Assembly: GCA_033853355.1 (NCBI GenBank)
Contig: JAWOLP010000003.1
Coordinates: 1 to 62,010 of the forward strand
Direction: 5' to 3'
DNA from: Candidatus Micrarchaeia archaeon
Lineage (GTDB): Archaea; Micrarchaeota; Micrarchaeia; Anstonellales; Bilamarchaeaceae
DNA: 62,010 nt
Of this stretch, positions 1 to 62,010 are shown piece by piece. How positions within the stretch are numbered: position 1 is the first letter of the stretch; each line of letters begins with the position of its first letter. The notes under the pieces are model-generated. The model was not told the origin of the DNA and did no database searches. It saw only the letters and a program-made list of their open reading frames with translations. The position numbers and the translations under genes are program-made.

Positions 1-201
1 ATCGAAATAAGGGGCTTATGGGAGGGCCTCGTGCCGCCATGCGGCTCGTGCCCGTTCCGCGTCTCCGGCTCCATCCAGAACGTGCCGCCGGGCACTTACG
101 ACATCTCGTTCGTGTCAGAGGTGCGCCAAATCGAAGGGCGCCGTGTTTTAATGGATGATGACCGCCTGGTGGGCAGGGCGAGCGTGACCGTTTCCCCATG
201 A
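1..201 (+). CDS. 3' end of an unidentified CDS entering from upstream (partial)
   Basis: Frame 1 is open from base 1 to the TGA at 199-201 (IEIRGLWEGLVPPCGSCPFRVSGS...RASVTVSP*). It is absent from the ORF track because it has no start in the window. No family recognised. Confidence 0.4.
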   Translation: MEIRGLWEGLVPPCGSCPFRVSGSIQNVPPGTYDISFVSEVRQIEGRRVLMDDDRLVGRASVTVSP

Positions 202-1446
202 TCACTCGCTCGATTTGAGGACCACGTTCTCGTCCACGGTCGTGACCGCGGAGATCGGCATGGTGTACCTCTTGTCGAATATGTTCTGGATGACGAGGCG
301 GCCCCGGCGCGCGTCTATCCCGACTATCTTCCCCAGGTAGGTGCCGTGCTCGGATATCGCTTCCTTCCCCTCTATCTTCATCTCCATCAGGATCTGCTTC
401 CGGTACCAGTTCACCATCGAGGTGGCGCCGTATCCGGCCACCAGGGCGACGCCGATGGCGCCCAGGAACATCCCGAAATCCACATATGGCGGATAGAGGT
501 TCACTATCCAGCTGCTGCCCACCAGCATCACGAAGGTGGTCAGCGCGGCGGCAATCGAATAGAGCAGGTACTTCGTCACCTTGAACATCTTCTTCTCGCT
601 AATGGCGTCGAAGCTCTTGCCCACCATGATGAGCAGGAGGCCTATGAAGACTATCCATACCGTGCTGCCGATGGCGTAGGCGATCGCCTTCTCCGCGGAG
701 AAGCCCAGCGTCGACGAGTTCTGCACGGCCTGATAGCCTACGAAGGCGGCTATCGAGAAGACCGCCAGGGCGCCGATGTAGCCCACCCAGCTCGTCCTCT
801 CGAAGGAGAACCTGAAGTCCTTTATGACGCCCCCCACGATCTCGTCCACGCCGAATATGCGGGCGAGGAGGAAGATGCCGACTATCACGCCGACCGGCTG
901 CCACCCAAGGCCCAGATAGCTCGATAGCGAGAGCAGGAGTATGAGCGCCGCCGGTATGCCGATGATTATCCGCGCGAAATACGGGTCCTTGAGCTTCTCG
1001 AGCAGCACGAAATACGTCTTCTCCAGCTCCTTGGCCTGCTTGATGAAGACGATCTTGGTGGAGTCGACCTTGATGCGGGATTTTATTATCGGGAGTATCT
1101 CCTCGTCGGAGGCGCCGTCGGAAATCAGGATGCAGGAAGCGGGATTGAGCTCGGCCGCTATCTTGTCGAACTGCGAGCTGATCTCCTTGTCCGCGGCGAA
1201 GCCGAGCTTCCGATCGCCCGTGAGCGTCACCACCTCGACATCCAGGCCGTCGGTGCGCATCCGATCGTAGGTCTTTATCGCGTAGTATATCGCGTTCGAG
1301 TCGGGATCCTCAGGATCGGCGAGGGAGAGCGCCAGCGCGCCCTCCAGGTTCTTCTCCCGGCCCACAAGCGGGCCGCTGACCTTGGCCTTCTCGAAGAGGT
1401 CGTTGTCGCGGTCTATGCAGAGCACGAGGATAGGTCTTTGCTTCAC
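202..1446 (-). CDS. DUF373-family archaeal integral membrane protein
   Basis: The N-terminal soluble domain begins ILVLCIDRDNDLFEKAKV, as in DUF373 proteins, and is followed by about 7 hydrophobic helices and a C-terminal beta-rich tail. I prefer the GTG start at 1446 (VKQRPILVLC) because a TATA-like TTATTTAAA at about 1469-1477 lies about 27 nt upstream. The ORF track extends to 1620, and an alternative ATG lies at 1515. Confidence 0.75.
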   Translation of the reverse strand: MKQRPILVLCIDRDNDLFEKAKVSGPLVGREKNLEGALALSLADPEDPDSNAIYYAIKTYDRMRTDGLDVEVVTLTGDRKLGFAADKEISSQFDKIAAELNPASCILISDGASDEEILPIIKSRIKVDSTKIVFIKQAKELEKTYFVLLEKLKDPYFARIIIGIPAALILLLSLSSYLGLGWQPVGVIVGIFLLARIFGVDEIVGGVIKDFRFSFERTSWVGYIGALAVFSIAAFVGYQAVQNSSTLGFSAEKAIAYAIGSTVWIVFIGLLLIMVGKSFDAISEKKMFKVTKYLLYSIAAALTTFVMLVGSSWIVNLYPPYVDFGMFLGAIGVALVAGYGATSMVNWYRKQILMEMKIEGKEAISEHGTYLGKIVGIDARRGRLVIQNIFDKRYTMPISAVTTVDENVVLKSSE

Positions 1447-1549
1447 GGAAGGAATTCCGCCTTTTTCATTTAAATAAGTGTCCCTCCCCCCGCTTTTATA
1501 AATTCTTCTTTCCATGATAATATCCTCTAATCCATCCAGAGGAATCCAC

Positions 1550-2272
1550 ATGGAAAAGAAGCTAGTCCTACCAGGCGAGCACCTCTCCAGCGCGGAAGAG
1601 GCCGAGCCGGGAGAGAACACGTATTCGGAGAACGATGAGGTCTACTCGGCAGCGGCCGGCGAGGACGTCAGCGAGACCGGCCGGGCGTCGGTGCGCATAA
1701 AGGGCCGCCTGCTGAGGCAGCCCGGAGTCGGCATGGTCGTCTATGGCGTCGTGATAAAGGCCAGCCTCAACAAGGCCGTCGTCGGGTGCATCAGCTCGAG
1801 CGAGGTCGAGGGCGAGGGGCGGGGCGTGCAGTTCGATGCCGTCCTGCCGGTCACCGCCATCAGGCGCGACTACGTCCGCGACATCCGCGACGAGGTCAAG
1901 ATAGGCGACATCATCAAGGCGAGGATCGACAGCGTCGAGAAGACCGGCTTCGAGATCAGCCTGAAGGCCCCCGACTGCGGTGTGGTCGTGGCGTTCTGCC
2001 CCCGCTGCAGGGAGAGGATGGGCCTGACCGAGAGGATATTCATCTGCGGCAACTGCGGCTGGAAGGAGAGGCGGAAGCTCCCGCTCAAGGAGGGCGAGGC
2101 GCCTCCGCCGGAGGAGCCGCGCGAGCGCTTCGGCGGGGGCAGGTTCCGCGGCGAGCGCGGAGGCTTCCGCAGGGGCGGGGACCGTGGCGGTCGCTTCCAC
2201 GGCGGCCGGCCGTTCGGCGGCGGCGACCGGGGCAGCGGCGGCTTCCGCAGGCGCGAGAGGCCATCATACTGA
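1550..2272 (+). CDS. csl4: Exosome complex RNA-binding subunit Csl4 with a C-terminal RGG-rich tail
   Basis: Start MEKKLVLPGEHL, then an S1-like beta domain and a CPRC...CGNCG zinc ribbon. It sits next to rpoL, as in the archaeal exosome neighbourhood. The tail reads RFGGGRFRGERGGFRRGGDRGGRFHGGRPFGGGDRGSGGFRRR. The ATG at 1550 is preferred over 1514 because the TATA at 1496-1502 predicts a transcript start near 1525. Confidence 0.8.
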   Translation: MEKKLVLPGEHLSSAEEAEPGENTYSENDEVYSAAAGEDVSETGRASVRIKGRLLRQPGVGMVVYGVVIKASLNKAVVGCISSSEVEGEGRGVQFDAVLPVTAIRRDYVRDIRDEVKIGDIIKARIDSVEKTGFEISLKAPDCGVVVAFCPRCRERMGLTERIFICGNCGWKERRKLPLKEGEAPPPEEPRERFGGGRFRGERGGFRRGGDRGGRFHGGRPFGGGDRGSGGFRRRERPSY

Positions 2273-2304
2273 CAGCCCGCTAACGGGGCATGCGAGGGTT
2301 ATGA

Positions 2305-2580
2305 ATGGAAGTGAAGATCTTGATCAACGAGAAGAACACGCTGGAGCTGGAGCTCGCCGGCGGCGACCAGTCGCTGGCCCAGCTGCTCGCCGAGAGGCTC
2401 AACGAGGACAAGGACGTGGAGTTCGCCTCATACAAGGTCGAGCACCCGATCGTCGGCAACCCGAAGCTCTTCCTGAGGACCAGGAAAGGCGAGCCGGCGA
2501 AGCTCGTCCTGGAGAAGCTCGCCGAGATAAAGAAAGAGGTCTCTGAATTCAGGAGCCAGTTCTCGGACATCGTGAAATGA
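2305..2580 (+). CDS. rpoL: DNA-directed RNA polymerase subunit L (Rpo11)
   Basis: 91 aa, MEVKILINEKNTLELELAGGDQSLAQLLAERL...YKVEHPIV. The size, motif pattern and position beside csl4 are all typical. Confidence 0.85.
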   Translation: MEVKILINEKNTLELELAGGDQSLAQLLAERLNEDKDVEFASYKVEHPIVGNPKLFLRTRKGEPAKLVLEKLAEIKKEVSEFRSQFSDIVK

Positions 2581-2581
2581 C

Positions 2582-3577
2582 ATGCCGGACATGAAAGAGA
2601 GGCTCAAGAAACCCCAAGTCCAGGCCGTCGTGCTCCTGGGGAGCCTCCTCCTCTTCGTGATAACGAACGCGTTCCTGCGGGACAGCCCGCTCTCATTCGT
2701 GCCTCCCCTCATCGCCGCGATCATCGTGGTCGAGATCGTGGTCTTCGTGGCCATGGAGGTCAAGGACGGCGCCAAGCAGCACGGCTGGACCCACGAGGTC
2801 GTGGACACCCTGATCGCGCTTTTCGTGGCCGTGGCCATCTGGTTCGGGCTCTCGATAGTCCTCAACACGAGCTCCCCGATATCAGGGGTCGTCTCCTGCA
2901 GCATGCTCCCGAACCTGCAGAGGGGGGACTTCGTGATCGTCCAGGGCGTGCCGATAAAGGCATACGACATAAACATGACGCAGGCCCAGCTCGATTCGCT
3001 CAGCGGGCCGTCCCAGTTGACCTATCCGGGCGGAAACGCCACGATCGCCGGCTCCATCTTCCCCTACTGCCTACAGAGCACGCAGAGCGGCATGTGCCAG
3101 GCTTTCATACACGACCCATCCTCGTTCGTCGAGAGGAAAGGCGCCTTCACGTACAAGTACTCCAGCTGCGCGATCGCCTTCTCCGGAGGCAGCACGCAGT
3201 CCGAGCCATGCCTGACCTCCATAGTATTCGACGGGAACGAATACCAGACGAACTTCTCGAACGACATCGTGGTGTACCAGCCCAACCCCGGCGACTATTT
3301 CGCCCAGGTCGGCGACATCGTCCACCGGGTGATGTTCAGGATAAACGTGGACGGGAAATACTACTACCTCACGCGGGGGGACAACAACCCGATACTCGAC
3401 CTCCAGGTCTATGATTACCCAAGCAATCTCGGCAACCACCCCGTCCCGCAGGACCGCCTCAGGGGCAAGGTCATCGGGCGCATCCCCTACCTCGGCTACT
3501 TCAAGCTCTTCCTCTCAGGCTATTTCAAGGAGGACCCGCAGTGCAAGACGCAGCTCTCGTTCGATCATGCGACGTGA
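2582..3577 (+). CDS. Archaeal/ER-type signal peptidase I (S26B, Sec11-like) with a large insertion
   Basis: N-terminal TM helices. Box motifs are [20 protein letters not shown] (nucleophile Ser), VHRV (His) and [12 protein letters not shown] (GDNN box). A Cys-containing insertion of about 100 aa lies between the first two boxes. Confidence 0.7.
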
Positions 3578-3915
3578 TGCACATGACGATAGGATGGGAG
3601 GATTTCGAGCGCGTCGAGCTGCGTGTGGGCACGATCGTCAAGGCGGAGGATTTTCCCGAGGCGCGCAAGCCGGCTTACAAGCTTCTCATCGATTTCGGGG
3701 AATTCGGGATGAAGCGTTCGAGCGCGCAGATAACCGCGCTCTACCGGAAGGAGGACCTGATCGGGAGGCAGGTCATCTGCGTGACCAACTTCGCTCCGAA
3801 GCAAGTGGCCAATTTCATCTCAGAAGTCCTGACGACCGGCTTCGTCCTGCCTGACGGCGATGTCGTGCTTTCGGAGCCGGAGCGGAAAGTCCCGAACGGC
3901 TCAAGGCTGGCCTGA
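3577..3915 (+). CDS. tRNA-binding domain protein (CsaA/Trbp111-like OB fold)
   Basis: [42 protein letters not shown]...[21 protein letters not shown] matches the CsaA pattern. Its ATG overlaps the upstream stop (TGATG), suggesting translational coupling. Confidence 0.8.
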
Positions 3916-4119
3916 TTCCGACTTCTCGCACTTGACGCCTCGCATCCAAGATTCCTGTTTTCTAATGAGGGCTCGGCGTGGGCTAAGGCATAAGCAGGTT
4001 GAGCACCCATAAACCGCACAGAAGCCATGGGTGCGAGCGATTGACTGGCAGCGAAAGAAAAGTGCCTTGGCCGATTGCGGGCGCCCCCGGAGCAACACAG
4101 AAGACCTGGCTGCCCGCAA

Positions 4120-4950
4120 TCAACCGTAGTGCGAGCCCGCGAAGTCGCTCGTGATTATCTCCTTGAGCCTGCCGCGGATGTGCTCCTTCTCGCTGTCGGG
4201 TATCTGGAGCCCTCCGACCTTGTCCTCCCAGTCCGTCAGCGCGCTGACGACGCGGTTGAACGTCCGCTCGTTGTCCGTGTATTGGGCGTATTCGAGCAGT
4301 GCCGATAGGGCGTAGCGGGATTCCGACTCGCCCAGCGCCTCGAGGATGGCGGCGCGCATCATGTGGCTGGCCTCGTTCTCCACCGAGCAGAGGTGGGAGA
4401 AATGGTATGTGAGGACCTTCGCCGAATCGTCGCCCTTCAGCCTCCCGAGCATCCTTATGACCTCGATCAGGCCTTCCAGCGAGGTGTTGTAGTTGAACAT
4501 CGCGCGATAGACCTGGATCCTTATCTGGGCCGGATCCTGGGCCGGGTTCTTCATCTTGAAATACTCGTAGGTGTGGATGACCTTCAGGTCGACCGCCGTC
4601 GAGATGAGCTCGTGGATCATGTAGAGCAGCAGCTGCTTGATCGTGTCGTTGCCCTTCGCGTAGACCCCCTCCAGCTTCGCGACGGCTTCGGTCTTGGTCT
4701 TGCTGTCCACGGCCACAGGATAGAACTTGACCGAGAAGAGCGCTCCCTCGATCTCCTTTATCGCCAGCTGCATCTCGTTCTGCGCCGCGGCCGTCTGCCC
4801 GGGCGGCGGCTCGTTGGGCGGGTTCCGCGCCACTCCCTCCTCCACGACCTTCTGGGGGGCTGGCGGGGGCGCCACGGCTTTCTTATCCCTGGAAGTGTCC
4901 TTTTTTGCCAATCTATCACCTTTTCGCGTGCGGTTATAAATGTAACCCAC
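4120..4950 (-). CDS. Hypothetical protein with a C-terminal HEAT/PBS-lyase-like repeat
   Basis: MMRAAILEALGESESRYALSALLEYAQYTDNERTFNRVVSAL resembles a HEAT-like repeat. The N-terminus is Pro-rich. The start is uncertain: the track uses the GTG at 4950, but a TTG at 4911 sits 26 nt from the TATA at 4934-4940. Confidence 0.55.
   Translation of the reverse strand: MGYIYNRTRKGDRLAKKDTSRDKKAVAPPPAPQKVVEEGVARNPPNEPPPGQTAAAQNEMQLAIKEIEGALFSVKFYPVAVDSKTKTEAVAKLEGVYAKGNDTIKQLLLYMIHELISTAVDLKVIHTYEYFKMKNPAQDPAQIRIQVYRAMFNYNTSLEGLIEVIRMLGRLKGDDSAKVLTYHFSHLCSVENEASHMMRAAILEALGESESRYALSALLEYAQYTDNERTFNRVVSALTDWEDKVGGLQIPDSEKEHIRGRLKEIITSDFAGSHYG
4934..4940. promoter_or_regulatory. Single TTATAAA TATA box shared by two divergent leaderless genes
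   Basis: It lies inside the larger palindrome GGTTAtaaatgTAACC. Its centre is 28 nt from the GTG at 4965 (plus) and 26 nt from the TTG at 4911 (minus). Confidence 0.5.
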
Positions 4951-4964
4951 TGATTTAAACCGGT

Positions 4965-5522
4965 GTGTTCGTGGAGCTCTATTTCGCTACATCAAACAAG
5001 GACAAATTCGCCGAGGCCGCTGAATTCTTCAAGCCGCTGGACGTGACCCTGAAGCACTTCCCCTTCGAGTACCGCGAGATACGCTCGGACAGCCTGGAGG
5101 AGATCGCCAGGGACGCGGTCGCGGCCGCCCGCAAGCGGTGCCGGATGCCCGTCTTCGTGGAGGATTCCGGCATTTTCATCGACGCGCTCAACGGCTTCCC
5201 GGGCACGTACTCGGCCTGGGTCCAGAAGAAGCTCGGCAACAAAGGCGTCCTGAAGCTGATGGCGGAGGCCTCCGACCGCTCGGCGGTCTTCGAGGCGTGC
5301 ATAGCTTACCACGATGGCGCCTCGGTTTCGACATTCAGGGGCAGGTGCCCAGGGACGCTGACTGAGGAGGAGCGCGGGAGCGGCGGTTTCGGGTACGACC
5401 CCATCTTCGTGCCGCAAGGCGAGGACCAGACGTTCGCCGAAAACAAAGAATTAAAAAACAAGCTCTCACATAGATATAAATCTCTTTTAGAATTCTCCAG
5501 GAGTCTCAAATCCAGACGGTGA
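4965..5522 (+). CDS. Non-canonical purine NTP pyrophosphatase (Ham1/ITPase family)
   Basis: ATSNKDKFAEA...VEDSGIFIDALNGFPGTYSA...GFGYDPIF...KNKLSHRYKS are the Ham1/RdgB signature blocks. The GTG start lies 28 nt from the TATA centre. Confidence 0.85.
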   Translation: MFVELYFATSNKDKFAEAAEFFKPLDVTLKHFPFEYREIRSDSLEEIARDAVAAARKRCRMPVFVEDSGIFIDALNGFPGTYSAWVQKKLGNKGVLKLMAEASDRSAVFEACIAYHDGASVSTFRGRCPGTLTEEERGSGGFGYDPIFVPQGEDQTFAENKELKNKLSHRYKSLLEFSRSLKSRR

Positions 5523-5544
5523 ATTCTTCTTAAGGTGTCATGAC

Positions 5545-6000
5545 ATGGCAAGGTTGCACTCAAAGAAAAAGGGCAAATCGGGCACGAAGAGGCCCAAGAG
5601 CAACGTAGCGCCCGAATGGTCTCCGCTAAAGCCCGCGGAGCTGCGCGAGGTCATACTCAAGATGGCGCGCGAAGGCGCGACGCCGGCCAGGATCGGCCTG
5701 ACGCTCCGCGACCAGCATGGCGTCGCCAATGCGCGTGCCCAGCTCGGCGTGTCCCTCAAGGCTTTCCTGAAGAAGGAGAAAGCCCTCGGCGAATACCCAG
5801 AGGACCTCCTCAACCTGATCAAGAAGGCCGTCCGGATGAGCGGCCACATCAAGGCCTCGAAGAACGACGTCCACAACCAGGTCAAGCTCGGCCATGTGGA
5901 GTCCAAGATCCAGAGGCTAGCCAAATACTATTCGTCGAAGGGCATGATCCCTGCAGGCTGGAGATACGACCGCGAGAAGGCGGCCCTGCTGGTGAAGTGA
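5545..6000 (+). CDS. rps15: 30S ribosomal protein S15 (uS15, archaeal/eukaryotic S13 type)
   Basis: MARLHSKKKGKSGTKRP...LRDQHGV...HNQVKLGHVESKIQRLAKYY. An AGGTG Shine-Dalgarno-like element lies at 5532-5536. Confidence 0.9.
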   Translation: MARLHSKKKGKSGTKRPKSNVAPEWSPLKPAELREVILKMAREGATPARIGLTLRDQHGVANARAQLGVSLKAFLKKEKALGEYPEDLLNLIKKAVRMSGHIKASKNDVHNQVKLGHVESKIQRLAKYYSSKGMIPAGWRYDREKAALLVK

Positions 6001-6027
6001 TAGGCCGTCGCTATCGGTGAAACACTT

Positions 6028-6621
6028 ATGGCTGGAAAGAAAGTCAAGACAGTGGACAAGTGGAAAGCGAAGAAATGGTACTCGGTCAAGGCTCCGGCCA
6101 TGTTCGAGAACAAGGAGCTCTGCGAGGTCGTCGCTTCGGACGACAACCGCCTCGTCAACCGCATAGTCAGGAACTCGCTCCTCGAGCTGGGCATGGGCGG
6201 CGCGTCGCAGATGGCCATGTTCACGACGCTCAAGTTCAGGATAAAGGACGTCAACGGCAACGACGCCAACACCATGCTCCTGGGCCATGAGATCGCCCCC
6301 TCGTTCATCCGCACATTCGCGCGGAGGGGCAAGTCGCTGATACACCAGGTCGTCGACGAGAAGACGAAGGACAACGAGTCGCTGCGTCTCAAGATAATCG
6401 CCGTTACCGGCGCGCGCGTCAGCCAGAACACCAAGAGGAACCTCCGCAACATCATAGTCGAGGAATCCAAGAAGGGCATCGCGGAGAAGAATTTCGACGA
6501 GGTCATCCAGGACGTCATTTACGGCCGGTTCTCCTCGAGGATATTCGGCAGGCTGAAGCAGATCACGAAGATGAGGCGCGTCGAGATCCGCAAGTCCGAG
6601 CGCGGCGAAGCCTTCAAATGA
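6028..6621 (+). CDS. rps3ae: 30S ribosomal protein S3Ae (eS1)
   Basis: KVKTVDKWKAKKWYSVKAPAMFE...LKFRIKDV...IRKSE is the typical eS1 pattern. Confidence 0.9.
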   Translation: MAGKKVKTVDKWKAKKWYSVKAPAMFENKELCEVVASDDNRLVNRIVRNSLLELGMGGASQMAMFTTLKFRIKDVNGNDANTMLLGHEIAPSFIRTFARRGKSLIHQVVDEKTKDNESLRLKIIAVTGARVSQNTKRNLRNIIVEESKKGIAEKNFDEVIQDVIYGRFSSRIFGRLKQITKMRRVEIRKSERGEAFK

Positions 6622-6721
6622 AACTTTCCTCCTGCATTTCTTAGGGTAAAGTTTCATCAAACTTCATGAGGCTCTTCTTTTCACTTTTATCCTATCACAT
6701 GATCGGTTCGTTGGTAATCCC

Positions 6722-7060
6722 ATGATCCCCGGAGGAATGGACCCGAAGAAGATGCAGGCTATGATGCGCCAGATGGGCATCAAGAGCGAGGAGATCGACG
6801 CTGTCAAGGTGACGATCGAGACCTCGGACGGCAAGACAATCTCGATAGACCAGCCGCAGGTCACAAAGATAACGATGCAGGGGCAGTCCTCCTTCCAGAT
6901 CGCCGGCAATATCCGCGTGGAGGAGAAGTCCTCGGAGGAGGACCTGAAGCTCATCATGGAGCAGACCGGCTGCACCGAGGAAGAGGCGAAGGCGGCCCTG
7001 GAGAAGAGCGGCGGCGACATAGCCCAGGCCATCGTCTCGCTCACCGAAGGCAAAGAATAA
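6722..7060 (+). CDS. nac: Nascent polypeptide-associated complex protein (NAC) with a UBA tail
   Basis: MIPGGMDPKKMQAMMRQMGIK..., then a NAC beta-barrel, then the UBA-like LIMEQTGCTEEEAKAALEKSGGDIAQAI. Confidence 0.9.
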   Translation: MIPGGMDPKKMQAMMRQMGIKSEEIDAVKVTIETSDGKTISIDQPQVTKITMQGQSSFQIAGNIRVEEKSSEEDLKLIMEQTGCTEEEAKAALEKSGGDIAQAIVSLTEGKE

Positions 7061-7084
7061 AAATCTTGGGCGAGTTGTGCTGAC

Positions 7085-7663
7085 ATGGCGATAAGGCGCG
7101 AACTGCTACTGATAGTTGTGCTGCTTATCGTCATCGCGCTGCTTGTGAAGCTGGTCGAGTTCTTCCAGGTGAACGTCGTCGAGGGCGACGCGAGCAAGTT
7201 CGTGCTCGAGGACCTCCGGTCGAAATACCCGACCGCCGACATCTCGATCCTCCAGATCACCCCGATGACCAACGACAACGGCCAGCGCTATTTCCAGGTG
7301 GAGGCGAAGGTGACGCAGGATCCCGACACGCCATGCCCTGAGCGCTCGCACATCTACTACAACTATCCGGCCCAGAACTTCGTGCCGCAGCCCCCTGACG
7401 TGATCACCCACAACTGCGTCGTGTGCGCTGAAGGCATATGCACCATAGCGTTCCCGGAGGAGGCTATAATCGCCTCGCACACGTTCCAGGGCACCGGCGC
7501 GGTGCAATCGTACCTCACGCGATACCCGAACGCGATCCCGGCCGTAGCCGAGAAGGCGGATTCGTGGGAAGTCACGTGGAGCTCCCAGTCCGCGAACCAG
7601 TCCTATGTGGTGGATATCCGGCGGGACGGCACCATATCCGGGGTCCAGGCCGTCCCGTCTTGA
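7085..7663 (+). CDS. Hypothetical N-terminally anchored extracytoplasmic protein
   Basis: A single N-terminal hydrophobic helix (LLLIVVLLIVIALLV) followed by a Cys-containing soluble domain. No family recognised. Its 3' end overlaps the convergent HAD gene. Confidence 0.55.
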   Translation: MAIRRELLLIVVLLIVIALLVKLVEFFQVNVVEGDASKFVLEDLRSKYPTADISILQITPMTNDNGQRYFQVEAKVTQDPDTPCPERSHIYYNYPAQNFVPQPPDVITHNCVVCAEGICTIAFPEEAIIASHTFQGTGAVQSYLTRYPNAIPAVAEKADSWEVTWSSQSANQSYVVDIRRDGTISGVQAVPS

Positions 7664-8268
7664 GCCGGCCCGGCCAGGCAGACGATCCTCTCGGCCTGCT
7701 GCACATACGGGTTGTCCTTTATCCGTCCGGCGAATACCTTCTCGCCCGCTATCCTGGCCTCCCCGCCCTCGAAGAATCCGTTGACGTGCCTCCTGGGGAA
7801 CCTGCTGAGCATGGCCTCGTAGCTCCACCAGACCGGGTAGGGCGATATGAGCGCGCCGAGGATCGAGCGGAGGGCCCCTCCTCCTTCTGCCCCGAAGGGC
7901 GCGATGATTGTGACGATGTCGAGGTCGGTCGGGATGTCTATCTCGCTGTTGCCGATGGCGATCATGCGGTCCTGCGCCTCCGCGCGGTCGATGCGCATGC
8001 ATTCCGCGGCTGGCCCGTAGACCTTGCCGGGCCCTCCCTTCCACACGAGCGAGCGGTCGAATATCCGCGCGAAGATGCCGCCCAGGCCGGCGGCCTCGAT
8101 GCCTTGCCGGGCATAATCCGCTTCAGCCCCTGTCGTGATCACGTTAAGGCAGCCCCTCCCGCCGAGGTCCTCTATGAGCGGCCTCATGCCTTTCGCGGCC
8201 TTCTTGCCGGGGCCCCTGAAATCGCCGAGCGTCTCGTCCATGTCCCAGCAGAGGTATCTTCGCATCAT
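7603..8268 (-). CDS. HAD-superfamily hydrolase-like protein
   Basis: MMRRYLCWDMDETLG carries the DxDxT motif I of HAD phosphatases. I chose the ATG at 8268; the upstream part of the 380-aa track ORF is Arg/Gly shadow sequence overlapping rtcA. Confidence 0.6.
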   Translation of the reverse strand: MMRRYLCWDMDETLGDFRGPGKKAAKGMRPLIEDLGGRGCLNVITTGAEADYARQGIEAAGLGGIFARIFDRSLVWKGGPGKVYGPAAECMRIDRAEAQDRMIAIGNSEIDIPTDLDIVTIIAPFGAEGGGALRSILGALISPYPVWWSYEAMLSRFPRRHVNGFFEGGEARIAGEKVFAGRIKDNPYVQQAERIVCLAGPAQDGTAWTPDMVPSRRISTT

Positions 8269-8306
8269 TGTCGTAGATAGTAGGACATACTGATTATAAA
8301 TGGGCC

Positions 8307-9269
8307 TCAAGCCACCGACACGACGCCGTCGGATATCGCGATGCGCCTGTCCATGAAGCGGCCGATCACGTGCGCGTTCGTGCGGAGATGCTCGCTGGCC
8401 GAGCTGGTCGAGTACCTGCTCCCGCCCTCCGCGACCGCCGCGTAGAGGAGGAGCTGGTCGGCGAGGTGGACGTCCACGTCGCCCTTCTCGAGCGCCAGCG
8501 CGTCGATCGCCTCCTGGGCCACGGCCTCCGCCCTCTTGCCCTTTTCCCCGAGCGAATACGCCCCCCGGCTCCCTTTCCAGGCCGTGACCGCGTTCCCGGG
8601 CGAAAGGGACTCGTCCTGCCTCACCCGCACGGCCTCGTTGCCGTTCTGGACGAAAACCTTCTTCTCCCTGATCGCTATGCTCTCGGGCAGGCCTGCGAGC
8701 CGTATCACGGCCTCCACCGCCTCCCCGCGGTCCCATCCGGAGCATCCGCGCAGGGCCGCCGGCTTGACAGAGACCGCGATCTCCCCGCCTCCTTTGGGAT
8801 AGAACCCCGCCCTCCGCATGCTGCAGCCGATCTGCGCCCCGAAGCGCCCTGCCGCCGGCACGAACACCCGCTCGAAGTAGTCGTAGCCGGGCGATTTCAT
8901 CACGTGGGTGCCCCCTTTTATCACGAGCTCGCTCTCCTTGGAGGCTTTGAGGAGGATCGGGATCAGCGTCTGCGCGACGAGCGTGACCGAGCCCGCGGTG
9001 CCTATATCGAACTCGTACCTTCCTCCGACGATCGGGCCGGGCTCGAATTCCAGCCTGGCGCTCCCTATCTCGGCTCCCCTCAGCGTGCCGCGGCAGATGC
9101 TGCGGACCGCCTTGCAGGACATGAGATGCTGGGGCTGGAGGCCTGGATTCGGGCGCTTTGCCCTTATGTCCGTTATCGCGACCGCCGTGCCCGTGATTGC
9201 CGAGAGCGTGAGGGCCGTGCGTATTATCTGCCCGCCGCCTTCGCCATGAGAACCGTCTATCTCGATCAC
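8307..9269 (-). CDS. rtcA: RNA 3'-terminal phosphate cyclase
   Basis: IEIDGSHGEGGGQIIRTALTLSAITG...RAKRPNPGLQPQHL...HLADQLLLY are the RtcA family blocks. GTG start. Confidence 0.9.
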   Translation of the reverse strand: MIEIDGSHGEGGGQIIRTALTLSAITGTAVAITDIRAKRPNPGLQPQHLMSCKAVRSICRGTLRGAEIGSARLEFEPGPIVGGRYEFDIGTAGSVTLVAQTLIPILLKASKESELVIKGGTHVMKSPGYDYFERVFVPAAGRFGAQIGCSMRRAGFYPKGGGEIAVSVKPAALRGCSGWDRGEAVEAVIRLAGLPESIAIREKKVFVQNGNEAVRVRQDESLSPGNAVTAWKGSRGAYSLGEKGKRAEAVAQEAIDALALEKGDVDVHLADQLLLYAAVAEGGSRYSTSSASEHLRTNAHVIGRFMDRRIAISDGVVSVA

Positions 9270-9636
9270 GCCATCACCCCTCTCGCGAAGGCGGGCTTTG
9301 AACGGAGTTCAAACAGGCCGTCTTCCCCGTAAGAGCAGTCTATTCCCATGAAGCCCATGCATCGCACCGCCGCTATGTATACGCAAGAACCTGAGTCTAT
9401 ACGGCTGAAGTTTAATGAACTTTTACCCGGAGTAAGACTGGAGGAAAAGTTCGTAAGAAGAAATAGGCCGACGCATCTCTGCGCCGGCAAGGCGACCAGT
9501 TATCCTCCCATGCACTTTCAAAAAGAGCGTGAGTAGATATACCTTACTTCCACAAACTATATAAACTTTGCGTCATTCTGTGTTATTCCGCTGAATTTAC
9601 GGTTTCTTCTTCGTTCTACGACACCAGCCGTGCAAG

Positions 9637-10110
9637 CTAGCCGGCCCCTATCAGCTTGTTGTAGACCTTCACCGCGAGATCCTCCTGCTCGGCCAGCTCG
9701 CCCTTCACGAAGACGCTGCGGGTGGCGTCGATGAATGTCAGGAACTTCTTCCCCTCCTTCTCCTCAAGTGAGAGGTAGCGGCGCTGCACCCATGCAGGGG
9801 CCGGAAGGCCGTGGTCAAAGCAGAACGAAGGCGAATCCTCCTCCTTGGAGGGAAACGGCTGCACGCTCAGCTCATCGAAGAACTCCAGCTTCTCGTTCAT
9901 TCCGCGCAGGAGGCGCGGGGGGAGCCTGAGCATGCGCTGGACAGACGGCTTGAGGGTGAAGCCCGCCTTCTCGGCCTCTTCCAGGGCCTCCTTCCTGCCT
10001 ATGGTCTCCGTCGCCCTCCGCGCCGGAAAGTGCAGCACAGCGTTCCGCTCCCTCTCGCCCTCCTTGTCATGGTTCCCGGCGGAACGCCTCCTCGAGCCTG
10101 CCATGCCCAC
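9637..10110 (-). CDS. Hypothetical protein, paralog of 43897-44364 (left border of the accessory locus)
   Basis: Basic N-terminus. The C-terminal block SVQPFPSKEEDSPSFCFDHGLPAPAWVQRRYLSLEEKEGKKFLTFIDATRSVFVKGEL aligns with SVQPFPYHDSDSPARCADSGSSPPSWVKTWYMAIIDEEGSREIVLFYRPKNVFVKCRL of the other copy. Confidence 0.6.
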   Translation of the reverse strand: MGMAGSRRRSAGNHDKEGERERNAVLHFPARRATETIGRKEALEEAEKAGFTLKPSVQRMLRLPPRLLRGMNEKLEFFDELSVQPFPSKEEDSPSFCFDHGLPAPAWVQRRYLSLEEKEGKKFLTFIDATRSVFVKGELAEQEDLAVKVYNKLIGAG

Positions 10111-10246
10111 ATTCCTCTCCGCAAATTTAAAAAGCGGAGCGAACGGCCATTTTGATCATATAGAAATCCGAATTACGACACCCCAACGGCCTCCCGGGGA
10201 AAACCAAACTTTAAATCCTGGGAGGCAGAAATCAACCCTGGTCTCT

Positions 10247-10885
10247 ATGCCGTCGAAAAATAAAAAAAGCGGAGAGGGGAAAAGGAAAGGCCAAACGCGG
10301 CCTTCCGCGCCCCGTATTAAAAAAGGTTCGCAGCAAAGGAAGACCATGCTCGAGAGGAAGGAAGGCGTCGTGATCCCGATCTCCAGGGCGAGGCAGGATC
10401 GCGGCTTCCGGGGAAAAGGGGAGCTGAACGAGCCACGGAGCGAGATCCCGAAGGAAACATGTTTCGCCGTCCTCGAATCCGAAAGCAGGGCGCAGCTGGG
10501 CGATTCCCTGAAGTCGCTTATGAACGTGCCGGCAAGGCTCTACGCGGTGCCTGCCGACGGCGCGGTCTCTTACTCGTCCGAACCGGAGAGGAGCATCGCG
10601 AAGATGGCGGGAGCGATCCTGCGCGGATTCCCGCTTCCGACGTCCCTGCCCGACTACGGCATCCACCTCTCAGTCCAGGGGAGCAGCCTATTCTGCACGC
10701 TCGTCGACCGGTCACGGAAGATAATCGTCCAGGCGGAGGTCAGCAGCCAGTATTCGGATTCCGGCTCCTGGAGCTCTTTCGAGTACGCCGTGAGGGACGC
10801 TGTGACGCAGGCCGAATCCATGCAGGCCCGGTCTGCGACTTTCGGCTACGTGATAAACAAGGGCGGCATAATCACGGTCGTCTGA
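10247..10885 (+). CDS. Hypothetical protein
   Basis: Only the 3' two-thirds of track ORF 9845-10885 is non-overlapping. The ATG at 10247 lies about 30 nt after a TATA-like CTTTAAATCC; an alternative ATG lies at 10346 (MLERKEGVV). No family recognised. Confidence 0.5.
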   Translation: MPSKNKKSGEGKRKGQTRPSAPRIKKGSQQRKTMLERKEGVVIPISRARQDRGFRGKGELNEPRSEIPKETCFAVLESESRAQLGDSLKSLMNVPARLYAVPADGAVSYSSEPERSIAKMAGAILRGFPLPTSLPDYGIHLSVQGSSLFCTLVDRSRKIIVQAEVSSQYSDSGSWSSFEYAVRDAVTQAESMQARSATFGYVINKGGIITVV

Positions 10886-10945
10886 ACCTTTCCGCCGTCG
10901 GAAGGCGCATCAACGGTTTTAAAGCGTGCCGTACATACTTATGAC

Positions 10946-11497
10946 ATGGCGAGAGACAGCTCGGGACGCGACAAGCTCACTATGGTCGTCAGGCAGCCGC
11001 TCGGCCCTTCGCCGGCGCCGCAGGCGAGGAACAACAAGCAGCCGCTTCCGGATTCGAATGTCAGGAAGCTGAGCCCCCAGGAAGTGCTTTCGAGCATCAG
11101 GGATTTCGCGTCGGGCTGGAACGACCGGGCGAGGGATGCCCTCGGCGTGAACTCGGATCTCAATTACATGCGCAACGACATCGCGGGCACGGTCATGTTC
11201 TCCAAGGAGAAGGATTTCGGCATCACCGGTGTCATGGCCGACATGGAGCACGGCCGCATATCCCGCCCATCGACAGAATACGGGATGCTCTTCTATTCCA
11301 ATGGCACTGGGGAATATATGGTGCTCGCGGACATGAGCCGCCGGATCGTGGTGAGGGAGCAGATAGTCAACTACCACGACAAGCCCCTCAAGAAGGACTG
11401 GGGGATCGTGGTGGAAGCCATCGACCGCGCCGAGAAGATGGCCAAGGCGAACCCGGGCAAAGTGGCAGTCTCCGACGGCTCGGTATTCCTCGTCTGA
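10946..11497 (+). CDS. Hypothetical protein
   Basis: 183-aa ORF with ordinary amino-acid composition. No family recognised. Confidence 0.55.
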   Translation: MARDSSGRDKLTMVVRQPLGPSPAPQARNNKQPLPDSNVRKLSPQEVLSSIRDFASGWNDRARDALGVNSDLNYMRNDIAGTVMFSKEKDFGITGVMADMEHGRISRPSTEYGMLFYSNGTGEYMVLADMSRRIVVREQIVNYHDKPLKKDWGIVVEAIDRAEKMAKANPGKVAVSDGSVFLV

Positions 11498-11599
11498 GCC
11501 GGCGCAGGCCCGCGGGTGTGGCGGCCCGACCCTCATTGTTATTTTCAGTGATAATTAATGTTTATAAATCGTTCCATACACTATTTTGGATAGAACACC

Positions 11600-12322
11600 A
11601 TGGCCACACCGACCCATCGCTCCACGGCCCAGCTAGGGAGTCTGAAAGACGAGCGGAGCTTCCGGGCGGCCCTGATCTCGCTCGCTAAAAACGGGGATCC
11701 GACTCTGATATCCGAACTCTCCGAGAACCGGGCCATGATGGACACGCGGGACTCCCACAAGAAGACCCTGCTCATGATGGCCTCAGAGCGGGGCCATCTC
11801 GCCCTGGCCGGCTCCCTCCTCTCGATCGGCGCCGATCCGCGCGCGCTCGATGATCACCGCAACTCCGCCCTCATCCTCGCATCATTCGGCGGCCACGGCG
11901 ATGTGGCCAAGCTCCTCGCTCCCGTGTCGGAGATGGCCCAAAGAAACGGCTTCGGCTGGAACGGCCTGATGGGGGCGGCGGTCTCCGGTGACGTGGACCT
12001 GATCTCGTTCCTGGTCGCCAGGGGCGCAGATCCGAAAGATGCCGACGCTGGCGGAAGGACCCCGCTGATGAAAGCGGTGCGCTACAACCGGCTCGATGCC
12101 GTAAGGTTCCTGGCCCCGATCTCGCCGATAGACGCGGCCGACGTCGATGGCGACACCGCACTGCTCAAAGCCTGCCGCTACGGCCTTGCAGAGATAGCCC
12201 GCGTATTGAGGCTCCACGGGGCCGACCCTCTGGCGGAGGATCTCCGCGGCGAGAGCTGCATAAAGAAAGCCAGGAAACACGGCTTCCTCGAGCTCGCCGA
12301 GAGCCTGCTAAAGCCCCTTTAA
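11600..12322 (+). CDS. Ankyrin-repeat protein
   Basis: About 5-6 tandem ~33-aa ankyrin repeats, for example KKTLLMMASERGHLALAGSLLSIGADP, RNSALILASFGGHGDVAKLL, GRTPLMKAVRYNRLDAVRFL and GDTALLKACRYGLAEIARVLRLHGADP. Confidence 0.8.
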   Translation: MATPTHRSTAQLGSLKDERSFRAALISLAKNGDPTLISELSENRAMMDTRDSHKKTLLMMASERGHLALAGSLLSIGADPRALDDHRNSALILASFGGHGDVAKLLAPVSEMAQRNGFGWNGLMGAAVSGDVDLISFLVARGADPKDADAGGRTPLMKAVRYNRLDAVRFLAPISPIDAADVDGDTALLKACRYGLAEIARVLRLHGADPLAEDLRGESCIKKARKHGFLELAESLLKPL

Positions 12323-12673
12323 TGATTCCCGCACCGCCTTCACGAGTTCAGAATCCTGGCCGAAACGGAAGAAATCCACTTTCACTTTCTCCCCGTCCTT
12401 ATAGCTCACCCTGATCCTTCCATCCTGGGTGCTGATGCTCCATGTCCTGCCGCTGTGGCCGACCGAGAATCCTGCAACCGCGTCGGGATATTCCGCCAAT
12501 GCCTTCGAGTTGACCTTTTCGGCGATCGCCTGAGCCGCATCAACCTTGGCCTGCGGCCCGCCTTTTATCGGCGAGAGGTCTATCTCCATCGAAAATGTGG
12601 GCTTCAGCTTCTCCAATTCCTTCCGGATGTCCGGAGACGCCGTCCCCTCCGGCTTGCGCTCTTTCCTTTTCAT
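12308..12673 (-). CDS. Small hypothetical protein directly downstream of giant ORF 1
   Basis: 121 aa, starting 11 nt after the giant ORF stop on the same strand, so probably co-transcribed. It overlaps the convergent ankyrin gene by 15 nt. Confidence 0.6.
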   Translation of the reverse strand: MKRKERKPEGTASPDIRKELEKLKPTFSMEIDLSPIKGGPQAKVDAAQAIAEKVNSKALAEYPDAVAGFSVGHSGRTWSISTQDGRIRVSYKDGEKVKVDFFRFGQDSELVKAVRESLKGL

Positions 12674-12684
12674 TCACACCACTC

Positions 12685-15600
12685 TCATTGGGGATTACCC
12701 TGTATCGCCTGGTTCCTTAGCATGAGGAAATACATAAGGGAATCCCTCATGCGGACCCCGCCGTGCGTATCCAGCCTTCCGTAATCCTGGTTGTTCCGTA
12801 TGAAGCTGTTGTTCGCCCCTGCGCTCTCTACGTTGTCTATGAGCTGCTGCGGGGTGTTGTAGTTGGGCAGGAACTCGTAGCCGCTCGCCACGTGGAAGTA
12901 TTGTATGTCCACATGGACCCGCTCGCCGTAAACCGATTCGAGAAGGGCTTTTGTGAACGGCAGGAGCGTCCTCGAGCTCGAGTCCACCAGCACTCCGTCG
13001 AAGACGACGGGCGAGCCGGGGTTTATCACGCCAGACCTCTCCAGATAGCCGAGCATCTGCGTGCATGCGGCATCGAATTGCGGATCGCTAGCCCTCCTCG
13101 CCACTATCTGCCGCACAAGGCTGGCATTGAAGCTCGCGAACCGATCCCCGCTGGCTGACGCGCTCTCTTGCCTGGCCGTCTCCACCATCCCTCCCACGGT
13201 GCGGTCGAAGAACGCGGTCGCTTCCACAGGATCCACACGCCCTGCGGCGGTCCTTCCGACGCCGGCCTGCCCGAACGCCACCCGGTTCAGCAGCACCCCC
13301 CTGGGCGGGTCTATCCCCAGCGCCTGCGAAAGGACGGCGTCGGCGGCCATGAACCCTCCGCCATCGCGCCAGAGATATACACGGTTCCTGCCGCTGTTGT
13401 CATGGACGACAGCCTCCGCCATCCGGACGACCTGGCCGGCGAGATCCTGCATCCTCACGTCTCCGACCCTCATGGCCGTGATGTCGACCGCCCCGACACC
13501 GAGCTGCTCGGAGATCCTGTTCGCGATGAATTGCATCTGGGCATCAGTCAGCCTAGTGTTCGGCGCGGACCTGACGAAGTCCATGACCGAGGCCAGCAGC
13601 GCACCGGAATCGTTGATGTCGCCGAACCTCCCGAAGTTCGTGCGTAGCTGCTGGGGGATGGCGCTCTCGATGTGCTGCCTGTACTCCTCTATCGTCCTAT
13701 ACTGGCTCTGAGCGTTGAACTCGTTCTCCAGGACGCGGTTGTATATGCCATCCCTGTACGCCGCGTACCTCTGGGCCAGGACGAACGATAGCACCCCCGA
13801 CTCGCTCGTCCTTACCGCCCTCGTCCCAAAGACCGGGTCGGTGACTTCCCATAGCATCGCGTCGTTCAGGCGGTAGACCCTTCCCGGGGCGCTCTCGTCC
13901 CTGACGACGAGCCTGCCGCCCTCCTCGACGGTTATCTCGGACAGCCTCTGATCGTAATAGTTGACCCGGCGCAGGTCCCTCAGCCCCGCGTCCCGCGCCC
14001 TCTCAAGGGTGCTGCCCGGCGCGACGGCCGGCTCGGGACCCATCCTCAGCTCCATGTCGAGCAGCTCGTTCGATACCCGTCCGGCAGCCGCGCGAAGCTT
14101 GGACTCCTGCGTGAGGAAATTCGGGTTCCTCCTGAACTGCTCTATCTGGCCCCGGACCACCCTCGGGAGCAGGTTGAACCTCTCGACCGCCGCCGGGTCG
14201 TTGGCTATGAGCCTACGGGCGAAATCCGCGATGCCTTCCGGCTCCTCGAGGTTCAGCGTCCGCCGGGCCATGTTCAGCACGGCTTCCCTCCCCTGCTGCG
14301 ATCCAAGCACCATCTCCCGCGCTGATGCGAGGTCTGCCGGCGCGATCCCCGCGTTGCGCTGGAGGTACGCGTCCAGCTCGGCCATGCCGCCCGGCCTCCC
14401 GATCATCGGGATGATGTCGGCGTAATGCGGCTCTATCACCGCCTGCATCCTCAAGGCCGGGTCCGCGATGAGGGCATCGAACCGGCTCCTCATCGCCTCC
14501 GGCATGATCTCGCGAAGGGCCACCGCCTGCGGGTCCCCTCTCACCACCGCGCGGGCGAACGCCGAGACATCCTCCTCGCTAGTTATCCGCAGCTGCCTGC
14601 CCTCTATCGTCACGCCCTCCTCCATGGTGGCCGCCACGATCTGCTGCTGCTGCTCGGGAGGGAGGCTATTGAAGCGCGCACGCGCGATCTCATCCCCTGC
14701 AATGATGCGGCGACCGATCTCCACCTGGCCGCCGCGGTCGAGCGTTATCTCGTTGGCCGCCCTGCCTTCCATCCCACTTACGTGGAGGACCTGTGGCGCC
14801 CCGCCGCCACCGGACGACCTGATCCTGATGCTTCCGTCATCCCTCATCACGGGGCCGTCGATGACGCTCCTCTCCACATGCCTCCGGAACGGCCCGCCAG
14901 GATCGAAGAAGTTGCTCCCCATGGCCCTCGCAGGCTCCATGCCTTCCTGGGGCTGCGCCGGTTGCCCGACCTCTCTCCCTACGACGCGGAGAGGCGGCTG
15001 CTGCTGGGGGATGCCCATGTTCGCGGCCTCCGCCTGCTGCGTGGGGAGGATCTGGTCCACCGCGCCATTGATCTCCATCCGCGCCCCCTCCACCTGCGCA
15101 TAGCCTGGGCCGCGGATGCCCTGCTCCCTCCTTTCGCCGAGGTACCTGTTGAGCGCTTCCGGAGTCTGGGCGTTGTTGCGGAACCTCCTGCTGCCGGCCA
15201 GCCTGTTCACCGCGTCCCTCACGGGTTGGGGCAGCATGGCGAGCTGGTCAGTCGCCTCCTGGTCCCTGACCGCCCCGGATTCGGTTGGCATGACCCTCCT
15301 CGCGAACTGGGCCAGCCCGTTCACGTCGCCGAGCCGGAGGCTTATGGCCAGATCGGCCCCGACCATGTCTTTCTCCTGCTGCGTCGGAAGGGAGTTGAAG
15401 CGATTTACGGCCTGGCGCCTCACCTCAGGATCGGTGCTCGCGAGCCTCGAGGCGAGCTCGCCCCTCTGCTCCGGGACATTCATGTCGAGCCTCGGCGTCG
15501 GTATCTGCGAGATGTTGACCGGCACCACCGGCGTGACATCCTCGGGCCCGAGGCGCGGGCCGGGCCCTCCGCCTCCGGGCGGGCGGCCTCCTCCTCCGCC

Positions 15601-18600
15601 TCCCCTTCCGCCGCCCTCCATCACCTGAAGCCCTACCAGGTCGCCTAAGTCGGCCAGGCGGGGCATCGGTTCGGTCACCGCTGTGATCCTTCCGGTCTGG
15701 CGGTCTATCGTGAGCGTGAACTCGACGGCATTCGCGCGCCGCTCCGGCGGCACTTCGCCCTCGCCGACCTGCACGACCCGCCCATTCGTGCGGTCGTAAT
15801 ATCCGCGGACCTCGAGCGGGCCGGTCCCGATGGCGTTGATGTTCTCGAGGCCCTTGATTATCCCGACTGCGTTCCCGACGGCCAGCTCGAAAGGCTCCCT
15901 CTCTCCGGTGAAATGGCCCCTGACGTATCCCCTCTGCCGGTCGTTGAGCGGCGCGGCCGTCAGCGCGCTCTCATAGGTCTGCGCGCTCATCGGATGGATC
16001 AGGTCGGAACCATGCACCTCTATCCGCCCCGGCGACGCGACAGGCGGAGCCCCTCCCATCCTGATAGTCCCTCCAGGGCCGCCTTGCGGCGGAACCGGCT
16101 GGGCTTGCCCAGGCGTGCCAGGGATCTCGCCAGGCGGAGGAGGCGGCGCGGAAGCACGGTTGATATTGCCCTGGCTGACATGCGGCTGCGGGTCGACTGG
16201 ATGGGGAGCGGCGACCGCATCGGCGGGAGCAGCCGGGTGCAGGTTCCCAGGCGCGGGCTGCGGCGGCGGGTTGTTCGGGCGGACGGCGTTCTCGCGGTCG
16301 AGTATCCATCCCCCTATCTCGACGAACTGGTTGTTCATGAACCCCTGCCCCGCGTGCATGAGGCCGTTGAAGACGGGCACCGGGCCGACCGCTGTCGAAT
16401 TTATCCCGGTCAGCTCGCTGAAGCCAGGATCCCCTCTGAGGATGCCGAGAGTGAAGACCTCTGGGGGCAGTTCCGTGCGGTTGGCGGCGAAAGTCGATGG
16501 AGGTATGTCCCTGCGCGCCCTGATCAGGGGGACGCCGGCCTCCTGAAGCTGGACGGCGAGAGGATCGTTCGCGGCGATGACGCCGACCCTCTTCACGACC
16601 GCCCCTCCCGCGCCTGTGTAATCTATCACCCCGACCCTCGGCCCGGCCTCCGGCGGGAGAGCTGCGACGATCTCCGGCGTGACCTGGAAGACCAGCATCT
16701 CCTCTCCGGGCCTGAACATGTTCAGGATCCCAGGATGGATGTTCGCGAGGTTGCTGCCGTAGGAGATCTCGTACGAAGGCCTGTTCTCGGAGCGTCCGTC
16801 ATCATAGATGACGAAGCTGATGGGGTCGCCTGACTGGGGCGAGTTGAACTGCGCTGCCCCGCCCGGGCTCCTGATCATCCCTATCTCGACTGGGCCGAGG
16901 GGGTACCCCATGCCCATGGGCTCTCCTGCGTGGGAGTTGAAGCGCCTCGTAATGTCGGCGCGGTATGTGGCATTGTTCCCGAATTCTGTCCAGAACCTCC
17001 GCCCGCCGGCCGCCATCCCGCCGTTGAAATCGCCGGTTATGCTTATGGCGCCGTGGGGATCCCTGCTGATCTGGACGTTCCCGAAGGCCTCGTGGACGAG
17101 GTCGGGGACGCTACGGCCGGTGACATGGCTGAGGACGTCGAACATCCTGTGGAGGTCGGTGTTCCCGAACCTGTGGTTCATGTTCCCGAACCAGTAGTTG
17201 CCGCCGATCTCCTGGGCCATGTACACGCCGGCCGCGTCGGTATCGATTCCGCCGACAGTCGGGTTCTCTATCCTGAGCGTGCCGTCAGGATCGCGGACTA
17301 CGTTGGTCCCCTCTCTCCTCATCTGGGCGATCTGTGCGTCGCTGAGGGGCTGGGTGATCTCGAGATCCATGACACGGAGGTTTATCTCATGGCGGTCCCA
17401 CAGCCCTATCGCGTACGAGCCGGTGAGCGTGAAGCCGAGCTCCTCCCAGAATCTCGCCCTCACCGCCTGGTCCGGCGATGTGAGAGTCCCCATCACCCTC
17501 TCGTAGAGCTGTATCTGCTGTGGAGTGAACCTGTCGATCATCTGCTGGGCCTGCGCCCTTTCCGCCTCGTTCGTGGAGGTCCTCAGCGTCTCGTATGCGC
17601 TGCGGAGCTCGAGGACCTGCCGGATGCCCATCTCGGCCCTCGCCCTCACCTCGATGTCTAGGTTCCCCCTCCTTATAGTCCCCCTGAAGTCGCCCATGCT
17701 CTCGAGGATGCCGTATCGCGTGCCCGTGCCGTCGGCCATCGTGTAGCGCATGTCGCCTTCCGCCGTGGCTGTGTGGATCTCGGGCGCAGGTATGCCGGTC
17801 GCGCGCGAGTATTCGGCTCCTGCGGCATCGGGCAGCAGGTTCTGCCTCTTCACGTAAAGCGTCCGCATCTCGGTCACGTTCTCGCGCACCCCGCCCGGCC
17901 GCTCGACCTGCCTCGTTACCTCGACCCTCACCTCGTATGCTCCTACCGCGCCGTTATGGAACTCGATAGAGTGTATCCGGCCCACGGCGTTCTCCCCGGG
18001 CGGATACATGCCGCGGATTATGTCCGCGACGTGCCCGGGCATGTCGCCGGACAACAGCATGCCGAAAAGGAAGTGGTCGTCCTCGGGCCTGTTGAAGCCG
18101 CGGTAGGGCTCCGATACCCAGCTGCGGTCCGGCATGTTCGCCCAGGCGAAGGGCTCGAGCTCTATGCCCAGCCGCCGGGCCAGCGCCCCGCGCGCCTCCT
18201 GGATGTTATTGGCGTTCGCATAAATCTGCGTGAGCTCGTTCCTTCCGATGCCATAGATCCTGCCTATGGCATCGCCCACGGGCCCGCGCGAGAGGCTGCC
18301 GAGTTCGTTCAGGTACGTGGCGCCTTCATGCAGGCCGCGCCTATGGAGCTCCCCTACGACCGCCTCCTGCTGCTCGGGTTGCAGCCTCGAAAACTCCTGG
18401 GCGACTATGTCGAGGTGGTTTGCGTCCATCGTGCTGAAATGGTCTATTATCATCCTGCCTGCCAGCGCGCCCGCGCGGTTCTCCAGTCCCTGGCTGCGCA
18501 TCTGCGCCAGGGTCTCCTGCTGCCTCTCGATCGGCATCCTGGCGAAATCCTCCTGCGCCTGCCGCACGCGGGCCGGGTTGCCGCTCCTGTACGCTTCCAC

Positions 18601-21600
18601 TACGTCGGCAGGTTCCGGCCTGCGGATCGAGGAGAGGTAATCCGCCTCTGCCCTCCGCCCGAAGAATCTCAGCTCCGTGATCACCTGGTCCTGATGGGCG
18701 CGGTCCAGTCTCCTGAACCCGCCTTCGGCGTTGGACCTGGCGGCGCCGTCGTTCGTCTGGAACGCGTCGGTTATCTGATCGACTCCCATGCGGGCCGGGA
18801 CGAGGTCTGGATGTCCTTCGATGGCCGACCGGGCCCTGGCCAGCATGGCCGTGCGCTCATTCCTGCCCACTCCCGACTCCGGCCGGAACGCGGCATCGTC
18901 TATGAATCTTCCTGCAGCTTCGAACGCGTCATTGAGCTGCTGGCCGTAGCGGGTCTGGGCATACCTGATGTAAGCCGCCTGCACGTCCGGGCCGGGCCAC
19001 TCCGCCCGGCCTATCACTCCCTGCGGGTCGGCCCCTATCACCGTCACCCTGTCGCTGAAGACCCTGACATACAGGTTGACTCCGTCCGGCGTGCTCACCG
19101 CGACGTCGACATGGGCCCTTATCCCGGCCTGGGGCGTCCCCTGGTTCTCGACCGGGTCGAAAGCGCCTATGACCCCTTCCATGCGCGCAGGCGGCTGCTC
19201 CCTTGTCCCGACGGTCCTCGCGAGCATCGCGCCGAACATGTAATCCTCGGGCGTCGGGGATCCGGGCCTGCCGTTCTGCGCGGCGCGCGCCCTGGCTGCG
19301 TCGTTGACGAACCTGTACGCCGCAGCGGCGTTCCTTGCATTCCCGTAGCCGAGCGCGGCCGCCTCCATCTGTGTCGGCGGAGCGGCCTGCCTCGCGGCCA
19401 GCGCGAGATCGGACACGTCCGTTATCGGCCGGCCTCCCGCGGCGTATTCGCGGGCCATAGCCCTGAACTCGGCAGCCTGGTTGTACGCCGCCATCTGCTG
19501 ATCGTGAGGGAGGGTCTCGGGTGAGACGGTGCCGTTCTGGGTGAGATACCTTATGGTCAACGCTTCGACCGGATCGGCCGGCATGTTGCCGCTCTGGCGG
19601 TACGCCTCGTATGTCGCCTGCACCCCTTGCGCCTCGAACGCCCCGTGGATATGCTGTGAATACGCCTGGGCGAGCGCGTCCTCGTCGAAGGCATTCGGCC
19701 TGGCCGTGATGAACTCGCCGACGAGCCGCTGGACTTCGGGGGGCATTGTATGGAAGTGCATCAGCGCGTCTACTGCCCTTGGACCAAGATTTCTCATAGC
19801 GAGCGCTTCAAATGCATTCGGACGTATCCCATACCGCGCGAAAAATTCATCCGAAGCTGCCGTCCCCCTTGTCTGTATCTCATTTGTAATCCGGCCTGAG
19901 AAATCCCTGGCTAAGGCCGTCTCGTCGTGGGCGCCGGCCCTTTGCGCGATGAAGTCTCTTATGAGCCCCTGGACTTCTGGGGGGAACTTGTTGAAAAGGG
20001 CAACCGCATCATCGTGTCCGGCTGCGGCATTGTTCGTATATACCTCTGTGAATTCAACAAGCCCCGGCCTTCCACCCGGACCTGGCGCCCCCGCAACCCA
20101 CTGCAAGGCAGTACTTACGCCCCCTACCTCATTCTGGGCATTCGTGAGTTCGACGCTGAATTCGATCAGGCCATGCCTGCGCGTCCCCTGCGCCAGCATG
20201 CCGTCGACAGTGCGCCTATAACCCTCGATCGCGTTCCTTCCAGCCTCGTTAATTCCTGCGATGTCAGCAGCGGCGCCGGGATCGTTGTTGATCGCCCTCG
20301 CCGCAAGGTTGCCGAGCTCCCCCGGACCGCTCAGCGCCCTCTCATGCACAACCGGTGCCGGCTGAGGCTCCACATGTGCCTCTTCCGGCGCCCTTCCTGC
20401 GCGCGCCGGGGTGGTGACCTCCTCGTGCGCTGCCGGGGATGGCGGCCTGACCCTCTGCGGGGTGGTCGTTTCCTCATGGGCCGCCGGGGCCGGAGGCTGC
20501 CCTGCCTGCCGCAGCGCATACGCCTCGAAAGCGTATGGCTCTGCCCTCCTCGCGAGGACCTCCCGGGCGGCAGCTATGAGCTCGGGCGATGGATTCCGCA
20601 GATCCTCGAGCGCCCTTCTGTTGGCCGCCCGGATCTCCGAAAAGCTGGCTCCCTCCGGAAGGCGGTATCTCTCCATCATGACATTGCTGAACTCAAAAGC
20701 CGGATCGTCCGCGTTTATCGCGTGGGCGTTCTCGAGCCCTTCGCGATACCTCGCGAGGAACGCGTTCACCTCTGCGTCAGAGACTTCCCTCACGGCCGCC
20801 CTTTCGGCGGGTGGCGGCGACGGCCTCCGCCCTCTGCTTGGGGTGGTGACTCCCTGCTCCTGCGGCGGCGGGGCGGCCGGCTGCACCTCCTCTATCATGC
20901 CGGGCGTGACCTCCTGCGGCAGCGGCGGGGGCTGCGGGCCCCTCCTCCTCGAAGCGGATGTCGGCTCCCCCTCCACTATCTCTATCTCCGGGGCGGATGG
21001 CTCATGCGCAGGCGCTCCCGGCCTGACCGCCTCGCCGGTCGCCGACTCGATGGCCCTCGCGGCCATCTCCCTCCGTGCCGCCTGGTCCGCGCCTGCGAAA
21101 GCGGGGTCCCTGGCTAACGCCTCGGCGATCTCATAGCCGGGCGTGTCGCGCGAGACGCTCTCCCCGCGAGCGATCCTTTCCGCGACTCCGGTGATCCTTG
21201 TGGACAGCTCGGTGTTGACCATGTCGCGCTGGCCCGCCACGAATTCGCCCTGGCCAGCAGCCAGCTGGTCCGAGACCCTGGCCTGCTCGTCGGCGTGCAT
21301 CGCGACGCGCCCGTCCGCGCGTTCCACGATCCTGAGCCTGCCTCCCTGGAGCACCATGTCCCCGATGTTCGGATTCTCCGCGCTGTTGTACGCGTTGAAG
21401 CCTATGCCGAACGGCTGGCCGTCATAAGACTGTATCTCCGCGTTCGCCCGCGCCCTCATCTCAGGCGTGTCGGCCGGCAGCCTCGCTCCCCGCTCGGCCT
21501 GCGGGCTGAAGAAGTCCGAGTGCAGCTGCGAAAGGCTGACCGCCCCGCCCTGCATCAGCGGTCCGCCCGTCCCGCCGATACCCTGCGCCTGCTGCGACGC

Positions 21601-24600
21601 GCGGGTCAGGTCGAGCATGAACGCCGCCGTGCCGTCGGCGAAATCCCTGTTGAAGACCGAAAGATCCGTGCGCCCTGTCTCGGGGCGGGAATATATCCTT
21701 GTCCCGACGCCGTCGGTGTCTATGGGCTGGAATGTGATGTTAACCTGGTTGTCCGAGCCGCGGCTGAGAGAGAAGGCGCTGTTCCTCCGATAGCGGTCCA
21801 TCAGGCCTGCCCGCCTGGACATCTCCTGGTAGGCGCGCCATGCCTCGGCGATCCTCTGCCTGCCCTGCGGCGTCGAAAGCAGCTCGTAGAACGCCCTGTG
21901 CACCGGATTGTTCGGGTCGGGATGGGCGAGGATGTCGGTCACCATCTCGATGCCCTCGACCCTCTGCGTCTGCACCCTGCCGTCGGGGAGCCTGATCTCC
22001 ACGTCCCTGCCGACCAGCGTGCGGATATCCTCTATTATGCCGAATTCCTGCCGCGCCTGGGCAGGCGCCCCGGTTATCGGGTCGGTGTAAGCGACCCCGG
22101 TATCATATGAGAATCCGGAGTGTATGCCGCTGGACATCAAGCCCTCTGCCTGGGCCATCCTCGCGCCGAAGGCCGCGGGAGCGACATCCTCGGCTTTCAC
22201 GAACAAGTGCCTGCCGCCGGAAAGCTCCACCCTGTAGATGCCTCTCAGCCCTCCGAGATGGGTGACTCCGGTTATGGTCGCATCCTCGAATCCCGGCAAG
22301 CCGGCTATGCGCTGCTGCAGGTTGCCCCTCACGACGAGGTCGAAGAGGCCGTTCGCGTTCGCCTCGAGCGTCGCCCGCTCGGTCTGGAGAGCCGTGCGCC
22401 TGTTGTTGAGCTCCCTCTCGAGCGGCGCCCTCGCCGGGTCGTCAGGCGCCAGGTCGTTCACGCGCTGCTGCAGCGATTCCACTATCTGCTCGTTCCTCGC
22501 GATGCTGTCCCGCTGCGCGGCGAAAGGCCTCACTCCCATCCCGTCGAGCACCCTGAGCCTGCCTTCCGCGCCTCCCTGCCCGTAATCATGCGCGATCGAA
22601 TCGACCAGGTCGGGATCCATGTTCCTGGAGCGGCCGAACTCGCGGATGGCGGCGACGTCGCTGGCCGCGACATCCTCAGGCCTGCGGGCGCTCCGCGCCG
22701 CGGCGATGCTGTCCTCGCGCCGGCGGGCGACCCTTGACGCCTCCCATTCGTTCCCGATCCTTTCGCGGACCTGCGGATCGCGGGTCCTCATCGCAAGGTC
22801 GAGCGCCCCGGCCAGCTCATCCCGTCCCGTCCGCTTGAGCGCCTCTATCCTCTGGGCCGAATCGGGCATGGCTCCGAGCTCCCTCGCCTGCGCGAGCATC
22901 TCGGCTGAAGTGTCCGGCGTCGGCCTCATCCTGGCGATCCCGTCGTAAGCCCTCTCGAGGGTCCTCTCGACGGGCTCTCCCTCCGGCGCGCGGGCGATCT
23001 CATCGGCGAAAATCGCCCTCTCGACCGGCGAGGCGGTCTCGAATATCCTCGATACCGTGCTCGTCGTGCTAGTCAGCCTCTCGACCGCGGCCGCCCTCGG
23101 GTCGCGCGCGGCCTCCCATTCCTGGAGCCTGGCCCTTGCATCAGTCCTCGACATGTCGCCCCTCTTGCCCATGAGGGCCTCGGCGACATCAAGGACTTCC
23201 CTGCTCTGCGGCGGCATCCCTGATTCGACCTGCGCCCGCTGTCGGGCGACCTCGGCGGTAGTAATATCTTCCACGTTATGCGCTATCTCCTCTCCTCTCG
23301 CCGCCGGCCCTCCCCTCCCGCCCCCTCTGGGCGCCGCGACCGGTCCGCCCCCGCCTTCGCCGATCGCCGGCGGAGCGCCCTCCCCTCCGCCTCCCCTGCG
23401 CCTGCCTCCCGGGGTCGTGACCTCCTCTGGAGTCGCCGTCGGCGTCACCCTCCGGCCTCCCGGGGTCGTGACCTCTTCAGGCCCGGCCCTGCGGGCAACC
23501 GGCTGACCCTCCGGGGGCCTGGTCGGCACAAGCGTCGGCTGCTCCTCGACGGGGAGTCCGGTGGTGCCTTCCCTCACGGCCGCGGCCGGGACCTCTCCTG
23601 CGCGCACCGGAAGCAGGGTGCCTTCGGGTATGCCTGTGTCCCTTTCGAAGCGCCTGAAAGCGCCCTCGATCTCCTGGGCGCGCGCCGGGTCTGTCTGCCG
23701 TATCTCATCGAGCCTCGCGGCGGCGCGGGTTTCGCGGTTGCCCACCAGCATGTAGCGCCGTGTCACCTCTCCCATCGGATCCTCGGCGCGCACGTTGGGC
23801 TCGACCTCCCTCATGAATCCTTCCATCGCGCGGAGGTCGGCCTGCGCCTGGGCCCTTGCCTGGGGTTGCGCCGCGGCATCGGTCGCGGTCGCGGTGAGCC
23901 TGGCAAGATGATCGTTTATGAGGACATTGTTGCCGGTCCAGCGGGCGCTGTCGGCTTCCCTGGTCGGGCTGAAGGTCGAGTGCGGCTCGTCGGCTGCGCG
24001 ATAGAGCCCTCCGGCGTCCATCAGGACGACGTCGCCGGCCCTCACCTCCCTCCCGTTTATCGTCGTGTGCCAGTTCTCGATGAACTGCCTCCGCGCGGCC
24101 CCGCTCAGGCCTGTTGGTATCTGCGCCTCCGGCGGGAAGACTACTATGAACTGGAAATCATGCATGCCATATCCGTTGGCCTCGAGGGTCTCCCCTATCC
24201 TCTGTATCTGCTGGTACGTCTCAGGCCTGACGAACTCCCTTATCTGCGTGGGGTTCATGTCCCCTATGTACATGCCAGGCAGGAGGTCCATCGCGATCGC
24301 GATGTTGCCATCCACGTTGACGAAGCGGTAGAATCCCGGCCCGACAGGCAGCTCCCTCCCGTCAGGGGATCTGTACGTCATGCCTCCTATGGTGTCGAGG
24401 TTGCCTGCCTCGCCCATCGTCGACGGACGCCCTTCCGCAGCCGGGCGGCCCGTGACGAACCCGAAGAGGTTCTCCCACTGCTCCGCGGTCGGAGGCTGCC
24501 CCCTGTTGAACGGATCCTTGAATACCTTGACGGCCACCCTCCTGGGCTGGCCGTCCACCATTATCTCCGCCTCCCAGACGCCGGCGGTCGAGCCGACCGA

Positions 24601-27600
24601 ATCCTCGGTATTGTCTATCCTCCGGAGAAGCCTGGCCCTCGGGGCTTCTGAGAGGGTCGTGGTCGAGCCGTCCCGGAGAGTGATCCTCCGGCTCTGGTAT
24701 TCCGTCGGCATCCCCTGGAAGCCCTGCTCGCCCAGATGCTCCTCGACCGCCAGAGGGACCGCATTCGGCCTGGCTGCCTCGTCGCGGACGAAAGCCTCGG
24801 CCGCCTCCCTGCTCATGCCGCGGGCGCTCATCAGCTCCTGCGCCCGCGCCTGCTGCTGCGCGGTGAGCGGCTGCGCCTCCTGGCGCACGGCCTCGTTCGG
24901 AGCCCTCGGGACGGTCCTGCCCTCCTCGTGCGCGGCCGGCGGGGCTGTCGGCGCGAGCGCCTCCTCCCTCTCCCTGGCCAGCGAATCGAATCCCCTCGCG
25001 CGGTCCTCGAGCGCAGCGGCCCTCGCCTCTATCCTGGCGACGTCCTCCTCCATCTGGCTCCTTCTTCTCGCCAGCAGCTCCGGATCGTTCGCGAGGCGCG
25101 TCTCCTCCTCCCTGAATGACGACCTTGTCTGCTCGGCCTGATCGTGCAGCCCCCGCGCCTCCGCTCTCGCTCCGGCGGCCCTCTCCCTTATATCCGCGGG
25201 AGTGGCCCTCCGCCTATATGCGGCATCGATGCGGTCGGCGCTGTGCTCGAGCGCCGTGGCCCTGTTCTCGAGAGCTGTCGCACTCTCCAGCATCCCTTGC
25301 CTTTCGACATCGGAGTGGACAGTGCTCTGCGCGTCGCGCCTCAGCTCGAACGCCTGGTCCCTCATCCCCTGGGCATCGTTTCGGCGCCCCTCGGCATGCT
25401 CGGCAAGGTCCCTGGGGACCAGCTCCGGGCTCTCGATGACCGGCCTCACTTCGGTCGCATATCCCGCGTCCATCACTCTGGGATCCGCGGCGATGTCCGC
25501 GACATAGCTGGCCTTGCCCAACGCAAGCCTCAGCTCGGTCGGGGTGTCAGGGCCGCCCTGCGCCCTTGCCGCCCTCGCGAATTCAGGGTCGAACACGAGG
25601 TCGGAGACCTGGCTCCGGATCCTCTCCGGCACGTTCGCCAGGATCTCGTTGCGCCGCGCTTCGGGAAGGCTCGCGAAATCGGGATTCTCGCGGAGGATGC
25701 GTTCTGTATGAAATATCATGTCGCTGGCGGTCTCGACATGCTGCTGGGTGTACGTTATCGCCTCCTCGCCGCGCCCGATGGTGTAGGTCGCCTGCCCGTC
25801 CGGCGCGACCGCGCGCGAGGTGAAATTCGCGCTCTCTACGCGCGCGCGGAAAGCGCTCATGTCGGCCTCCGTCCTCCGCGTCTCCGCGGCGGCGCGCAGG
25901 CTCTCCATCCGCGTTCTCGGCTGGGCCTGCGGGGCCGGAGGCGCAGCCGCGCGCGTGGACGCTGTGAAAGCGTCGGCGGGTTCGGCTCCGCCGAGCCGGG
26001 CCCTGATGTAAGCCCGCTGCGCGTTGTCCAGAGGGAACGGCTGGCCGTTGTTCCCGCTCCTCTCGAATTCTTCGATCGAACTCACTCCACCGCTGTTCAT
26101 GGCCCGCTCGAACGCCTGGTAATTGTTCTCGCTCCTCGCTGATTCTATGGTGCGCCTGCCCGCTGGGCTCGCCGCGTACTCCTCGAAATTCCGCACCCCT
26201 CCCGCCGCGCGGGTGGCGTTGTAGTCCGACAGCACGCCGCGCTCGATGCTCGGGGCCAATGGGCGGTCCCCGAGGCTCGCCCTGTACGTGGTCCTCTCCG
26301 CGATCGGCATCCGGCCGATCTCGCCCTGGAGCCTGGAATAGTCGAGGGCCATGGCGTGCACTTCGCCGGACTGCATCGGGACCCCCAGCAGGCCGGCCTC
26401 TATGACCTGCCTCCATCTGGGGACGTACCTGGGGATGCCCTCCTCGCCGGGGGCCGAGCGTAGCTGCGCATATCTGGCCGCCACGAGCGGCTGGATGACC
26501 GTCTGGAAGCCGTAGAAGCTGGCCTCCCACCATGTCATGTCGCCGTTCTGGACGCTCCGTATCATCGAGGGCATCTGATATGCGAACTGCCCCGCGCCGC
26601 TCACGGCCAGCGCGTTGCCGGTAAGATGGATCGCCCTCTGCGCGATGCTGAGGTCCTCCGCTCCCCACGCCAGCTGCCATGCGCGCTGGCCGAACGAGAG
26701 GGTCCTCGTCGCCTGCGCCGCGGCGCTGGTCCCCTCCGTCCATGTGTTTATCGCCTCGATGGTCGCCCTGCTCGCGCCGGCCAACCTCGCCGCGTTCACC
26801 GCCTGCTCGGTCTCGTTCATCAGCGTGGCGGCCTCGTTCAGCGCGGCGGCTCCCCTTCCGGCGGCGGCCAATTCTCCTGCGAACGGGAGGACCGTCGTGA
26901 CGACCCCGACGCTCACTGTGAATATCGAACCTGCAGTCCACTTGCCCATCTGCTCCCGCTGCTCTATGCCCTCGGCGATGCCCATCGCGCCGACTCCGGC
27001 TGTGAGGACCAGCGACGCGCCGCCGGTCGCCGGGGCGGCCACGATGCCGACCGTCGCGACGGCGAATTTCCCGACGGCCACGGTAACGCGGTAAGCGCTC
27101 CTGTAGCGGCCCATGCTCGCCCTCGCATCGACCGTGGTCTGGTCGTTCGTGTCGACCCACTGCCCCTGCTGGTTCTGCACGAACGGGACGCTCGAGGCGA
27201 GCAACGTGGCCGAGCGGTCCAGGTCGGGGGCTTCGAACTGGATCTCTCCGGTGGCGGTGGAGACCGGAACGATATTCAGCCTGCCGATCGCGGAGAGGCC
27301 GGAATCCCTCGCGCTCCCCTGCCTCGCGGACATCCTGTCGAAGAAGACCTGCTGCGGGTCGGCGCCCCAGGGCGAATCGTGCGCGAATATCACGCTCTCC
27401 ACTTCGCCGTCGAGCTGCATGAACTGCGAATACGCCTCGTTCAGGGCGGCCGTCTGCTGCGGCGTGTTGTGCAGCCTGGAGAGGCCCCAGTATCCCTCGC
27501 CCTCGGCGTGGGTGGTGCTCAGCGAGCCGTCGTTGCCGTGCCACACCCTGCCGACGCCGAGCGTCGCGAGCTCGAGCGTGGTCCGGTCCTCCGCCCTCTG

Positions 27601-30600
27601 CTCCATCACCGGCCGCACGTGGTCCCAAATATCGTCATCGGCGAAAGATGTCAGCTCCCTGGCCTCGCGGTAGTTGAGGCCGCCGAGCTCGTCGGCGAAC
27701 CCAATCGACCTCCCCCCGCGGCCGCCCATGCCGAAATTGCCGCGGAGGTCTGAATATACCGTGATGTAAGCGTAGCCGCCGTGCCGCGAATCGTCGTGCC
27801 ACTCGCGCGGCTGGCCCCTGAACTCGTAGATCGGCGCGGCGACCGCCTCGTTGCGCACGAGCATGTCATAGAACCGGAAGTCGTTCTGCTCGGACGTCGC
27901 TGCCATCGCGCCCTCGAACCTCCGGGCCGCGAACTCGCGGTAGGCCTCGTCCGTGTATCTGTGCGGGGCCCATCCGTGCGCCCTCTCCTCGTCCCTCATC
28001 TCCTCGCTGGTCTCGAGGCGGTATCTCTGCGACTGGTCGGCTGAGCGCAGGTCCTGCTGTCCGGCCCGGATGAATTTCCTGGCATACTCCCACCCTACGA
28101 CCCTCTGCTGGTGCCTCGCGCCGACCTCGAGGGTGGTGGCCGCGGCCTCGAGCTGGGCATCTATCGAGGAGTCCCAACCCTGGAGATGGGACTGCCTGGC
28201 CGCGTTCAATCCGCTCCTGAAGTCCGCGGCATTGGACGAGAGCGCGCCGTATATCTCTCCGCTCAGCTGCTGCGCCCGCCTCCAGTCGGGCGTACCTGTC
28301 ATGGAAGCGAGCAGGTCGGAATGCATCTGGGCGTATGTCCTCCCGTTCGGCCCTATCTCGTTCATCCGGTCGGCCGGGATGCCCTCTATCATGACCATCG
28401 CGAGATACGGGTTCACCTGCAGGATCGAGCCGCCGGCGAGGAGGCGGTCCCTCGCGTCCTCATTGGCCGCCCTCGCGCTGTCCCAGTCCCCCCCGTCGCG
28501 CCTCATGCTGCCGGCAAGATAGCTGATTGGTTGCTGCAGGGCGTTGTTCCGATCCTCGACCTCTCCGCGGCCCCGCACGTCGTCTTCGTCGGTGGGCATG
28601 GCTTCCTGGAATTCGTCGCCGGCATGGTTCGCGCTGTTCCTGCTGGACCAGGCGGCGATCGTGGTCCTGGTGACGTTGACGTCCTGCCGTGTGATCGCCG
28701 CTGCCCTCGACATCTCGCCCTCGACCTGGCCGAGGCCCGCTTCAGCGGCGTCGTACTGGCCGCTCTCGATGAGCGCCTGGTTCCTCGCGAAACGCCCGTC
28801 ATAGTCGACGGCATGGTAATAGAACAGATCCCCGCCGCCGACGACATCGCCCATCCTCCTCTGGCGCTGCGTGTTCGGATCGTAGACCTCGCGGTTGAGC
28901 AGCTCGTCCATCATCCCCTGCCGCTGCGCGTCCCCTTCAGGGCCAGCCGGTATGTTCGAGAGCCGCTGGCGCAGCTGCTCCCTCTCCGAGCTCGGCGGGA
29001 GATGGCTGATCAGCGTGTCGATGACTTCGGGGCGCGGAGTGACGCCGAGCCATGGCACCGTGGTCGTCTGGCCGGGCTGGCTCACAGGCGCCTCGGTAGA
29101 GACCACGCCTATGAACGGATTGTCCGGGCTCATCTCGCCGTACTGGCGCCTGAAGTTCGCGTCGTCTATCCAGACCTGCTGGCGGCCGCTAGCGGCCCGG
29201 ATGCCGAGCCTCGTCCTCCGCAGCATGCTGTTCGACGCGTCGAACCTCTCGGCGTACGCGAGGTTTATCCCGCTCGTCGCGTTGCGGTCGTGCTGGGACG
29301 CATCGTAGTAATCGTGACCGGAATCGTCCGTCGTCCTGGTGTTGGTGGCGTAGCCGACCTGCCTGTACACTTCCTGGAGCAGCGCGAGGTCGTTGCCGGC
29401 ATCCGTGAGGTTCTGCCTGAAGCCTTCCCTCGTGGCCGGATCCTCGACGCGGTCTATCATCTGGTTGATCAGGCCCTTTATCGTCTCGACGTTCTGGGCC
29501 TGGAGCTGCCTTCCCTGCGCCACGAGGCTCTGGGTCTGCCTGGTCTTCGACAGCTCCTGGTTGATGACCGCGGTCCCGACTTGCAGGGTCCGCTGCGCGA
29601 GCAGGAACCGATCCGGGTTTATCACCGGGATCGGCGCTCCCTGCGCGGGGGTCGGCGGGGGCTGGCCTGGCGGATACGGATGGCCCTGCTCGTCCACCGG
29701 CTCCCCGAGGAGGTTCACCCTCTGGCCGGTCCCGAGGCCGATGAAGGTCCGGACGGCCACCGTCGCGTCGAACCTCCCGCTCTCGCGGTGCCTGGACGCG
29801 ACCGAGGTCATGCTGGTGTCGAGGGATGCCACGCCGTCCCTTATCCCCGTGGCGGTGCGTATGAGCAGCTCGCCGTTCTGGCTGTGCTGGAGCACCTGCT
29901 GCTGGAGCAGGAAGCGGTAAAGCTGGCGCGTGCGCCCTTCGTCGGTTCCGGCCTCTTCCCGCAACCGGTTCGCCCTCGCCTGCATCTGCGGGGGGAGCTG
30001 CGGTATCAGCTCGCCGATGCGCCGGTTCACGTCTGCGATCGGCGCGGAATCGACGTTGTTCAGCTCGGTGGAGAATGTGAGGGCGGCGTTCTGCTCGGCC
30101 CTTCCCTGGAAGTATATCCTCTCTGCCGCGGCCCTGGATGTGCCCATGAAAGCGGGGTCGGCGAGCGCCTCCTGCCTCCGGTAGAACCTTTCCGCGACCT
30201 GGTCCCCGCGCGCGTGCGCCAGGTCGCCCTGGCGGTGCAGCCTCGCGGCCTCCCGCCTCCATGCGGCCTCGGACCTGGCGTTCTGCGCATCGCTCCTGCC
30301 GAAGACCCCTGTGGTGAGGAACTCGAGGTCCTCCGAGTTCCTAAGGTGAGTGGTGATCGCCCCCTGCCTCGTGTTGAGCTCGTTCAGCCCGCGGTCCGTG
30401 GCGGCCTGGTCGGTCCCGCCGCCGAGAGCCTGCGCGACCGAGCCGCCGCTTAGGATCGCCCTCGGTATCGGGAGGTCTGTCACCCGCGAGAGGTCCGCCC
30501 TCCAGGTGGTCCCGATCTGGCTTATCCTCCTCCCGCTGATCCGGAAATCCCTGCTTCCGAAATAATTGCCGAGCTGCCCCTCCACGTAATTCATGGCTTC

Positions 30601-33033
30601 GGTGCGCTGAGTCTGGCGCTCCGGCGTGAGCCGGTCGGCCGGCACGCTCGCCATCCTCGCGTAGGTCACGGCCATGTCGAAGACGGCGTTGTAAGCGGTG
30701 GGATCCTCGCTCCGCGCGGCGCGGAGCGCCAGGTCGAAGTAGGCGCGGCTGTTTATTATCGCGCGGTAATTCCTGCCGGCGACGAGCGCGCTCTCGTAGA
30801 TGCCCCTCTGCTCGTAGACCGCGAGCACCCTGCCCGCGGCCGTGCGCTCCAGCTCGCCGGCGCTCATCTGCCTGCACGCTTCGAGCAGGCCGCGCTTGTC
30901 CTCGGTGGTGGTGAGCTTCGTGTAAGTGGTGGCGGCGTTCCGGTACGCGGTGCCGTCGTCCAGCCTTCCGGCTATGGTGGCGTCGATCGAGTATGTGAAT
31001 ATCTGCCCGAGGGCGGCCCGGTCCCCCCTGTTGTTGCGTATCGTCGTGACCATGGCCGTGCCGGTCGCCATCAGGTCGTCGGCCCTCTGCTGGACCGCGG
31101 CGTTGGCGTCGACATGGGCGAGGTAGGTGATCGCGGCCTCGTCATCGGCGAGGTTCAGGCTCTGGTCGCGCCGGGCCTCGGCGATCCGCCCCCTCATCAC
31201 CGCCGCGTACTGGGGATCCGAGCCCATCCTCGCGGCCATCCGCTGCCTCGTCGCATCTATCTCCTCCTGGGTGGCAGGCTCCTGGCCGGCGGCGAGCCGC
31301 GAGTTTATCCTCTCGAGCTCGGCTATCGCCCTCTCCATTCCGGGCCTCGCTTCCGCCGGGAGCCTGGGCAGCTCCGCCCTGAACTCCGCAGCGCGGTTCG
31401 AGCCGTCTATGTAAAGCATGACCGCCTGGATGTACTCAGGCCCCTGGGTCTCGAGATTGTGCGAGAGGGCCTCGGCATCCCTGCGCTTGTTCTCGTCCCC
31501 GCTGATGTACATCTCGGCGAGCGAGGACTGCGCCATCGCGATCCTCGGATCGCCGCCGCTCGAGAGCAGCGTGAGCCCGCGGTTGTAGATCGTCGTCGCG
31601 CCCTGGCGGACCGGATCGGCCACGTTCGAGCCCCTCCCCATCCGCGCGTTCATGCTCTTCTCTATCTCCACGGCCGCCCGCGCCCTCTGGAGATCGTCCG
31701 CCGTGGATTCCGCACCCAGCCTCCCGGATATGCCCTGGAGGAGGGTCGCGGTCTGGCCGCTCTCCCTCTCAGCGGCCCTGTTCAGCTCGCCGCTCAGCGA
31801 GCGCGAGAGGGTCCCCCTCAGCGTGCCCATCGCGGTCTGCACGTCCGCGGGCTCCATCCCCTCCCTCGTCGCCGCGGCGGCCTGGGCGACCACGTCCCTC
31901 CTGAAATTTGCCGAAGCTCGGTCCGGATGGTTCCGGATCTCTTCGGCCGCGAACATCATGACGTTGAAATCCCCGTAGCTCCCGCCCCGCGCGAGCATGT
32001 TGATCGCCGAGACGAACACCGCCTGCGCCTGGGGCCTTATCGCTTCCGGCGTGTCGTTGAGCTCGGTGACGGCGAGCTTGTAGGCGTTCACCCTCATCGC
32101 GAGGCGGCGCATCTCCTCGTCCGTGACCTGCTCGGGGTGCTCCCTGAGCCTGGTCTCCATGTCTCCTATGTCCCGCATTATCGCGAGGCCGGCATCCCGG
32201 AGCGGCCCGGTGGTCCCCTGGGCGAGCTCCTCTATGCGCTCCCCTTCCCGCCCGAAGGCCCAGGCAGCCCTCGTCCGCCGGTCGTCCTGGGCGCTCCTGA
32301 TCCCGTTCTCGACGTTGTCGAGCCTGGTCCCCGCCTCGGCGAGCCCCTGCGCGTCCATCGTCTGGCCCTGGCTTATGAAATTGACCGCCGAGCCAAGGGC
32401 TCCGAGCGCCTGCGCGCCGTCCCGGCTCATGAGGAAGTCCCTGTTCGAGAGGAACATGTTGACGCCGCGCATCATCGCGTCCCCCCTCTCCGTCTGCCCC
32501 GCGCCGTAAGCGTTCAGCGCGAACGTGACGTCCGAGAGGAGCGCGGTCGAGAGCTGGTTCGGCAGCCCGGCGACGTTTATCTGGCGCACCGCCGAGATAG
32601 CCTCGGGCAGGTGCTCCACCTGGCGCTGCGTCCGGCGGAATATCTCCGCCGCCTGGTCAGGATGCCCGGTCTCGAGGAGCTGCTTCGCGCGGTCGAGGTC
32701 CTGCTCCCACTGCTGGATGCGCGTCTCGACCCCGCCGAGCTGCTGGTGGGCCATGACGTCGAGGCCGGCTCTCATCTCGTCTATCCTGGAGCCGAGCCTC
32801 GCGCGCTCCTGCCGGTCGTTCAGCCCGAACCTCCGGTCGATGTCGCGGCCGACCGCGACGGCCGAGGCGGCGCTCCTCTCAGCGGCCTCGAGCGTGGTCA
32901 TGACCTGCGCGGTCGGAGGAGTCCTCTGGGCCTGCGGCGCGGCGAGCTGCCTCATTATGTCCTCGGCGGCCTCAAGGGGCCTGGCCGAGAAACCGCCTCC
33001 TCCCTCCCTTTCTCTCTGCGCTTGGGGTGACAT
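12685..33033 (-). CDS. Giant (6,782 aa) multi-domain membrane protein with three kinase-like modules
   Basis: A single uninterrupted 20,349-nt ORF. Every other long ORF in this span is a shadow with Arg/Pro/Gly-dominated composition. It contains the helical N-terminal third, a TM cluster, a coiled coil, PKL modules, Gly/Arg/Pro linkers and internal repeats listed under findings. Confidence 0.9.
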   Translation of the reverse strand: MSPQAQREREGGGGFSARPLEAAEDIMRQLAAPQAQRTPPTAQVMTTLEAAERSAASAVAVGRDIDRRFGLNDRQERARLGSRIDEMRAGLDVMAHQQLGGVETRIQQWEQDLDRAKQLLETGHPDQAAEIFRRTQRQVEHLPEAISAVRQINVAGLPNQLSTALLSDVTFALNAYGAGQTERGDAMMRGVNMFLSNRDFLMSRDGAQALGALGSAVNFISQGQTMDAQGLAEAGTRLDNVENGIRSAQDDRRTRAAWAFGREGERIEELAQGTTGPLRDAGLAIMRDIGDMETRLREHPEQVTDEEMRRLAMRVNAYKLAVTELNDTPEAIRPQAQAVFVSAINMLARGGSYGDFNVMMFAAEEIRNHPDRASANFRRDVVAQAAAATREGMEPADVQTAMGTLRGTLSRSLSGELNRAAERESGQTATLLQGISGRLGAESTADDLQRARAAVEIEKSMNARMGRGSNVADPVRQGATTIYNRGLTLLSSGGDPRIAMAQSSLAEMYISGDENKRRDAEALSHNLETQGPEYIQAVMLYIDGSNRAAEFRAELPRLPAEARPGMERAIAELERINSRLAAGQEPATQEEIDATRQRMAARMGSDPQYAAVMRGRIAEARRDQSLNLADDEAAITYLAHVDANAAVQQRADDLMATGTAMVTTIRNNRGDRAALGQIFTYSIDATIAGRLDDGTAYRNAATTYTKLTTTEDKRGLLEACRQMSAGELERTAAGRVLAVYEQRGIYESALVAGRNYRAIINSRAYFDLALRAARSEDPTAYNAVFDMAVTYARMASVPADRLTPERQTQRTEAMNYVEGQLGNYFGSRDFRISGRRISQIGTTWRADLSRVTDLPIPRAILSGGSVAQALGGGTDQAATDRGLNELNTRQGAITTHLRNSEDLEFLTTGVFGRSDAQNARSEAAWRREAARLHRQGDLAHARGDQVAERFYRRQEALADPAFMGTSRAAAERIYFQGRAEQNAALTFSTELNNVDSAPIADVNRRIGELIPQLPPQMQARANRLREEAGTDEGRTRQLYRFLLQQQVLQHSQNGELLIRTATGIRDGVASLDTSMTSVASRHRESGRFDATVAVRTFIGLGTGQRVNLLGEPVDEQGHPYPPGQPPPTPAQGAPIPVINPDRFLLAQRTLQVGTAVINQELSKTRQTQSLVAQGRQLQAQNVETIKGLINQMIDRVEDPATREGFRQNLTDAGNDLALLQEVYRQVGYATNTRTTDDSGHDYYDASQHDRNATSGINLAYAERFDASNSMLRRTRLGIRAASGRQQVWIDDANFRRQYGEMSPDNPFIGVVSTEAPVSQPGQTTTVPWLGVTPRPEVIDTLISHLPPSSEREQLRQRLSNIPAGPEGDAQRQGMMDELLNREVYDPNTQRQRRMGDVVGGGDLFYYHAVDYDGRFARNQALIESGQYDAAEAGLGQVEGEMSRAAAITRQDVNVTRTTIAAWSSRNSANHAGDEFQEAMPTDEDDVRGRGEVEDRNNALQQPISYLAGSMRRDGGDWDSARAANEDARDRLLAGGSILQVNPYLAMVMIEGIPADRMNEIGPNGRTYAQMHSDLLASMTGTPDWRRAQQLSGEIYGALSSNAADFRSGLNAARQSHLQGWDSSIDAQLEAAATTLEVGARHQQRVVGWEYARKFIRAGQQDLRSADQSQRYRLETSEEMRDEERAHGWAPHRYTDEAYREFAARRFEGAMAATSEQNDFRFYDMLVRNEAVAAPIYEFRGQPREWHDDSRHGGYAYITVYSDLRGNFGMGGRGGRSIGFADELGGLNYREARELTSFADDDIWDHVRPVMEQRAEDRTTLELATLGVGRVWHGNDGSLSTTHAEGEGYWGLSRLHNTPQQTAALNEAYSQFMQLDGEVESVIFAHDSPWGADPQQVFFDRMSARQGSARDSGLSAIGRLNIVPVSTATGEIQFEAPDLDRSATLLASSVPFVQNQQGQWVDTNDQTTVDARASMGRYRSAYRVTVAVGKFAVATVGIVAAPATGGASLVLTAGVGAMGIAEGIEQREQMGKWTAGSIFTVSVGVVTTVLPFAGELAAAGRGAAALNEAATLMNETEQAVNAARLAGASRATIEAINTWTEGTSAAAQATRTLSFGQRAWQLAWGAEDLSIAQRAIHLTGNALAVSGAGQFAYQMPSMIRSVQNGDMTWWEASFYGFQTVIQPLVAARYAQLRSAPGEEGIPRYVPRWRQVIEAGLLGVPMQSGEVHAMALDYSRLQGEIGRMPIAERTTYRASLGDRPLAPSIERGVLSDYNATRAAGGVRNFEEYAASPAGRRTIESARSENNYQAFERAMNSGGVSSIEEFERSGNNGQPFPLDNAQRAYIRARLGGAEPADAFTASTRAAAPPAPQAQPRTRMESLRAAAETRRTEADMSAFRARVESANFTSRAVAPDGQATYTIGRGEEAITYTQQHVETASDMIFHTERILRENPDFASLPEARRNEILANVPERIRSQVSDLVFDPEFARAARAQGGPDTPTELRLALGKASYVADIAADPRVMDAGYATEVRPVIESPELVPRDLAEHAEGRRNDAQGMRDQAFELRRDAQSTVHSDVERQGMLESATALENRATALEHSADRIDAAYRRRATPADIRERAAGARAEARGLHDQAEQTRSSFREEETRLANDPELLARRRSQMEEDVARIEARAAALEDRARGFDSLAREREEALAPTAPPAAHEEGRTVPRAPNEAVRQEAQPLTAQQQARAQELMSARGMSREAAEAFVRDEAARPNAVPLAVEEHLGEQGFQGMPTEYQSRRITLRDGSTTTLSEAPRARLLRRIDNTEDSVGSTAGVWEAEIMVDGQPRRVAVKVFKDPFNRGQPPTAEQWENLFGFVTGRPAAEGRPSTMGEAGNLDTIGGMTYRSPDGRELPVGPGFYRFVNVDGNIAIAMDLLPGMYIGDMNPTQIREFVRPETYQQIQRIGETLEANGYGMHDFQFIVVFPPEAQIPTGLSGAARRQFIENWHTTINGREVRAGDVVLMDAGGLYRAADEPHSTFSPTREADSARWTGNNVLINDHLARLTATATDAAAQPQARAQAQADLRAMEGFMREVEPNVRAEDPMGEVTRRYMLVGNRETRAAARLDEIRQTDPARAQEIEGAFRRFERDTGIPEGTLLPVRAGEVPAAAVREGTTGLPVEEQPTLVPTRPPEGQPVARRAGPEEVTTPGGRRVTPTATPEEVTTPGGRRRGGGGEGAPPAIGEGGGGPVAAPRGGGRGGPAARGEEIAHNVEDITTAEVARQRAQVESGMPPQSREVLDVAEALMGKRGDMSRTDARARLQEWEAARDPRAAAVERLTSTTSTVSRIFETASPVERAIFADEIARAPEGEPVERTLERAYDGIARMRPTPDTSAEMLAQARELGAMPDSAQRIEALKRTGRDELAGALDLAMRTRDPQVRERIGNEWEASRVARRREDSIAAARSARRPEDVAASDVAAIREFGRSRNMDPDLVDSIAHDYGQGGAEGRLRVLDGMGVRPFAAQRDSIARNEQIVESLQQRVNDLAPDDPARAPLERELNNRRTALQTERATLEANANGLFDLVVRGNLQQRIAGLPGFEDATITGVTHLGGLRGIYRVELSGGRHLFVKAEDVAPAAFGARMAQAEGLMSSGIHSGFSYDTGVAYTDPITGAPAQARQEFGIIEDIRTLVGRDVEIRLPDGRVQTQRVEGIEMVTDILAHPDPNNPVHRAFYELLSTPQGRQRIAEAWRAYQEMSRRAGLMDRYRRNSAFSLSRGSDNQVNITFQPIDTDGVGTRIYSRPETGRTDLSVFNRDFADGTAAFMLDLTRASQQAQGIGGTGGPLMQGGAVSLSQLHSDFFSPQAERGARLPADTPEMRARANAEIQSYDGQPFGIGFNAYNSAENPNIGDMVLQGGRLRIVERADGRVAMHADEQARVSDQLAAGQGEFVAGQRDMVNTELSTRITGVAERIARGESVSRDTPGYEIAEALARDPAFAGADQAARREMAARAIESATGEAVRPGAPAHEPSAPEIEIVEGEPTSASRRRGPQPPPLPQEVTPGMIEEVQPAAPPPQEQGVTTPSRGRRPSPPPAERAAVREVSDAEVNAFLARYREGLENAHAINADDPAFEFSNVMMERYRLPEGASFSEIRAANRRALEDLRNPSPELIAAAREVLARRAEPYAFEAYALRQAGQPPAPAAHEETTTPQRVRPPSPAAHEEVTTPARAGRAPEEAHVEPQPAPVVHERALSGPGELGNLAARAINNDPGAAADIAGINEAGRNAIEGYRRTVDGMLAQGTRRHGLIEFSVELTNAQNEVGGVSTALQWVAGAPGPGGRPGLVEFTEVYTNNAAAGHDDAVALFNKFPPEVQGLIRDFIAQRAGAHDETALARDFSGRITNEIQTRGTAASDEFFARYGIRPNAFEALAMRNLGPRAVDALMHFHTMPPEVQRLVGEFITARPNAFDEDALAQAYSQHIHGAFEAQGVQATYEAYRQSGNMPADPVEALTIRYLTQNGTVSPETLPHDQQMAAYNQAAEFRAMAREYAAGGRPITDVSDLALAARQAAPPTQMEAAALGYGNARNAAAAYRFVNDAARARAAQNGRPGSPTPEDYMFGAMLARTVGTREQPPARMEGVIGAFDPVENQGTPQAGIRAHVDVAVSTPDGVNLYVRVFSDRVTVIGADPQGVIGRAEWPGPDVQAAYIRYAQTRYGQQLNDAFEAAGRFIDDAAFRPESGVGRNERTAMLARARSAIEGHPDLVPARMGVDQITDAFQTNDGAARSNAEGGFRRLDRAHQDQVITELRFFGRRAEADYLSSIRRPEPADVVEAYRSGNPARVRQAQEDFARMPIERQQETLAQMRSQGLENRAGALAGRMIIDHFSTMDANHLDIVAQEFSRLQPEQQEAVVGELHRRGLHEGATYLNELGSLSRGPVGDAIGRIYGIGRNELTQIYANANNIQEARGALARRLGIELEPFAWANMPDRSWVSEPYRGFNRPEDDHFLFGMLLSGDMPGHVADIIRGMYPPGENAVGRIHSIEFHNGAVGAYEVRVEVTRQVERPGGVRENVTEMRTLYVKRQNLLPDAAGAEYSRATGIPAPEIHTATAEGDMRYTMADGTGTRYGILESMGDFRGTIRRGNLDIEVRARAEMGIRQVLELRSAYETLRTSTNEAERAQAQQMIDRFTPQQIQLYERVMGTLTSPDQAVRARFWEELGFTLTGSYAIGLWDRHEINLRVMDLEITQPLSDAQIAQMRREGTNVVRDPDGTLRIENPTVGGIDTDAAGVYMAQEIGGNYWFGNMNHRFGNTDLHRMFDVLSHVTGRSVPDLVHEAFGNVQISRDPHGAISITGDFNGGMAAGGRRFWTEFGNNATYRADITRRFNSHAGEPMGMGYPLGPVEIGMIRSPGGAAQFNSPQSGDPISFVIYDDGRSENRPSYEISYGSNLANIHPGILNMFRPGEEMLVFQVTPEIVAALPPEAGPRVGVIDYTGAGGAVVKRVGVIAANDPLAVQLQEAGVPLIRARRDIPPSTFAANRTELPPEVFTLGILRGDPGFSELTGINSTAVGPVPVFNGLMHAGQGFMNNQFVEIGGWILDRENAVRPNNPPPQPAPGNLHPAAPADAVAAPHPVDPQPHVSQGNINRASAPPPPPGEIPGTPGQAQPVPPQGGPGGTIRMGGAPPVASPGRIEVHGSDLIHPMSAQTYESALTAAPLNDRQRGYVRGHFTGEREPFELAVGNAVGIIKGLENINAIGTGPLEVRGYYDRTNGRVVQVGEGEVPPERRANAVEFTLTIDRQTGRITAVTEPMPRLADLGDLVGLQVMEGGGRGGGGGGRPPGGGGPGPRLGPEDVTPVVPVNISQIPTPRLDMNVPEQRGELASRLASTDPEVRRQAVNRFNSLPTQQEKDMVGADLAISLRLGDVNGLAQFARRVMPTESGAVRDQEATDQLAMLPQPVRDAVNRLAGSRRFRNNAQTPEALNRYLGERREQGIRGPGYAQVEGARMEINGAVDQILPTQQAEAANMGIPQQQPPLRVVGREVGQPAQPQEGMEPARAMGSNFFDPGGPFRRHVERSVIDGPVMRDDGSIRIRSSGGGGAPQVLHVSGMEGRAANEITLDRGGQVEIGRRIIAGDEIARARFNSLPPEQQQQIVAATMEEGVTIEGRQLRITSEEDVSAFARAVVRGDPQAVALREIMPEAMRSRFDALIADPALRMQAVIEPHYADIIPMIGRPGGMAELDAYLQRNAGIAPADLASAREMVLGSQQGREAVLNMARRTLNLEEPEGIADFARRLIANDPAAVERFNLLPRVVRGQIEQFRRNPNFLTQESKLRAAAGRVSNELLDMELRMGPEPAVAPGSTLERARDAGLRDLRRVNYYDQRLSEITVEEGGRLVVRDESAPGRVYRLNDAMLWEVTDPVFGTRAVRTSESGVLSFVLAQRYAAYRDGIYNRVLENEFNAQSQYRTIEEYRQHIESAIPQQLRTNFGRFGDINDSGALLASVMDFVRSAPNTRLTDAQMQFIANRISEQLGVGAVDITAMRVGDVRMQDLAGQVVRMAEAVVHDNSGRNRVYLWRDGGGFMAADAVLSQALGIDPPRGVLLNRVAFGQAGVGRTAAGRVDPVEATAFFDRTVGGMVETARQESASASGDRFASFNASLVRQIVARRASDPQFDAACTQMLGYLERSGVINPGSPVVFDGVLVDSSSRTLLPFTKALLESVYGERVHVDIQYFHVASGYEFLPNYNTPQQLIDNVESAGANNSFIRNNQDYGRLDTHGGVRMRDSLMYFLMLRNQAIQGNPQ
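17200..18000 (-). other. Atypical PKL module B of giant ORF 1 (DRHxxN catalytic loop)
   Basis: MRTLYVKRQNLLPDAAGAEYSRATGI ... YAIGLWDRHEINLRVM (codons at 17380-17397) ... VGGIDTDAAGVY (17221-17253). The DRHxxN plus (I/V)D pattern is the PI3K/PI4K-type kinase signature. Confidence 0.5.
21650..22300 (-). other. Atypical PKL module A of giant ORF 1 (degenerate catalytic loop)
   Basis: GGRHLFVKAEDVAPAAFGARMAQAEGL ... GLMDRYRRNSAFSL ... FQPIDTDGVG. It is colinear with module B, but the His of DRHxxN is replaced (DRYRRN). Confidence 0.4.
23990..24600 (-). other. Protein-kinase-like (PKL) domain K1 of giant ORF 1
   Basis: GSTAGVWEAEIMVDGQPRRVAVKVFKD (Gly-loop plus VAxK Lys), IAIAMDLLPG (hinge), GMHDFQFIV (catalytic Asp) and GDVVLMDAGG (metal-binding Asp). 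This is a RIO/Bud32/APH-like pattern. Confidence 0.55.
26850..27095 (-). other. Transmembrane module of giant ORF 1 (AAPxTGGxS motif)
   Basis: YRVTVAVGKFAVATVGIVAAPATGGASLVLTAGVGAMGIAEGI...WTAGSIFTVSVGVVTTVLPFAGELAAAG is the only strongly hydrophobic cluster in the protein. It is homologous to 38650-39170. Confidence 0.65.
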
Positions 33034-33037
33034 GGGA

Positions 33038-33394
33038 TCACTTCGCGTAGTTGTAGCAGATGTCGCTGAATTCCCTGAGGATCTCGACCCTCGAGTTCAT
33101 GTCCTCTTTCTTGGCCATGGCGAGGAGCATCTTCTTCTCCCAGTTGGCCAGCGCGTCGTGGAAATACCGCAGGCGCTCTATGCGCGGCTTGTAATCCACA
33201 GGCTTGTCCTTCGATGCATCCCAGACCGCGATCGCGTTCTCGATCGCCGAGAGGGCCTTGTTCGCCTTCTCAAGGGCGTCCTTCTCGAGTCCTTCGACGT
33301 CGGAGAAATCGTACTGCTGCGCGCGGCTCTTGGCTGCGGCCGCCGGCGCTTTCTGTGGAGCTGCTTTCTTCACGACCATTCGATGCACCGCCAT
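33038..33394 (-). CDS. Small helical partner protein of giant ORF 1 (paralog of 35084-35419)
   Basis: 118 aa. Its stop lies 4 nt before the giant ORF ATG. LEKANKALSAIENAIAVWDASKDKPVDYKPRIERLRYFHDALANWEKK...VEILREFSDICYNY aligns with the partner of giant ORF 2. An alternative start (M6, 33379) fits the TATA at about 33402-33415 better. Confidence 0.75.
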   Translation of the reverse strand: MAVHRMVVKKAAPQKAPAAAAKSRAQQYDFSDVEGLEKDALEKANKALSAIENAIAVWDASKDKPVDYKPRIERLRYFHDALANWEKKMLLAMAKKEDMNSRVEILREFSDICYNYAK

Positions 33395-33401
33395 TTTCCG
33401 G

Positions 33402-33438
33402 ATATATTATATAGTATTCTATCGGTGCGTTTAAATAG
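33402..33438 (-). promoter_or_regulatory. Putative promoter of the partner / giant ORF 1 / small ORF operon
   Basis: On the minus strand the region reads CTATTTAAAC...ACTATATAATATATCC immediately upstream of the partner gene. It is the only AT-rich stretch between the HEAT gene stop and the partner start. Confidence 0.45.
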
Positions 33439-33523
33439 TGATTCACGAAAAAACGTCCTGAAAGCCGGCCCTCTCCGGTTGCAGGCGGCGCGATCGCCGC
33501 GAGCCCGAAAATGACCGGTGAAT

Positions 33524-34381
33524 TCACATCCTTCCGGCCAGCGCGAGCGCGTACGTCCGGTCATCCTCATCGAGCGATTTCGAGCCGATGACCTGGAGGT
33601 TGCCCTTCATGCCGAGGGAGGCGAGGGCGTCCATCGCCTTCCTGCGCAGCTCGCGGTCGGCCGAGTGGGCCGCGAAGGCGTTCATCATGTTGAGGTTCCC
33701 CCGGTATCTCCTGAAATCCTTGGCGAGCGAGGCGAGGCAGAAATCCCTCACGTCCGGATGGAACGCCGAGGAGGCGAGATGCTCGACCGCGGCCCTGTTG
33801 CCGCTCTCGACGAAATGCCTGGCCACCTTCATCCTGATCCCCGCGTCCTCCGAAGAATTGGCGAGTGCGAAGAGGGGAGCCGCGTCGTTCTCCCGCACGA
33901 GCGAATCCGCCTGCGCCTCCAGCACCCGCATGGCGTTATGCCGCGAGCGCGGGTCCGCGGACCTCTGCCTGTATTCGAGGAGCTCGGAGCGGAGCCTCAT
34001 GGCAGAGAGGCGCTCCAGCGCCCCTGATGCGATGTCCCCGTGCCCGCTGGACATGCATGCTATCAGCGACCGCCAGTCCTTCCTCGAGGCTAGCTCGTCC
34101 AGCGAGGCCTTCCTCAGGCTTCCGTCCTCTGATGAGAGGCACTGCTGGACCAGGTAAGCCGCGTCGCGCCCCCCCAGAGGGCCTGCATCGCCGGCGGTCG
34201 CGCCGAAAGCGGACGGGGCCGCGATGCTCTCCAGCATGGGGGCCGGCGGCTGGCGCGGCCTGAAATCGTCGATGCGCAGGACCTTCCCACCCTCACGCCT
34301 CCCCCAGAGCCTCATACCGTCTTTCTTAGGATGCGAACGTATTACAATGCCTTCCAATTCCCCGCTCCCGCCCCGTGCCAT
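33524..34381 (-). CDS. HEAT-repeat protein
   Basis: Repeated HEAT-like units: DPRSRHNAMRVLEAQ, DAGIRMKVARHFVESG, HPDVRDFCLASLAK, DRELRRKAMDALASLG and DEDDRTYALALAGRM. The ATG at 34381 (MARGGSG) is chosen because the AT-rich TATA region 34392-34412 lies inside the longer track ORF. Confidence 0.65.
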   Translation of the reverse strand: MARGGSGELEGIVIRSHPKKDGMRLWGRREGGKVLRIDDFRPRQPPAPMLESIAAPSAFGATAGDAGPLGGRDAAYLVQQCLSSEDGSLRKASLDELASRKDWRSLIACMSSGHGDIASGALERLSAMRLRSELLEYRQRSADPRSRHNAMRVLEAQADSLVRENDAAPLFALANSSEDAGIRMKVARHFVESGNRAAVEHLASSAFHPDVRDFCLASLAKDFRRYRGNLNMMNAFAAHSADRELRRKAMDALASLGMKGNLQVIGSKSLDEDDRTYALALAGRM

Positions 34382-34391
34382 GCGTTTTTTG

Positions 34392-34446
34392 TGTTTAAAT
34401 ATGTTTAAAAAAGATTTGTTAGCGCTTGCTAACATATTAAATAGCC
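34392..34446. promoter_or_regulatory. AT-rich bidirectional control region of the giant-protein locus, with a palindrome
   Basis: TTTAAATA (34394-34401) and TTTAAAAAA (34404-34412) lie between the divergent starts at 34381 and 34447. The palindrome TGTTAGC-GCTT-GCTAACA occupies 34417-34434, between the TATA and the plus-strand start. Confidence 0.5.
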
Positions 34447-35079
34447 ATGAACAGAATGCTTCTCATGGCTGGCGAATCCGTTGACTCCGGGCGGCTCGAA
34501 CTCATGCTCGCCGGGGCTGAGGGCAACGTCGAGGGGGCGTACGGTTTCTTCTCGATGATGCTCAAGAACGACGAGAAGCGGGCGCCTGAATCCTTGCGCG
34601 AGGACAAGCTGTCATCGGTCAAGGCCGACATGGACGGGGCGGACCGGAACGTGGCCGCCCTCTTCAGGCTGGTCGTCGAGCGGTACTTCGAGGACCAGGC
34701 GGCCGGGATCGCCCCTGCCGGAGGCTATTCCGCCGACAACCAGTCCAGGCTGATCAAGGCGAGCGTCCTCCTGCTCATGAGCGTCCGCGTCCGCCGGATG
34801 GAGCATCTCGCGCGAGCGGGCTCCACCATCTCTTTCCTCTCGATGCTCAAGAGCCTCAGCGCCAAGCTCCTCTCGTTCAGCGCAAGCGCCCCGGAGCAGC
34901 CGCTTGAGAACGTCTACGCTTTCTACCATTACGACGCCTACCCGCTCCTGCGGGCGCTTTGCGAGGCCAGCGGGCTGGGCTACTCCCGAGAGCTCGGCGC
35001 TGCGCTCGCAGAGCCGCAGATCAAAGGCGACATCTCGCGGATGCTGGACGAAGCGCTCAAAGGATATTACAAAGGATGA
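34447..35079 (+). CDS. Hypothetical protein (first gene of the giant ORF 2 operon)
   Basis: 210 aa with helical composition. No family recognised. It ends 4 nt before the small partner gene. Confidence 0.6.
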   Translation: MNRMLLMAGESVDSGRLELMLAGAEGNVEGAYGFFSMMLKNDEKRAPESLREDKLSSVKADMDGADRNVAALFRLVVERYFEDQAAGIAPAGGYSADNQSRLIKASVLLLMSVRVRRMEHLARAGSTISFLSMLKSLSAKLLSFSASAPEQPLENVYAFYHYDAYPLLRALCEASGLGYSRELGAALAEPQIKGDISRMLDEALKGYYKG

Positions 35080-35083
35080 CTCT

Positions 35084-35419
35084 ATGGCCAGAAGAATCGC
35101 GGTCCCCTCGCGCGGGGCACGGAGCCAGCGCGCCTTGCCTGGGCACGTGGACGAGGGCAACATCGACAGCGTGGAGGAGGAGACGCTGGAGAAGGTCGGA
35201 AAGACCCTCTCGGCGCTCGAGCTGGCTCTCGCGAGCTGGGATGCGGCGAAGGAGAAGCCGGAGTCCCTGCGGCCCAAGTTCGCCAAATACCGCCTCCTCC
35301 ATGACATGCTCATCCAGTGGCAGAAGAAGGCCCAGAGAGCGGCAGGGAAGAAGGCCGCCTTCGAAAAGAAGGTCGCGGTCCTCTGGGATTTCGTGGACAT
35401 CTGCCGCGACTATTCCTGA
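35084..35419 (+). CDS. Small helical partner protein of giant ORF 2 (paralog of 33038-33394)
   Basis: 111 aa, LEKVGKTLSALELALASWDAAKEKPESLRPKFAKYRLLHDMLIQWQKK...VAVLWDFVDICRDY. Its stop lies 9 nt before the giant ORF 2 start, and GAGGTG at 35417-35422 serves as the Shine-Dalgarno element for that start. Confidence 0.75.
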   Translation: MARRIAVPSRGARSQRALPGHVDEGNIDSVEEETLEKVGKTLSALELALASWDAAKEKPESLRPKFAKYRLLHDMLIQWQKKAQRAAGKKAAFEKKVAVLWDFVDICRDYS

Positions 35420-35428
35420 GGTGTCTTC

Positions 35429-38400
35429 TTGGGAACCCCTAACATGAGGCCGGAAGAAGCTGCGAGAGATGCAGACGCGGCCATCGCGCAGCAGCTGCGC
35501 CCCCAGGCGCGCGCGGTCGTCCCCCAGCTCACCCCCTCCGGCTTCGCCTCGCGCGCGGACGAGCAGGTCGGCTCGCTCTCGCAGCACGCGTCCTCGCTCG
35601 GGCGCACGCTCCCCTCACGGATCACGGACGTCGGCGCATTCCTCGCCTCAGAGCCGCTGCGCTCGGCACGAGCGGGCCTGGAGCAGGGCATCGGCATGAT
35701 GCAGGGCACGGTCACCTCCAACCCGCCGCTCGATCCGTCGGTCTTCTTCCCGAACCGCCTGGAGCGGTCGGCCTTCCTCCGCGACGGCTCCCCATTCCTG
35801 ATCATCGACCCGGCCCACGACGCCCGGTTCGCCGACTTCCTGTCCGGGAGGAGCGGCTCGTACCGCGGAAGCGGGCGGGCGGAGTCTGAGTGGGTGGCCG
35901 CGCACGCGGCGGAGCTGGAGCGGCGGGGCATCCGGGTGGAGCGGGGCCAGGGCGACTCGTTCACGCTCACGAACGGCGCCTTCGACCGCTCGCTCTCGGG
36001 AGGCGTCCTCAGCGGGCCGGACTTCGAGCGGTTCATCGCGGCAGGGGTGCCCTCGATCAGCGGGGAGGATCCGGCCAAGGCGAGATGGCTCTCGGAGCAC
36101 GCGGACATCCTCATCGAGCACGGGATCGACGTGCAGGTCGAGGGGAACCGCTTCACGCTGCGGAACAGCGGATTCCGCACCATCGGAGTGGACCCTTCCC
36201 AGTTCGAGGGCAGCGGCTTCCGCGGCACCGCCTTCGACTCGTTCGTCGACGGCCGCGCCCCGACGTTCGAGGGCAACAACCTCGCCCAGGCCAGATGGAT
36301 AGCCGAGCGCCAGCAGCAGCTCATGCAGTCGGGGATACACGTCTACCTTTCCCTGAACCAGCGGGGGGAGCCCAGCGGGCGCTTCGTCCTCCAGAACACA
36401 GCCTTCCTGCCTCCATCGGCCGGCACGTCCCAGCGCGAGGCCCTCTCGAGGAGCCTCGACGACGCGCGGGCCGATATGGGGATGGCCGACACCTACTTCG
36501 CCCGGGCCGGGGAGCTGTGGCGGACCGGGAGGCCGCAGGATCAGCAGCGGGCGAGGGAGCTCGCGTCCGCCGGCATGCAGCTGATAGACCGGGCGCAGCG
36601 CCTCCTCGGCTCGGTCGCCGCGTATGTCGAGACCTCGAGGGTCGTCTATGACCGGCGCGCCGAGATCGAGTCCCTCCCGCCCGACGAGAAGCGCCGCTGC
36701 CTCTCGCTGATAGAGAACGCCGACGCCCTCATCGCGCAGAGCCGGACCGCGGACGACGCCGCGGCGCGCATCGAATACACGCGCCGCGCCGGTTTCCTCC
36801 TCCAGATGGTCGGCGCGACCCTCTATCTCCGCCAGACCGAAGGCATGCTCCCCCCGCAGGTCCGCACCGATGCCGCAGGCTTCCTCAGCTCGGCGATGGA
36901 CATCTATTCGCAGGGCACCTCCGATTCCCTCGAACGGGCGTCCTTCATGCTGGGCCAGGCGAACTCCTTCCTGACGTTCTCGATAGAGCGGGCCGGCATC
37001 CAGGCCCAGTACGACGAAGTCCGGAACCTCGACGCCTACGTGGACGTCACGAGGATGCCGCTATTCCAGACGTCCGGGCGCTTCGACGAGGAAAAGTTCC
37101 AGAGGCTCACCGGCGTGACGTACGCGCAGTACCGGGACGGCATACGCGGCCAGAGCCGGAGGGGGATCGCCACGGTGGCCGCGGCCCTCTACCGCCGCTC
37201 CCTCGACCATTACGACTCCGCGCTCGCGGAGATGCGTGGGCTGATCGCATACTCGGCCGCGAACGAGACGCCGGACAACGGCAGGGTCAGGGCGTCGCTG
37301 GAGACGATCCAGCGCGAGCACGAGATAGGCAGCCTCAACTTCGTCCGGACCGCGCAGCTGGATCCCCTGATATCGTCCGCCCGGACGCTGTCCTCGGTCG
37401 TCCAGCGCCTTCCGACCGAGCGCGACATCGGCGCCCTCTACATGAGCGCGGAAGGGTCGGCCGAGCTGCGCGACTCGCGCGCCGCGGCGATGCGGGCGTA
37501 CTCGCGCGAGCTCGGCACGATAAGCGCCGGCTTCCTCTACCTGCTCTCGGCCCAGAACTCCGAGGGGGCGGAGCGCGAGTCGCTTGAAGGCTCCGCGCGG
37601 GCGGTCCTCTCAAGGGCCGGGGCCGAGAACCAGGCATTCATGGACGCGGCCAACGCGTTCAACGACATGTTCAGCAAGACCTCCTCGTTCATCGCGCACG
37701 TGCAGGGCTCGCTCCTCGACGGGGAGACCGCGTCGCTCTATGGCGAAGAGCTCCTGAGGATCGGGGGCGACCACCTGCAGCAGCTCCTGCAGAACCCGGA
37801 CCTCTCCCGCCCGTATTTCCTGCGCGCCGTGACGGACCCGTCGTTCCTGCCCAGCCTCCCTCACCGCGACGAGCTGATGAGCAACGTCACGCGGCTCGGA
37901 AGGGGCGACCGCCAGAACGCGATCGCGATACTGACAGCCCTCTACGACCCGAACGCGACGCCCGAGCAGGTCCGCAACGCGCTCGGCCTGCTCTCCGCCG
38001 GCGAGATGACGATCGAGACCGCGGCGATGCCGCCCGGGGGGATGCCCCCCGAAGGGATGTCTCGCGAGGACCGCATGCGCGAGTACGGGACCGTCACCAG
38101 GGCTATGCCGGTCCTCGATGCGCTGCGCGAGGTGAACCCGGAGCTCGCGGCGCGGTTCGAGAGGATGCGGGAGCATCCGGAGAGCTTCTCGATCGACCAG
38201 CGCAGGGAGCTGATACTCGCTCTCGTGCGCATGGTCGGCGACGAGCCTGTGAACCGCGCCCTAGACCACATCGAGACATACCTCCGGGACACGTTCAGGG
38301 AAGTCTTCACGGCCCACGCGCAGGACCTCTACGACCGCGCGCGGAACATGGAGCCGAACGCGAGAGGCATGCAGGAAGACGCGAGGCTGATCCTCTCCCG

Positions 38401-41400
38401 CCTGCGGCCCAGCGACATCACGATAAACCGCAGCGGCGGAAGGACCACCGTCGAGCTCGCGGACCCATTGGCCCGCGACGCATACGCGAGGCTCATGGAC
38501 GGCGCCGCAGCCGTGCAGTCCATACCGGAGGAGATGGCGAGCCTCGTGCCCAGGCTGATGGAGAGGCTCGGTCCGGTCTCGCGCGAGGCCGCCACGCGCG
38601 TGGCGGACGCGGAGAGGATATACCAGGAGAGGGTCGACGAGGCCGAGGCGCGGAGAAGGACGATAATCGTCTGCGCGGTCATCGGCGGCCTCATCGCGGC
38701 GCCATTCACCGGCGGCATGAGCGTCTGGGCGGCTGTGGGGACCATAAGCCTGGGCGTCGGGATAGGGATGGGGATCCCCTCGGTCGCCTTCGCGGTGGAG
38801 GATTACGTGAAGGTCAGGGACGACCCGAATGCCACGCCCGAGCAGGTGTCCGCGGCCCGCAACCACATGTGGCGCGAGATCGGGTTCAACGCGGTGATGC
38901 TGCTCCCGGTCGTCGGCCAGGCCGGGCGGGCATGGGCCGTCGGCCGTGGGCTCTTCACGCTGGCGCGGATAGGGTACGGCCTCGAGATCGCCGGAGGCAT
39001 AGGCATGGTCGGCTTCGGCGCATACCAGACGTACGAGGGCGTCCAGATGATCCGGCATGGCGATACCGGCTGGGGGATATTCAACGCGGCCACCGGGGCG
39101 CTGTTCATGTTCGGAGGCGCCCATGCGGCGTACAGCGGCGCGCGGAGCTGGGGATCCCTCGGCAGGCTCGCGCCGGCCATGCTCGCTCCGGAGGCCATAG
39201 CCAGGGACGTCACAGCGCTGGAGGAAGGGGCGGCGGCTTTCCGGCGAGTGGCCGCGGGCGAGCAAATCTCGATCTCCGCCGACCGGCTCGCCGAGATCAA
39301 TGCGGCCGGCCGCAGGCTCAGGGACATGGTGCAGGCTGGGATGCGGCTCGAGCCGGCCCAGATGCAGGCCCTCAACGCGTACCGCGCCCTCATGGAGGTC
39401 CAGCCTGCCAGGGACCTGCGCACCTTGCGGACGATGAGCGAAGGCACCTCGTTCCGGCGGGCGGCGCGCGGGGCTTACGAGACGATCCTGCGGAGGAACC
39501 GGCTCGCCTCGACCGAGGAATTCGTCGATGCGATAGCGGCGAGGGACCGCCTGCGCGCGCTGGGCCGCATCCGGCCGAACACGCCGGCCGAGGCCGAAGC
39601 CCTCAGGAACTTCGACCGCTACGTCGCGGCCCAGGCGAACACGGACGCCCAGGCGCTCTCCTCGTTCGGCCAGAGGGTGAGGGCGGGGGGCGCTCCGCTC
39701 AGCGTGGGCGAAATCGCGGCGGCGCGCACGGCATACGACCGGCTCTCGCTCGGCGTGCAGGAGGCCGGGACGGCGACGCCCCAGCAGGTCGCCGCGATGC
39801 GGGCCTACCGCACCGCGATGAGCGAGGTCGGCCGCTCGAGGATGGCGCAGGACGCGCAGGGGCTCGCCTCGGGGATAGCCCCCGCGATCGAGGCGACGAC
39901 CGACTCGCAGGAGATCGCGCGCTCGGTCATACGGGCGAGGCTCCTCCGCGGCGACGGCGAGTTCCTCATCCCAGGCGAGACGATCGCGGGCTACCGGCTG
40001 AGCGTGGGCGACATAGAGGGCGAGATACGCGCCCTGGGCCGGGATTTCGCCCTCAGCGGGAATCCCCAGCAGGTGCTCACGATCGCGGGCGACAAGCAGC
40101 TCCTCAACCAGATAAACGACGTGTTCGGCAGGGATGGCGGCAACGTCTCGCTGTCGCTCTACCGCTCGGCGATCCAGGACGGGGTCGGCTCGTCCATCCG
40201 CGGCATGCGGGGGGCCCGCGCCTTCTTCGTGCGCTCCGCCGAGAGCGGGGACGAGGTCACCGTCTACATAATGGGCCGCAACCTGCGCGGGCTCGACCCG
40301 GCCGCGGTGTCCAGGTCGCTCGAGGAGGCGACCGGATCCGTGGCGGCTCAGGCGGCGGCCGCGCGGATAAGGGGCGACGTCACCCTCGCGGACGCGTTCG
40401 AGAGGTGGACGGGCAGCAGGGACGTCCGGCTTTTCGTGAGCGGGGATTTCAGGTTCTCCTCAGTCGAGGATTTCACGCTCGCCGCTTCGATGGACGAGAG
40501 CTCGCTGACCAGGATGGTGACGCATGCCGAGGAGATCCCGACCTACCGGCGCGTGGCGGACTCGCTCAACCTGAGCCCTGACGCGGTCGCTGCCGAGATA
40601 CGCATGCCGGCCGGGACCACGAGCGCGATAACCGATGCCGAAGTGAGGAGGAACGCGGCCGCGCTGGCCGGAGGGGAAGAGAGCTTCAGCCGCCTCCCGC
40701 CCGCCGACCAGACCGCATACCTGCGCGAGGCCCGCAGCAGGATAACGTTCCAGTCGGCCGACGCGGTGGAGTTCAGGTTCACGATCACCGATCCGGCGGC
40801 CCAGGCGGTCGTGCGGCAGGAGATGGCGACGGCCACCAGGAAAGCCTACGCCGAAGTGGCCACGAACTCGTTCGCTGGCACCGGGCTGAACACCTTCCTG
40901 GGCCACCCCCGCGCGAACGCGATCTACAATGCGCGCAACGACGCGATAGCGTCGGTGGTGCAGGCCGGGCTTCCGGACGGCGTGAGGATCAGGACGTTCG
41001 GCAATTTCGGGCCGGTCCTCATCGAAGGCGGCACGCCGGTCCAGCGCCTGTCGGTCATGCGGAGCATCGAGCAGGCGACGCGGGCCAACCTCAGGTCGCT
41101 GGCTGCGGGAGGGAGGAGCCTCGGGCTCGACGTCCAGGTGGTCGGCGTGAGCATAAGCGCGCCGATGAACTACGATTCCATAAGCGCCGCGCTCATCTCC
41201 AGCCGTCTGGGCATCGGCCACACCGTGAGCCTGCCCTCCCTGGAGAGCGCGACTTTCGGGATAGGGTTCATCCGCGGGCCTCGGGGGCTGTCCGATTTCG
41301 CCCACCTCGACCGCCTCAGCGACCGCATCTACGGCGACCTGATGGCGGCCGTGCCGGAGGCTTCGAGGGCCAGGTACCCCAGCATGCAGGAGTTCGCCGA

Positions 41401-43858
41401 GATACGCTCGATCGCGCGGGCGAACCCGTCCATCCGGAACGCGGAGGCGATGCTCGCCTACCTACGGGCGAACAACCCCTCCCTTTTCGGGAAATACCTC
41501 GCTTTCGTCGAAGAGCAGGGCGGGGAGTTCGCAGCCAGGGCCAGGACGGCGATCGGGCTGCCCATACCGCAGGCGACGCCGGTGACCGTCCTCGCCAGGG
41601 AAGCGAGGCCGCTCTCGACGCGCACGCCGGCCGAGATCCAGGCCGACCTCGAGCCGCGCATACGCGCGCAGATGGACGGCGTGAGCGGCGTGCAGAGGAC
41701 GCAGGTCACGGTGACGAGGGACCGGATAAGCATCCAGAACGAGGCCGGAGAGAGCGTGCCTGCGGAGCGGACCCGCGCGCACGTCGAGCTCTTCGCGCGC
41801 GACGGCAGATCCCTGGGCGTGGCGGAATTCGAGGTGGTCCCTGCCGCCGACGGCGAGGGCGTCGCGTTCTTCCACCGCGTGGAGCTCGATCCGTCGGTCC
41901 GCGGCCAGAGGATCGCGGAGCGGCTCAGCGACGCGATGGAGGATTCGCTGCGGGGCATGGGCATACATCGCTACGTCCTCCGCGCGGAGCGCGATGGCCT
42001 GACCTACTGGCCCTCACAAGGATACCAATGGGTCGGGAACGAAGGCGGGCTAAGGGCTGTCGACCGGACCGCGAACGCCCCCCTCACATGGGAAGGCGGC
42101 TCGCCGATCCTCGATTACCAGGCCGGCGGAAGGACCCAGCCGGGCATGTTCCGCAGGTGGCTCAGCACGCCCGAGGGCCAGGCGTGGCGGCCGCCTCACA
42201 ACCAGTCGGTCGAGGAGTTCATGCGGCTGGCCGGCGACAACCTCGCCAACTACCCTTACGATTTCACGCTCTACCTCGGAAGCCAGGGAGTGGACAACAT
42301 CCAGATGAAGTTCGTGAGGTGGGCATTCGAGACCGGCTGGGCGCCCCACGCGAGATTCGATCCATGGTTTTTCCTGCGGTTCAACGGCAACAACCCCCAA
42401 TTCTATCCGGACGAGTTCCTGCTTTTCCTGGGCACCAGGGAAAACAGCATCCGCGGCATCCAGCAGAGGTTCGTGGAATGGGCCTCCCACAACAACTGGC
42501 GCAGCGCCACCGGCGAGGCCGCAGACGCGTTCGCCGCCCGCGCGGGCTACCGCCTCAGCCTCTATCCGCCGGAATTCCGGCTCTCCATAGCGAGGGAGGT
42601 GCCGTACACCAGGCCGGCCGTGATCACCGAACTGCCCGCGGACCTGCACGGGATGCCGGCCGAGTTCGCGCATCTGCGCGTTGACCCGGTCCATGGAAGG
42701 CAGCCGGTCCGCCTCCTGCGGCCAATCGATTCGGTCAACGGCTCCTCGGGGGTCGTCTACCTGGGCGAGATGGAATTCGAGGGACGTACGGTGCAGGTGG
42801 CGGTCAAGATATACCGCGACGCGATCGACTCCAGCATACGCTCCACAGTGAATTACACGACCAGGCTTTACCAGCGCTACCTCGCCGCACGGGCCGCGAA
42901 TCCAGCGAACTGGGCCGCCGCAGCGCAGATGAGCCGCGAGGACACGGAGATCATCGGAGAGGTGCTCAGGAGGATGACGGGCGGCCGCACGGCCGAGCAG
43001 GCGATTTTCGAGGCGGCGACCGTGAGGGAATGGGGACAGTCCAGGGCCGCCAAGCTGTTCGGCGAAGTTCAGCGCGCGGAGACGGCCGCACGCCTCGGCA
43101 TCGGGCCGAGGGTGATGGGCCTTGTCGACGTGGGCAACGGGAACATGGCGTTCGCGATGGAGCGGGTCGTCGGAGTCGACCGCGCGGAGATGTCCGTGGA
43201 CCAGCTGTCCAGGATAGCCAGGCAGAACGGCATAAGCCTGCCCGAGCAGCTGGACCGGACGATGAGATCGCTCGCGGAAGCGGAATCAGCCCTCGCCAGG
43301 GACGAGGGCAGGGTGGACGCGTCGGGGGTGCGCGTCGGGTACGACGTGGGAGACTTCCAGTTCGCCGTCCTGACCCGCAGGCAGTTCATAAACGGCAGGT
43401 GGCGCGAGCCGGGCGATGTCGTCGTATGGGACGTGAGCGGCTTGAAAGAGATCCAGGTGCCGGACGAGGCCGCGGTGGGCCGGCGCGTTTCCGCGAGGGT
43501 CGTCGAGGAGAGGGCGAGCCTCGAGGGGAATCTCGGAGCGACATACTTCAGGGAAAACATCGGCGCGAGGGGCACCGCGCTGCAGGATCCGTACCTCCAG
43601 GCACTCGTGCTATCCGCGACCGGCAGGCCGGCTTTCGACGCCGACGCGTTCCGGGCCTTCGTGGAGATCGGCAGCAGCCAGCAGGAGAGGCAGCGGGCGG
43701 TCAGCGCGATAATCACCGACACTGCCAGGACGGACCCGGCACGCGCGGCCCGGATGTTCCAGGCCCTCCGGCGGGCGGAGGCCGAGTCCGGAGTCAGGAT
43801 AATACCGCAAAACGTCACCTTCGCGCAGATTTCGTCCTCGCGAGCTCCGGCCCCCTGA
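35429..43858 (+). CDS. Giant (2,809 aa) multi-domain membrane protein with GGDEF-like, GNAT-like and kinase-like modules
   Basis: An uninterrupted 8,430-nt ORF. The TTG at 35429 has a GAGGTG Shine-Dalgarno element 6 nt upstream; the first ATG is at 35444. Domain evidence is given in separate entries. Confidence 0.9.
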   Translation: MGTPNMRPEEAARDADAAIAQQLRPQARAVVPQLTPSGFASRADEQVGSLSQHASSLGRTLPSRITDVGAFLASEPLRSARAGLEQGIGMMQGTVTSNPPLDPSVFFPNRLERSAFLRDGSPFLIIDPAHDARFADFLSGRSGSYRGSGRAESEWVAAHAAELERRGIRVERGQGDSFTLTNGAFDRSLSGGVLSGPDFERFIAAGVPSISGEDPAKARWLSEHADILIEHGIDVQVEGNRFTLRNSGFRTIGVDPSQFEGSGFRGTAFDSFVDGRAPTFEGNNLAQARWIAERQQQLMQSGIHVYLSLNQRGEPSGRFVLQNTAFLPPSAGTSQREALSRSLDDARADMGMADTYFARAGELWRTGRPQDQQRARELASAGMQLIDRAQRLLGSVAAYVETSRVVYDRRAEIESLPPDEKRRCLSLIENADALIAQSRTADDAAARIEYTRRAGFLLQMVGATLYLRQTEGMLPPQVRTDAAGFLSSAMDIYSQGTSDSLERASFMLGQANSFLTFSIERAGIQAQYDEVRNLDAYVDVTRMPLFQTSGRFDEEKFQRLTGVTYAQYRDGIRGQSRRGIATVAAALYRRSLDHYDSALAEMRGLIAYSAANETPDNGRVRASLETIQREHEIGSLNFVRTAQLDPLISSARTLSSVVQRLPTERDIGALYMSAEGSAELRDSRAAAMRAYSRELGTISAGFLYLLSAQNSEGAERESLEGSARAVLSRAGAENQAFMDAANAFNDMFSKTSSFIAHVQGSLLDGETASLYGEELLRIGGDHLQQLLQNPDLSRPYFLRAVTDPSFLPSLPHRDELMSNVTRLGRGDRQNAIAILTALYDPNATPEQVRNALGLLSAGEMTIETAAMPPGGMPPEGMSREDRMREYGTVTRAMPVLDALREVNPELAARFERMREHPESFSIDQRRELILALVRMVGDEPVNRALDHIETYLRDTFREVFTAHAQDLYDRARNMEPNARGMQEDARLILSRLRPSDITINRSGGRTTVELADPLARDAYARLMDGAAAVQSIPEEMASLVPRLMERLGPVSREAATRVADAERIYQERVDEAEARRRTIIVCAVIGGLIAAPFTGGMSVWAAVGTISLGVGIGMGIPSVAFAVEDYVKVRDDPNATPEQVSAARNHMWREIGFNAVMLLPVVGQAGRAWAVGRGLFTLARIGYGLEIAGGIGMVGFGAYQTYEGVQMIRHGDTGWGIFNAATGALFMFGGAHAAYSGARSWGSLGRLAPAMLAPEAIARDVTALEEGAAAFRRVAAGEQISISADRLAEINAAGRRLRDMVQAGMRLEPAQMQALNAYRALMEVQPARDLRTLRTMSEGTSFRRAARGAYETILRRNRLASTEEFVDAIAARDRLRALGRIRPNTPAEAEALRNFDRYVAAQANTDAQALSSFGQRVRAGGAPLSVGEIAAARTAYDRLSLGVQEAGTATPQQVAAMRAYRTAMSEVGRSRMAQDAQGLASGIAPAIEATTDSQEIARSVIRARLLRGDGEFLIPGETIAGYRLSVGDIEGEIRALGRDFALSGNPQQVLTIAGDKQLLNQINDVFGRDGGNVSLSLYRSAIQDGVGSSIRGMRGARAFFVRSAESGDEVTVYIMGRNLRGLDPAAVSRSLEEATGSVAAQAAAARIRGDVTLADAFERWTGSRDVRLFVSGDFRFSSVEDFTLAASMDESSLTRMVTHAEEIPTYRRVADSLNLSPDAVAAEIRMPAGTTSAITDAEVRRNAAALAGGEESFSRLPPADQTAYLREARSRITFQSADAVEFRFTITDPAAQAVVRQEMATATRKAYAEVATNSFAGTGLNTFLGHPRANAIYNARNDAIASVVQAGLPDGVRIRTFGNFGPVLIEGGTPVQRLSVMRSIEQATRANLRSLAAGGRSLGLDVQVVGVSISAPMNYDSISAALISSRLGIGHTVSLPSLESATFGIGFIRGPRGLSDFAHLDRLSDRIYGDLMAAVPEASRARYPSMQEFAEIRSIARANPSIRNAEAMLAYLRANNPSLFGKYLAFVEEQGGEFAARARTAIGLPIPQATPVTVLAREARPLSTRTPAEIQADLEPRIRAQMDGVSGVQRTQVTVTRDRISIQNEAGESVPAERTRAHVELFARDGRSLGVAEFEVVPAADGEGVAFFHRVELDPSVRGQRIAERLSDAMEDSLRGMGIHRYVLRAERDGLTYWPSQGYQWVGNEGGLRAVDRTANAPLTWEGGSPILDYQAGGRTQPGMFRRWLSTPEGQAWRPPHNQSVEEFMRLAGDNLANYPYDFTLYLGSQGVDNIQMKFVRWAFETGWAPHARFDPWFFLRFNGNNPQFYPDEFLLFLGTRENSIRGIQQRFVEWASHNNWRSATGEAADAFAARAGYRLSLYPPEFRLSIAREVPYTRPAVITELPADLHGMPAEFAHLRVDPVHGRQPVRLLRPIDSVNGSSGVVYLGEMEFEGRTVQVAVKIYRDAIDSSIRSTVNYTTRLYQRYLAARAANPANWAAAAQMSREDTEIIGEVLRRMTGGRTAEQAIFEAATVREWGQSRAAKLFGEVQRAETAARLGIGPRVMGLVDVGNGNMAFAMERVVGVDRAEMSVDQLSRIARQNGISLPEQLDRTMRSLAEAESALARDEGRVDASGVRVGYDVGDFQFAVLTRRQFINGRWREPGDVVVWDVSGLKEIQVPDEAAVGRRVSARVVEERASLEGNLGATYFRENIGARGTALQDPYLQALVLSATGRPAFDADAFRAFVEIGSSQQERQRAVSAIITDTARTDPARAARMFQALRRAEAESGVRIIPQNVTFAQISSSRAPAP
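35822..36405 (+). repeat. Three tandem ~55-aa protein repeats at the N-terminus of giant ORF 2
   Basis: ARFADFLSGRSGSYRGSGRAESEWVAAHAAELERRGIRVERGQGDSFTLTNGAF / PDFERFIAAGVPSISGEDPAKARWLSEHADILIEHGIDVQVEGNRFTLRNSGF / TAFDSFVDGRAPTFEGNNLAQARWIAERQQQLMQSGIHVYL...GRFVLQNTAF. Confidence 0.7.
38650..39170 (+). other. Transmembrane module of giant ORF 2 (AAPxTGGxS motif)
   Basis: RRRTIIVCAVIGGLIAAPFTGGMSVWAAVGTISLGVGIGMGIPSVAF ... FNAVMLLPVVGQAG ... YGLEIAGGIGMVGFGAY ... GIFNAATGALFMFGGAHAAY, about 4-6 hydrophobic helices. Confidence 0.65.
39955..40450 (+). other. GGDEF/palm-type nucleotide-cyclase-like module (degenerate signature SGDEV)
   Basis: LTIAGDKQLLNQINDVFGRDGGNVSL (40075-40146) matches the D-x5/6-IND-x-FG-x-D-x-G-[DN]-x-x-L block of GGDEF domains. 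FFVRSAESGDEVTVYIMG (40223-40276) occupies the R-x-GG[DE]EF-x-h-h-h position. Confidence 0.4.
41650..42040 (+). other. GNAT-like acetyltransferase module
   Basis: GVAFFHRVELDPSVRGQRIAERLSDAMEDSLRGMGIHRYVLRAERDGLTYWPSQGYQW fits GNAT motif A (R/Q-x-x-G-x-G/A followed by a helix) and motif B. Confidence 0.45.
42710..43460 (+). other. Protein-kinase-like (PKL) domain of giant ORF 2, homologous to K1 of giant ORF 1
   Basis: GSSGVVYLGEMEFEGRTVQVAVKIYRD, NMAFAMERVVG, VGDFQFAVL and GDVVVWDVSGL are colinear with VAVKVFKD / AIAMDLLPG / HDFQFIV / GDVVLMDAGG. Confidence 0.55.
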
Positions 43859-43896
43859 CCGGCAGCAATTTTAACGTAGCCGCAGATAAGCTGGCC

Positions 43897-44364
43897 ATGG
43901 AGAAATCCGCAAGAAAAGGGAGCAAAAGCGCGGACATCGCCCGGCTGCCGATCACGCACAAGGAGAAGACGGACCCGGGCCATTCGTTCCTCTCGCGCGA
44001 GGAGCTGCTCTCTTTCCTGAAAGGGGCCGGATTCGTTCCCACCCCCCGGCTCGGGGGGCAGCTGAAGATCCCATCCTATGTGGTGCGCGGCAAGTACGAG
44101 AGGATCGAGTTCTCGGACACACGGAGCGTCCAGCCCTTCCCTTACCACGACTCGGATTCACCGGCGCGCTGCGCGGATAGCGGCTCGTCGCCGCCTAGCT
44201 GGGTGAAGACCTGGTACATGGCGATCATCGATGAGGAAGGCTCGCGCGAGATCGTCCTCTTCTACCGCCCCAAGAACGTCTTCGTGAAATGCAGGCTCGA
44301 CCAGGCCGAGAATGTCATACCGGCCGAGATGTACCGGCGGACGATCGAAGGCAGCCAAGACTGA
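43897..44364 (+). CDS. Hypothetical protein, paralog of 9637-10110 (right side of the accessory locus)
   Basis: The ATG at 43897 lies inside the longer shadow-extended track ORF 43030-44364. It is 155 aa with the shared SVQPFP...DSP...P(S/A)WV...VFVK block and starts 38 nt after the giant ORF 2 stop. Confidence 0.65.
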   Translation: MEKSARKGSKSADIARLPITHKEKTDPGHSFLSREELLSFLKGAGFVPTPRLGGQLKIPSYVVRGKYERIEFSDTRSVQPFPYHDSDSPARCADSGSSPPSWVKTWYMAIIDEEGSREIVLFYRPKNVFVKCRLDQAENVIPAEMYRRTIEGSQD

Positions 44365-44366
44365 GC

Positions 44367-45419
44367 TCACTCGCCCTCGGTCGCCGCGCCCTGCGCGACC
44401 CTGAGCTGGAAGATTTTTTTCGGGGCGCTGCTTATGTACCCGGGCCCCCTCGGATGGACGGCATGGCCAGCCGGCTGGGGTGGCGCCTCCTGGCGGACCT
44501 GGCGATGGGCCTCATGCGTCCCAGCCTCAGGATAGACGGGCGCTGCGGCTGGCTGATGGAACGCCGCCATGAGCCGATGCTCGCCGGAGAAATGGCGCAC
44601 ATCCGAGTCCCCGGCTGAGTGTTCCATCGCGTTGCGGCCTTCCACAGCTATCTGCGGGACGTTGGAATGGGAAAATGAAGGAGCCTGGGCTTGGCGGTGG
44701 AGGGGGTAAGGCAGGAGGTAGGGCATTTCGTGGAGCGGAGCGGCCTCAGGCTCGCGCGCATGGACGGCGCAGACGATCCTTGGCGCCGCATGCTCCTCTA
44801 TCACCTGCGGAAGATGAACGACTGGGGGTTTCGGAACGATGGGTCCGGGGGCCGGGACATCCTGCGGCACGCCCTCCTCGCCTGCGTGACTTAAGTGGGC
44901 GGGGGGCTCGCGCGTGGGTGCCGCTGCTTGCGATCCCTCGTGCGGCTGGGGCGGGCGGGGCTCGGCTGACCGGATCGCGCCGATCACAGCCTCCTCGCGG
45001 GGCTCCAAGCCGGGCATTCTCCGCTCCGGCTCGCCGTGGGCGGCCATCAAAGCGTGCATCGCTTCCGGATGCTCCTTCCCAGAGGCTGTCCTGAAGTGAG
45101 CTTTCCTCGGAGCCTTGAGCTCCTCCATCCTCAGCGCCATGAACGGCGCGCTCTGGCGCGCAGGCGCCTCGACCATGGGTAGATCCCTGCCGGTGAGCCG
45201 GTAATAGTTCCAGCTCCTCCCCTCCACGGCCTGGGAGGCCCGCAGGTATCCTTTGCCGCGAGCGCTCTTGTTGTAAGCGTAACCCGAGAAAAGGAGGGGG
45301 TTCTTGCGCGATAGCTTGAACCTCTTCCCTTCCAGCGGGTCCACGACTCGCTGGGGCTCAGGCGTCCTGCGCTTGGCCTCGCGCTGGAGCGGCTTAGTCC
45401 TGAAAGTGAGCTCTCTCAT
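44367..45419 (-). CDS. Hypothetical His/Pro-rich protein
   Basis: The longest ORF in this span. It has a basic N-terminal domain and a C-terminal half rich in H, P and A. No family recognised; the coding call rests on length only. Confidence 0.45.
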   Translation of the reverse strand: MRELTFRTKPLQREAKRRTPEPQRVVDPLEGKRFKLSRKNPLLFSGYAYNKSARGKGYLRASQAVEGRSWNYYRLTGRDLPMVEAPARQSAPFMALRMEELKAPRKAHFRTASGKEHPEAMHALMAAHGEPERRMPGLEPREEAVIGAIRSAEPRPPQPHEGSQAAAPTREPPAHLSHAGEEGVPQDVPAPGPIVPKPPVVHLPQVIEEHAAPRIVCAVHAREPEAAPLHEMPYLLPYPLHRQAQAPSFSHSNVPQIAVEGRNAMEHSAGDSDVRHFSGEHRLMAAFHQPAAAPVYPEAGTHEAHRQVRQEAPPQPAGHAVHPRGPGYISSAPKKIFQLRVAQGAATEGE

Positions 45420-45464
45420 CGGACAGGTGAGTATCGCTCATCCTTTTAAATGTTCGCGCAGGCC

Positions 45465-46799
45465 CTACGGTGCTAGACGAACTCCCTTCCCCGCGAGGTA
45501 TCCGCCGGCGAAGAGAAGGAACTCGTTGGCCTTCCCCTCCGGGATGCTCGCGCCAGCCGCTGTGCGGTGCCCCCCGCCCACGCCCCCGAGCGCAGCGGCC
45601 GCCTCCTTCATCAGCTCGCCGAGATTCAGGCCTGCCCCGACAAGCGCCCTGGGAGCCCGGCCCGACACCTTGATGGTCCTGTTGTCCCCGAGCGAGACGC
45701 CGATCACCGGCTTGGTCCATCTCTGGTCGAGCCCCATGCCGCAGACCACCCCTATGATCCCCTCGTCTATCACGCCCCTGCCGTCCACGAAGTAGAACGG
45801 GCCGAGGTCGACCATGTGGGCGGAAGCGAACGCTATCCCCTCCCGCAGCATCTTCCGGTGGAGCTGGAGGAGCGCCCGCGCCTCGGCGTACGCGCTTTCG
45901 TCGCCGAGGCATACCCTCACCCCGACATCAGGCTTCGAATGCCTTCCGCACGCGTTGAGCAGGGTGCTGAACTCGTTGGCCTCGTAGGTCTCGTTCTTGG
46001 GCCGCTGCGGGAAGACATAGCTCTCCCCTATCAGGGAGCCCCCGTCCCCGGGCCGCCCCATCAGGATCTTCGCAAGGGCGCTCACGAGCGACCTCTTCTC
46101 GTCATCGGAGAGGTCGGCATACGTCCTCCTCAGGCCCTTCTGGTCCTCGGGCGGGATCCTCAGTTCTGCGAGCAGCTCCGCGGCGCGGTCCTCCCTGTAT
46201 GTTATCCCCGGCAGGAACGGGTCGTCGGAATAGGCGAGGAACTGGACGAGGGGCCTGCAATACCTTCCGTAGAAAGCCAGGTCCTCCTCCACCCTCACCG
46301 TGCCCGCCTCCATCCCCTTCCCCAGGACCCATCTGTTCATGCCGTGCAGCGGAGACATCATGTCGCCGACCGCGCCGACGATGGCCAGGTCGGCGTCCAC
46401 CCCGAAGACGCAGAAAGCCGTGCCCGAGGCGCTCAGCTCTGTGCCGCCGTCGAGGCCGTGCAGGAGCGGGTTGGCCTGCGGCTTCGATATCCCCTCGGTC
46501 TGATGGTGGTCTATTATGGCGACGTCCTTCAGCTCGTCCACGCGCCTGTTCCCTCCTCCCAGATCCACGAATATCAATTCGCGCTCGCGCGCGTATCTCC
46601 CGATGGCCTCGTCGTCGAGCTTCTTTATGCACTCGCTGCGGACCTTGCGTCCTTCCTTCCGGAAAGCGCTTATCACGAGCGAGCCGGAGCTGAGGCCGTC
46701 GGCGTCGTAATGGTGCACCACTAGCGGGTCCGAGAACGAGAACGATATCCTCCTGACCTCGGTGCAGCGCTCGAGGAAATCCGCTTCTCCCATTCGCAC
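45465..46799 (-). CDS. DHH-family phosphoesterase, archaeal RecJ/GAN (Cdc45-like)
   Basis: DHH motifs VVHHYDADGLSSG, FVDLGGG and IIDHHQ, plus DHHA1-type GGGHRTAAGASI. Confidence 0.8.
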   Translation of the reverse strand: MRMGEADFLERCTEVRRISFSFSDPLVVHHYDADGLSSGSLVISAFRKEGRKVRSECIKKLDDEAIGRYARERELIFVDLGGGNRRVDELKDVAIIDHHQTEGISKPQANPLLHGLDGGTELSASGTAFCVFGVDADLAIVGAVGDMMSPLHGMNRWVLGKGMEAGTVRVEEDLAFYGRYCRPLVQFLAYSDDPFLPGITYREDRAAELLAELRIPPEDQKGLRRTYADLSDDEKRSLVSALAKILMGRPGDGGSLIGESYVFPQRPKNETYEANEFSTLLNACGRHSKPDVGVRVCLGDESAYAEARALLQLHRKMLREGIAFASAHMVDLGPFYFVDGRGVIDEGIIGVVCGMGLDQRWTKPVIGVSLGDNRTIKVSGRAPRALVGAGLNLGELMKEAAAALGGVGGGHRTAAGASIPEGKANEFLLFAGGYLAGKGVRLAP

Positions 46800-46855
46800 G
46801 CTTTCCGCGGCGATGTTTTTAATGAATGTCCTATATTTACTCCCAAGTGATCCCT

Positions 46856-48292
46856 ATGAAGCTAGACAAGTCTGACTTCTCAGAATGGTACAACACGATA
46901 ATCAAGGATGCCCAGCTCTGCGACCTGCGCTACGGGATAAAGGGTTTCGTGGTGTTCATGCCCTGGGCGGTCATGACCATGAACCGCATGTACGCCATGT
47001 ACGAGGAGGCGGTCGAGGCGACGGGCCACGTCCCCGCTCTCTTCCCGGCGCTCATCCCGGAGGAATACTTCAAGCGGGAGGGCGAGCACGTGAAGGGGTT
47101 CGTGCCGGAGGTCTTCTGGGTGACCGAGGCCGGCAACAACAAGCTCGAGGAGAAATACGCGATGAGGCCGACCTCCGAGACCGCGATGTACTCCATGTAC
47201 GCGCTCTGGATACACGGCACGCGCGACCTGCCGCTCAAAGTCTACCAGCGCTGCCAGGTTTGGCGCTACGAGACGAAAGCCACCAAGCCCTTCATCCGGA
47301 GCAGGGAGTTCCACTGGATCGAGGCGCACGACTGCTTCGCCACGCGCGAGCAGGCGATGGCTCAGGTACGGGAGGACATGAAGATGGCTGAGGACGTCAT
47401 ACACGGCCAGTTCTGCGTGCCGTTCCTCTTCTTCAGGAGGCCCCAGTGGGACAAGTTCGCCGGGGCCGAGGACACGTACGCGGCCGACACCCTGATGCCC
47501 GACGGGCGCGCGCTCCAGCTGCCTTCGACGCACATGCTGGGCACTCACTTCTCCAAGGCGTTCGGCATAAAATATACCGACGACAAAGGCAAGGAGGAAT
47601 ACGTTTGGCAGACATGCTACGGCCCGGCCATCTCGCGCATCTACGCAGCTGTGATCGCGACCCACGGGGACAACAAGGGGCTTGTTCTTCCCGTCCGTCT
47701 CGCGCCGGTGCAGGTCGTCATCATCCCCATTATAAAAGAGGAGACGAAAGAGAAGGTCCTCGAAAAGTGCAGGGAGGTCGAGAAGCTGATCGGCTGCTGC
47801 TTCGTGGTGAAGGTCGACGACTCCGACCGCACCCCCGGCTTCAAGTTCAACGAGTGGGAGATGAAGGGCGTGCCGATCCGGGTGGAGATCGGCATGCGGG
47901 ACGTCGAGAGCGACAGCGTCGTCGTGGTCCGCAGGGACACCGGCGAGAAGCTCAAAGTGGCCACCAAGGACCTCGATGCGAAGCTCGACGAGGTCGCCCA
48001 GGCGATGGACAAGAGCATACGGGAGAAGGCCGACAAGTGGTTCGCCGACAAGCTGAGCTTCGCCGATTCGATGGATGAGCTCGGCGGGAAGCTGGACAAG
48101 CACGGCTTCGTGCGCGTGCCTTTCTGCACCGACGCGATGGAGGCCGAGAAGTGCGCGGATGTGGTCAAGGACAAGCACCAGGCCAACATGCGAGGCTCGC
48201 TCTTCGGCTCGGACGCGAAGCCGGAAGGGAAGAAGTGCATCGTCTGCGGGAACCCGGCGACGATATTCCTCTATGCGGCGCGGCAATACTAG
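46856..48292 (+). CDS. proS: Proline--tRNA ligase (archaeal/eukaryotic type)
   Basis: FSEWYNTIIKDAQLCDLRYGIKGFVVFMPW...MRPTSET...FHWIEAH...class II motifs, and a C-terminal zinc-binding CIVCG...Y. The ATG at 46856 is preferred over 46826 because of a GTGATC Shine-Dalgarno-like element at 46846-46851 and TATA-like sequence at 46812-46840. Confidence 0.9.
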   Translation: MKLDKSDFSEWYNTIIKDAQLCDLRYGIKGFVVFMPWAVMTMNRMYAMYEEAVEATGHVPALFPALIPEEYFKREGEHVKGFVPEVFWVTEAGNNKLEEKYAMRPTSETAMYSMYALWIHGTRDLPLKVYQRCQVWRYETKATKPFIRSREFHWIEAHDCFATREQAMAQVREDMKMAEDVIHGQFCVPFLFFRRPQWDKFAGAEDTYAADTLMPDGRALQLPSTHMLGTHFSKAFGIKYTDDKGKEEYVWQTCYGPAISRIYAAVIATHGDNKGLVLPVRLAPVQVVIIPIIKEETKEKVLEKCREVEKLIGCCFVVKVDDSDRTPGFKFNEWEMKGVPIRVEIGMRDVESDSVVVVRRDTGEKLKVATKDLDAKLDEVAQAMDKSIREKADKWFADKLSFADSMDELGGKLDKHGFVRVPFCTDAMEAEKCADVVKDKHQANMRGSLFGSDAKPEGKKCIVCGNPATIFLYAARQY

Positions 48293-48506
48293 CCCCTTCC
48301 TTCCTATCCCACAACGGAAAAATGCTCGCGAAACCATCTCATGTTCGCGCTCTCATTAGTTCCTGCTCCGGGTAAACCGCCGAAACTTCCTAAAGCGCTG
48401 CCCGCGGGTGCCCATGCTTAAAACACCTCATGGTAAATTCTGTTTAAATATGGCTTTAAAAACCGATGCGTGAATTATTATCTACATTCTTTGGCGAGAT
48501 GAGACC

Positions 48507-49019
48507 ATGAGCGCTTTGACCACGAAACCGAACGAGCCTGCGAAGGAAGCGAAAAGGATCAAAGCCGAGCCCTTGACCGATTCCGGACTGATCGTCCGCC
48601 GGCTCGGCGAGCCCGGCGAAGTCGCATGCATATTCATCTTCGGCGAACCGGGTCAATCCTTACGACCCATCTTCCTGCGATTGCATTCCGCGGCGATAGA
48701 AAAAGATCTCATAGTGCGCCGAACCGAGCCGGCTGCAAATGAAACCCCTCTTGAAAACTGCGATGCGGTCGACAGCGCTGACATCTTTGCGCGACCCGGT
48801 AAAGGGGCGTCCGAGTATCTGGGTCGCATCACCCTCATGGCCAACTCCGCGACGAAAGCTGAAACCACTCTCGTAATCGAGCCTTCGAACCCCACATCCG
48901 AGAATCCCCTCGCGGTCATCCTTGGCAAGGCGATCTGCGAAAGATACCGGCGGATCGACGATGTACCGGAGTTGTCGGGAGACGACATCTCTTCGCCAGG
49001 GGAGCATGAAGAAATATAA
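48507..49019 (+). CDS. Hypothetical protein (lower-GC segment)
   Basis: 170-aa ORF with normal composition. The competing minus-strand ORFs are Ser/Arg-rich. No family recognised. Confidence 0.4.
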   Translation: MSALTTKPNEPAKEAKRIKAEPLTDSGLIVRRLGEPGEVACIFIFGEPGQSLRPIFLRLHSAAIEKDLIVRRTEPAANETPLENCDAVDSADIFARPGKGASEYLGRITLMANSATKAETTLVIEPSNPTSENPLAVILGKAICERYRRIDDVPELSGDDISSPGEHEEI

Positions 49020-49105
49020 CGACCGCGGTGCATGCTGCCAGTCCTCTGCCTTCACTCCGGTGAGTGTGTCAAAAAAGGTATTAAAAAGGATTATCGTCAA
49101 ATCGA

Positions 49106-49327
49106 TTGACCATGAAGGAGCTTTTGTACCGCAGAGGGCGCGCCGTCGCCGAGGATCAGGAGCGGCGCGTCGAAGCCATGCGCAGCCCCGGGCACGATTT
49201 CCAGGCGCTTGTCTGGTATCTCCAGAAGAACGGCGACCCGAAGCCGCTCGAAGACATGCTGCGCAAGAGGGAGCTTCACGGCAAGAACAGGAGATTCGCC
49301 GAGCGCGCGCTCTGCAGCATGGATTAG
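49106..49327 (+). CDS. Small hypothetical protein
   Basis: 73-aa ORF with a charged helical composition. Called on ORF evidence only. Confidence 0.3.
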   Translation: MTMKELLYRRGRAVAEDQERRVEAMRSPGHDFQALVWYLQKNGDPKPLEDMLRKRELHGKNRRFAERALCSMD

Positions 49328-49343
49328 GGCGGCGCAGGGGGCT

Positions 49344-50405
49344 TCACAGCCCGCTGAAGCGGCGCACGAATCCGCCGAACTCCCCCGGCGAGGCGTCCCT
49401 CCCATTCATCCCTTCGAACTCATCCCTTCTCGAGCAGATGAATCTCTCTATATGCGTCCTCTCCCGATCAGGCCACCTGGCTTCCTCATCCAGCCTGTCT
49501 AGAATGCCTATGACCGTTTCAGGTTCGCAGAGGCCGGCGACCCTGTCGCTGAACGTATCCCCATATTTCCTCTCGGCAAACTCGTGCATATCGAATATTA
49601 AGCGGTAGTAGTCCTCCACCATTTTCGCTTCGCTCGCTATCAGTTTTTCCAGCTCGACGTTCTGCCTCAGAAGCTTGCGCCTGAGGAATTCGCAGTGCGA
49701 TATCGCGCCCCCTCTCGCCGGCATCTCCAACCGTTTTCCATCAGGGTAGAACTCGTCCATCCTCGACAAGATGGATCCCAGCTCGTTGCGTATCCTCATC
49801 CGCAACGCCCGGCCCTCCACCAGGGTTGCGACTGCGGCTGCGGTCCCGACCACGGATGCCAAGCACACCGTGCCGGTTATGAGGAGAGAAGGCAATGCCG
49901 CCAGCGCTTGCGACCCGGTCCGTCCAGCATATTCCATCCCGTCTATCAGCTGCCCCGCGAAATGCGTCGTGAGGATTGGCCCGGCAACGCTGGCGGCGCA
50001 TGACCATCGAAATACTCCTGGGGCCTGGAGGAGCGTGAAAAGCGCCTCCCCCCATGGCACCTTCTTCCACTTTTCGTATCTAACGTTGGCGTATCCAAAT
50101 ATCCTGCCTTGCGCGGCATCGACCGCCTGCTTCAGCTCCGGAGGGTAAAAATCCTCATGGATCGCCTGAGGCCCGGTGCTGACCCACGTCTGGTTCCCGT
50201 TGTGCACGCCCCCTCTGAACGGCCTGTAAAGCCTCGCGGATGCGGCGAGTTGCAGATCGACAAGCACGGACTCCCCTATTATGCCTCTGATGCTCGCCTT
50301 CTCCTGGCCCATCCTTTCCGCTCCGCGGGCCTTGAGATTCCTCAAGAAACGGAGCGAGCCATATCTTTCCACCGCTATGGGCATGCCGCTCGGTACGACT
50401 TCCAT
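49344..50405 (-). CDS. Hypothetical membrane protein
   Basis: 353 aa with a central hydrophobic pair (ILTTHFAGQLI..., LAALPSLLITGTVCLASVVGTAAAVATLV). A TATA-like GTTTATAAATG lies about 35 nt upstream. Confidence 0.55.
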   Translation of the reverse strand: MEVVPSGMPIAVERYGSLRFLRNLKARGAERMGQEKASIRGIIGESVLVDLQLAASARLYRPFRGGVHNGNQTWVSTGPQAIHEDFYPPELKQAVDAAQGRIFGYANVRYEKWKKVPWGEALFTLLQAPGVFRWSCAASVAGPILTTHFAGQLIDGMEYAGRTGSQALAALPSLLITGTVCLASVVGTAAAVATLVEGRALRMRIRNELGSILSRMDEFYPDGKRLEMPARGGAISHCEFLRRKLLRQNVELEKLIASEAKMVEDYYRLIFDMHEFAERKYGDTFSDRVAGLCEPETVIGILDRLDEEARWPDRERTHIERFICSRRDEFEGMNGRDASPGEFGGFVRRFSGL

Positions 50406-50611
50406 GTCAATCGTCAGATATTATCCCTTGTTGTGTTTATAAATGTTCATTATTGGTAATACTGCGCTGTGCGCTGAAAGCCGAAACCAGCCGGGAGGCG
50501 GGATGCGGTAAAGAAGGGGTGGGCGGTTGTGAAGTTCGCTTCGCCACTTCATTTCCTCCAAATCCCTCTTAGGCAAGACGTGAAACCGGAAACTGAGAAC
50601 AAAGGGGATTT

Positions 50612-50684
50612 TGGGCCCGCGCGGGATCGAACCGCGAATCTCCACTGTGTGAGAGTGGCGTCTTAACCATTCGACTACGGGCCC
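50612..50684 (-). tRNA. tRNA-Val (anticodon CAC)
   Basis: The reverse complement folds as a cloverleaf: GGGCCCG-UA-GUCG..AGAC-G-CCACU-CUCACAC-AGUGG-AGAUU-CGCGG-UUCGAUC-CCGCG-CGGGCCC-A. No CCA is encoded. Confidence 0.9.
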
Positions 50685-50720
50685 TCTAAGAAAAGACATT
50701 CTGAATTTGCAGATAGGCTT

Positions 50721-50730
50721 TTTTAATATA
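50721..50730. promoter_or_regulatory. TATA element between the divergent tRNA-Val and tRNA-Gln genes
   Basis: TTTTAATATA has its centre about 25 nt upstream of the tRNA-Gln 5' end and about 42 nt from the tRNA-Val 5' end. Confidence 0.5.
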
Positions 50731-50750
50731 ACGAGGCACTCCTTCTCCAT

Positions 50751-50954
50751 AGCCCCGTCGTCTAGTCCGCCTTTTGGTAAAAGGCGGCCCAAAACCGGGT
50801 CGTCAAGGCGGCGGAAAACGGTCAAGGATAGGGGACTTTGGTGGGGCCTTTTGACCTCTATGGGCTCTTGGGCAAAACGCCCGCGAAAAGCCTTGAGGAG
50901 ATCAGAGGGCTCCGAAGCCATCCCTTGACACCGGTTCGAATCCGGTCGGGGCTA
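50751..50954 (+). tRNA. tRNA-Gln (anticodon UUG) interrupted by two introns
   Basis: Proposed exons are 50751-50769, 50821-50841 and 50920-50954, giving the 75-nt AGCCCCGUCGUCUAGUCCG|GUCAAGGAUAGGGGACUUUGG|AUCCCUUGACACCGGUUCGAAUCCGGUCGGGGCUA. It has the A1-U72 pair typical of archaeal tRNA-Gln, anticodon loop CUUUGGA and T-loop UUCGAAU. A TATA lies at 50721-50730 and a T7 tract follows directly. The 37/38 intron has a perfect BHB motif; the D-loop insert boundaries are uncertain. Confidence 0.75.
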
Positions 50955-50961
50955 TTTTTTT
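50955..50961 (+). terminator. Oligo-T terminator after tRNA-Gln
   Basis: A T7 tract follows the discriminator base directly. Oligo-T is the known archaeal termination signal. Confidence 0.6.
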
Positions 50962-51099
50962 CAGCTTTTCCTACTGCTTCTCTAAGGTTAAAAGCCGGCG
51001 AAACGTCCTGAGGTAAACCGATTTGTCTATAGGAAGGCAAATCGAGTGCCCAAAAGGCTATTCTGTTAAATTTTAATGCCTTGACCTTGTTGTCCTCTC

Positions 51100-52746
51100 A
51101 TGGCCAAAGCGAAAGGGAAGGCGTCCGCGAAGAAATCCGCCCCTAAGAAAGCGAGAAAGCCCGCGCCGGCCAAGGCGAAAGCGAAGAAAACGGTCCCGCT
51201 TAAAAAAGCAAGAGCGAAAATCGCGAAGCCTACGATGGCCGCGAAGAAACTCGTTTTGAAGAAGCCCGCTCCGAAGAAGACCGCCCCAAAAAAACCTGCC
51301 GCTAAAAAAGCCCCGAAAAAAGCGCCAGCGCCGAAAATAACAAAGCCGCCCGCGCTGCAGCCCAAGGCGCTAATCAAAGAAGCAGCCAAACCCATCCTCC
51401 TCCAGCAGGCGCCGTCCGTACCGCTCCTGCCGCCTCCCCCGAAAGAGGGACCTTCGCCCGCCCCGAGGCCGGTTCAGGCCCCTGCGCAACCGGCGAAGGC
51501 GGAAGCTCCCAAGCCGATCACGCCCGTGAAAGCGCCTCCTTCACCGAAAAAAGAGCAGCCTCCCCCGGAAGCGATAGAGCCGATATTCCCTTCAGAGGAG
51601 AAAGCCGCGCCCCCGAAAACGCTGCCCCCGAAACCCGAACCGGCGGTCCCGGCGAAGAAAGCGCCTCCAGAGGCGTTGAAAGCGGTTCCTGTCCCTCCTC
51701 CGCAGCAGAAAACCGCGCCGGAGAAGACGGAAGCTCCAAAACCTCCACCCCCAAAAACGCCGCCAGCGCCTGCGGAAAAGGAAGCACGGCCGGAAGCGCT
51801 GAAACCCGCTCCTCCTTCGGCGGCACAACCGCCGCCTAAGCCGCCCGAAGAGAAGGCCGCGCCGGAGAAGATAGAAGCTCCGAAACCGCCCGTGCCAGCG
51901 CAAGCGGCGCTTCCCAAGCCTTCCGAAGCAACGCCCTCTCCGCCGCCGGTTCCAAAAGCGCCTATCAATGGCCTGCACCCGCTCTCGCCGGCCCTGGACA
52001 TGCTTCCGGACTGGGAGGACCGCCTGCGCCTCCGGAGGACGATCTTCGAGGACGGCCTTGAATTCTTCGAGGCGGGCAAGGGATCGGCCGAAGCCAACGA
52101 AGCCTATATCATGCTCAACCAGAGCCACAAGACGGCGCACTCGGACCTCCACGACTATCTCCTCATCTGCGCGAAAGACCGCTCAGGGAAGATCGTCGGG
52201 GCGATGGACGGCCACGCCCTCGGAGACACGCTTGTGATAGGCCGCTCGTTCTCAGCCTCGACGAAGACGAGGGAGCTGCACATACTTCTCTACGCGGCTG
52301 CGCTCGCCGGCAGGAATCCTTCCTTCGTCGTTACATACACGAAGCTCGGCGATTTCTCCATCGACACCGCCGGCAGGCTGATACTATTCGGACGCGGGAT
52401 GGGGATGTCGGCGATACCGCTCAAGACCACCCACCTCATCTTCGTGCGGCGCATGCGCAAGGAGCTCGACCCGATTTCGAGCGGCCCTGAGATAGCTGCG
52501 ATACTCGAGAAGCTGAAGATATTCGGGGAACTCGACCTCGACGCTCATATCGGCGAGTTCTCGTCGAAAAGCGTCGTCCCCCTCATCCCGCTGCCGCTCT
52601 CGCCTGATTCACGGGAGCACCTGCACGAGCTGAGGGACGTTGTCAATTCGCTGGGGTTGCCGGCCGGGCAGCTGGAAGCGGTGATGGCCACCCTGAGGGC
52701 CGACTACGTGTCGGGCAGGAAAGACATCACGCCGCAGGCGCTCTAG
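51100..52746 (+). CDS. Hypothetical protein with a Lys/Ala/Pro-rich N-terminal half and a globular C-terminal domain
   Basis: The N-terminus reads AKGKASAKKSAPKKARKPAPAKAKAKK...KKPAAKKAPKKAPAPK (histone-H1-like low complexity). About 200 aa of Pro-rich PPPK/PEKxEAPKPP repeats follow, then a C-terminal domain of about 260 aa with no family recognised. Confidence 0.65.
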   Translation: MAKAKGKASAKKSAPKKARKPAPAKAKAKKTVPLKKARAKIAKPTMAAKKLVLKKPAPKKTAPKKPAAKKAPKKAPAPKITKPPALQPKALIKEAAKPILLQQAPSVPLLPPPPKEGPSPAPRPVQAPAQPAKAEAPKPITPVKAPPSPKKEQPPPEAIEPIFPSEEKAAPPKTLPPKPEPAVPAKKAPPEALKAVPVPPPQQKTAPEKTEAPKPPPPKTPPAPAEKEARPEALKPAPPSAAQPPPKPPEEKAAPEKIEAPKPPVPAQAALPKPSEATPSPPPVPKAPINGLHPLSPALDMLPDWEDRLRLRRTIFEDGLEFFEAGKGSAEANEAYIMLNQSHKTAHSDLHDYLLICAKDRSGKIVGAMDGHALGDTLVIGRSFSASTKTRELHILLYAAALAGRNPSFVVTYTKLGDFSIDTAGRLILFGRGMGMSAIPLKTTHLIFVRRMRKELDPISSGPEIAAILEKLKIFGELDLDAHIGEFSSKSVVPLIPLPLSPDSREHLHELRDVVNSLGLPAGQLEAVMATLRADYVSGRKDITPQAL

Positions 52747-53585
52747 CCCCCGAACAGCTTCTTGAGCCTTCCGAGGATCCCTTCCTTCTTGGGTTCCTCT
52801 TCCTTTCCGCGGCCCTCTTCTTTCTCTTCAGCCGCTTTCCCGCGCTCCTCCGTTTCCTTCCCGGCCGGTTCCTCTTTCTTTTGGGGAGGCGCCTCTTCCT
52901 TTTTCGCCGGTTTTTTCTCCTCTTTCGCAGGAACAGCTTTCGCTTCTTTCTTCGCGGCTTTTTTCGGGGCCGCCTTCTTGGCCTCTTTCTTCGGGGCCTT
53001 CTCCTTGGCCGGAGCCTTCATTGGGGGCTTCTTCGCTTCCGGCTCCTTCTCAACGGCTTTCCTCTCCTTCTTCGTTATCGATCCGCGCGCCTCTTCGAGG
53101 AGCTTTTCGAACACCTCGCCCCTGCTGTCCGGGTCCAGCTCGAGTATCTCGCCGCTGTTCCCGAACTTGTCCACGAACTGCTCGTGCAGCGCGGCGATGA
53201 GCGGGGTGTCGGACTCGATTATGCGGTCGAGGAGCCTCGCGAACTGCCTGCTCTTCATCTCCATCACGCCGATCTCGTCGATGACGAAGACGTCGTACTG
53301 GTCGAAGCCCTCCATGGCCGGGACCGCTATGCTCTCGAACGAGCGTACGTCGACATGGTATTTGCTGACCTTGGGCCCGTCGCCCTTAACATTAGCCAGC
53401 TCCGCCACCTTCCCGCTCTGGACGTCCATGACGCGGAAAGCGGTCCTGGTGCCATGGTGGCGTTCCTCTGGCGACACGAACCCGCCCACCCTGAGCCCGC
53501 CTTTCTTGAGCTCTGCAACAAGTTCCTTGAGCAGGGTCGTCTTCCCGGATTTCGGTTGTCCAGTGATGAAGAAGTTCCTCGGCAT
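52743..53585 (-). CDS. Nucleoside-triphosphatase THEP1 family (P-loop) with a Lys-rich C-terminal tail
   Basis: MPRNFFITGQPKSGKTTLLKEL (Walker A), YDVFVIDEIGVME (Walker B) and TPLIAALH. The tail reads KKPPMKAPAKEKAPKKEAKKAAPKKAAKKEAKAVPAKEEKKPAKKEE. The ATG at 53585 lies 27 nt from the TATA centre; the track start is 53609. Its stop overlaps the convergent gene's stop in the palindrome CTAG. Confidence 0.8.
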   Translation of the reverse strand: MPRNFFITGQPKSGKTTLLKELVAELKKGGLRVGGFVSPEERHHGTRTAFRVMDVQSGKVAELANVKGDGPKVSKYHVDVRSFESIAVPAMEGFDQYDVFVIDEIGVMEMKSRQFARLLDRIIESDTPLIAALHEQFVDKFGNSGEILELDPDSRGEVFEKLLEEARGSITKKERKAVEKEPEAKKPPMKAPAKEKAPKKEAKKAAPKKAAKKEAKAVPAKEEKKPAKKEEAPPQKKEEPAGKETEERGKAAEEKEEGRGKEEEPKKEGILGRLKKLFGG

Positions 53586-53608
53586 GGAATCTATCCCTGA
53601 ACCAAGCA

Positions 53609-53615
53609 TTATAAA
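53609..53615. promoter_or_regulatory. Single TTATAAA TATA box shared by the THEP1 gene and the lipobox-protein gene
   Basis: Its centre at 53612 is 26 nt from the ATG at 53638 (plus) and 27 nt from the ATG at 53585 (minus). Confidence 0.5.
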
Positions 53616-53637
53616 GCTGCGTTCGGCTTAGTCTAGC

Positions 53638-54237
53638 ATGCGCGCTCTCCTAGCCCTTGCCTTGGTCAGCCTCATCTTCGGATGCCTCTCGCAGGCTCCG
53701 CCAGCCGCATACAACCAGACCGTGCAGAACCAATCGGCCCCGCCGCTCCCTCCCCAGCCGTCCTGGGATCATTTCAGCGGCGTCGCGATGGCCTTCGATT
53801 ACCCGCACGGCATGAAGGTCACGGTCTCCAATTCCTCGATGCCCAGCTCAGGCACCGTGCTCGTCCAGAGCAGCGATGCCTCGCAGGGCGCGATAGTGGT
53901 GAACTTCGCAAATGTCTCGGGCGCGCTCACAGGGACCGAAGACCCCCTTTCGCTGGCCACGGGCATAATAGACTATGAGAACAGCTCCGGCTCCGACGCC
54001 ATGCTGAGCCAGGCGTCCGCGACCGGAAGCATCTCCAACTATACCTCGCCGAACGGCCTGGCCGTTGCCGAGATGCCTTTCGTGATGACCGAGGGGAACG
54101 TGACGCTCTACGGATTCGCGCTGGAGCTCCTCAGCGTCCAGGACAAGGCTTCGTACCCGACCCGGATCATCTCGTCCGACCCCAACCAGACGAAGGCTCT
54201 CCGGGACCGGTTCGTCTCTTCCTTCCAGAGCGGTTGA
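53638..54237 (+). CDS. Putative secreted/lipobox protein
   Basis: MRALLALALVSLIFGCLSQ has a signal peptide with a lipobox-like IFGC. The mature part is Ser/Asn-rich with several N-x-S/T sequons. Confidence 0.6.
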   Translation: MRALLALALVSLIFGCLSQAPPAAYNQTVQNQSAPPLPPQPSWDHFSGVAMAFDYPHGMKVTVSNSSMPSSGTVLVQSSDASQGAIVVNFANVSGALTGTEDPLSLATGIIDYENSSGSDAMLSQASATGSISNYTSPNGLAVAEMPFVMTEGNVTLYGFALELLSVQDKASYPTRIISSDPNQTKALRDRFVSSFQSG

Positions 54238-54435
54238 CAAAAGCGGGACTCCAGCTTCTCTCGGGCTCCTCGATTTTGTCGGGCTCCCTATCATGATTTT
54301 TCTTAGGATTCTCAGCCCGGCCATGCGCGACCGCCTCACCGCACCGCTCTCTTCCGGCTCCTTCCCTCCGTTCCTGATCGCGCGGCGGCCGCCACCCTCA
54401 ACTAACTTAAAAACCCGCCGCTTCCTATCCTCTCC

Positions 54436-55296
54436 ATGCTCCGCGTGACATTCCTCGGCACTTCCGGAAGCATCCCGACCGTCGAGCGCGGGATGCCTGG
54501 GATCTCGATAAAATACGAGAGCGAGCTGATGCTCTGGGACTGCGGCGAGGGCACGCAGCGACAGCTCATGCGCTACAAGGTCGGCTACGGAAGCATCGAC
54601 TCTGTCTTCATCACCCACCCCCATCTCGACCATTACCTCGGCATATTCGGCCTCCTCGAGACGCTGAAGCTCTCCTCGCCCTCGCCGCGCCCGCTGCGCA
54701 TATTCCTGCCGCGAGGCCTCGACATAGAAGGCTACCCGTTCGCATCCGTCGAGAAGATGAAGGCGGGCGAGATCTACCGCGGCCGCGAGTTCTCGGTCAG
54801 CGCTTTTTCGGTGAAGCACTGCCGCGGCGCGCACGGATTCGTGTTCCAGGAAGACGACCGGGTCAAATTCCACGAGGAGAAGGCCCATTCGCTCGGCCTG
54901 AGCGGCAGGCTTTTCCGCGACATCCAGCAGAAAGGCAAGGTCAGCACCCCACGCGGGGAGGTCCGCCTGGAAGATGTAACATGGACCAAGAAAGGGAGGA
55001 AGATCGTCTACACCGGCGACTGCGCGCCGGACGAGGGGCTGGTGGAAGCGGCCCGGGGGGCGGACCTGCTGATCCACGAGTCGACATTCGATTCTTCGAT
55101 GAAAGACGAAGCCGCCGAAAGGATGCACAGCACCGCCGCCGATGCGGCGACGGTGGCCAAGGAAGCCGGAGCCAAGATGCTCCTCCTCACCCACATAAGC
55201 CCGCGCTATTCCGATCCGACCCTCCTGCTGGAGCAGGCGAGGGCCATATTCCCGAACACCTCAGTGGCTGAGGACGGGCTCGCAATAGATATATAA
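54436..55296 (+). CDS. rnz: Ribonuclease Z (tRNA 3' endonuclease, metallo-beta-lactamase fold)
   Basis: RVTFLGTSGSIPT...LWDCGEGTQRQL...FITHPHLDHYLG...YTGDC...LIHESTF...LLLTHISPRY. Confidence 0.9.
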   Translation: MLRVTFLGTSGSIPTVERGMPGISIKYESELMLWDCGEGTQRQLMRYKVGYGSIDSVFITHPHLDHYLGIFGLLETLKLSSPSPRPLRIFLPRGLDIEGYPFASVEKMKAGEIYRGREFSVSAFSVKHCRGAHGFVFQEDDRVKFHEEKAHSLGLSGRLFRDIQQKGKVSTPRGEVRLEDVTWTKKGRKIVYTGDCAPDEGLVEAARGADLLIHESTFDSSMKDEAAERMHSTAADAATVAKEAGAKMLLLTHISPRYSDPTLLLEQARAIFPNTSVAEDGLAIDI

Positions 55297-55504
55297 TATG
55301 GCGGAGCGTAAGACGATTTGCGGTTCGGGGTCCCTTTCCAACGTCATATGTCGGAAATATCATATCTTACGACGTGAAAAAGGGCTCAATCGCCAATAAT
55401 CGTAGGTGCTATACGTTTATTGACTAACCGAAAACTAGAATTTATAAACTGGACTTTAGGTTAGGGGCTAATCTTTATAAATATTTTGCAAGAGACTACC
55501 TCAG

Positions 55505-55560
55505 AATCGAGATAGGGTCCTCCCTATCGATTGTCCGAAAGGTATTTCCTTTCGGTTTTT
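55505..55560 (+). promoter_or_regulatory. Two hairpins plus a T5 tract in the predicted S-layer 5' leader
   Basis: Hairpin 1 spans 55505-55532 (AATCGA(GA)TAGGG-TCCT-CCCTATCGATT). Hairpin 2 spans 55535-55555 (CCGAAAGG-TATTT-CCTTTCGG) and is followed by TTTTT at 55556-55560. The TATA-like CTTTATAAATATTTT lies at 55473-55487. Confidence 0.4.
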
Positions 55561-55650
55561 GGGCCGAAAGCACGGAATCACCGCCGGTAATTGTTTTTAG
55601 ACGGCCCATAAAAGTTGAGAGTAGGCGGTGAAAAACCTAGAGGTGAAGAA

Positions 55651-58600
55651 ATGAAAGTGAATCTGAAGAAGATGGGCGCGATTGTCGCCGGTGCGACTAT
55701 CCTGGCCAGCTCTGCGGCGTTTGCCGGACTCATGTTCGGTTCGACGACGCTGGTTGATGCCAATGGAGCGCCAGTAGCGAAGGTCGTTGTGGGAAGCAAG
55801 GCTGCCCCGAGCGACGGTGTCGCAGCAGCTTTGATCGCGGGCAAGATAGTCAGCGAGGCTTACAAGAGCCAGACCCTGACTGCCCAGGTTTCGGGCACCG
55901 CCGCTTGCACCCCTGGTAACGCTACCGGGAATGCGACTGGCACGTGCACTGTGAGCAACAAGAAAGCGCAGCTCCAGATAACCGTACCGGGCGCGACCGC
56001 GGCAGGGACTTATTCCTTCAACAACCTGATCGGCGACTGGCTGAACAGGAGACTCCTGGACAGGGAAGACAACGTCGACCCGAACAACGCCAATGAAGGC
56101 TACGCGATCGGCGGCTCCGACACCTCGGACAACGCCAACCCCTTCACTGACGGCACTGCCTCAGGCAGCATCGGCCCGACGGAAGAGTTCATGTACAGGA
56201 TCAGCGGCACCGTCTACTCGACGTTCGCCGACCAGACCATAACCGATGCCGACTCGGGCAACACCTATGTCGAGCACCAGGACATGTGGATAAAGGGCAA
56301 CAACAGGTACGACAGCGACCCGAAGGACGTCGTCGGCAACGTCGACTTCCTCGCGTACACGCTGAAGTTCGATGGGCCTGGCAGCGACCAGCTCGGTATA
56401 CCGGAATGTACCAAGGCGGACAACCTTGACTTCTCGGTGTGCAAGGAGACCGGCTCGCAGACCAACATCGATGACGCGACGGAGACGCACCGCGTGAAGG
56501 TGTGGTTCCTCGGCGACCAGTGGATCATCAGCGAGATGAACGCTCCGCTGGACCCGAACCCCGGCTTGGCTAGCCAGCCTGGCGACCTGACCAACGAGAA
56601 CCTCCTCGCCCACGGCGGTGAGGTGAAGCTGGCCAAGGAAGCCGTCGCAGGCATCCTGAACCAGGGCGAATCGCTCCCGGCTGACAACCTGAAGTTCCAG
56701 CTGGACGACCTCGAAGCCCACGGTGACGTGACCTCGGCCATTATATCCATCCTGGATGCGAATGGCAACATCCTGAAGAAGGACAAGGTCAACCCGGGCG
56801 AGACGAAGGAGTTCAACGTGAACGGGAAGGACTACAGGTTCCACGTGTACAAGGTGGCTCCTGGTTATACCTTCGGTGCGAAGTGGGCTGATGTAGCCAT
56901 CTTCTCTGAAGAGCTGAAGCTCGACGATGGCCAGAAGCTCGACTCCGACAACGGCCACAACAACGGCTGGAAGGTGTCCCTCGGCTGGAAGAACAAGGAT
57001 GCCCAGAGCGGCGTCGCAGGCACCTCGGACCCTGCAAACCCGGAGAACCCCGATACCCTGAGGACGATCGTCCTCTACTCGGACAGCCCGGAGCAGATCT
57101 CCAGCAGCGGCGACAGCAGGCTCAGGGAGGGCGACTACCTGCAGATAGTGCAGGACCCGACCGCCTGGCAGCTCAGCTACAAAGGGCTTGACCTCACGTC
57201 GAACGACATGAGCCAGCTCAAGTTCGAGCTGAAGTCCACCGACATGACCATCCCGCAGTCCTCAGGCCCGATCCTGGGCATGAGCAACTCGAGGGTCGCG
57301 TGCAGGATATACGCCCCGTACGTGAAGGTCACCTCGGGCGACTCGAGCGGCGTGTTCGAGGTCACCAGGACCGACGGCGGAGGAACGATCTCCGACAACG
57401 AATTCCTCGTTGCCCTGAATGAAGGTACGAGGACCGGGGACACGTCGAACTCCGAAGCCACGAGCAACAACCTCGGCAACAACGTGGTCGCTGCCCAGCC
57501 GGCCGCAGCAATCTGCGACACGGACGGTGGAGTCGTCGTGAACGGGAACGGCATCATCGCCAACACCGGTGCTGATGTGGCATTCCTGTCTGGCACGATC
57601 TTCATGAAGGAGTCTGCCTCAGGCACGAACTACGGCATGGCGAACTACGCCAGCCCGGGCACTGAGATCGGCTTCCAGAAGATCGGCGATGGGAACAACC
57701 ACTTCTCGCCCCCTGAAGGAGGCGCGATCGTGGTGCAGAGGGCCCAGAACTCGGTCTGGGGCAACGATGTTACCCAGACTGACCTGCTGATCGGTACCCT
57801 GCTCGCGTCGAGCTCGCAGGTTGGTCCGACCCCCACATTCGTGGGAACCGGCAACAACGTGCCTTCGGTGCTGTTCGGCATCGGTGAGAAGGCTGGCTCC
57901 GACACCGCCAACCCGTTCGTCGACTACTACATGTTCGGCATGGGTGGAACCAGCACCTCGTCCGTAAGCGACGCGACCTTCGACATCGACAACCAGGTCA
58001 TGGGTACGCTCGGCACGATAACCTTCGACTCTTCGAACACGAAGGTTCTCTACGGCCACGCGACCTCGCAGGGAGCTGGTTCAGGCACCCCGTACTACTG
58101 CAGTGCGGCATCTGCCGTGTGCGCTGGTCCGACGTTCGTGAAGACCGGTCCTGTGGACTCCGGCCTGGAACTCGTCGATGATGGACACATCACCGAGAGG
58201 GGCTCGTCCTTCAGGACTAGGGACAAGAGCGACGTGACCTTCAACATGGCTGAGAAGCTCGGCCACGCGCAGTGGTTCCTGGCCCCGACGGCGACGAACA
58301 CCTCGAGCGGTGACACGACCGTGGTTACCCTCGGCGAGGGCGACCAGACGACCATCAACGGCGTGACCGTGAAGGTCCTGCAGATCACCGAAGATGTCGG
58401 TGCCTGCAGCGCCGGCACCGGTGCGGTTTCGTGCACGGCTGACATGAGCGGCGTTTCGGCTGTCATAATGCCGAACAACGCGCCGTCCGTGACTGTCGCG
58501 ATGCCCTACACGGGCACCTATGGCAACCTGGTCATCCTCGACACGGATGCCGTGGGCGTCAACACCCTCATTTCGGTGGGTGGCGACAAGGTCAACTCGG

Positions 58601-58761
58601 TGACCGCAGACCTGCTCCAGGGCTCGGCCGTCGACTGGACCGCGACCCCGCAGGTCGTCCGCGAAGTCGTGCAGGGATCGAAGATCGTCGTGGCAGGGAA
58701 GGAAGCGTCCGACACCCTCGCTGCGGCCCAGACCTTCGTCTCGCAGGTCAAGCACGTCTGA
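55651..58761 (+). CDS. S-layer (surface) protein
   Basis: MKVNLKKMGAIVAGATILASSAAFA is a signal peptide. It is followed by KVVVGSKAAPSDGVAAALIAGKI, typical of the archaeal S-layer N-terminal domain. The body is Thr/Ser/Gly/Asn/Asp-rich with many N-x-S/T sequons. An AGGTGA Shine-Dalgarno element lies at 55641-55646, an AT-rich promoter region upstream and a T-rich terminator downstream. Confidence 0.8.
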   Translation: MKVNLKKMGAIVAGATILASSAAFAGLMFGSTTLVDANGAPVAKVVVGSKAAPSDGVAAALIAGKIVSEAYKSQTLTAQVSGTAACTPGNATGNATGTCTVSNKKAQLQITVPGATAAGTYSFNNLIGDWLNRRLLDREDNVDPNNANEGYAIGGSDTSDNANPFTDGTASGSIGPTEEFMYRISGTVYSTFADQTITDADSGNTYVEHQDMWIKGNNRYDSDPKDVVGNVDFLAYTLKFDGPGSDQLGIPECTKADNLDFSVCKETGSQTNIDDATETHRVKVWFLGDQWIISEMNAPLDPNPGLASQPGDLTNENLLAHGGEVKLAKEAVAGILNQGESLPADNLKFQLDDLEAHGDVTSAIISILDANGNILKKDKVNPGETKEFNVNGKDYRFHVYKVAPGYTFGAKWADVAIFSEELKLDDGQKLDSDNGHNNGWKVSLGWKNKDAQSGVAGTSDPANPENPDTLRTIVLYSDSPEQISSSGDSRLREGDYLQIVQDPTAWQLSYKGLDLTSNDMSQLKFELKSTDMTIPQSSGPILGMSNSRVACRIYAPYVKVTSGDSSGVFEVTRTDGGGTISDNEFLVALNEGTRTGDTSNSEATSNNLGNNVVAAQPAAAICDTDGGVVVNGNGIIANTGADVAFLSGTIFMKESASGTNYGMANYASPGTEIGFQKIGDGNNHFSPPEGGAIVVQRAQNSVWGNDVTQTDLLIGTLLASSSQVGPTPTFVGTGNNVPSVLFGIGEKAGSDTANPFVDYYMFGMGGTSTSSVSDATFDIDNQVMGTLGTITFDSSNTKVLYGHATSQGAGSGTPYYCSAASAVCAGPTFVKTGPVDSGLELVDDGHITERGSSFRTRDKSDVTFNMAEKLGHAQWFLAPTATNTSSGDTTVVTLGEGDQTTINGVTVKVLQITEDVGACSAGTGAVSCTADMSGVSAVIMPNNAPSVTVAMPYTGTYGNLVILDTDAVGVNTLISVGGDKVNSVTADLLQGSAVDWTATPQVVREVVQGSKIVVAGKEASDTLAAAQTFVSQVKHV

Positions 58762-58800
58762 ATTTAATTTTTTATTTTCCTTTTTCTCTTTTTTATCCAA
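58762..58800 (+). terminator. T-rich terminator region after the S-layer gene
   Basis: AATTTAATTTTTTATTTTCCTTTTTCTCTTTTTTATCC has several T5-T6 tracts immediately after the stop. Confidence 0.6.
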
Positions 58801-58912
58801 AAAACCCCTAATCTTTTCCATGTGAAATCTCGCATCAGCCCGAGCCATGGCTGGGGCTGAAGAAACGATCGAAGCCGTGGATCTTCCGGGCGGCGGGAGG
58901 CGGAAACGGCGC

Positions 58913-60127
58913 TCAGCTTTTGCGGTATATGACTATCATATCCGAGCTCTTGGAGGTCTCGTATATATGCCTCCAGAGGGCCATCGCCTCGTCATCCGAT
59001 ATGGCGAAAGAGGACGAAACGGAATCGAGTATCTGCCGCACTGTGGCCTTGCCGTCTATCCGGTCGAGGACGGCCTTGTGGCGCCGGTCGATGCGCAGCG
59101 GGCGCCGGTACATCATGCCCTGCACCGTGAGCTCCGCGTACATCCCCTCCGGGATGTCGCCTATCCGCGGCTTCTGGCCGATGAAGATGGGGACGCTGGC
59201 CCCATCGTAAGGATCCGGAGGCTCGGCCTTGTTCGAGGCCTTCACCGCGAAGAAGGAATGGTTCATTATCCTGCTGTTCAGCAGCTCGGCCAGCTCCTCC
59301 TTCTCCGAGCCTGAGAGGCCCGTAGCCCACCCTTCCCTGCCACCCAGGTAGAATCCAGGATCATAAAGCACCCTGTCCCTGAACCTCAGCAGCCGCAGGC
59401 CGGCGCCGGCCAGGAAGCTGCGGAGGCCGGGCACGTCGAACGAGCCTGTGCCGGATGGCGGGAGCATGGCGTCGTACCTCAGCTCCGGGTATGAGCCGAG
59501 CAGCTTGACCCAGTTGAAATCCGGGAGGCTCGCCCTCACCTCCTCGATGCGCGCCGCATCCATCCCCTTCCCTTTCCCGATGATCCTCACGAGCTTCTGC
59601 ATTATCGGGATCGGCAGCCTGCCGTATCTCGCATAGACGGATATCCCCATCCCCCCGTCGTCCTTCAGGCGGGCGCTGAGGGCCTTCAGGCCGCCCTCCG
59701 GGTCCTCCAGGTTCGGCAGCACCCCGCTGCAGACTATGTAATCGAAATCGCCCAGGTCGGGCCCTATGTCTAGGATGGAGCGCCTGACGAAAGTCAATCC
59801 GTCCAGGCCGCGGATGCGCGCCCTTTCGGAGGCCACCCCCAGGGCTTTCTCCGAGAAGTCGAGCCCCACGACCTCGGCGCCGCTCCCCCGCAGCTGCTCG
59901 GCGAGATGGATGCACGCGTCTCCGGTCCCGCAGCCAGCGTCCAGGACGCGGAACCCCTTCCCCAGGGGCCTCCGGCCCCCCCAGAACACGCTGCTTATGA
60001 GCCGGAGCTGGCTGAGGTCCGTCTCAACGAGGCGGGCCCTCTCGTCCTCGGGGTTCCTCTCCGGGTAGGGGTGGTCTGAATAGACTCTGTCTGGTCCGGA
60101 TGCCATATCTGAGGTTGGCATCGCCAT
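58913..60127 (-). CDS. Class I SAM-dependent methyltransferase
   Basis: FRVLDAGCGTGDACIHLA (motif I), VVGLDFSEKAL (motif II) and FDYIVCSGVL. An additional C-terminal domain of about 200 aa has no family recognised. Confidence 0.75.
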   Translation of the reverse strand: MAMPTSDMASGPDRVYSDHPYPERNPEDERARLVETDLSQLRLISSVFWGGRRPLGKGFRVLDAGCGTGDACIHLAEQLRGSGAEVVGLDFSEKALGVASERARIRGLDGLTFVRRSILDIGPDLGDFDYIVCSGVLPNLEDPEGGLKALSARLKDDGGMGISVYARYGRLPIPIMQKLVRIIGKGKGMDAARIEEVRASLPDFNWVKLLGSYPELRYDAMLPPSGTGSFDVPGLRSFLAGAGLRLLRFRDRVLYDPGFYLGGREGWATGLSGSEKEELAELLNSRIMNHSFFAVKASNKAEPPDPYDGASVPIFIGQKPRIGDIPEGMYAELTVQGMMYRRPLRIDRRHKAVLDRIDGKATVRQILDSVSSSFAISDDEAMALWRHIYETSKSSDMIVIYRKS

Positions 60128-60168
60128 TCTTTAAAAAACGTTCTTCCTATTATAAAACGTGGATTATT

Positions 60169-60783
60169 ATGAATCAATTTCACCAGAAGAAGCCCGGGGA
60201 GCAGAATGAGAGGCGCTACGCCGCGACGAGGAACCCGCTGACGAGGTACCTCCCGCTGGTCGCGACGGTGGCGATCGCCCTTTCGCCTATGAGCGGCACG
60301 GCAGAAGGGAGGCGCCCTTCCAGGCCGGCCCAGTGCTCCGCGAGCGTGCAGACCGGCCAGATCCCTTCCGGCGTCTCGAGGGGCGCCCGGGCGACGGTCT
60401 TCAACACCCCACTGCTCCGCGATAACTCCTATCTATCCCTCACCCTTCCGGAGAGCTATCTCGGCCAGGTGCGCTCCACCGCGATGGCCAGGCCCGAAGC
60501 GGAGAGGCAGGGCCTCGTGGCCGACCTGCTGCAGAACAATATCCAGATCGCGCTTTCGGTGATCGGCTCAGGCACCCGCGCGACGTTCTCCTGCGCGCCC
60601 CTGGACGGGACGATCCCGGCCCGGCCCCAGGCCTCGGCAGCTCCGAGCGCCCGCCCGGCCCAATCGGCCCGCCCCGCATCCAGCGCAAGGCCCGCCCCCT
60701 CTGCTGTCCCGTCCGCGACGGCCCAGCCGGATGCCAGCGCCGCCCCGCAGAGACAGGACCGCGGAAGGACGATTACCCCATGA
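60169..60783 (+). CDS. Hypothetical protein with an N-terminal hydrophobic segment and an Ala/Pro/Ser-rich tail
   Basis: The ATG at 60169 follows the TATA-like TATTATAAAAC (60149-60159). LPLVATVAIALSPMSG is hydrophobic. The tail repeats SA(R)PA units: PSARPAQSARPASSARPAPSAVPSA. Confidence 0.5.
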   Translation: MNQFHQKKPGEQNERRYAATRNPLTRYLPLVATVAIALSPMSGTAEGRRPSRPAQCSASVQTGQIPSGVSRGARATVFNTPLLRDNSYLSLTLPESYLGQVRSTAMARPEAERQGLVADLLQNNIQIALSVIGSGTRATFSCAPLDGTIPARPQASAAPSARPAQSARPASSARPAPSAVPSATAQPDASAAPQRQDRGRTITP

Positions 60784-60826
60784 GCCCTTTAATGCCTTTA
60801 TATACTTTCCCCTACTAATTTTCTCC

Positions 60827-62010
60827 ATGGGACAGACTCCTCTTTTCCAGGTCGAAGCACACAGGGCCACACTCACACCGGCAGCGGCCAGGGACCAGAT
60901 GCAGAACCCCCTCACCACTTCCCGGAGGGGAGAGGTGCAGGGCCTCACCATAACAGTCCCGCTCATCACCGAGAGGAACAGCTACCTCGTGGTCCGCCTG
61001 CCGGCGAATGTCGTCCAGGACCTGCTCACGCATGTCCAGACGCTTCCGGAGGAGCAGCGCCGCAACTATCTCTCCGAATGGATAATCAGGAACCAGCAAT
61101 CGGTGCTCGATTCATACATCCGCAGCGGCCGCACGTCCAGGCCCTTCAGGTACGACGTCGTCCCTTCCAGGATAGAGCCGGGAGTGGGAGAGACCGTCCC
61201 GAGGAGGGTGGAGCCTCCCCAGGCCCCGCCGGTGGCCAATGCGGTGCCGCGGAGGGAAGAGCAATCCCCGCACCGGCTCATCGAGGTCATACATGTCTGG
61301 AACCCTACGCAGGGCGAGGTGCCCAGAGGATGGCTCGGCGCGACGCCGGACGGCTGGCGCTCCCCAGGGGCCAACGAGCTGCCACAGGAAGTGCGGACCC
61401 GCGCGAACGTCCTGCGGCCGAGGACGGGTCCGGGCCAGGTCCCGCTCGGCGACGGCAGGATCGAGGAGTTCAACGGGAGGAGATATCTTTACCTCAGCTG
61501 CTATCACACGGTCCCGGCCCCTACACACGAGGCCATAACGGTATTCGTGCAGGCGGAGCGCGCTCCGGCGCAGATGCAGGCGCCTCAAATCCCCGGCCCG
61601 CTCCCGGAGCCCCGCGAGAGGCCCGTGCCGTCGCCGCCTCCCCAGCAGAGGGAGGAGGACCGCGAGATCCGCGGAGGCAGCGGGACGAGGGCGAGCCCGT
61701 TCCGGGCCTACGTCCTCCGGGACCGCTCGAACCGGAACGACATGAGCGGCAGCGAAGTCGTGATCCCCATCAATTTCGACGTCGGCGGCAGGGTGTACTT
61801 CAATGTCAACGTCACGGTCAGCCAGATCTCGAACAGCAAGATCGACCAGACATATGGCGAAATCATCCGCATCGCCCGGCAGGCGATAGGGACCATGGAA
61901 GACTACCGGGGCGGAAGGGTCTCGCTGCGGCAGGACCTCCCGGGCTTCAGGGACAGCGTGCGGAGGAGCATGGCGGACCATCCCGACGTCCTCCGCTACA
62001 TGGAGAGCCA
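60827..62010 (+). CDS. Hypothetical protein, 5' part (runs off the window end)
   Basis: From the ATG at 60827 the frame stays open to base 62010 (394 codons, checked codon by codon). It is missing from the ORF track because no stop lies in the window. The TATA-like CTTTATATAC at 60797-60806 is about 25 nt upstream. The 289-aa minus ORF 61112-61981 is its shadow. Confidence 0.6.
   Translation, partial: MGQTPLFQVEAHRATLTPAAARDQMQNPLTTSRRGEVQGLTITVPLITERNSYLVVRLPANVVQDLLTHVQTLPEEQRRNYLSEWIIRNQQSVLDSYIRSGRTSRPFRYDVVPSRIEPGVGETVPRRVEPPQAPPVANAVPRREEQSPHRLIEVIHVWNPTQGEVPRGWLGATPDGWRSPGANELPQEVRTRANVLRPRTGPGQVPLGDGRIEEFNGRRYLYLSCYHTVPAPTHEAITVFVQAERAPAQMQAPQIPGPLPEPRERPVPSPPPQQREEDREIRGGSGTRASPFRAYVLRDRSNRNDMSGSEVVIPINFDVGGRVYFNVNVTVSQISNSKIDQTYGEIIRIARQAIGTMEDYRGGRVSLRQDLPGFRDSVRRSMADHPDVLRYMES

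Follow-up and report, generated by a model that had tools for sequence, protein, structure and literature searches.

What could two giant genes contribute to the biology of an archaeon of the Micrarchaeota (DPANN), and are genes of such length real? These questions are raised by a locus within the window, the whole 62,010-nt stretch of DNA analysed here; all coordinates are positions in it. A sequence-only reading had described the locus as a divergent pair of cassettes, each with a small partner gene followed by a giant ORF, and had raised the possibility of a small-genome archaeon as its owner, which proved correct.

Organization of the locus

The ORF coordinates and sizes given in that reading were verified, as were an ankyrin-repeat and a HEAT-repeat gene and the flanking genes, rtcA, archaeal recJ and proS. 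On the minus strand, the partner p118 (33038-33394) has its stop 4 nt ahead of the start of the giant G1 (12685-33033; 6782 aa), and the Lys-rich small ORF o121 (12308-12673) lies 12 nt downstream of G1. On the plus strand, o210 (34447-35079) opens the right arm 4 nt ahead of the second partner, p111 (35084-35419), which is followed by the giant G2 (35429-43858) and a small ORF, o155 (43897-44364). G2 encodes 2809 aa from a TTG start, or 2804 aa from an ATG at 35444. The giants occupy 20,349 and 8,430 nt, confirming the 28,779 nt originally counted for both. The arms diverge from a promoter-like region (34382-34446) that is AT-rich, as had been noted, with TATA-like boxes and a 7-nt inverted repeat, TGTTAGC...GCTAACA. 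The intergenic region upstream of p118 (33395-33523, minus strand) contains TATA-like boxes TATTTAAA and TATATAATATAT and is a predicted promoter.

Paralogous small ORFs do lie near both edges, as proposed: o157 (9637-10110, minus strand) is 34% identical to o155 (E 3e-25). Members of this family also adjoin partner-giant pairs in three related loci (L007, L014 and L019), where homologues (28-36% identity) of the conserved accessory ORF o183 (10946-11497, plus strand) adjoin the o157-like genes. The remaining ORFs encode the ankyrin-repeat protein (11600-12322, plus strand; Pfam Ank_2, E 2e-42), the HEAT-repeat protein (33524-34435, minus strand; HEAT_2, E 5.3e-8; NCBI start at 34381) and the Pro-rich o350 (44367-45419, minus strand), between o155 and recJ. 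Gene calls for the HEAT-repeat gene and o350 are present in L001, and among the related loci compared o350 has a weak match in L009. No homologues of o121, o210, the HEAT-repeat gene or the ankyrin gene were found in the related loci, and o121, o210 and o350 lack Pfam and PHROG matches.

Two statements of the sequence-only reading did not hold. A tRNA-Val gene (50612-50684) is located 5 kb to the right of the locus, which had been thought to lack a flanking tRNA, and the GC content is not that of the core genome: total GC is 0.65-0.70 in the giants and 0.58-0.62 in the flanks. Since GC3 is equal in giants and flanks, the excess is attributable to amino-acid composition.

The giant ORFs are real genes

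High-GC DNA contains many long ORFs on both strands, and G1 and G2 might be spurious ORFs of this kind or products of a chimeric assembly. However, comparison with an independent NCBI assembly (GCA_037933065.1) gave 99.9% identity over 20.8 kb and a collinear sequence free of gaps, indels and frameshifts; of the 20 SNPs, 17 are synonymous (5 of 7 in G1, 11 of 12 in G2). The gapless collinearity and the predominance of synonymous differences argue that the giants are real genes. Homologous giants occur, moreover, in genomes with GC of 0.48-0.65, and full-length relatives were recovered by exhaustive HMMER searches. We therefore reject the artefact explanation, whose probability is negligible.

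Distribution of the partner-giant unit

The partners are deep paralogues, as had been claimed (38% identity, E 3e-25), and their duplication is ancient. The partner family comprises 39 homologous clusters with 40-65% identity, and all 10 of its genome matches are Micrarchaeota MAGs. Partners of the p118 type are 42-64% identical to p118, with one outlier, P0041, at 38%, and 26-37% identical to p111. The closest relative of p111 is P0041 itself (45.5%), which precedes a giant measuring 2469 aa or more. In the partner alignment (A1), residues E, A, W, L, F, I and C occur at invariant positions. In the AF2 model of p118 (pLDDT 86) helices span residues 30-60, 66-94 and 99-117, predicting a three-helix bundle of about 110 aa with a disordered Lys-rich tail; Foldseek matched this model to generic helical bundles only (E of at least 0.2).

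Every related locus for which the sequence is long enough has a partner followed by a giant, and the unit occurs in Micrarchaeota only. The giant ORF begins 0-25 nt after the partner in L002/L012, L004/L008, L006, L009, L010, L013, L014, L016, L017, L019, L022 and the P0017 contig. Several of these loci adjoin proS-recJ and/or rtcA, like the source locus, and no matches to viral contigs were detected. Because the unit recurs across the Micrarchaeota and often has the same housekeeping genes on either side, the locus is old and chromosomally resident, not mobile, as the sequence-only reading had held; the module is specific to this group. The divergent twin arrangement, in contrast, is not a general architecture. 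About 20 other loci each have a single partner, and the twin layout is thus particular to the source lineage. In L017, the simplest relative, one cassette lies between the same flanks; the p118-G1 arm is collinear with this ancestral-looking layout, and the G2 arm resembles an additional cassette in inverted orientation.

Architecture of the giant proteins

Across the family the giants are fast-evolving, modular proteins of 2,000-7,300 aa, multi-enzyme-like as had been supposed, with almost no matches in Pfam, PDB, PADLOC or PHROGs. A conserved N-terminus of about 200 aa is followed by a long, presumably helical Ala/Arg/Glu-rich region; about four hydrophobic segments then form a Gly-rich module in the centre, after which come shuffled enzyme-like modules. 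An exhaustive HMMER search of 1.84 billion proteins with G1 residues 4800-5999 returned 35 relatives, mostly other giants. G1 is 27-33% identical over about 2400 aa to the partner-following giants of L010, L012 and L014.

The N-terminal region is the one region common to all giant types. In G1 it covers residues 20-250 (32284-32976, minus strand), with 27-31% identity by blastp to L004g/L008, L006 and L017g, and the N-termini listed show an AAExIL..P motif. Partners retain about 55-65% identity, as against about 27-33% for the N-terminal regions of the giants. We regard this region as a candidate docking site for the partner, whose own putative role is suggested by its gene position.

The hydrophobic module of G1 (residues 1953-2215; 26389-27177, minus strand) is Gly/Ala-rich, with about four segments and Kyte-Doolittle peaks of 1.7-1.8, and can be aligned across 15 giants, lying mid-protein in most. 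That of G2 (residues 1049-1310; 38573-39358, plus strand; peak 2.05) has AAPFTGG and HGDTGW motifs in common with G1. The earlier proposal of a shared TM module and motif thus stands for the AAPxTGG motif, although the match of G2 to the family TM profile is weak (hhalign E 5.6e-4, probability 30%). The first 1500 aa of G2 matched nothing within the set of related sequences compared. Beyond the K1 module described below, the weak TM motif and the overall layout, G1 and G2 share little.

A conserved N-terminus joined to variable, shuffled C-terminal modules recalls polymorphic toxins, and the giants could be weapons for competition between archaea, with the N-terminal trafficking region and partner delivering variable toxic enzymes and with o121 and o155/o157 as immunity proteins. 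The rapid evolution, the small ORF directly downstream of each giant and the recurrence of the o155/o157 family beside giants would agree with this. However, searches for known toxin families, Rhs/YD, LXG, DUF4157 and immunity families were negative; o121 is not conserved; the o157-like genes of L007, L014 and L019 lie upstream of the giant on the opposite strand; arrays of spare toxin-immunity cassettes are lacking; the chromosomal position is single and fixed; and the modules resemble signalling enzymes rather than nucleases or deaminases. We consider such a weapon improbable.

Kinase-like and other enzyme-like modules

One module, K1, is protein-kinase-like. In G1 (23614-24867, minus strand; GSTAGVW ... 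VAVK2836 ... DFQF ... VVLMDAGG) it is 73.6% identical to the L010 giant, compared with 31% for the N-terminal part. Its AF2 model is of low confidence (pLDDT 53), and the top 50 PDB matches of this model in Foldseek (E 3e-3 to 2e-2) were without exception protein kinases or pseudokinase domains of the kinase family. G2 carries a K1-type module (42569-43813, plus strand; VAVK, DFQF, VVVWDVSG), detected by blastp to G1 K1, with 24% identity between G2 2406-2672 and G1 2772-3010 (E 1.7e-5), which bears out the claim of a shared kinase-like domain.

Two further modules of G1, of a second type marked by a DRHxxN / IDxD signature, are putatively kinase-like from their motifs: K2 (21142-22341, minus strand; G-loop, FVK3613, DRYRRN, IDTD) and its paralogue K3 (16729-18024, minus strand; YVK5062, WDRHEIN, GIDTD). 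K2-type modules are present in 1-3 copies per giant. Their alignment (A6) has invariant G, K, DxxxxN and DxD elements, with D182, N187, D208 and D210 invariant and K49 at 90%, and catalytic-type residues are kept across 21 divergent copies. G2 also encodes a tentatively GGDEF-like palm module, of which there is a second, degenerate copy (39950-41128, plus strand; GDKxxLNxxN...G(D/N)..L..Y(R) ... GDE); identity with the 2200-aa giants of L008 and L017 is 25-27%. GGDEF was the top sub-threshold Pfam match in three of five members (E 0.005-0.2), and 8 of 14 weak PDB profile matches were diguanylate cyclases. Neither the GGDEF-like nor the K2/K3 modules gave a significant match in PDB or Pfam profile searches. 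A GNAT acetyltransferase core in G2 (41792-41980, plus strand; PF00583, E 2.6e-4) scored 21.7 bits against a Pfam cut-off of 20.7.

These modules bear on whether the giants are mainly structural, perhaps fibrous envelope, attachment or cytoskeleton-like proteins with degenerate remnants of enzyme motifs. About 2000 aa of presumably helical Ala/Arg/Glu-rich sequence has no detectable domains, and other DPANN archaea are known to have structural surface proteins of giant size (PMC10266531). Yet the catalytic-type residues are invariant in the 21 K2/K3 copies, K1 is 70-75% identical between giants otherwise about 30% identical, three predicted catalytic lysines survive a near-complete lysine purge, and adhesion domains, Ig-like domains and a signal peptide are lacking. 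A mainly structural role is accordingly very doubtful.

Lysine and cysteine depletion

Lysine accounts for 24 of the 6782 residues of G1 (0.35%) and 12 of the 2804 of G2 (0.43%), against about 6.6% in neighbouring proteins (binomial P 5e-161 and 7e-65 on that background). The L002 giant has 2 lysines in 3332 residues (0.06%) in a genome of about 0.50 GC whose neighbouring proteins have 4-17%. Depletion extends to GC 0.48, and one 351-aa ORF shows it at GC 0.375. K+R holds at 11-14%. In many giants lysine has given way to arginine almost throughout, with the predicted kinase lysines spared: K2836, K3613 and K5062 are kept in lysine-poor homologues, whereas most other lysine positions are not. 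Many family members, including the K1-K3-bearing L014a, have a normal content (4.6-12%), indicating that lysine avoidance is not required for the basic function of the family. Cysteine makes up 0-0.36% of all giants against a background of 1.0% (two residues each in G1 and G2); such paucity is more typical of exported proteins.

Comparison with known systems

Profile and Foldseek searches assigned the giants and partners to no described system, and, as the sequence-only reading had claimed, we found none that fits this architecture. In MARTX and large clostridial toxins, which are modular and self-translocating, one very large polypeptide holds a long N-terminal region, a hydrophobic membrane-insertion region and a variable array of enzymatic effectors that changes from strain to strain, the same module order as here. 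The giants are archaeal, however, with no homology found to these toxins and no detected RTX or CROP repeats, cysteine-protease autoprocessing domain or T1SS genes. T7SSb LXG toxins likewise join a conserved helical domain at the N-terminus to a variable enzymatic C-terminus, with a small helical Lap/WXG100-like partner encoded directly upstream and small ORFs downstream. Here neither an LXG or WXG100 domain nor an EssC-like ATPase was found in the window, the partner is predicted to fold as a three-helix bundle carrying a disordered Lys-rich tail and not as a helix-turn-helix hairpin, and the archaeal giants are 10-30 times larger.

Closer in lineage are the SPEARE-type proteins of Nanohaloarchaeota, membrane-associated proteins of 5,000-9,400 aa with a proposed role in host interaction (PMC10266531; Hamm et al. 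2019 as cited there), which are among the few organism-specific rearrangements between otherwise collinear genomes (PMC10266531). Both are giant, lineage-specific proteins of DPANN episymbionts, with membrane association predicted here from sequence. SPEARE proteins are acidic and carry a Sec signal peptide, ectodomains of the Ig-like and beta-propeller types, and an ATPase resembling VirB4/TraG (PMC10266531). The Micrarchaeota giants lack the signal peptide and these domains and instead have kinase-like, GNAT and GGDEF-like modules and a small partner, and many are lysine-free. An extreme Arg-over-Lys bias confined to the enzymatic polypeptide is known from the translocated A chains of ricin, cholera and pertussis toxins, AB toxins that cross the ER membrane, in which it guards against ubiquitin-dependent degradation; cholera toxin A1 has kept few lysines, and one of them is required for its enzymatic activity to be optimal (PMC4030972). 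Those A chains are ubiquitin-evading, eukaryote-targeting and 20-30 kDa in size, whereas the giants reach 7,300 aa and their putative targets would be other prokaryotes.

Possible roles of the giants

No N-terminal hydrophobic signal was seen by sequence or hydropathy, and no secretion machinery was recognised within the window. With hydrophobic segments even in number and no signal peptide, the giant would equally fit a protein anchored in the membrane of the cell that makes it, both termini lying in the cytoplasm. The giant might then stay in the Micrarchaeota cell as a hairpin-anchored platform whose kinases, GNAT and nucleotide cyclase serve signalling or organisation, with the partner as a stabilising subunit and lysine avoidance preventing self-modification by its own lysine-directed activities, such as the GNAT of G2. 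Conserved synteny among housekeeping genes and the nearby HEAT and ankyrin scaffold genes suit such a role. However, the latter are not conserved at other loci, G1-type giants are lysine-free without a recognisable lysine-modifying module, and low cysteine across the family points rather to export. Between close lineages the giants are 27-33% identical while ProS is 81-82% identical, and such divergence with module shuffling would be unusual for a housekeeping scaffold. We consider this self-directed role unlikely, though worth keeping in view.

The reading that we tentatively prefer, at somewhat less than even confidence, is that the giants are partner-assisted, membrane-inserting effector platforms for host interaction. 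By binding the conserved N-terminus, the partner would serve as a chaperone or targeting adaptor, the hydrophobic module would insert into a membrane at the symbiont-host contact, and the enzyme modules would modify targets on the far, host side. Replacement of lysine by arginine and the lack of cysteine would adapt the giant for translocation, and may protect it, once in a foreign cytoplasm, from tagging, acylation or proteolysis directed at lysine. The data are compatible with a role as a candidate signalling or effector scaffold, and a lysine purge that spares active-site lysines suggests, without proving, that these Micrarchaeota encode a new kind of host-directed effector.

Organization of the locus

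The two arms of the locus diverge from a 65-nt AT-rich region (34382-34446) containing TTTAAATA and TTTAAAAA boxes. The promoter-like region between the HEAT-repeat gene and o210 also holds a 7-nt inverted repeat, TGTTAGC-gctt-GCTAACA (34416-34434), which may be a binding site for a regulator. The left arm, on the reverse strand, comprises the HEAT-repeat gene (33524-34435; Pfam HEAT_2, E 5e-8), a 129-nt AT-rich spacer with TATA-like boxes, the small partner gene p118 (33038-33394), the 6782-aa giant G1 (12685-33033), which starts 4 nt past the p118 stop, and o121 (12308-12673), one of several small ORFs named for their length in amino acids. The right arm, on the forward strand, carries o210 (34447-35079), the partner p111 (35084-35419), the second giant, G2 (TTG 35429 or ATG 35444 to 43858), and o155 (43897-44364). 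An ankyrin-repeat gene lies at 11600-12322. Housekeeping genes flank the locus on the left (DUF373, signal peptidase I, Ham1, ribosomal S3Ae and rtcA); archaeal RecJ, ProS, tRNA-Val, an S-layer-like protein and a methyltransferase lie on the right. The sequence-only reading had placed both arms, the giants, partners and small ORFs as they are found here, and had recognized the ankyrin and HEAT genes and the housekeeping flanks, which Pfam and flank annotation bear out. It had also proposed two pairs of paralogs, and both pairs hold: the partners p118 and p111 (38% identity, E 3e-25) and, in inverted orientation near the edges, o157 and o155 (34% identity, E 3e-25). Two ORFs outside the locus were also recorded: one at 4120-4950 (-), 5 kb to the left, with a second, weak HEAT_2 match (E 9e-4), and a 548-aa ORF at 51100-52746 (+), which begins MAKAKGKASAKK, contains 12.6% lysine and has no Pfam or NCBIfam match.

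Conservation of the partner-giant pair

The pairing of partner and giant is a phylum-restricted, syntenic module. The p118 family comprises 39 clusters (40-65% identity), of which one carries the label Candidatus Micrarchaeota. A scan with the partner alignment of one genome per GTDB species found 10 loci, all 10 in Micrarchaeota/Micrarchaeia MAGs, and a metagenome scan added six. At every related locus (L numbers; related proteins and their contigs have P numbers) with enough sequence, a giant ORF follows the partner after 0-25 nt. These giants comprise 7058 aa in L002/L012, 5597 aa in the P0017 contig, 2185 aa in L004/L008 and 2230 aa in L017; those of L010, L013, L014, L019 and L022 comprise at least 3300 aa, their ORFs extending past the available sequence. 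The flanking genes are retained in related genomes as well, with proS and recJ upstream of the pair in the P0017 contig, L006, L007 and L017 and rtcA downstream in L004/L008 and L017.

The simplest layout is that of L017: proS, DUF350, recJ, three small genes, the partner, the 2230-aa giant, a 104-aa ORF and rtcA. The p118-G1-o121 arm is collinear with this layout; the window has, in addition, the o210-p111-G2-o155 arm as an inverted cassette lying between recJ and p118. No second partner was found at any other locus within 10-kb flanks, which give a limited downstream view. The divergent twin cassette, which the sequence-only reading took as the architecture of the system, was accordingly rejected as a conserved unit, since other loci show a single cassette with one partner each. 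Genes of the o157/o155 and o183 families are also found next to partner-giant pairs in L007, L014 and L019; HEAT, ankyrin, o210 and o121 genes were not found beside the pairs of the related loci compared. L014 carries two giants in tandem orientation (1-6894 and 10304-20299), with o157-like and o183-like genes between them. The upstream giant is of normal lysine content and bears the kinase-like modules K2, K3 and K1 (described below) in another order; the downstream giant is lysine-poor and G1-like and is preceded by a partner. In L015/L024 (10001-11288), from marine Micrarchaeota of low GC (0.375), only a 351-aa ORF with 0.57% lysine follows the partner-like gene, and the giant there seems fragmented or different.

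The partners are far more conserved than the giants. p111 shares 26-37% identity with p118-type partners, which themselves are 42-64% identical to p118 (the outlier, P0041, is at 38%). P0041 is in fact a relative of p111 (45.5%), and the giant that follows it has at least 2469 aa. The depth of the split between p111/P0041 and the p118 type indicates that the partner duplication is old, so that, as regards the partners, the ancient duplication originally proposed is upheld. An AF2 model of the partner is confident (pLDDT 86) and predicts three helices in an antiparallel bundle, preceded by a disordered N-tail rich in Lys; lysine makes up 11-13% of the partners. Foldseek searches with this model returned generic helical bundles only.

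Integrity and residence of the giant ORFs

A second, independent NCBI assembly (GCA_037933065.1, contig JBAIWP0100189122.1) matches positions 25444-46247 without gaps and with 20 mismatches (99.9% identity). Each of the 20 lies in G1, G2 or p111, and 17 of them are synonymous. Selection on these frames is therefore purifying, and the giant ORFs are neither frameshifted nor chimeric, an artifact that the sequence-only reading had singled out for checking.

The locus had been judged resident rather than recently acquired, and this judgment stands. Synteny is conserved, no partner relatives were found in the viral contigs scanned, and neither the giants, their relatives nor the small ORFs match PHROGs. 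The accompanying statement that GC content is no different from that of the core genome is correct for the third codon position (GC3 0.85-0.90 in the giants, 0.72-0.89 in neighbors), but not for total GC, which is higher in the giants (0.65-0.70) than in the flanks (0.58-0.62). A foreign origin was considered for this excess and rejected, since GC3 is normal and the excess reflects the Ala, Arg, Gly and Pro content of the proteins. The features of a mobile element or viral island are thus lacking, given the conserved synteny, the neighbor-like GC3 and the distance to the nearest tRNA. That tRNA, tRNA-Val(CAC) at 50612-50684 (-), lies 5 kb to the right of the locus, where the sequence-only reading had reported no flanking tRNA. 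It is the only tRNA or Rfam match in the window, and nothing there suggested an integration site.

Modular structure of the giants

We searched the giants, their relatives and all small ORFs against curated libraries (Pfam, NCBIfam, PADLOC and PHROGs); only GNAT, HEAT and ankyrin domains matched. The relatives of the giants had no match to Pfam or the other libraries, G1 and G2 had none to the PADLOC models of anti-phage defence, and phmmer searches of both against the PDB found no sequence match. These searches thus do not assign the giants to a characterized system, the outcome that would have displaced the initial description. Exhaustive HMMER comparison of G1 residues 4800-5999 with 1.84 billion representatives recovered only 35 proteins, most of them giants of 2,000-7,300 aa. 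Sequence comparison within the family shows the giants to be mosaics.

All giant types share an N-terminal region of about 200 aa (G1 residues 20-250 are 27-31% identical to the giants of L004, L006 and L017), which starts with the motif AAExIL..P and is followed by a long Ala/Arg/Glu-rich region that we take to be helical. Next comes a central hydrophobic module, rich in Gly and Ala and with about four segments, which is located near residue 2000 in long giants and near 900-1100 in short ones; it can be aligned across 15 giants. A self-directed scaffold, cytoplasmic and anchored in the cell's own membrane, would be compatible with an even number of hydrophobic segments; we consider such a role rather unlikely. 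The G2 module matches the family profile weakly (hhalign E 5.6e-4, probability 30%). Of the features the two giants had been said to share, the kinase-like domain (K1, described below) occurs in both, and sharing of the membrane module is weakly supported.

Toward the C-terminus, enzyme-like modules vary in order and copy number among giants. This variability, and the small ORFs downstream of the giants, would suit a weapon resembling the polymorphic toxins, but searches found no known toxin or immunity family, spare cassettes are lacking and o121 is not conserved; we regard this alternative as quite improbable. K1 (G1 2723-3140; G2 2381-2795) contains a Gly-rich loop, the beta3 VAxK lysine, a catalytic-loop Asp and a metal-binding Asp, and its motifs GSxxxV(W/Y), VAVK, DFQF and GDVVxxD are invariant in five family members; it is atypical because the catalytic-loop Asn is absent. 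The AF2 model of K1 is poor (pLDDT 53, pTM 0.46). The best 50 Foldseek PDB matches to it are all protein kinases or kinase-family pseudokinase domains, with probabilities up to 0.99 but E values of only 3e-3 to 2e-2 and TM scores of 0.2-0.3. No curated kinase profile (Pfam Pkinase, APH, RIO and others) matched K1 at E <= 0.01, nor did K1, as part of G1 and G2, match any PDB sequence. K1 of G1 (23614-24867) is 70-75% identical to its counterparts in L010, P0056, P0067 and P0042, the rest of those giants being about 30% identical; either much stronger constraint or recent exchange of the module by recombination may account for this. The module also occurs in giants of normal lysine content.

A second kinase-like family is represented in G1 by K2 (3565-3964) and K3 (5004-5435), with one to three copies per giant. 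In an alignment of 21 divergent copies (A6), the loop Gly, DxxxxN (DRHxxN) and DxD (IDTD) are invariant, including alignment positions D182, N187, D208 and D210, and the FVK/YVK lysine (K49) is present in 90%. The DRHxxN loop, a DFG-like Asp and the beta3 Lys occur in the order of a PKL kinase, and at the level of motifs the order and logic suggest a PI3/4-kinase-like or protein-kinase-like catalytic core. The kinase reading is kept at motif level because profile and structure searches do not confirm it: Pfam at E <= 10 gave no kinase family, PF00454 included, for the 21 members, and profiles from 5- and 21-sequence alignments gave no kinase match in the PDB. By hhalign, K1 and the K2/K3 profile have no detectable relationship (E 0.18).

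The sole above-threshold curated match in the giants is a GNAT core at G2 residues 2122-2184 (PF00583, E 2.6e-4, 21.7 bits against a gathering cut-off of 20.7), covering profile positions 38-98 only. G2 residues ~1508-1900, which have counterparts in the 2,200-aa giants from L008 and L017, are tentatively a GGDEF-like or nucleotidyl-cyclase palm domain: the motifs GDKxxLNxxN..G(D/N) and GDE are conserved in the GGDEF-like stretch (~1508-1700), PF00990 is the best, if sub-threshold, Pfam match in three of five members (E 0.005-0.2), and diguanylate cyclases, including PleD and DosC, dominate the weak PDB profile matches (E 0.45-1.2). In the interval between GNAT and K1 (42000-42560, G2 residues ~2200-2380), about three tandem repeats of ~45 aa, YP.(D/E)F.L.LG...FV.WA...W, were seen by eye in the translation. 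The Pro/Gly-rich linkers of G1 contain five copies of E(E/G)(V/T)TTPxR (residues 3188, 3205, 4062, 4189 and 4206; window 20413-23470), which flank K2 on both sides; four more occur in P0044, a giant of normal lysine content, and one in P0048. The motif may be a processing or phospho-acceptor site. The giants are thus built of modules, among them a central hydrophobic one, and their catalytic-type motifs are conserved; that they play a mainly structural role appears very improbable.

Depletion of lysine and cysteine

Both lysine and cysteine are depleted in the giants in a protein-specific manner. G1 contains 24 lysines in 6782 aa (0.35%; binomial P 5e-161) and G2 12 in 2804 (0.43%; P 7e-65), as against 6.6% overall in 16 neighboring proteins, and K/(K+R) is 0.03-0.04 in the giants versus 0.54 in the neighbors. 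The giant of L002 (GC ~0.50) has two lysines in 3332 aa among 14 neighbors at 3.7-17%, that of L022 (GC 0.48) has 0.06% lysine, and the single 351-aa ORF after the L015/L024 partner falls in the same low range at GC 0.375. Base composition is not the cause: a genome-wide, GC-driven shift from Lys to Arg was rejected, as the neighbors are Lys-rich and depletion also occurs at GC 0.48-0.50. Lysine content has a bimodal distribution among family members (0.08-0.9% or 4.6-12%, a few lying at 1.5%), and K+R is steady at 11-14%, which indicates that Lys has been exchanged for Arg. Cysteine is low in all giants, lysine-poor or not (0-0.36%, for example none in 4987 aa, versus a 1.0% background).

Among the 24 lysines of G1, K2836 (VAVK), K3613 (FVK) and K5062 (YVK) are kept in the lysine-poor P0056, P0048 and P0053, and most others are not. 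The predicted catalytic lysines of the three kinase-like active sites are thus practically the only conserved lysines among 6,782 residues, as would be expected were the kinase modules active and lysine under negative selection elsewhere in the protein. Such a purge is a rare and clean signature of selection and indicates a hazard directed at lysine in whichever compartment the giant acts. In the A chains of translocated AB toxins, lysine avoidance prevents ubiquitin-dependent degradation (PMC4030972).

Comparison with known systems

The sequence-only reading knew of no described system with this architecture, and our domain and literature comparisons found none. The closest analogue in the literature is the SPEARE-type giants of Nanohaloarchaeota, defined by a Sec signal peptide, an Ig-like and beta-propeller ectodomain and a VirB4/TraG ATPase (PMC10266531). 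Unlike these, G1 and G2 lack a hydrophobic N-terminus and Ig-like, beta-propeller or VirB4/TraG Pfam domains. MARTX and large clostridial toxins resemble the partner-giant module in logic only; Pfam found no RTX or CROP repeats, cysteine-protease autoprocessing domain or T1SS neighbors in the two giants and their flanks. The likeness to T7SS LXG-Lap systems is likewise one of logic, as no LXG or WXG100 domain (Pfam, giants and small ORFs) and no FtsK/EssC ATPase (window) was found, and the modelled partner is a three-helix bundle, unlike the WXG100-type hairpin. Literature on Micrarchaeota/DPANN giants and polymorphic toxins yielded nothing beyond the SPEARE work and general reviews of dark matter, and no description of the giant family, the partner or lysine-free giant archaeal proteins. 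Because the defining domains of SPEARE, MARTX and LXG are absent and the literature lacks the family, we rate the module as outside the described kinds, its function being inferred.

Possible function

The partner would act on the conserved N-terminus of the giant, as chaperone or adaptor, given the tight coupling of the genes, the much higher conservation of the partner and the N-terminus being the only region common to all giants. The hydrophobic module would then insert into a membrane, and the enzyme array would work across it. We lean, at somewhat less than even likelihood, toward a host-directed effector platform, exported or inserted. DPANN archaea have an episymbiotic lifestyle, and substrates that are exported unfolded are typically poor in cysteine. 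Both points favor the effector platform, as do the rapid divergence and module shuffling of the giants and, by analogy, a lysine purge like that of AB-toxin A chains. Against it stand the lack of a hydrophobic N-terminus or signal peptide in the giants, the lack of a recognized secretion system in the window, the even number of hydrophobic segments, which would also suit a self-anchored cytoplasmic scaffold, and the many relatives of normal lysine content, one of which carries K1-K3. A more specific form, which we consider unlikely, is that the Lys- and Cys-free giants are effectors put into or through the membrane of an archaeal host, with the partner as a dedicated three-helix chaperone; the purge would then counter a lysine-directed host system such as ubiquitin-like SAMP/Urm1 tagging with proteasomal degradation, lysine acylation or Lys-specific proteases. 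If true, this would be a prokaryote-versus-prokaryote counterpart of AB-toxin lysine avoidance, on polypeptides of up to ~7,000 residues.

To our knowledge, the means by which DPANN archaea manipulate their hosts have scarcely been described, and the candidate genes are mostly lineage-specific dark matter. The two-gene module described here is phylum-wide and occupies much of a very small genome, in this case ~29 kb for two proteins. It offers experimental handles in the highly conserved small partner, the kinase-like active sites and the putative membrane-insertion module. If the working compartment of the giants is the host cell, the module would represent the first effector-delivery logic described for Micrarchaeota, and scanning for combined Lys and Cys depletion would be a new route to the translocated proteins of uncultured symbionts.

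Follow-up and report, generated by a model that had tools for sequence, protein, structure and literature searches.

A giant, lysine-poor protein of Candidatus Micrarchaeota carries three kinase-like domains and may be a membrane-inserting effector

We analyzed a window of 62,010 nucleotides (GCA_033853355.1, JAWOLP010000003.1:1-62010). It contains two giant genes, each with a small partner gene directly upstream:

12685-33033, minus strand: giant gene, from the ORF list; 6,782 amino acids, 739 kDa, pI 5.4, 0.4% lysine, 0.03% cysteine
33038-33394, minus strand: partner gene; 118 amino acids (113 as annotated elsewhere), probably helical, lysine-rich
33524-34435, minus strand: HEAT-repeat protein; lies upstream of both partner and giant
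35084-35419, plus strand: partner gene, second copy; 9 nt separate its end from the start of the second giant
35429-43858, plus strand: second giant, divergent; 2,809 amino acids, 0.4% lysine

The larger giant is a single open reading frame with an ATG start and one terminal stop, and it is otherwise stop-free across 6,782 amino acids. Given the local base composition, the probability of so many stop-free codons by chance is about 1e-72. The antisense and off-frame ORFs inside it are all 780 amino acids or shorter, and GC3 (0.72-0.90) and GC2 (0.44-0.58) follow the codon pattern of a real gene over its whole length. The identical protein is recorded in NCBI for this 62,010-nt contig. A very long gene from a metagenome assembly might reflect pseudogenization, faulty assembly, or the joining of several genes through sequencing errors. 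But the coding signal is uniform, purifying selection differs by domain, and a second copy (97% identical, 6,756 amino acids) lies on a separate contig. Uninterrupted, co-linear orthologs (30-50% identical, 4,987-7,300 amino acids) are also found in other Candidatus Micrarchaeota assemblies, with co-linear orthologs located in two Micrarchaeota MAGs. The chance of an artifact is negligible, and we consider that explanation effectively refuted: positions 12685-33033 on the minus strand are a single genuine gene, and the organism is a DPANN archaeon of Candidatus Micrarchaeota. A preliminary description of this DNA had proposed a single gene with exactly these coordinates. It also called the length extreme for an archaeal gene, which is fair, although longer ones are known: giants of nanohaloarchaea are up to 9,409 amino acids long (PMC10266531).

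From N- to C-terminus, the protein can be divided as follows:

27208-33033, minus strand: N-terminal trunk, residues 1-1942; rich in Ala, Arg, Glu, and Gln, without a signal peptide
26374-27207, minus strand: hydrophobic module, residues 1943-2220; 4-5 Gly/Ala-rich segments (from hydropathy, a family HMM, and alignment)
24952-25419, minus strand: charged segment, residues 2539-2694, Arg/Glu/Ala-rich (from sequence; a putative coiled coil in the preliminary description)
23998-24678, minus strand: K1, a predicted minimal protein-kinase domain, residues 2786-3012 (from AF2, Foldseek, and alignment)
23281-23520, minus strand: Gly/Arg/Pro low-complexity linker, residues 3172-3251 (from sequence)
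21154-22416, minus strand: kinase-like module A, residues 3540-3960; G3595/G3598, K3613, D3746-R-xxx-N3751, D3772-x-D3774
20401-20871, minus strand: Pro-rich linker region, residues 4055-4211 (from sequence)
19543-20010, minus strand: two ~80-amino-acid FPPEVQ repeats, residues 4342-4497 (from tiled self-comparison)
18301-18732, minus strand: three ~50-amino-acid repeats, residues 4768-4911, with the motif F-x-x-[LM]-P-x-E-Q-Q
16846-18081, minus strand: kinase-like module B, residues 4985-5396; K5062, D5213-R-xxx-N5218, D5264-x-D5266
16081-16302 and 15547-15627, minus strand: Pro-rich linker and poly-Gly linker, flanking the next domain
15670-15936, minus strand: ~90-amino-acid domain, residues 5700-5788; 17 copies in 11 family proteins
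14074-15453, minus strand: three-fold FNxLP region, residues 5861-6320 (from self-comparison)
12700-14016, minus strand: C-terminal ~440-amino-acid domain without a match in Pfam, NCBIfam, or PDB, residues 6340-6778

This map is largely the one that had been read from the sequence beforehand, and the main claims of that reading (one giant gene, discrete modules, and three PKL domains downstream of a hydrophobic cluster) are supported. The Gly/Arg/Pro, Pro-rich, and poly-Gly linkers are all present, and the lack of a signal peptide was confirmed from the sequence. Tiled self-comparison recovered the three ~50-amino-acid repeats, the FNxLP triplet, and the two FPPEVQ repeats (residues 4342-4416 versus 4422-4497, 39% identity, E = 7e-10), as had been proposed. 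(A whole-sequence self-BLAST gave the identity match only.) The earlier map had overlooked the ~90-amino-acid domain between its last two linkers (residues 5700-5788), had drawn module B smaller than the real, discrete domain at nt 16846-18081, and had not seen the partner gene, the second giant, the family, or the near absence of lysine and cysteine.

The hydrophobic cluster of the preliminary description was located by hydropathy at residues 1983-2056 (nt 26866-27087). This is the core of the hydrophobic module and includes an 'AAPATGG' turn. Its Kyte-Doolittle peaks are moderate (1.4-1.8), and two weaker conserved segments follow at residues 2146-2197. The family HMM finds the module in 16 proteins. 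The trunk is co-linear with that of a relative, P0002 (32% identity), and has no match in Pfam or PDB. The C-terminal domain, which had been listed as a domain of its own, is a discrete recurring unit: it is shared only with P0009, P0011, and P0064 (a fragment found by a word-index search) and has no match in Pfam, NCBIfam, or PDB. The ~50-amino-acid repeat unit (r50) also occurs in P0005, P0010, P0017, P0031, and P0016.

An exhaustive search of 1.84 billion representatives yielded 59 relatives, mostly giants of 3,000-7,300 amino acids. Those with names are all "hypothetical protein" of Micrarchaeota. The same layout recurs in most full-length giants. It opens with a long trunk that lacks a signal peptide and continues with the conserved hydrophobic module with its Gly/Ala-rich hydrophobic pair; a variable series of enzyme modules follows, with Pro/Gly linkers and short F-x-x-L-P-x-E-Q-Q repeats between them. 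The modules (kinase, GNAT, Metallophos, and PIN) are shuffled across the 59 relatives as independent evolutionary units. C-terminal domains differ between orthologs, and everything except K1 diverges fast. Scans of the whole and tiled giant protein against Pfam, NCBIfam, and PADLOC gave nothing significant, and the unprocessed protein sequence had no match among PDB sequences. Metagenome and viral DNA scans with K1 and A also found nothing. (We took weak matches to T3SSipB, EzrA, MakE, and DUF2293 as noise.) In a literature search, we found no paper that describes these proteins. The giant mosaic family is undescribed and has so far been seen only in Micrarchaeota.

We then examined the kinase-like domains. 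K1 has a glycine-rich loop (GSTAGVW), a beta3 lysine (VAVK, Lys2836, followed by VFK), the alphaC glutamate, and aspartates in HDFQF and LMDAGG. Five columns are invariant in 16 copies (G40, K62, E101, D185, and D232 of alignment A3). K1 is 76-89% identical to its counterpart in P0002, versus 30-40% for the remainder of the protein. The AF2 model of K1 is confident (pLDDT 87.9, pTM 0.84). Foldseek gave 217 matches in PDB at E ≤ 1e-3, and the best 50 are all protein kinases (probability 1.00), with ULK1, CLK1, CK1, and Wee1/Myt1 among the matches; the TM-scores of 0.35-0.43 indicate that these similarities are remote. A profile of the K1 family matched PDB sequences over the N-lobe only (StkP, E = 1.5e-4; Rio1, E = 3e-3; also PknA). 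Against Pfam, there was no match to Pkinase (PF00069) or RIO1, even at E ≤ 10. (A Peptidase_M24 match in K1 scored 17-19 bits, under the cut-off of 23, and the domain models as a kinase.) With its predicted bilobal fold and its conserved glycine-rich loop, beta3 lysine, alphaC glutamate, and both aspartates, K1 belongs to the PKL superfamily. It shares these features, including the aspartates of the catalytic loop and of the DFG position, with Hanks-type and Rio-like kinases. But it lies outside the Hanks type proper (PF00069), as its loop is (G/H)DFQF instead of HRDxxxxN, with no clear asparagine. Its C-lobe is also very short (the core is ~200 amino acids), and it is embedded in a chain of 6,782 residues. 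K1 is best described as a predicted minimal Hanks/Rio-like kinase whose fold assignment is remote, and the earlier reading of this region as a discrete PKL domain agrees with the model.

Modules A and B are homologs; when searched with the A-family profile, B gives a score of 1.6e-72. The AF2 model of A (pLDDT 94.7, pTM 0.92) has the elements of a kinase in canonical order (beta1-3, alphaC, beta4-5, alphaE, catalytic loop, beta strands, DFG position, and alphaF). The best 50 PDB matches from Foldseek are again all kinases (E = 3e-4 to 6e-3), with remote similarity (TM-scores of 0.20-0.30). They include ATM, DNA-PK, VPS34, PI3Kdelta, and ATR, and YopO is fourth (probability 0.95). Across the A/B family, the lysine is present in 63 of 76 copies; conservation is 97%, 91%, and 97% for the D, R, and N of DRxxxN, and 97% and 92% for the two aspartates of IDxD. 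The predicted fold, the ATP-binding lysine, the catalytic Asp/Asn, and the metal-binding aspartates place A and B in the PKL superfamily as well, which fits their earlier description as atypical PKL modules.

The motif order of A and B (a glycine-rich loop, a lysine followed by acidic residues in FVKxED, D-R-x-x-x-N, and I-D-x-D) is that of the PI3K/PI4K and PIKK kinases. However, the likeness consists of motifs and remote fold only, and classical protein kinases score equally. A and B also have large beta-rich insertions and a C-terminal extension of ~150 amino acids with a conserved G-x-x-x-G and DGR. The A/B family has no match in Pfam or NCBIfam, including PI3_PI4_kinase (PF00454), which leaves it outside the PI3K/PI4K family, and its profile has no match among PDB sequences. 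(A word-index homology search with module B returned no match, not even module B itself.) Joining A/B and K1 in one family is not tenable: the profile-profile probability was 0.5%, which is not significant. These are two separate kinase-like families, even though the single stretch that aligned runs from the glycine-rich loop to the beta3 lysine. A and B belong, as copies, to one distinct, new kinase-like family of ~400 amino acids. The same genomes encode standalone A-type kinases of ~800 amino acids in housekeeping contexts, and these have no match in Pfam either.

The amino acid composition of the giants is unusual. Lysine makes up 0.1-0.4% of the giant protein and 13 relatives, and cysteine is purged from them as well. 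These 14 lysine-poor proteins together have 151 lysines in 67,783 residues, yet none of their 28 kinase domains has lost the beta3 lysine. The giant itself has 24 lysines; five are conserved in P0002, and four of these five belong to the beta3 motifs of the three kinase-like domains. Could the loss of lysine be a genome-wide effect of GC content? We rejected this explanation. Genes adjoining the giant encode proteins with 4-15% lysine at equal GC3, the partner family averages 11% lysine, and the tandem paralogs P0002 and P0003 differ about 20-fold (0.3% and 6.6% lysine) with GC3 of 0.81 and 0.82. The purge of lysine and cysteine is selective and specific to the protein, not mutational. About half of the family has a normal lysine content.

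Given the conservation of the canonical catalytic residues, and given that even purged chains retain the beta3 lysine, for which arginine cannot substitute, K1, A, and B very probably bind ATP and are catalytically competent. The preliminary description had argued that, if the kinases are active, everything C-terminal of the hydrophobic cluster must face an ATP-containing compartment. Our results strengthen the premise of that argument.

These results bear on whether the giant could be a surface adhesin or structural protein, with pseudokinases as binding modules and the C-terminal 4,700 amino acids displayed outside the cell, as for the nanohaloarchaeal giants. So far, the giant proteins described from DPANN have been surface proteins (PMC10266531), and our protein has many linkers and repeats. 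Its lack of cysteine would also fit; cysteine is commonly absent from extracellular proteins of prokaryotes. But a signal peptide is missing, as are adhesion domains (Ig-like, fibronectin-like, or other), and the hydrophobic module lies ~1,950 residues from the N-terminus. Furthermore, the retention of every catalytic residue, and of all 28 beta3 lysines despite the purge, would make little sense without ATP. We consider a display function very unlikely.

We also considered the gene neighborhood. The stop codon of the partner lies 4 nt before the ATG of the giant, and a partner gene of ~110 amino acids is directly upstream in all five giants with readable upstream DNA (loci L002, L004, and L006 and both giants here). 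The partner is translationally coupled to the giant gene. It has conserved motifs (AVWDAS and FSDICYxYA) and no match in Pfam; it is unlike WXG100/ESAT-6-like proteins (PF06013), with A-V-W-D-A-S instead of W-x-G. The second giant has the hydrophobic pair at residues 1079-1123, a GNAT-like domain at residues 2069-2284, and a K1-type kinase at residues 2422-2675. An ankyrin gene flanks the larger giant in convergent orientation and was not seen beside other giants. By eye, small HEAT-like proteins also flank the giants in L004 and L006. The locus occupies a conserved place on the chromosome, with ribosomal-protein genes on one side and ProRS/DHH on the other. (GC content rises at 12-46 kb, but a horizontally acquired island is not the cause: GC3 equals that of the neighbors, and another Micrarchaeota genome shows synteny in the flanks.) No secretion or translocation machinery is recognizable within the window or in loci L004 and L006.

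A conserved trunk with variable C-terminal domains, PIN, Metallophos, and GNAT modules in relatives, flanking ankyrin and HEAT genes, and a small helical partner upstream (as for some secreted bacterial toxins) might all suggest a weapon against competing archaea. It would resemble polymorphic toxins: the trunk and membrane module would deliver exchangeable C-terminal toxic enzymes, and the ankyrin and HEAT neighbors would confer immunity. However, it is the internal kinase K1, not the trunk, that is most conserved, and no known toxin or immunity domain is recognizable in the giant by scans of Pfam, NCBIfam, and PADLOC, the last without any match. Nor is there a same-strand immunity gene directly downstream, and we saw no conserved downstream gene; the ankyrin gene is convergent and was not seen beside other giants. 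This explanation seems to us quite improbable.

The main rival to our preferred interpretation is that the giant is a resident scaffold. It would never leave the producer: a two-pass hairpin would anchor it in the archaeon's membrane, with the trunk and kinases in the archaeon's cytoplasm, as a hub for signaling or organization (for instance, of the envelope, of division, or of the contact site). The purge would then shield a very long chain that is expensive to make from the producer's ubiquitin-like/proteasome system, or from the lysine-directed modules (GNAT) found in the family. The GNAT-like module is in fact confined to lysine-poor members (the second giant, GIANT2, and P0016), and the combination of kinase and phosphoesterase modules within one family resembles signaling. 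Several other observations speak for a resident protein and also count against an effector: the lack of a signal peptide and of nearby secretion genes; the conserved core chromosomal locus, which is not an island; the standalone A-type kinases in housekeeping contexts, which imply endogenous roles for the kinase family; and the half of the family that is not lysine-poor. But a scaffold leaves unexplained the 20-fold lysine gap between tandem paralogs and the lysine-rich partner. Fast divergence outside K1, shuffling, and variable C-termini are also more typical of proteins in conflicts or interactions than of hubs with housekeeping roles. On balance, we think a resident scaffold is somewhat unlikely.

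The interpretation that we tentatively prefer, at rather short of even confidence, is that the giant is a membrane-inserting multi-kinase effector that works in an ATP-containing cytoplasm, possibly that of a host. The central hydrophobic module would insert the chain into a membrane, and the enzyme array might then work in a cytoplasm other than the producer's, namely that of the cell to which the episymbiont attaches. The partner may be a cytoplasmic chaperone or adaptor that remains behind in the producer, and the purge of lysine and cysteine could protect the delivered chain from lysine-directed tagging or from degradation. There is a parallel in AB toxins, whose A chains have a bias for arginine over lysine that their B chains lack (PMC4030972), much as this bias is found in the giant and not in its partner. 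We count the shuffling, the variable C-termini, the upstream partner, the hydrophobic pair, and the ankyrin and HEAT neighbors as effector-like traits. Besides the points shared with the scaffold, others weigh against an effector. The hydrophobicity is moderate, and two passes would keep both halves of the protein in the producer's cytoplasm. The low Foldseek TM-scores (0.2-0.43) mean that the fold assignments are remote. Also, some Micrarchaeota may not be host-dependent (PMC12892359).

Known giants and toxins offer partial analogies. The SPEARE giant surface proteins of Nanohaloarchaeota have been proposed to act on hosts, and in their case as in ours, DPANN archaea with tiny genomes devote 20-28 kb to a single gene, but the nanohaloarchaeal proteins have a Sec signal peptide, Ig-like or fibronectin-like ectodomains, a VirB4/TraG-like ATPase, and a pI near 4 (PMC10266531). 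None of these features is present here, and we found no sequence relation between our protein and SPEARE proteins. MARTX, large clostridial, and polymorphic toxins are alike in their strings of enzyme modules, conserved delivery trunk, internal hydrophobic region, and small partners. However, the giant shows no homology to these or to AB toxins in sequence or domains, the producer is an archaeon, delivery is entirely hypothetical, and neither an autoprotease nor receptor-binding repeats can be recognized in the giant. YopO/YpkA from Yersinia is likewise a multidomain protein with a kinase domain, and it works inside a cell other than its producer (module A has a TM-score of 0.30 to it), but YopO requires a type III secretion system, and we saw no equivalent for the giant.

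A more specific proposal is that Micrarchaeota deliver self-inserting multi-kinase giants, free of lysine and cysteine, into the cytoplasm of the archaeal cell to which they attach. The kinases, and the GNAT, phosphoesterase, and PIN modules of the relatives, would reprogram the host; the purge would hide the chain from the host's ubiquitin-like/proteasome tagging; and the lysine-rich partner would be a chaperone left behind. We regard this full scenario as doubtful. If it is true, it would be the first archaeon-to-archaeon effector system, as well as a natural experiment revealing which lysines two kinase families cannot do without.

DPANN genomes are about 1 Mb or less, and this organism spends ~29 kb on two such giant genes. 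To our knowledge, there have been almost no molecular candidates for how DPANN episymbionts act on their hosts. This family provides testable ones: two kinase families with confident models (one of them wholly new and undetected by Pfam and NCBIfam), a conserved partner, and a conserved putative membrane module. It also suggests that much enzymology is hidden in "hypothetical" giant ORFs. Few natural signatures of selection against a type of residue are as clean as this purge, which spares only ATP-binding lysines, and it suggests that lysine-directed tagging or chemistry shapes the interactions between archaeal cells.

The 6,782-aa frame that the preliminary description had read as a single uninterrupted gene holds up. 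In the ORF listing, it lies on the minus strand, from an ATG at 33033 to 12685, with one terminal stop. At the local base composition, stops are expected every ~41 codons, and the chance of 6,782 open codons is ~1e-72; ORFs in other frames within the gene reach at most 780 aa. (Long antisense or off-frame ORFs occur on both strands inside 12685-33033, such as 28111-30453 on the plus strand. These are high-GC artefacts and may mislead gene callers.) Every 500-codon block has a GC3 of 0.72-0.90 and a GC2 of 0.44-0.58, and therefore a single real frame covers the full length. Also, a near-copy on another contig (6,756 aa, called from Met27) is 97% identical. That the giant is an artefact is hardly conceivable.

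The gene is conserved as well. Scanning one genome per species, we found two homologous loci, both from 'Candidatus Micrarchaeota archaeon' MAGs. In one (L001), the whole 14.4-kb homologous locus is one open frame. The other (L002) has a frame of at least 5,859 aa that follows the giant co-linearly, at 32% identity over residues 292-2529, 48% over 2723-3925, and 28% over 4350-5415. We searched 1.84 billion representatives exhaustively with HMMER, using residues 2780-3960 as the query, and identified 59 relatives (53 at E <= 1e-10), mostly of 3,000-7,300 aa. Those that are named are all 'hypothetical protein' from Micrarchaeota or Micrarchaeia (taxonomic range was read from source names). We found no publication on this family in a literature search.

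No significant match to Pfam, NCBIfam, PADLOC or PDB sequences was found anywhere along the giant. Local profile searches within the family showed that the modules proposed in the preliminary description are true evolutionary units.

Modules of the giant and their occurrence in the family
Residues 1943-2220: hydrophobic module, found in 16 proteins (family profile)
Residues 2786-3012 (K1): K1-type domain of ~195 aa, 19 copies in 18 proteins (family profile)
Residues 3540-3960 (A) and 4985-5396 (B): A/B-type domain of ~400 aa, 76 copies in 55 proteins (family profile)
Residues 5700-5788: ~90-aa domain overlooked in the preliminary description, 17 copies in 11 proteins
Residues 6340-6778: C-terminal domain, elsewhere only in P0009, P0011, and the fragment P0064

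The alignment of the hydrophobic module shows 4-5 hydrophobic segments, rich in Gly/Ala, with a turn of the form 'AP-x-TGG'. Ahead of the enzyme modules, at 1,000-2,400 aa from the N-terminus, most full-length relatives have two hydrophobic peaks separated by ~50 residues. The two FPPEVQ repeats (39% identity, E = 7e-10) share the motif F-x-x-[LM]-P-x-E-Q-Q with the FNxLP triplet and the three ~50-aa repeats (6 observed versus 0.06 expected from shuffles). Among 12 other giants in our alignment of family proteins, the only Pfam families were Metallophos (calcineurin-like phosphoesterase; 3 giants, best E = 1.1e-6), PIN (one giant, E = 3.8e-4), and DUF5817_CT (one giant).

K1 is by far the best-conserved part, with 76-89% identity to the L002 giant P0002, versus 30-40% elsewhere. 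The glycine of the Gly-loop, the lysine of VAVK, the glutamate of alphaC, and the aspartates of the (G/H)DFQF loop and the WDAGG motif are conserved in 16 diverse copies. The AF2 model, built from a family-only alignment of 16 sequences, has a pLDDT of 87.9 and a pTM of 0.84. Foldseek found 217 matches in PDB at E <= 1e-3; the best 50 of the 217 are all protein kinases (probability 1.00; ULK1, CLK1, CK1, Wee1/Myt1, and RET among them), with TM scores in the remote range (0.35-0.43). The K1 family profile matches StkP (1.5e-4), Rio1 (3e-3), A-Raf, and PknA, in the N-lobe only. Its likeness to RIO kinases consists of that Rio1 match, and K1 has no match to Pfam Pkinase (Hanks). The modelled fold and the conserved catalytic residues bear out the earlier reading of K1 as protein-kinase-like: K1 is predicted to belong to that superfamily, probably as a minimal Hanks/Rio-like kinase outside the Hanks family.

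Modules A and B, which had also been described as kinase-like, are two copies of another domain (B matches the shared profile at 1.6e-72). The AF2 model of A, from a family-only alignment of 38 sequences, has a pLDDT of 94.7 and a pTM of 0.92, with its elements in canonical kinase order. Its best 50 Foldseek matches are only kinases: classical kinases, PI3K/PIKK members (ATM, DNA-PK, VPS34, PI3Kdelta, ATR), and YopO. The scores are modest and the similarity is remote (E = 3e-4 to 6e-3, TM 0.20-0.30). The family's motifs are G-x-x-G, F-V-K-x-E-D, D-R-x-x-x-N (97/91/97%), and I-D-x-D (97/92%). This motif logic resembles the catalytic sites of PI3K/PI4K, but A/B shows no relation to them in Pfam or in a profile search against PDB sequences. 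In fold and motifs, A and B are predicted to be kinase-like, and they are not members of PI3K/PI4K. A/B and K1 have no detectable relationship, so the giant combines a minimal Hanks/Rio-like kinase with a new kinase-like family in two copies.

In the same genomes, single A-type kinase domains also occur in standalone ~800-aa proteins with normal lysine content: P0043 (L003, 6001-8523), P0036, P0041, P0044, and P0045. P0043 has a housekeeping context, and the three that we scanned (P0036, P0041, and P0043) have no Pfam match. Such proteins may be the cellular ancestor of the giant-borne modules.

The giant has just 24 lysines (0.4%) and 2 cysteines, with 10.6% arginine; bona fide neighbouring genes have 4-15% lysine at equal GC3. 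Two giant genes, with their Ala/Arg/Gly-rich, lysine-poor composition, account for the rise in GC at 12-46 kb, since GC3 in this stretch is the same as in the neighbours. Fourteen family proteins of over 900 aa, including both giants of the window, have less than 0.5% lysine (mostly 0.1-0.4%). Most other members have 3-10%, and all are nearly cysteine-free. On the L002 contig JBFMCO010000042.1, the tandem paralogues P0002 (2-17578) and P0003 (22402-24993) differ 20-fold in lysine (0.3% versus 6.6%) at GC3 of 0.81 versus 0.82. Lysines of lysine-normal relatives mostly align with arginine in the lysine-poor ones. These compositions indicate that the purge is specific to the gene.

Which lysines remain? 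Five of the giant's 24 are conserved in P0002, and four of these are K2836/K2839 (in VAVKVFK of K1), K3613 (A), and K5062 (B). Across the 14 lysine-poor proteins (67,783 residues, 151 lysines), the beta3 lysine is kept in all 28 kinase-like domains, and one in five of the lysines that remain is at such a site. In P0016, two of the four lysines among its 4,987 residues are beta3 lysines. This pattern is strong indirect evidence that the kinase-like domains bind ATP and are functional, and it points to selection against every dispensable lysine. Set beside these retained lysines, the idea that the giant is a surface adhesin with pseudokinases seems very improbable.

Close to the giant lie a partner gene and a second giant gene.

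33038-33394, minus strand: partner, 118 aa, probably helical, lysine-rich; its stop precedes the giant's ATG by 4 nt
35429-43858, plus strand: second giant, 2,809 aa, divergent from the first, with its own partner gene (35084-35419, plus strand)

Partner homologues are similarly placed before the second giant and before the giants of L002, L004, and L006. This family (39 clusters, ~100-125 aa, no Pfam match) is conserved far better than the giants (50-66% identity), averages 11% lysine, and has the invariant motifs AVWDAS and C-terminal FSDICYxYA. The second giant is also purged of lysine (0.4%) and cysteine. Within it lie a separate hydrophobic pair with 'AAPFTGG', a K1-type kinase, and a GNAT-like module, which also occurs twice in P0016.

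The flanking genes are archaeal: DUF373, an Rrp4-like exosome subunit, ribosomal S15/S13N and S3Ae, Ham1, archaeal-type ProRS, a DHH/RecJ-like protein, a THEP1 NTPase, and an S-layer-like protein. Ham1-S15-S3Ae (4965-6621) and DHH-ProRS (45465-48292) flank the giant locus. In L006, a 4,502-aa relative sits between the same blocks, and therefore this is a core chromosomal position. Other features of the window are as follows.

4120-4950 and 33524-34435, both minus strand: HEAT-repeat proteins near the giant (by eye, HEAT-like small proteins also follow the giants in L004 and L006)
9845-10885, plus strand: ORF without a Pfam match, 5' part of the call probably spurious; its C-terminal ~200 aa have three paralogous matches in L002 (17663-20162, minus strand), just downstream of the giant
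11600-12322, plus strand: ankyrin-repeat protein, convergent with the giant's 3' end
50612-50684, minus strand: tRNA-Val(CAC), the sole Rfam/ARAGORN match in the window
51100-52746, plus strand: 548-aa protein, 12.6% lysine, without a Pfam match; a ~300-aa Ala/Lys/Pro low-complexity N-terminus (AKKAPKKP-like), then a globular C-terminal part

The giant, then, is a genuine gene, conserved and mosaic. It encodes a conserved hydrophobic module and three kinase-fold domains with intact catalytic residues, is coupled to a partner, and is selectively purged of lysine and cysteine. From sequence, we strongly infer that its kinases are enzymes that depend on ATP, and hence that the C-terminal 4,700 aa must sit in an ATP-containing compartment, as the preliminary description had also reasoned. 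We tentatively suggest that this compartment would be the cytoplasm of a partner cell, a placement that we consider plausible and somewhat short of probable. The main rival is that the giant is a resident cytoplasmic scaffold, anchored by a hairpin. The lack of a signal peptide, the lack of secretion genes in three loci, the core chromosomal position, and the existence of lysine-normal and standalone paralogues all favour this rival, which we judge unlikely overall.

Several features recall delivered toxins or effectors: the mosaic, variable string of enzymes; the Gly/Ala-rich hydrophobic module within the chain; a partner that is small, conserved, and lysine-rich; the quick divergence of everything but K1; and the lysine purge. 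The purge resembles the preference for Arg over Lys in AB-toxin A chains, which is absent from their B chains (PMC4030972), and also lysine deserts, through which ubiquitin- or Pup-dependent degradation is averted (PMC10665810). We think toxin-like weaponry between archaea improbable. As for delivery into a partner cell, Micrarchaeota are mostly host-associated, with Thermoplasmatales and Sulfolobales as putative hosts (PMC12892359), and in another DPANN group, an action on hosts has been proposed for giant proteins (PMC10266531). The SPEARE-type giants of nanohaloarchaea have only size and clade in common with this protein. We rate the kinase-like families, in a new giant architecture, as new. 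Possibly, the giant represents an archaeal cell-to-cell effector system of a new kind.

Follow-up and report, generated by a model that had tools for sequence, protein, structure and literature searches.

Micrarchaeota, like other DPANN archaea, rely on a host cell and have genomes of roughly 1 Mb. Nevertheless, in the stretch of Candidatus Micrarchaeia DNA analysed here (the window, 62,010 nt), ~29 kb is taken up by two genes without assigned function, which code for the giant proteins g1 and g2 (Table 1). A segment occurring in both giants had been proposed from its motifs to be a protein-kinase-like domain, resembling the minimal kinases of the RIO, Bud32 or aminoglycoside-phosphotransferase (APH) type. 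This raises the question of whether the shared segment has a kinase fold, to which branch of the kinases it belongs and what activity it may provide to proteins of this size.

Two giant genes and their shared module

Searches with the whole giants in NCBIfam and PADLOC gave nothing meaningful, Pfam yielded no more than a sub-threshold Peptidase_M24 match, and Ig/adhesin, protease or VirB4 domains were detected in neither of them. No signal peptide was found in g1 or g2. Each protein has one hydrophobic, Gly-rich hairpin, which represents the sole predicted membrane segments of g1 and lies there upstream of the kinase-like module, while that of g2 shows weak similarity to its g1 counterpart. 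The start codon of g2 is probably the ATG at 35444 (M6, as in the database version), which would give a protein of 2804 aa. Both giants are strongly depleted in lysine (~0.4%, 0.35–0.43%) compared with the 2–15% seen in neighbouring genes of equal GC3, and the lost AAR codons were partly replaced by Arg codons. The G+C content of the giants is 0.67–0.69 versus ~0.60. Since their GC3 equals that of the neighbouring genes and a gene that loses AAR Lys codons should gain in G+C, horizontal transfer is not needed as the source of this difference. The lysine purge was observed in some paralogues of one genome and not in others. Megablast of the left flank (window 1–12000) against phage records gave no match. 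The ProRS encoded in the window is 88% identical to the ProRS of a Ca. Micrarchaeia MAG, and in one relative a g2-type giant is located on the same contig as ProRS.

When whole g1 was compared with whole g2 by BLASTP, residues 2772–3010 of g1 and 2406–2672 of g2 formed the sole significant match. The homology of the two segments, as originally predicted, was borne out (BLASTP E = 2e-7, 33% identity in the MAFFT alignment) with the motifs in register, and all eight motif peptides on which the prediction had been based are present in g1 and g2 at the expected places. The homologous module extends beyond the span first described and comprises ~390–410 aa. It includes a helical insert of ~50 aa in the N-lobe of g2 and a conserved C-terminal helical bundle, which forms an extension in g1 with the last residues ...FRRFERDTGIPEGTLLPV. 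Owing to this length, the insert and the C-terminal bundle, the module cannot be regarded as the minimal kinase that had been assumed. Besides this module, g1 contains a second repeated family (modules A and B). Neither of these matched Pfam or PDB, and hhalign of the A/B family against the first kinase-like family gave E = 0.12; the kinase link of modules A and B is a lead only.

Table 1. Features of the two giant genes and of their kinase-like modules (window coordinates in nt; residues in aa)
Feature	Window position	Strand	Residues	Remarks
g1 gene	12685–33033	minus	6782 aa	Database version begins at M27; 24 Lys only (0.35%)
g2 gene	35429–43858	plus	2809 aa	Counted from TTG; 12 Lys only (0.43%)
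g1 hydrophobic hairpin	26860–27087	minus	1983–2058	Gly-rich
g2 hydrophobic hairpin	38663–38797	plus	1079–1123	Gly-rich
g1 kinase-like module	23605–24720	minus	2772–3143	
g1 module core	23941–24720	minus	2772–3031	N-lobe, catalytic loop, DxG strand
g1 motif GSTAGVWEAEIMVDGQPRRVAVKVFKD	24514–24594	minus	2814–2840	
g1 Gly-rich loop GSTAG	24580–24594	minus	2814–2818	First Gly kept in 24/24 of the family
g1 Lys of VAVK	24526–24528	minus	K2836	Predicted strand 3; predicted ATP-anchoring Lys; 24/24
g1 helix-C Glu	24409–24411	minus	E2875	In predicted helix-C equivalent, Lys partner; invariant
g1 motif NIAIAMDLLPG	24274–24306	minus		
g1 motif GYGMHDFQFIVVF	24136–24174	minus		
g1 catalytic loop D-F-Q (D-x-Q)	24151–24159	minus	D2959–Q2961	Asp invariant; without Asn at +5
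g1 motif AGDVVLMDAGGL	24004–24039	minus		
g1 Asp of MDAGG	24016–24018	minus	D3006	DFG-equivalent Asp following predicted strand 8; D in 23/24
g2 kinase-like module	42644–43810	plus	2406–2794	C-terminus of g2
g2 motif GSSGVVYLGEMEFEGRTVQVAVKIYRD	42740–42820	plus		
g2 Lys	42806–42808	plus	K2460	Key residue of module
g2 Glu	43064–43066	plus	E2546	Key residue of module
g2 motif NMAFAMERVVG	43142–43174	plus		
g2 motif YDVGDFQFAVL	43340–43372	plus		
g2 D-F-Q	43352–43360	plus	D2642–Q2644	Key residues of module
g2 motif PGDVVVWDVSGL	43409–43444	plus		
g2 Asp	43430–43432	plus	D2668	Key residue of module
g1 module A	21634–22317	minus	3573–3800	HLFVK ... GLMDRYRRN ... IDTDGVG; candidate kinase-like motif order
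g1 module B	17134–17964	minus	5024–5300	LYVK ... GLWDRHEIN ... GGIDTDAAG; same family as A

The family and its predicted fold

An hmmsearch with a profile of the domain against 1.84 billion representative proteins gave 26 matches, of which ~24 are true members, nearly all of them modules within proteins of 2,000–7,700 aa. Where a source is named, it is a Ca. Micrarchaeota or Micrarchaeia MAG, except for one Omnitrophota giant, a 7,727-aa protein bearing a weak copy of the kinase-like domain. In every relative looked up the domain was devoid of annotation. Word-indexed homologue searches with the g1 domain and with the 24-sequence alignment gave no match, though the exhaustive profile search finds relatives. 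The IMG/VR viral contigs contained no relative of the domain, thus there is no sign of a viral origin, and the JGI metagenomes yielded one further locus only. The broad family alignment does not contain any conserved 7-mer.

Pfam, NCBIfam and single-sequence PDB searches produced no significant match for either segment. The canonical Pfam models Pkinase and PK_Tyr_Ser-Thr scored with neither g1 nor g2, and their best matches in the family (E = 0.007 for PK_Tyr_Ser-Thr, in 3 of 24 members, and 0.072 for Pkinase, in 1 of 24) did not reach the gathering threshold, the Pkinase score lying far under it. The RIO1 model reached an insignificant E = 0.093 in one of the 24 members, ABC1 gave weak matches in single members and APH matched none of the 24, while the HRD and APE motifs are absent from the family alignment. 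When a profile built from 24 family sequences was searched against the PDB sequences, kinases came first: StkP (E = 3e-4) and Rio1 (E = 0.036), then A-Raf, FERONIA, ROS and ZAP-70. When the profile is aligned to kinases, the Gly loop and VAVK fall in register, as do the helix-C Glu and the AME..G hinge. In the match to StkP, which spans the N-lobe alone, the Lys and Glu of the kinase stand opposite K65 and E104 (domain numbering).

The AF2 model of the g1 core (pLDDT 90.9, pTM 0.87) shows strands 1–3, helix C, strands 4–5, the hinge, helices D and E, an Asp, strand 7, strand 8 and a further Asp in this order, the catalytic Asp (D188) being placed by the model between helix E/strand 6 and strand 7. 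Foldseek search of this core against PDB gave 131 matches at E ≤ 1e-3, and the best 50 of the 131 were all kinases with a probability of 1.0. Against BFVD, Ser/Thr kinases made up most of the named matches within the best 50. The AF2 model of the 409-aa g2 segment (pLDDT 92.6) matched COQ8A (top), JAK, EGFR and Rio1. Both models have the bilobal protein-kinase-like (PKL) fold with the canonical order of elements, and their Foldseek matches are essentially all kinases at a probability of ~1.0. The TM-scores were modest (0.31–0.45 for the core, 0.23–0.32 for the full module); the fold is recognisable, yet distant from any solved kinase. With kinases returned by both the profile and the structure searches, the kinase-like reading gained support, and the models make it nearly certain that the fold of the domain is kinase-like. 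We concluded that the family is a previously unannotated, highly divergent branch of the PKL superfamily, of which the g1 and g2 segments are two copies.

Putative catalytic residues and predicted activity

G43, A63, K65, E104 and D188 are conserved in all 24 sequences. Invariance of the VAVK Lys and the DFQF Asp agrees with the roles assigned to them in the original prediction, that is, ATP-anchoring and catalysis, respectively. The motif GDVVxxD had been taken to contain the metal-binding Asp; its second Asp (D235, the Asp of WD[AV]G) corresponds to that of DFG, being present in 23 of the 24 sequences (the exception is truncated) and followed by [AVP]-G, while the first one occurs in only 18 of 24. 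Only 11 of the 24 members have the second Gly of the loop. Two residues after the catalytic Asp, Q, E or D is found in every member, and at D+5, the position of N171 in PKA, the metal-binding Asn is absent, with V, I or L in its place in all 24. Since this Asn of HxDxxxxN defines the catalytic loop of the RIO, Bud32 and APH type, the proposed assignment to that type had to be abandoned in favour of a D-x-Q loop. The residue preceding the catalytic Asp (G in 14, H in 3 and R, A, C, Q, D, K and L in one sequence each) is simply variable, thus the H of g1 versus the G of g2, once considered a sign of differing activity, provides no basis for such a difference. Among the Lys-depleted relatives the VAVK Lys was retained in 9 of 9, and it is the sole Lys of the domain in four of these.

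On balance, the sequences and models favour an active, albeit atypical, phosphotransferase of the PKL fold. Its predicted N-lobe is canonical, with the Gly-rich loop, the strand-3 Lys in VAVK, the helix-C Glu and the AM[DE]..G hinge, and so is the catalytic core, comprising helix E, the invariant Asp entering strand 7 and the [WM]D[AV]G Asp past strand 8. A predicted helical bundle specific to the family follows the core. The catalytic loop is of a "linear" D-x-Q type lacking the usual metal-binding Asn. ATP-Mg may be bound through K/E/D-x-Q/D, and the moiety transferred may be phosphate or, with lower probability, some other group derived from the nucleotide. In ChaK, Q1767, located two residues past D1765, stands in for N171 as metal ligand, and PIPK likewise lacks N171 (PMC1261164). 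By analogy with ChaK, the metal ligand of the module could come from the conserved Q/E/D at D+2.

The atypical catalytic loop would also suit a kinase fold serving another chemistry, such as AMPylation (SelO), glutamylation (SidJ) or phosphorylation of lipids, sugars or small molecules (APH, choline kinase, PIPK, COQ8). We consider this unlikely, even though COQ8A, which belongs to the atypical, kinase-like UbiB/ABC1 proteins, is the top match of the full g2 model, single members show the weak ABC1 and RIO1 matches, PIPK shares the loss of N171, and the models have neither the APE motif of an activation segment nor recognisable substrate-binding helices. However, ordinary protein kinases of the Ser/Thr and Tyr classes match the core best in structure, StkP, a Ser/Thr kinase, gives the strongest match in sequence, and nothing specific favours any single alternative chemistry.

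In canonical kinases, a missing catalytic-loop Asn often marks pseudokinases. The lack of this residue in all 24 members, the variable second Gly of the loop and the distance from active kinases (TM 0.3–0.45) are consistent with a pseudokinase or nucleotide-binding scaffold, in which the kinase-like fold would have lost catalysis and gained a binding or allosteric role in the giant. Pseudokinases, however, typically lose at least one of K, D(cat) and D(DFG). In this family these three residues and the helix-C Glu hardly vary, if at all, at only 26–40% identity, the VAVK Lys outlasts a proteome-style lysine purge, and Q/E/D at D+2 can act as metal ligand as in ChaK, which makes loss of catalysis rather improbable. 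That the motif likeness is coincidental and the fold unrelated, for example that of Peptidase_M24, the sole sub-threshold Pfam match of the g1 segment (E = 0.0014–0.0035, 18.6 bits vs cut-off 23), is effectively refuted: the match was judged spurious, as it is under the gathering score, covers 80 residues and occurs in four near-identical g1-type sequences only, whereas two independent high-confidence models gave essentially only kinases in two structure libraries and the profile matches kinases in register.

As an active phosphotransferase, the module might be, more speculatively, one enzymatic cassette of modular, membrane-anchored giants, which Micrarchaeota, as DPANN episymbionts, may employ where they touch the host cell or across that contact. 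A further, doubtful extension would regard the giants as host-directed multi-effector proteins with an adaptive lysine purge. The Gly-zipper hairpin would insert into the membrane of the symbiont itself or of the host, and the C-terminal cassettes (the D-x-Q kinase, two DRxxxN/IDxD modules and a GNAT) would reach the host cytoplasm. The purge might help to evade Lys-directed modification or degradation by the host (ubiquitin-like/SAMP-proteasome) or, alternatively, self-modification by the protein's own cassettes, and the few remaining lysines would mark catalytic sites as in a natural lysine scan. The Lys-depleted background is an unusual and independent source of evidence on essential residues, as well as a puzzle of its own. 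The conserved, catalytic-looking module offers an experimental handle on the giant proteins. For the evolution of kinases, the module contributes a rare family of the PKL superfamily, with ~24 representatives in 1.84 billion proteins, whose D-x-Q loop without Asn is unusual and has so far been known from alpha-kinases.

Comparison with known kinases and giant proteins

The best profile and Foldseek matches link the module to the eukaryotic-like Ser/Thr kinases (Pkinase PF00069; StkP/PknB, CK1, CLK1, ULK1), with which it shares the loop, the VAVK Lys, the helix-C Glu, the hinge, the Asp and D-x-G in the same order and in the same secondary-structure elements. In contrast to these kinases, it has no HRD, D+5 Asn, APE or activation segment, and its C-terminal helices do not superpose on theirs (TM 0.3–0.45). 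Rio1 ranked second among the families matched by the profile and gave the best target-normalised TM-score for the g2 model (0.46). Like RIO, Bud32 and APH, the module is archaeal, compact and free of an activation loop, and most members have Gly before the catalytic Asp. It differs from this "HGDxxxxN" group in lacking the catalytic-loop Asn and the IDxxQ metal loop, and in its extra helical parts (~400 aa vs their compact ~200–270 aa).

The catalytic loop of ChaK has the form D1765-x-Q1767 without a 3-10 helix (PMC1261164). Similarity of the module to alpha-kinases (TRPM7/ChaK1) and PIPKs, namely D-F-Q running directly into strand 7, is at the motif level only; no alpha-kinase was among the best 50 Foldseek matches, and no PIPK among the top structural ones. 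Neither the zinc module nor the C-terminal Gly-rich loop found in alpha-kinases was seen in the module, and a Cys-based zinc site is unlikely because there are only 2 Cys per giant.

At the level of the whole proteins, the passages searched on the nanohaloarchaeal SPEARE and the Omnitrophota Archaeovorins describe membrane-anchored, modular, multi-enzyme giants, which act at the surface or in host interaction, of small-genome, host-dependent episymbionts and predators (PMC10266531; bioRxiv 10.1101/2023.11.21.568195). No kinase-like module of the g1/g2 type was found in those passages of the two sources, and sequence similarity to SPEARE was not detected in the giants of the window. As far as these passages describe them, SPEARE and Archaeovorins resemble g1 and g2 in being proteins thousands of residues long in a host-dependent organism with a small genome.

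Kinase-like segments and their setting in the two giant proteins

The ORFs of giant 1 and giant 2 lie in divergent orientation, and their entries in public collections carry neither name nor annotation. In comparisons between the giants and of each with itself, the kinase-like segment was the sole significant match (E=2e-7 to 7e-7). The original prediction had proposed homologous protein-kinase-like domains in both giants; its eight quoted peptides were all found at their positions, and the segments proved homologous in a MAFFT alignment (33% identity, all four motifs in register). At the sequence level, the motif resemblance is thereby confirmed as real and beyond chance. Archaeal housekeeping genes occupy the flanks (ribosomal protein S3Ae, DUF373, Ham1, archaeal-type ProRS, a THEP1-type NTPase and an S-layer-like protein), and a tRNA-Val is also present. 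The ProRS matches its counterpart in a Ca. Micrarchaeia MAG at 88% identity and many Ca. Micrarchaeota/Bilamarchaeum proteins at 83-86%, which assigns the window to a Micrarchaeota (DPANN) archaeon. An ankyrin-repeat protein gene adjoins the 3′ end of giant 1, while a HEAT-repeat protein gene sits between the divergent giants; such repeats are rare in archaea and usual in interaction or effector proteins.

Each giant contains one Gly-rich, hydrophobic hairpin, the sole predicted membrane segment, and in both the kinase-like module is positioned C-terminal of it. Similarity between the hairpins is weak (39% over 28 aa, E=0.18), and the giant 1 hairpin matched MakE, an alpha-pore-forming toxin subunit, very weakly (E=0.057). 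No N-terminal signal peptide was found in either giant. In giant 2, a GNAT domain (Pfam Acetyltransf_1, E=3.7e-5, 24.4 bits against a cut-off of 20.7) lies directly upstream of the kinase-like module. A conserved module around K1556, also found in relatives, gave no Pfam match; modules of this type stand immediately upstream of the kinase-like module in two relative loci (L004 and L005), the module Lys is one of the 12 retained in giant 2, and the motif IAGDKQLLNQINDVFGRDGG bears a by-eye likeness to the metal and phosphate site of GGDEF/nucleotide cyclases. Two sets of repeats, one N-terminal and one just ahead of the kinase-like module, were also recognized in giant 2 by eye only.

Features of the giants and neighbouring repeat-protein genes in the window
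Feature	Residues (aa)	Window positions	Strand	Remark
Giant 1 ORF		12685..33033	minus	6782 aa
Giant 2 ORF		35429..43858	plus	2809 aa
Giant 1 motif span	2814-3010	24004-24594	minus	
Giant 2 motif span	2438-2672	42740-43444	plus	
Giant 1 hairpin	1983-2058	26860-27087	minus	
Giant 2 hairpin	1079-1123	38663-38797	plus	
Giant 1 second-family copy	3573-3800	21634-22317	minus	
Giant 1 second-family copy	5024-5300	17134-17964	minus	
Giant 2 GNAT domain	2122-2184	41792-41980	plus	
Giant 2 K1556 module	1509-1869	39953-41035	plus	
Giant 2 N-terminal repeats	140-340	~35846-36448		3 copies of ~60 aa; ...A[RE]W[LVI]..H...L...GI.V......F.L.N..F
Giant 2 pre-kinase repeats	2210-2400	~42056-42628		2-3 copies; Y.P.EF.L.LG......I...FV.WA...W
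Ankyrin-repeat protein gene		11600-12322	plus	
HEAT-repeat protein gene		33524-34435	minus	

Relationship to protein kinases

Single-sequence queries with the kinase-like segments against Pfam, PDB sequences and a word-indexed protein search gave no relevant match. A 24-sequence family profile run against all PDB chain sequences returned the Ser/Thr kinase StkP as top match (E=3e-4), followed by Rio1 (E=0.036) and, at E<=2, A-Raf, FERONIA, ROS, ZAP-70, TGF-beta receptor and actin-fragmin kinase. The loop, VAVK, Glu and AME..G hinge of the family are in register with StkP. Pfam matches were weak and sub-threshold: PK_Tyr_Ser-Thr in three members (best E=0.007), and ABC1, Pkinase and RIO1 in one member each. 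A sub-threshold match to Peptidase_M24, confined to four near-identical giant 1-type sequences, was taken as spurious.

The AlphaFold2 model of the giant 1 core (260 aa, 24-row alignment; pLDDT 90.9, pTM 0.87) has the canonical order of elements. It begins with strands 1-3, of which strand 3 holds the Lys, and continues through the helix that bears the Glu to strands 4-5 and the hinge. Beyond the hinge are two helices (the latter occupying the helix-E position), a short strand, the catalytic Asp and another strand. These lead to a helical insert specific to the giant 1 clade, a hairpin and a strand ending in the second Asp. Foldseek against the PDB gave 131 matches at E<=1e-3, the best 50 of which were all kinases (probability 1.0, TM 0.31-0.45); the matches include CK1, Nek7, ULK1, Wee1, CLK1, CaMKII, RET, JAK2, PknE and a lanthipeptide-synthetase kinase domain. 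Against BFVD, viral Ser/Thr kinases made up most named entries in the best 50 (E from 1.5e-4). The full-module model of giant 2 (409 aa, 17-row alignment; pLDDT 92.6, pTM 0.85) shows an N-lobe helical insert of ~90 aa and a five-helix bundle at the C-terminus, and matched COQ8A, JAK1/2, EGFR, TNNI3K, EphA2 and Rio1 in the PDB (E ~1e-3 to 1e-2; TMq 0.23-0.32; best target-normalised TM 0.46, for Rio1). The predicted kinase fold was thus recovered by profile and structure searches alike. The models indicate with high confidence that the nucleotide-binding core is kinase-like, with an inferred pocket geometry; the periphery of the module is family-specific.

Distribution and lysine depletion

A profile built from the two-sequence alignment of the giants was searched exhaustively against 1.84 billion representative proteins and yielded 26 matches in all, two of them the window's own proteins and two probably spurious repeat proteins; the others were genuine. 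Nearly all true members are modules, often C-terminal, within proteins of 2,000-7,700 aa. Those with names are hypothetical proteins of Ca. Micrarchaeota/Micrarchaeia MAGs, with two exceptions: a JGI protein named for an HD-GYP domain and P0021, a bacterial giant of Ca. Omnitrophota (7,727 aa) annotated as glycoside hydrolase family 15. P0021 carries a weak copy of the domain (E=9e-8, full library) in which K, E, D and D are present. Giant "Archaeovorin" proteins are known from Omnitrophota (bioRxiv 10.1101/2023.11.21.568195). The copy in P0021 may point to exchange, or to convergence, between archaeal symbionts and organisms that prey on archaea. GTDB species representatives contained five loci (four titled Micrarchaeota/Micrarchaeia, one "uncultured archaeon") and JGI metagenomes one, while no relative was found among IMG/VR viral contigs. 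A related MAG contig likewise encodes a pair of giants, 6147 and 6652 aa long, and both contain a giant 1-type copy. In tblastn of the giants against the relative loci, the same modules recurred in differing order and combination, thus the giants are mosaics, of which the kinase-like module is one recurring cassette.

Lysine depletion is extreme and gene-specific in both giants, with 24 Lys among the 6782 residues of giant 1 and 12 among the 2809 of giant 2 (0.35-0.43%; Arg ~11%), while neighbouring genes with the same GC3 encode 2-15% Lys. The relatives are bimodal (0.1-0.4% or 4-10%). Genome composition as the cause was excluded by two paralogues on one Micrarchaeota contig (locus L008), P0003 with 6.6% and P0005 with 0.3% Lys. 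At aligned positions Lys loss is one-way, about one third to Arg, and a handful of Lys are retained. The VAVK Lys (K2836 in giant 1, K2460 in giant 2) persists in 9/9 Lys-depleted family members and is the domain's sole Lys in four of them. Evidently it cannot be replaced by Arg, as expected for an ATP-anchoring Lys, and its retention offers an independent argument for the kinase-like assignment.

A second module family occurs in two copies in giant 1 and two in each of five related giants. Its motifs are an invariant Lys in [VL][FY][VAI]K, D-R-x-x-x-N and I-D-x-D, in an order resembling PI3/4-kinase, APH or HipA, and both Lys outlast the lysine purge. It gave no match in Pfam or PDB sequences, and hhalign against the kinase-like family reached only E=0.12.

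Conserved core, possible role and catalytic loop

Among 24 domain sequences (26-42% identity outside the giant 1 clade), the first Gly of the loop G-[SA]-[TSG]-[AG]-x, the Ala and Lys of VAVK, a Glu ~40 residues or more downstream, the Ala and Gly of the hinge A-M-[DE]-x-x-x-G and the DFQF Asp are invariant, and the Asp of [WMFI]-D-[AVP]-G is present in 23/24. The core of the protein-kinase-like (PKL) superfamily, with K/E/D/D intact, is conserved as a cassette of modular Micrarchaeota giant proteins. The module would bind ATP-Mg and perform phosphotransfer; rival readings are that it is a pseudokinase, or that its kinase fold serves a different chemistry or acts on a substrate other than protein. 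The original prediction had also suggested that H in giant 1 and G in giant 2 before the catalytic Asp might mark different activities, but this position is variable (G in 14 sequences, H in three, six other residues once each).

For other DPANN lineages, and for archaeon-eating Omnitrophota, membrane-anchored giant proteins are considered mediators of host interaction (PMC10266531; bioRxiv 10.1101/2023.11.21.568195). Considering these together with the hairpin in each giant and the placement of the modules, a plausible, if speculative, role would lie at the symbiont-host interface. No curated family covers the kinase-like domain, the public records looked up list the proteins as "hypothetical", and literature searches on giant proteins of DPANN or Micrarchaeota yielded no description of it. 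We concluded that it is a new and rare family of a well-known superfamily. Both its catalytic loop and the protein that carries it are unusual, and it bears on DPANN biology and kinase evolution.

Canonical kinases have Asn at +5 after the catalytic Asp, whereas this position is V/I/L in 24/24 members, and the loop D-F-Q-F-A-V-L enters a strand directly, with neither 3-10 helix nor Asn. Exactly two PKL families were described as having a linear loop by Scheeff and Bourne, ChaK (alpha-kinase) and PIPKII-beta; in ChaK the amide of Q1767, two residues after the catalytic Asp, occupies the N171 site of other kinases (PMC1261164). The +2 residue of the present family is Q in 21 sequences, E in two and D in one, that is, an amide or carboxylate in 24/24. 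We hypothesize that Q2961 (giant 1) and Q2644 (giant 2) could act as the second metal ligand, the D-x-Q spacing being common to ChaK and the kinase-like family of the giants.
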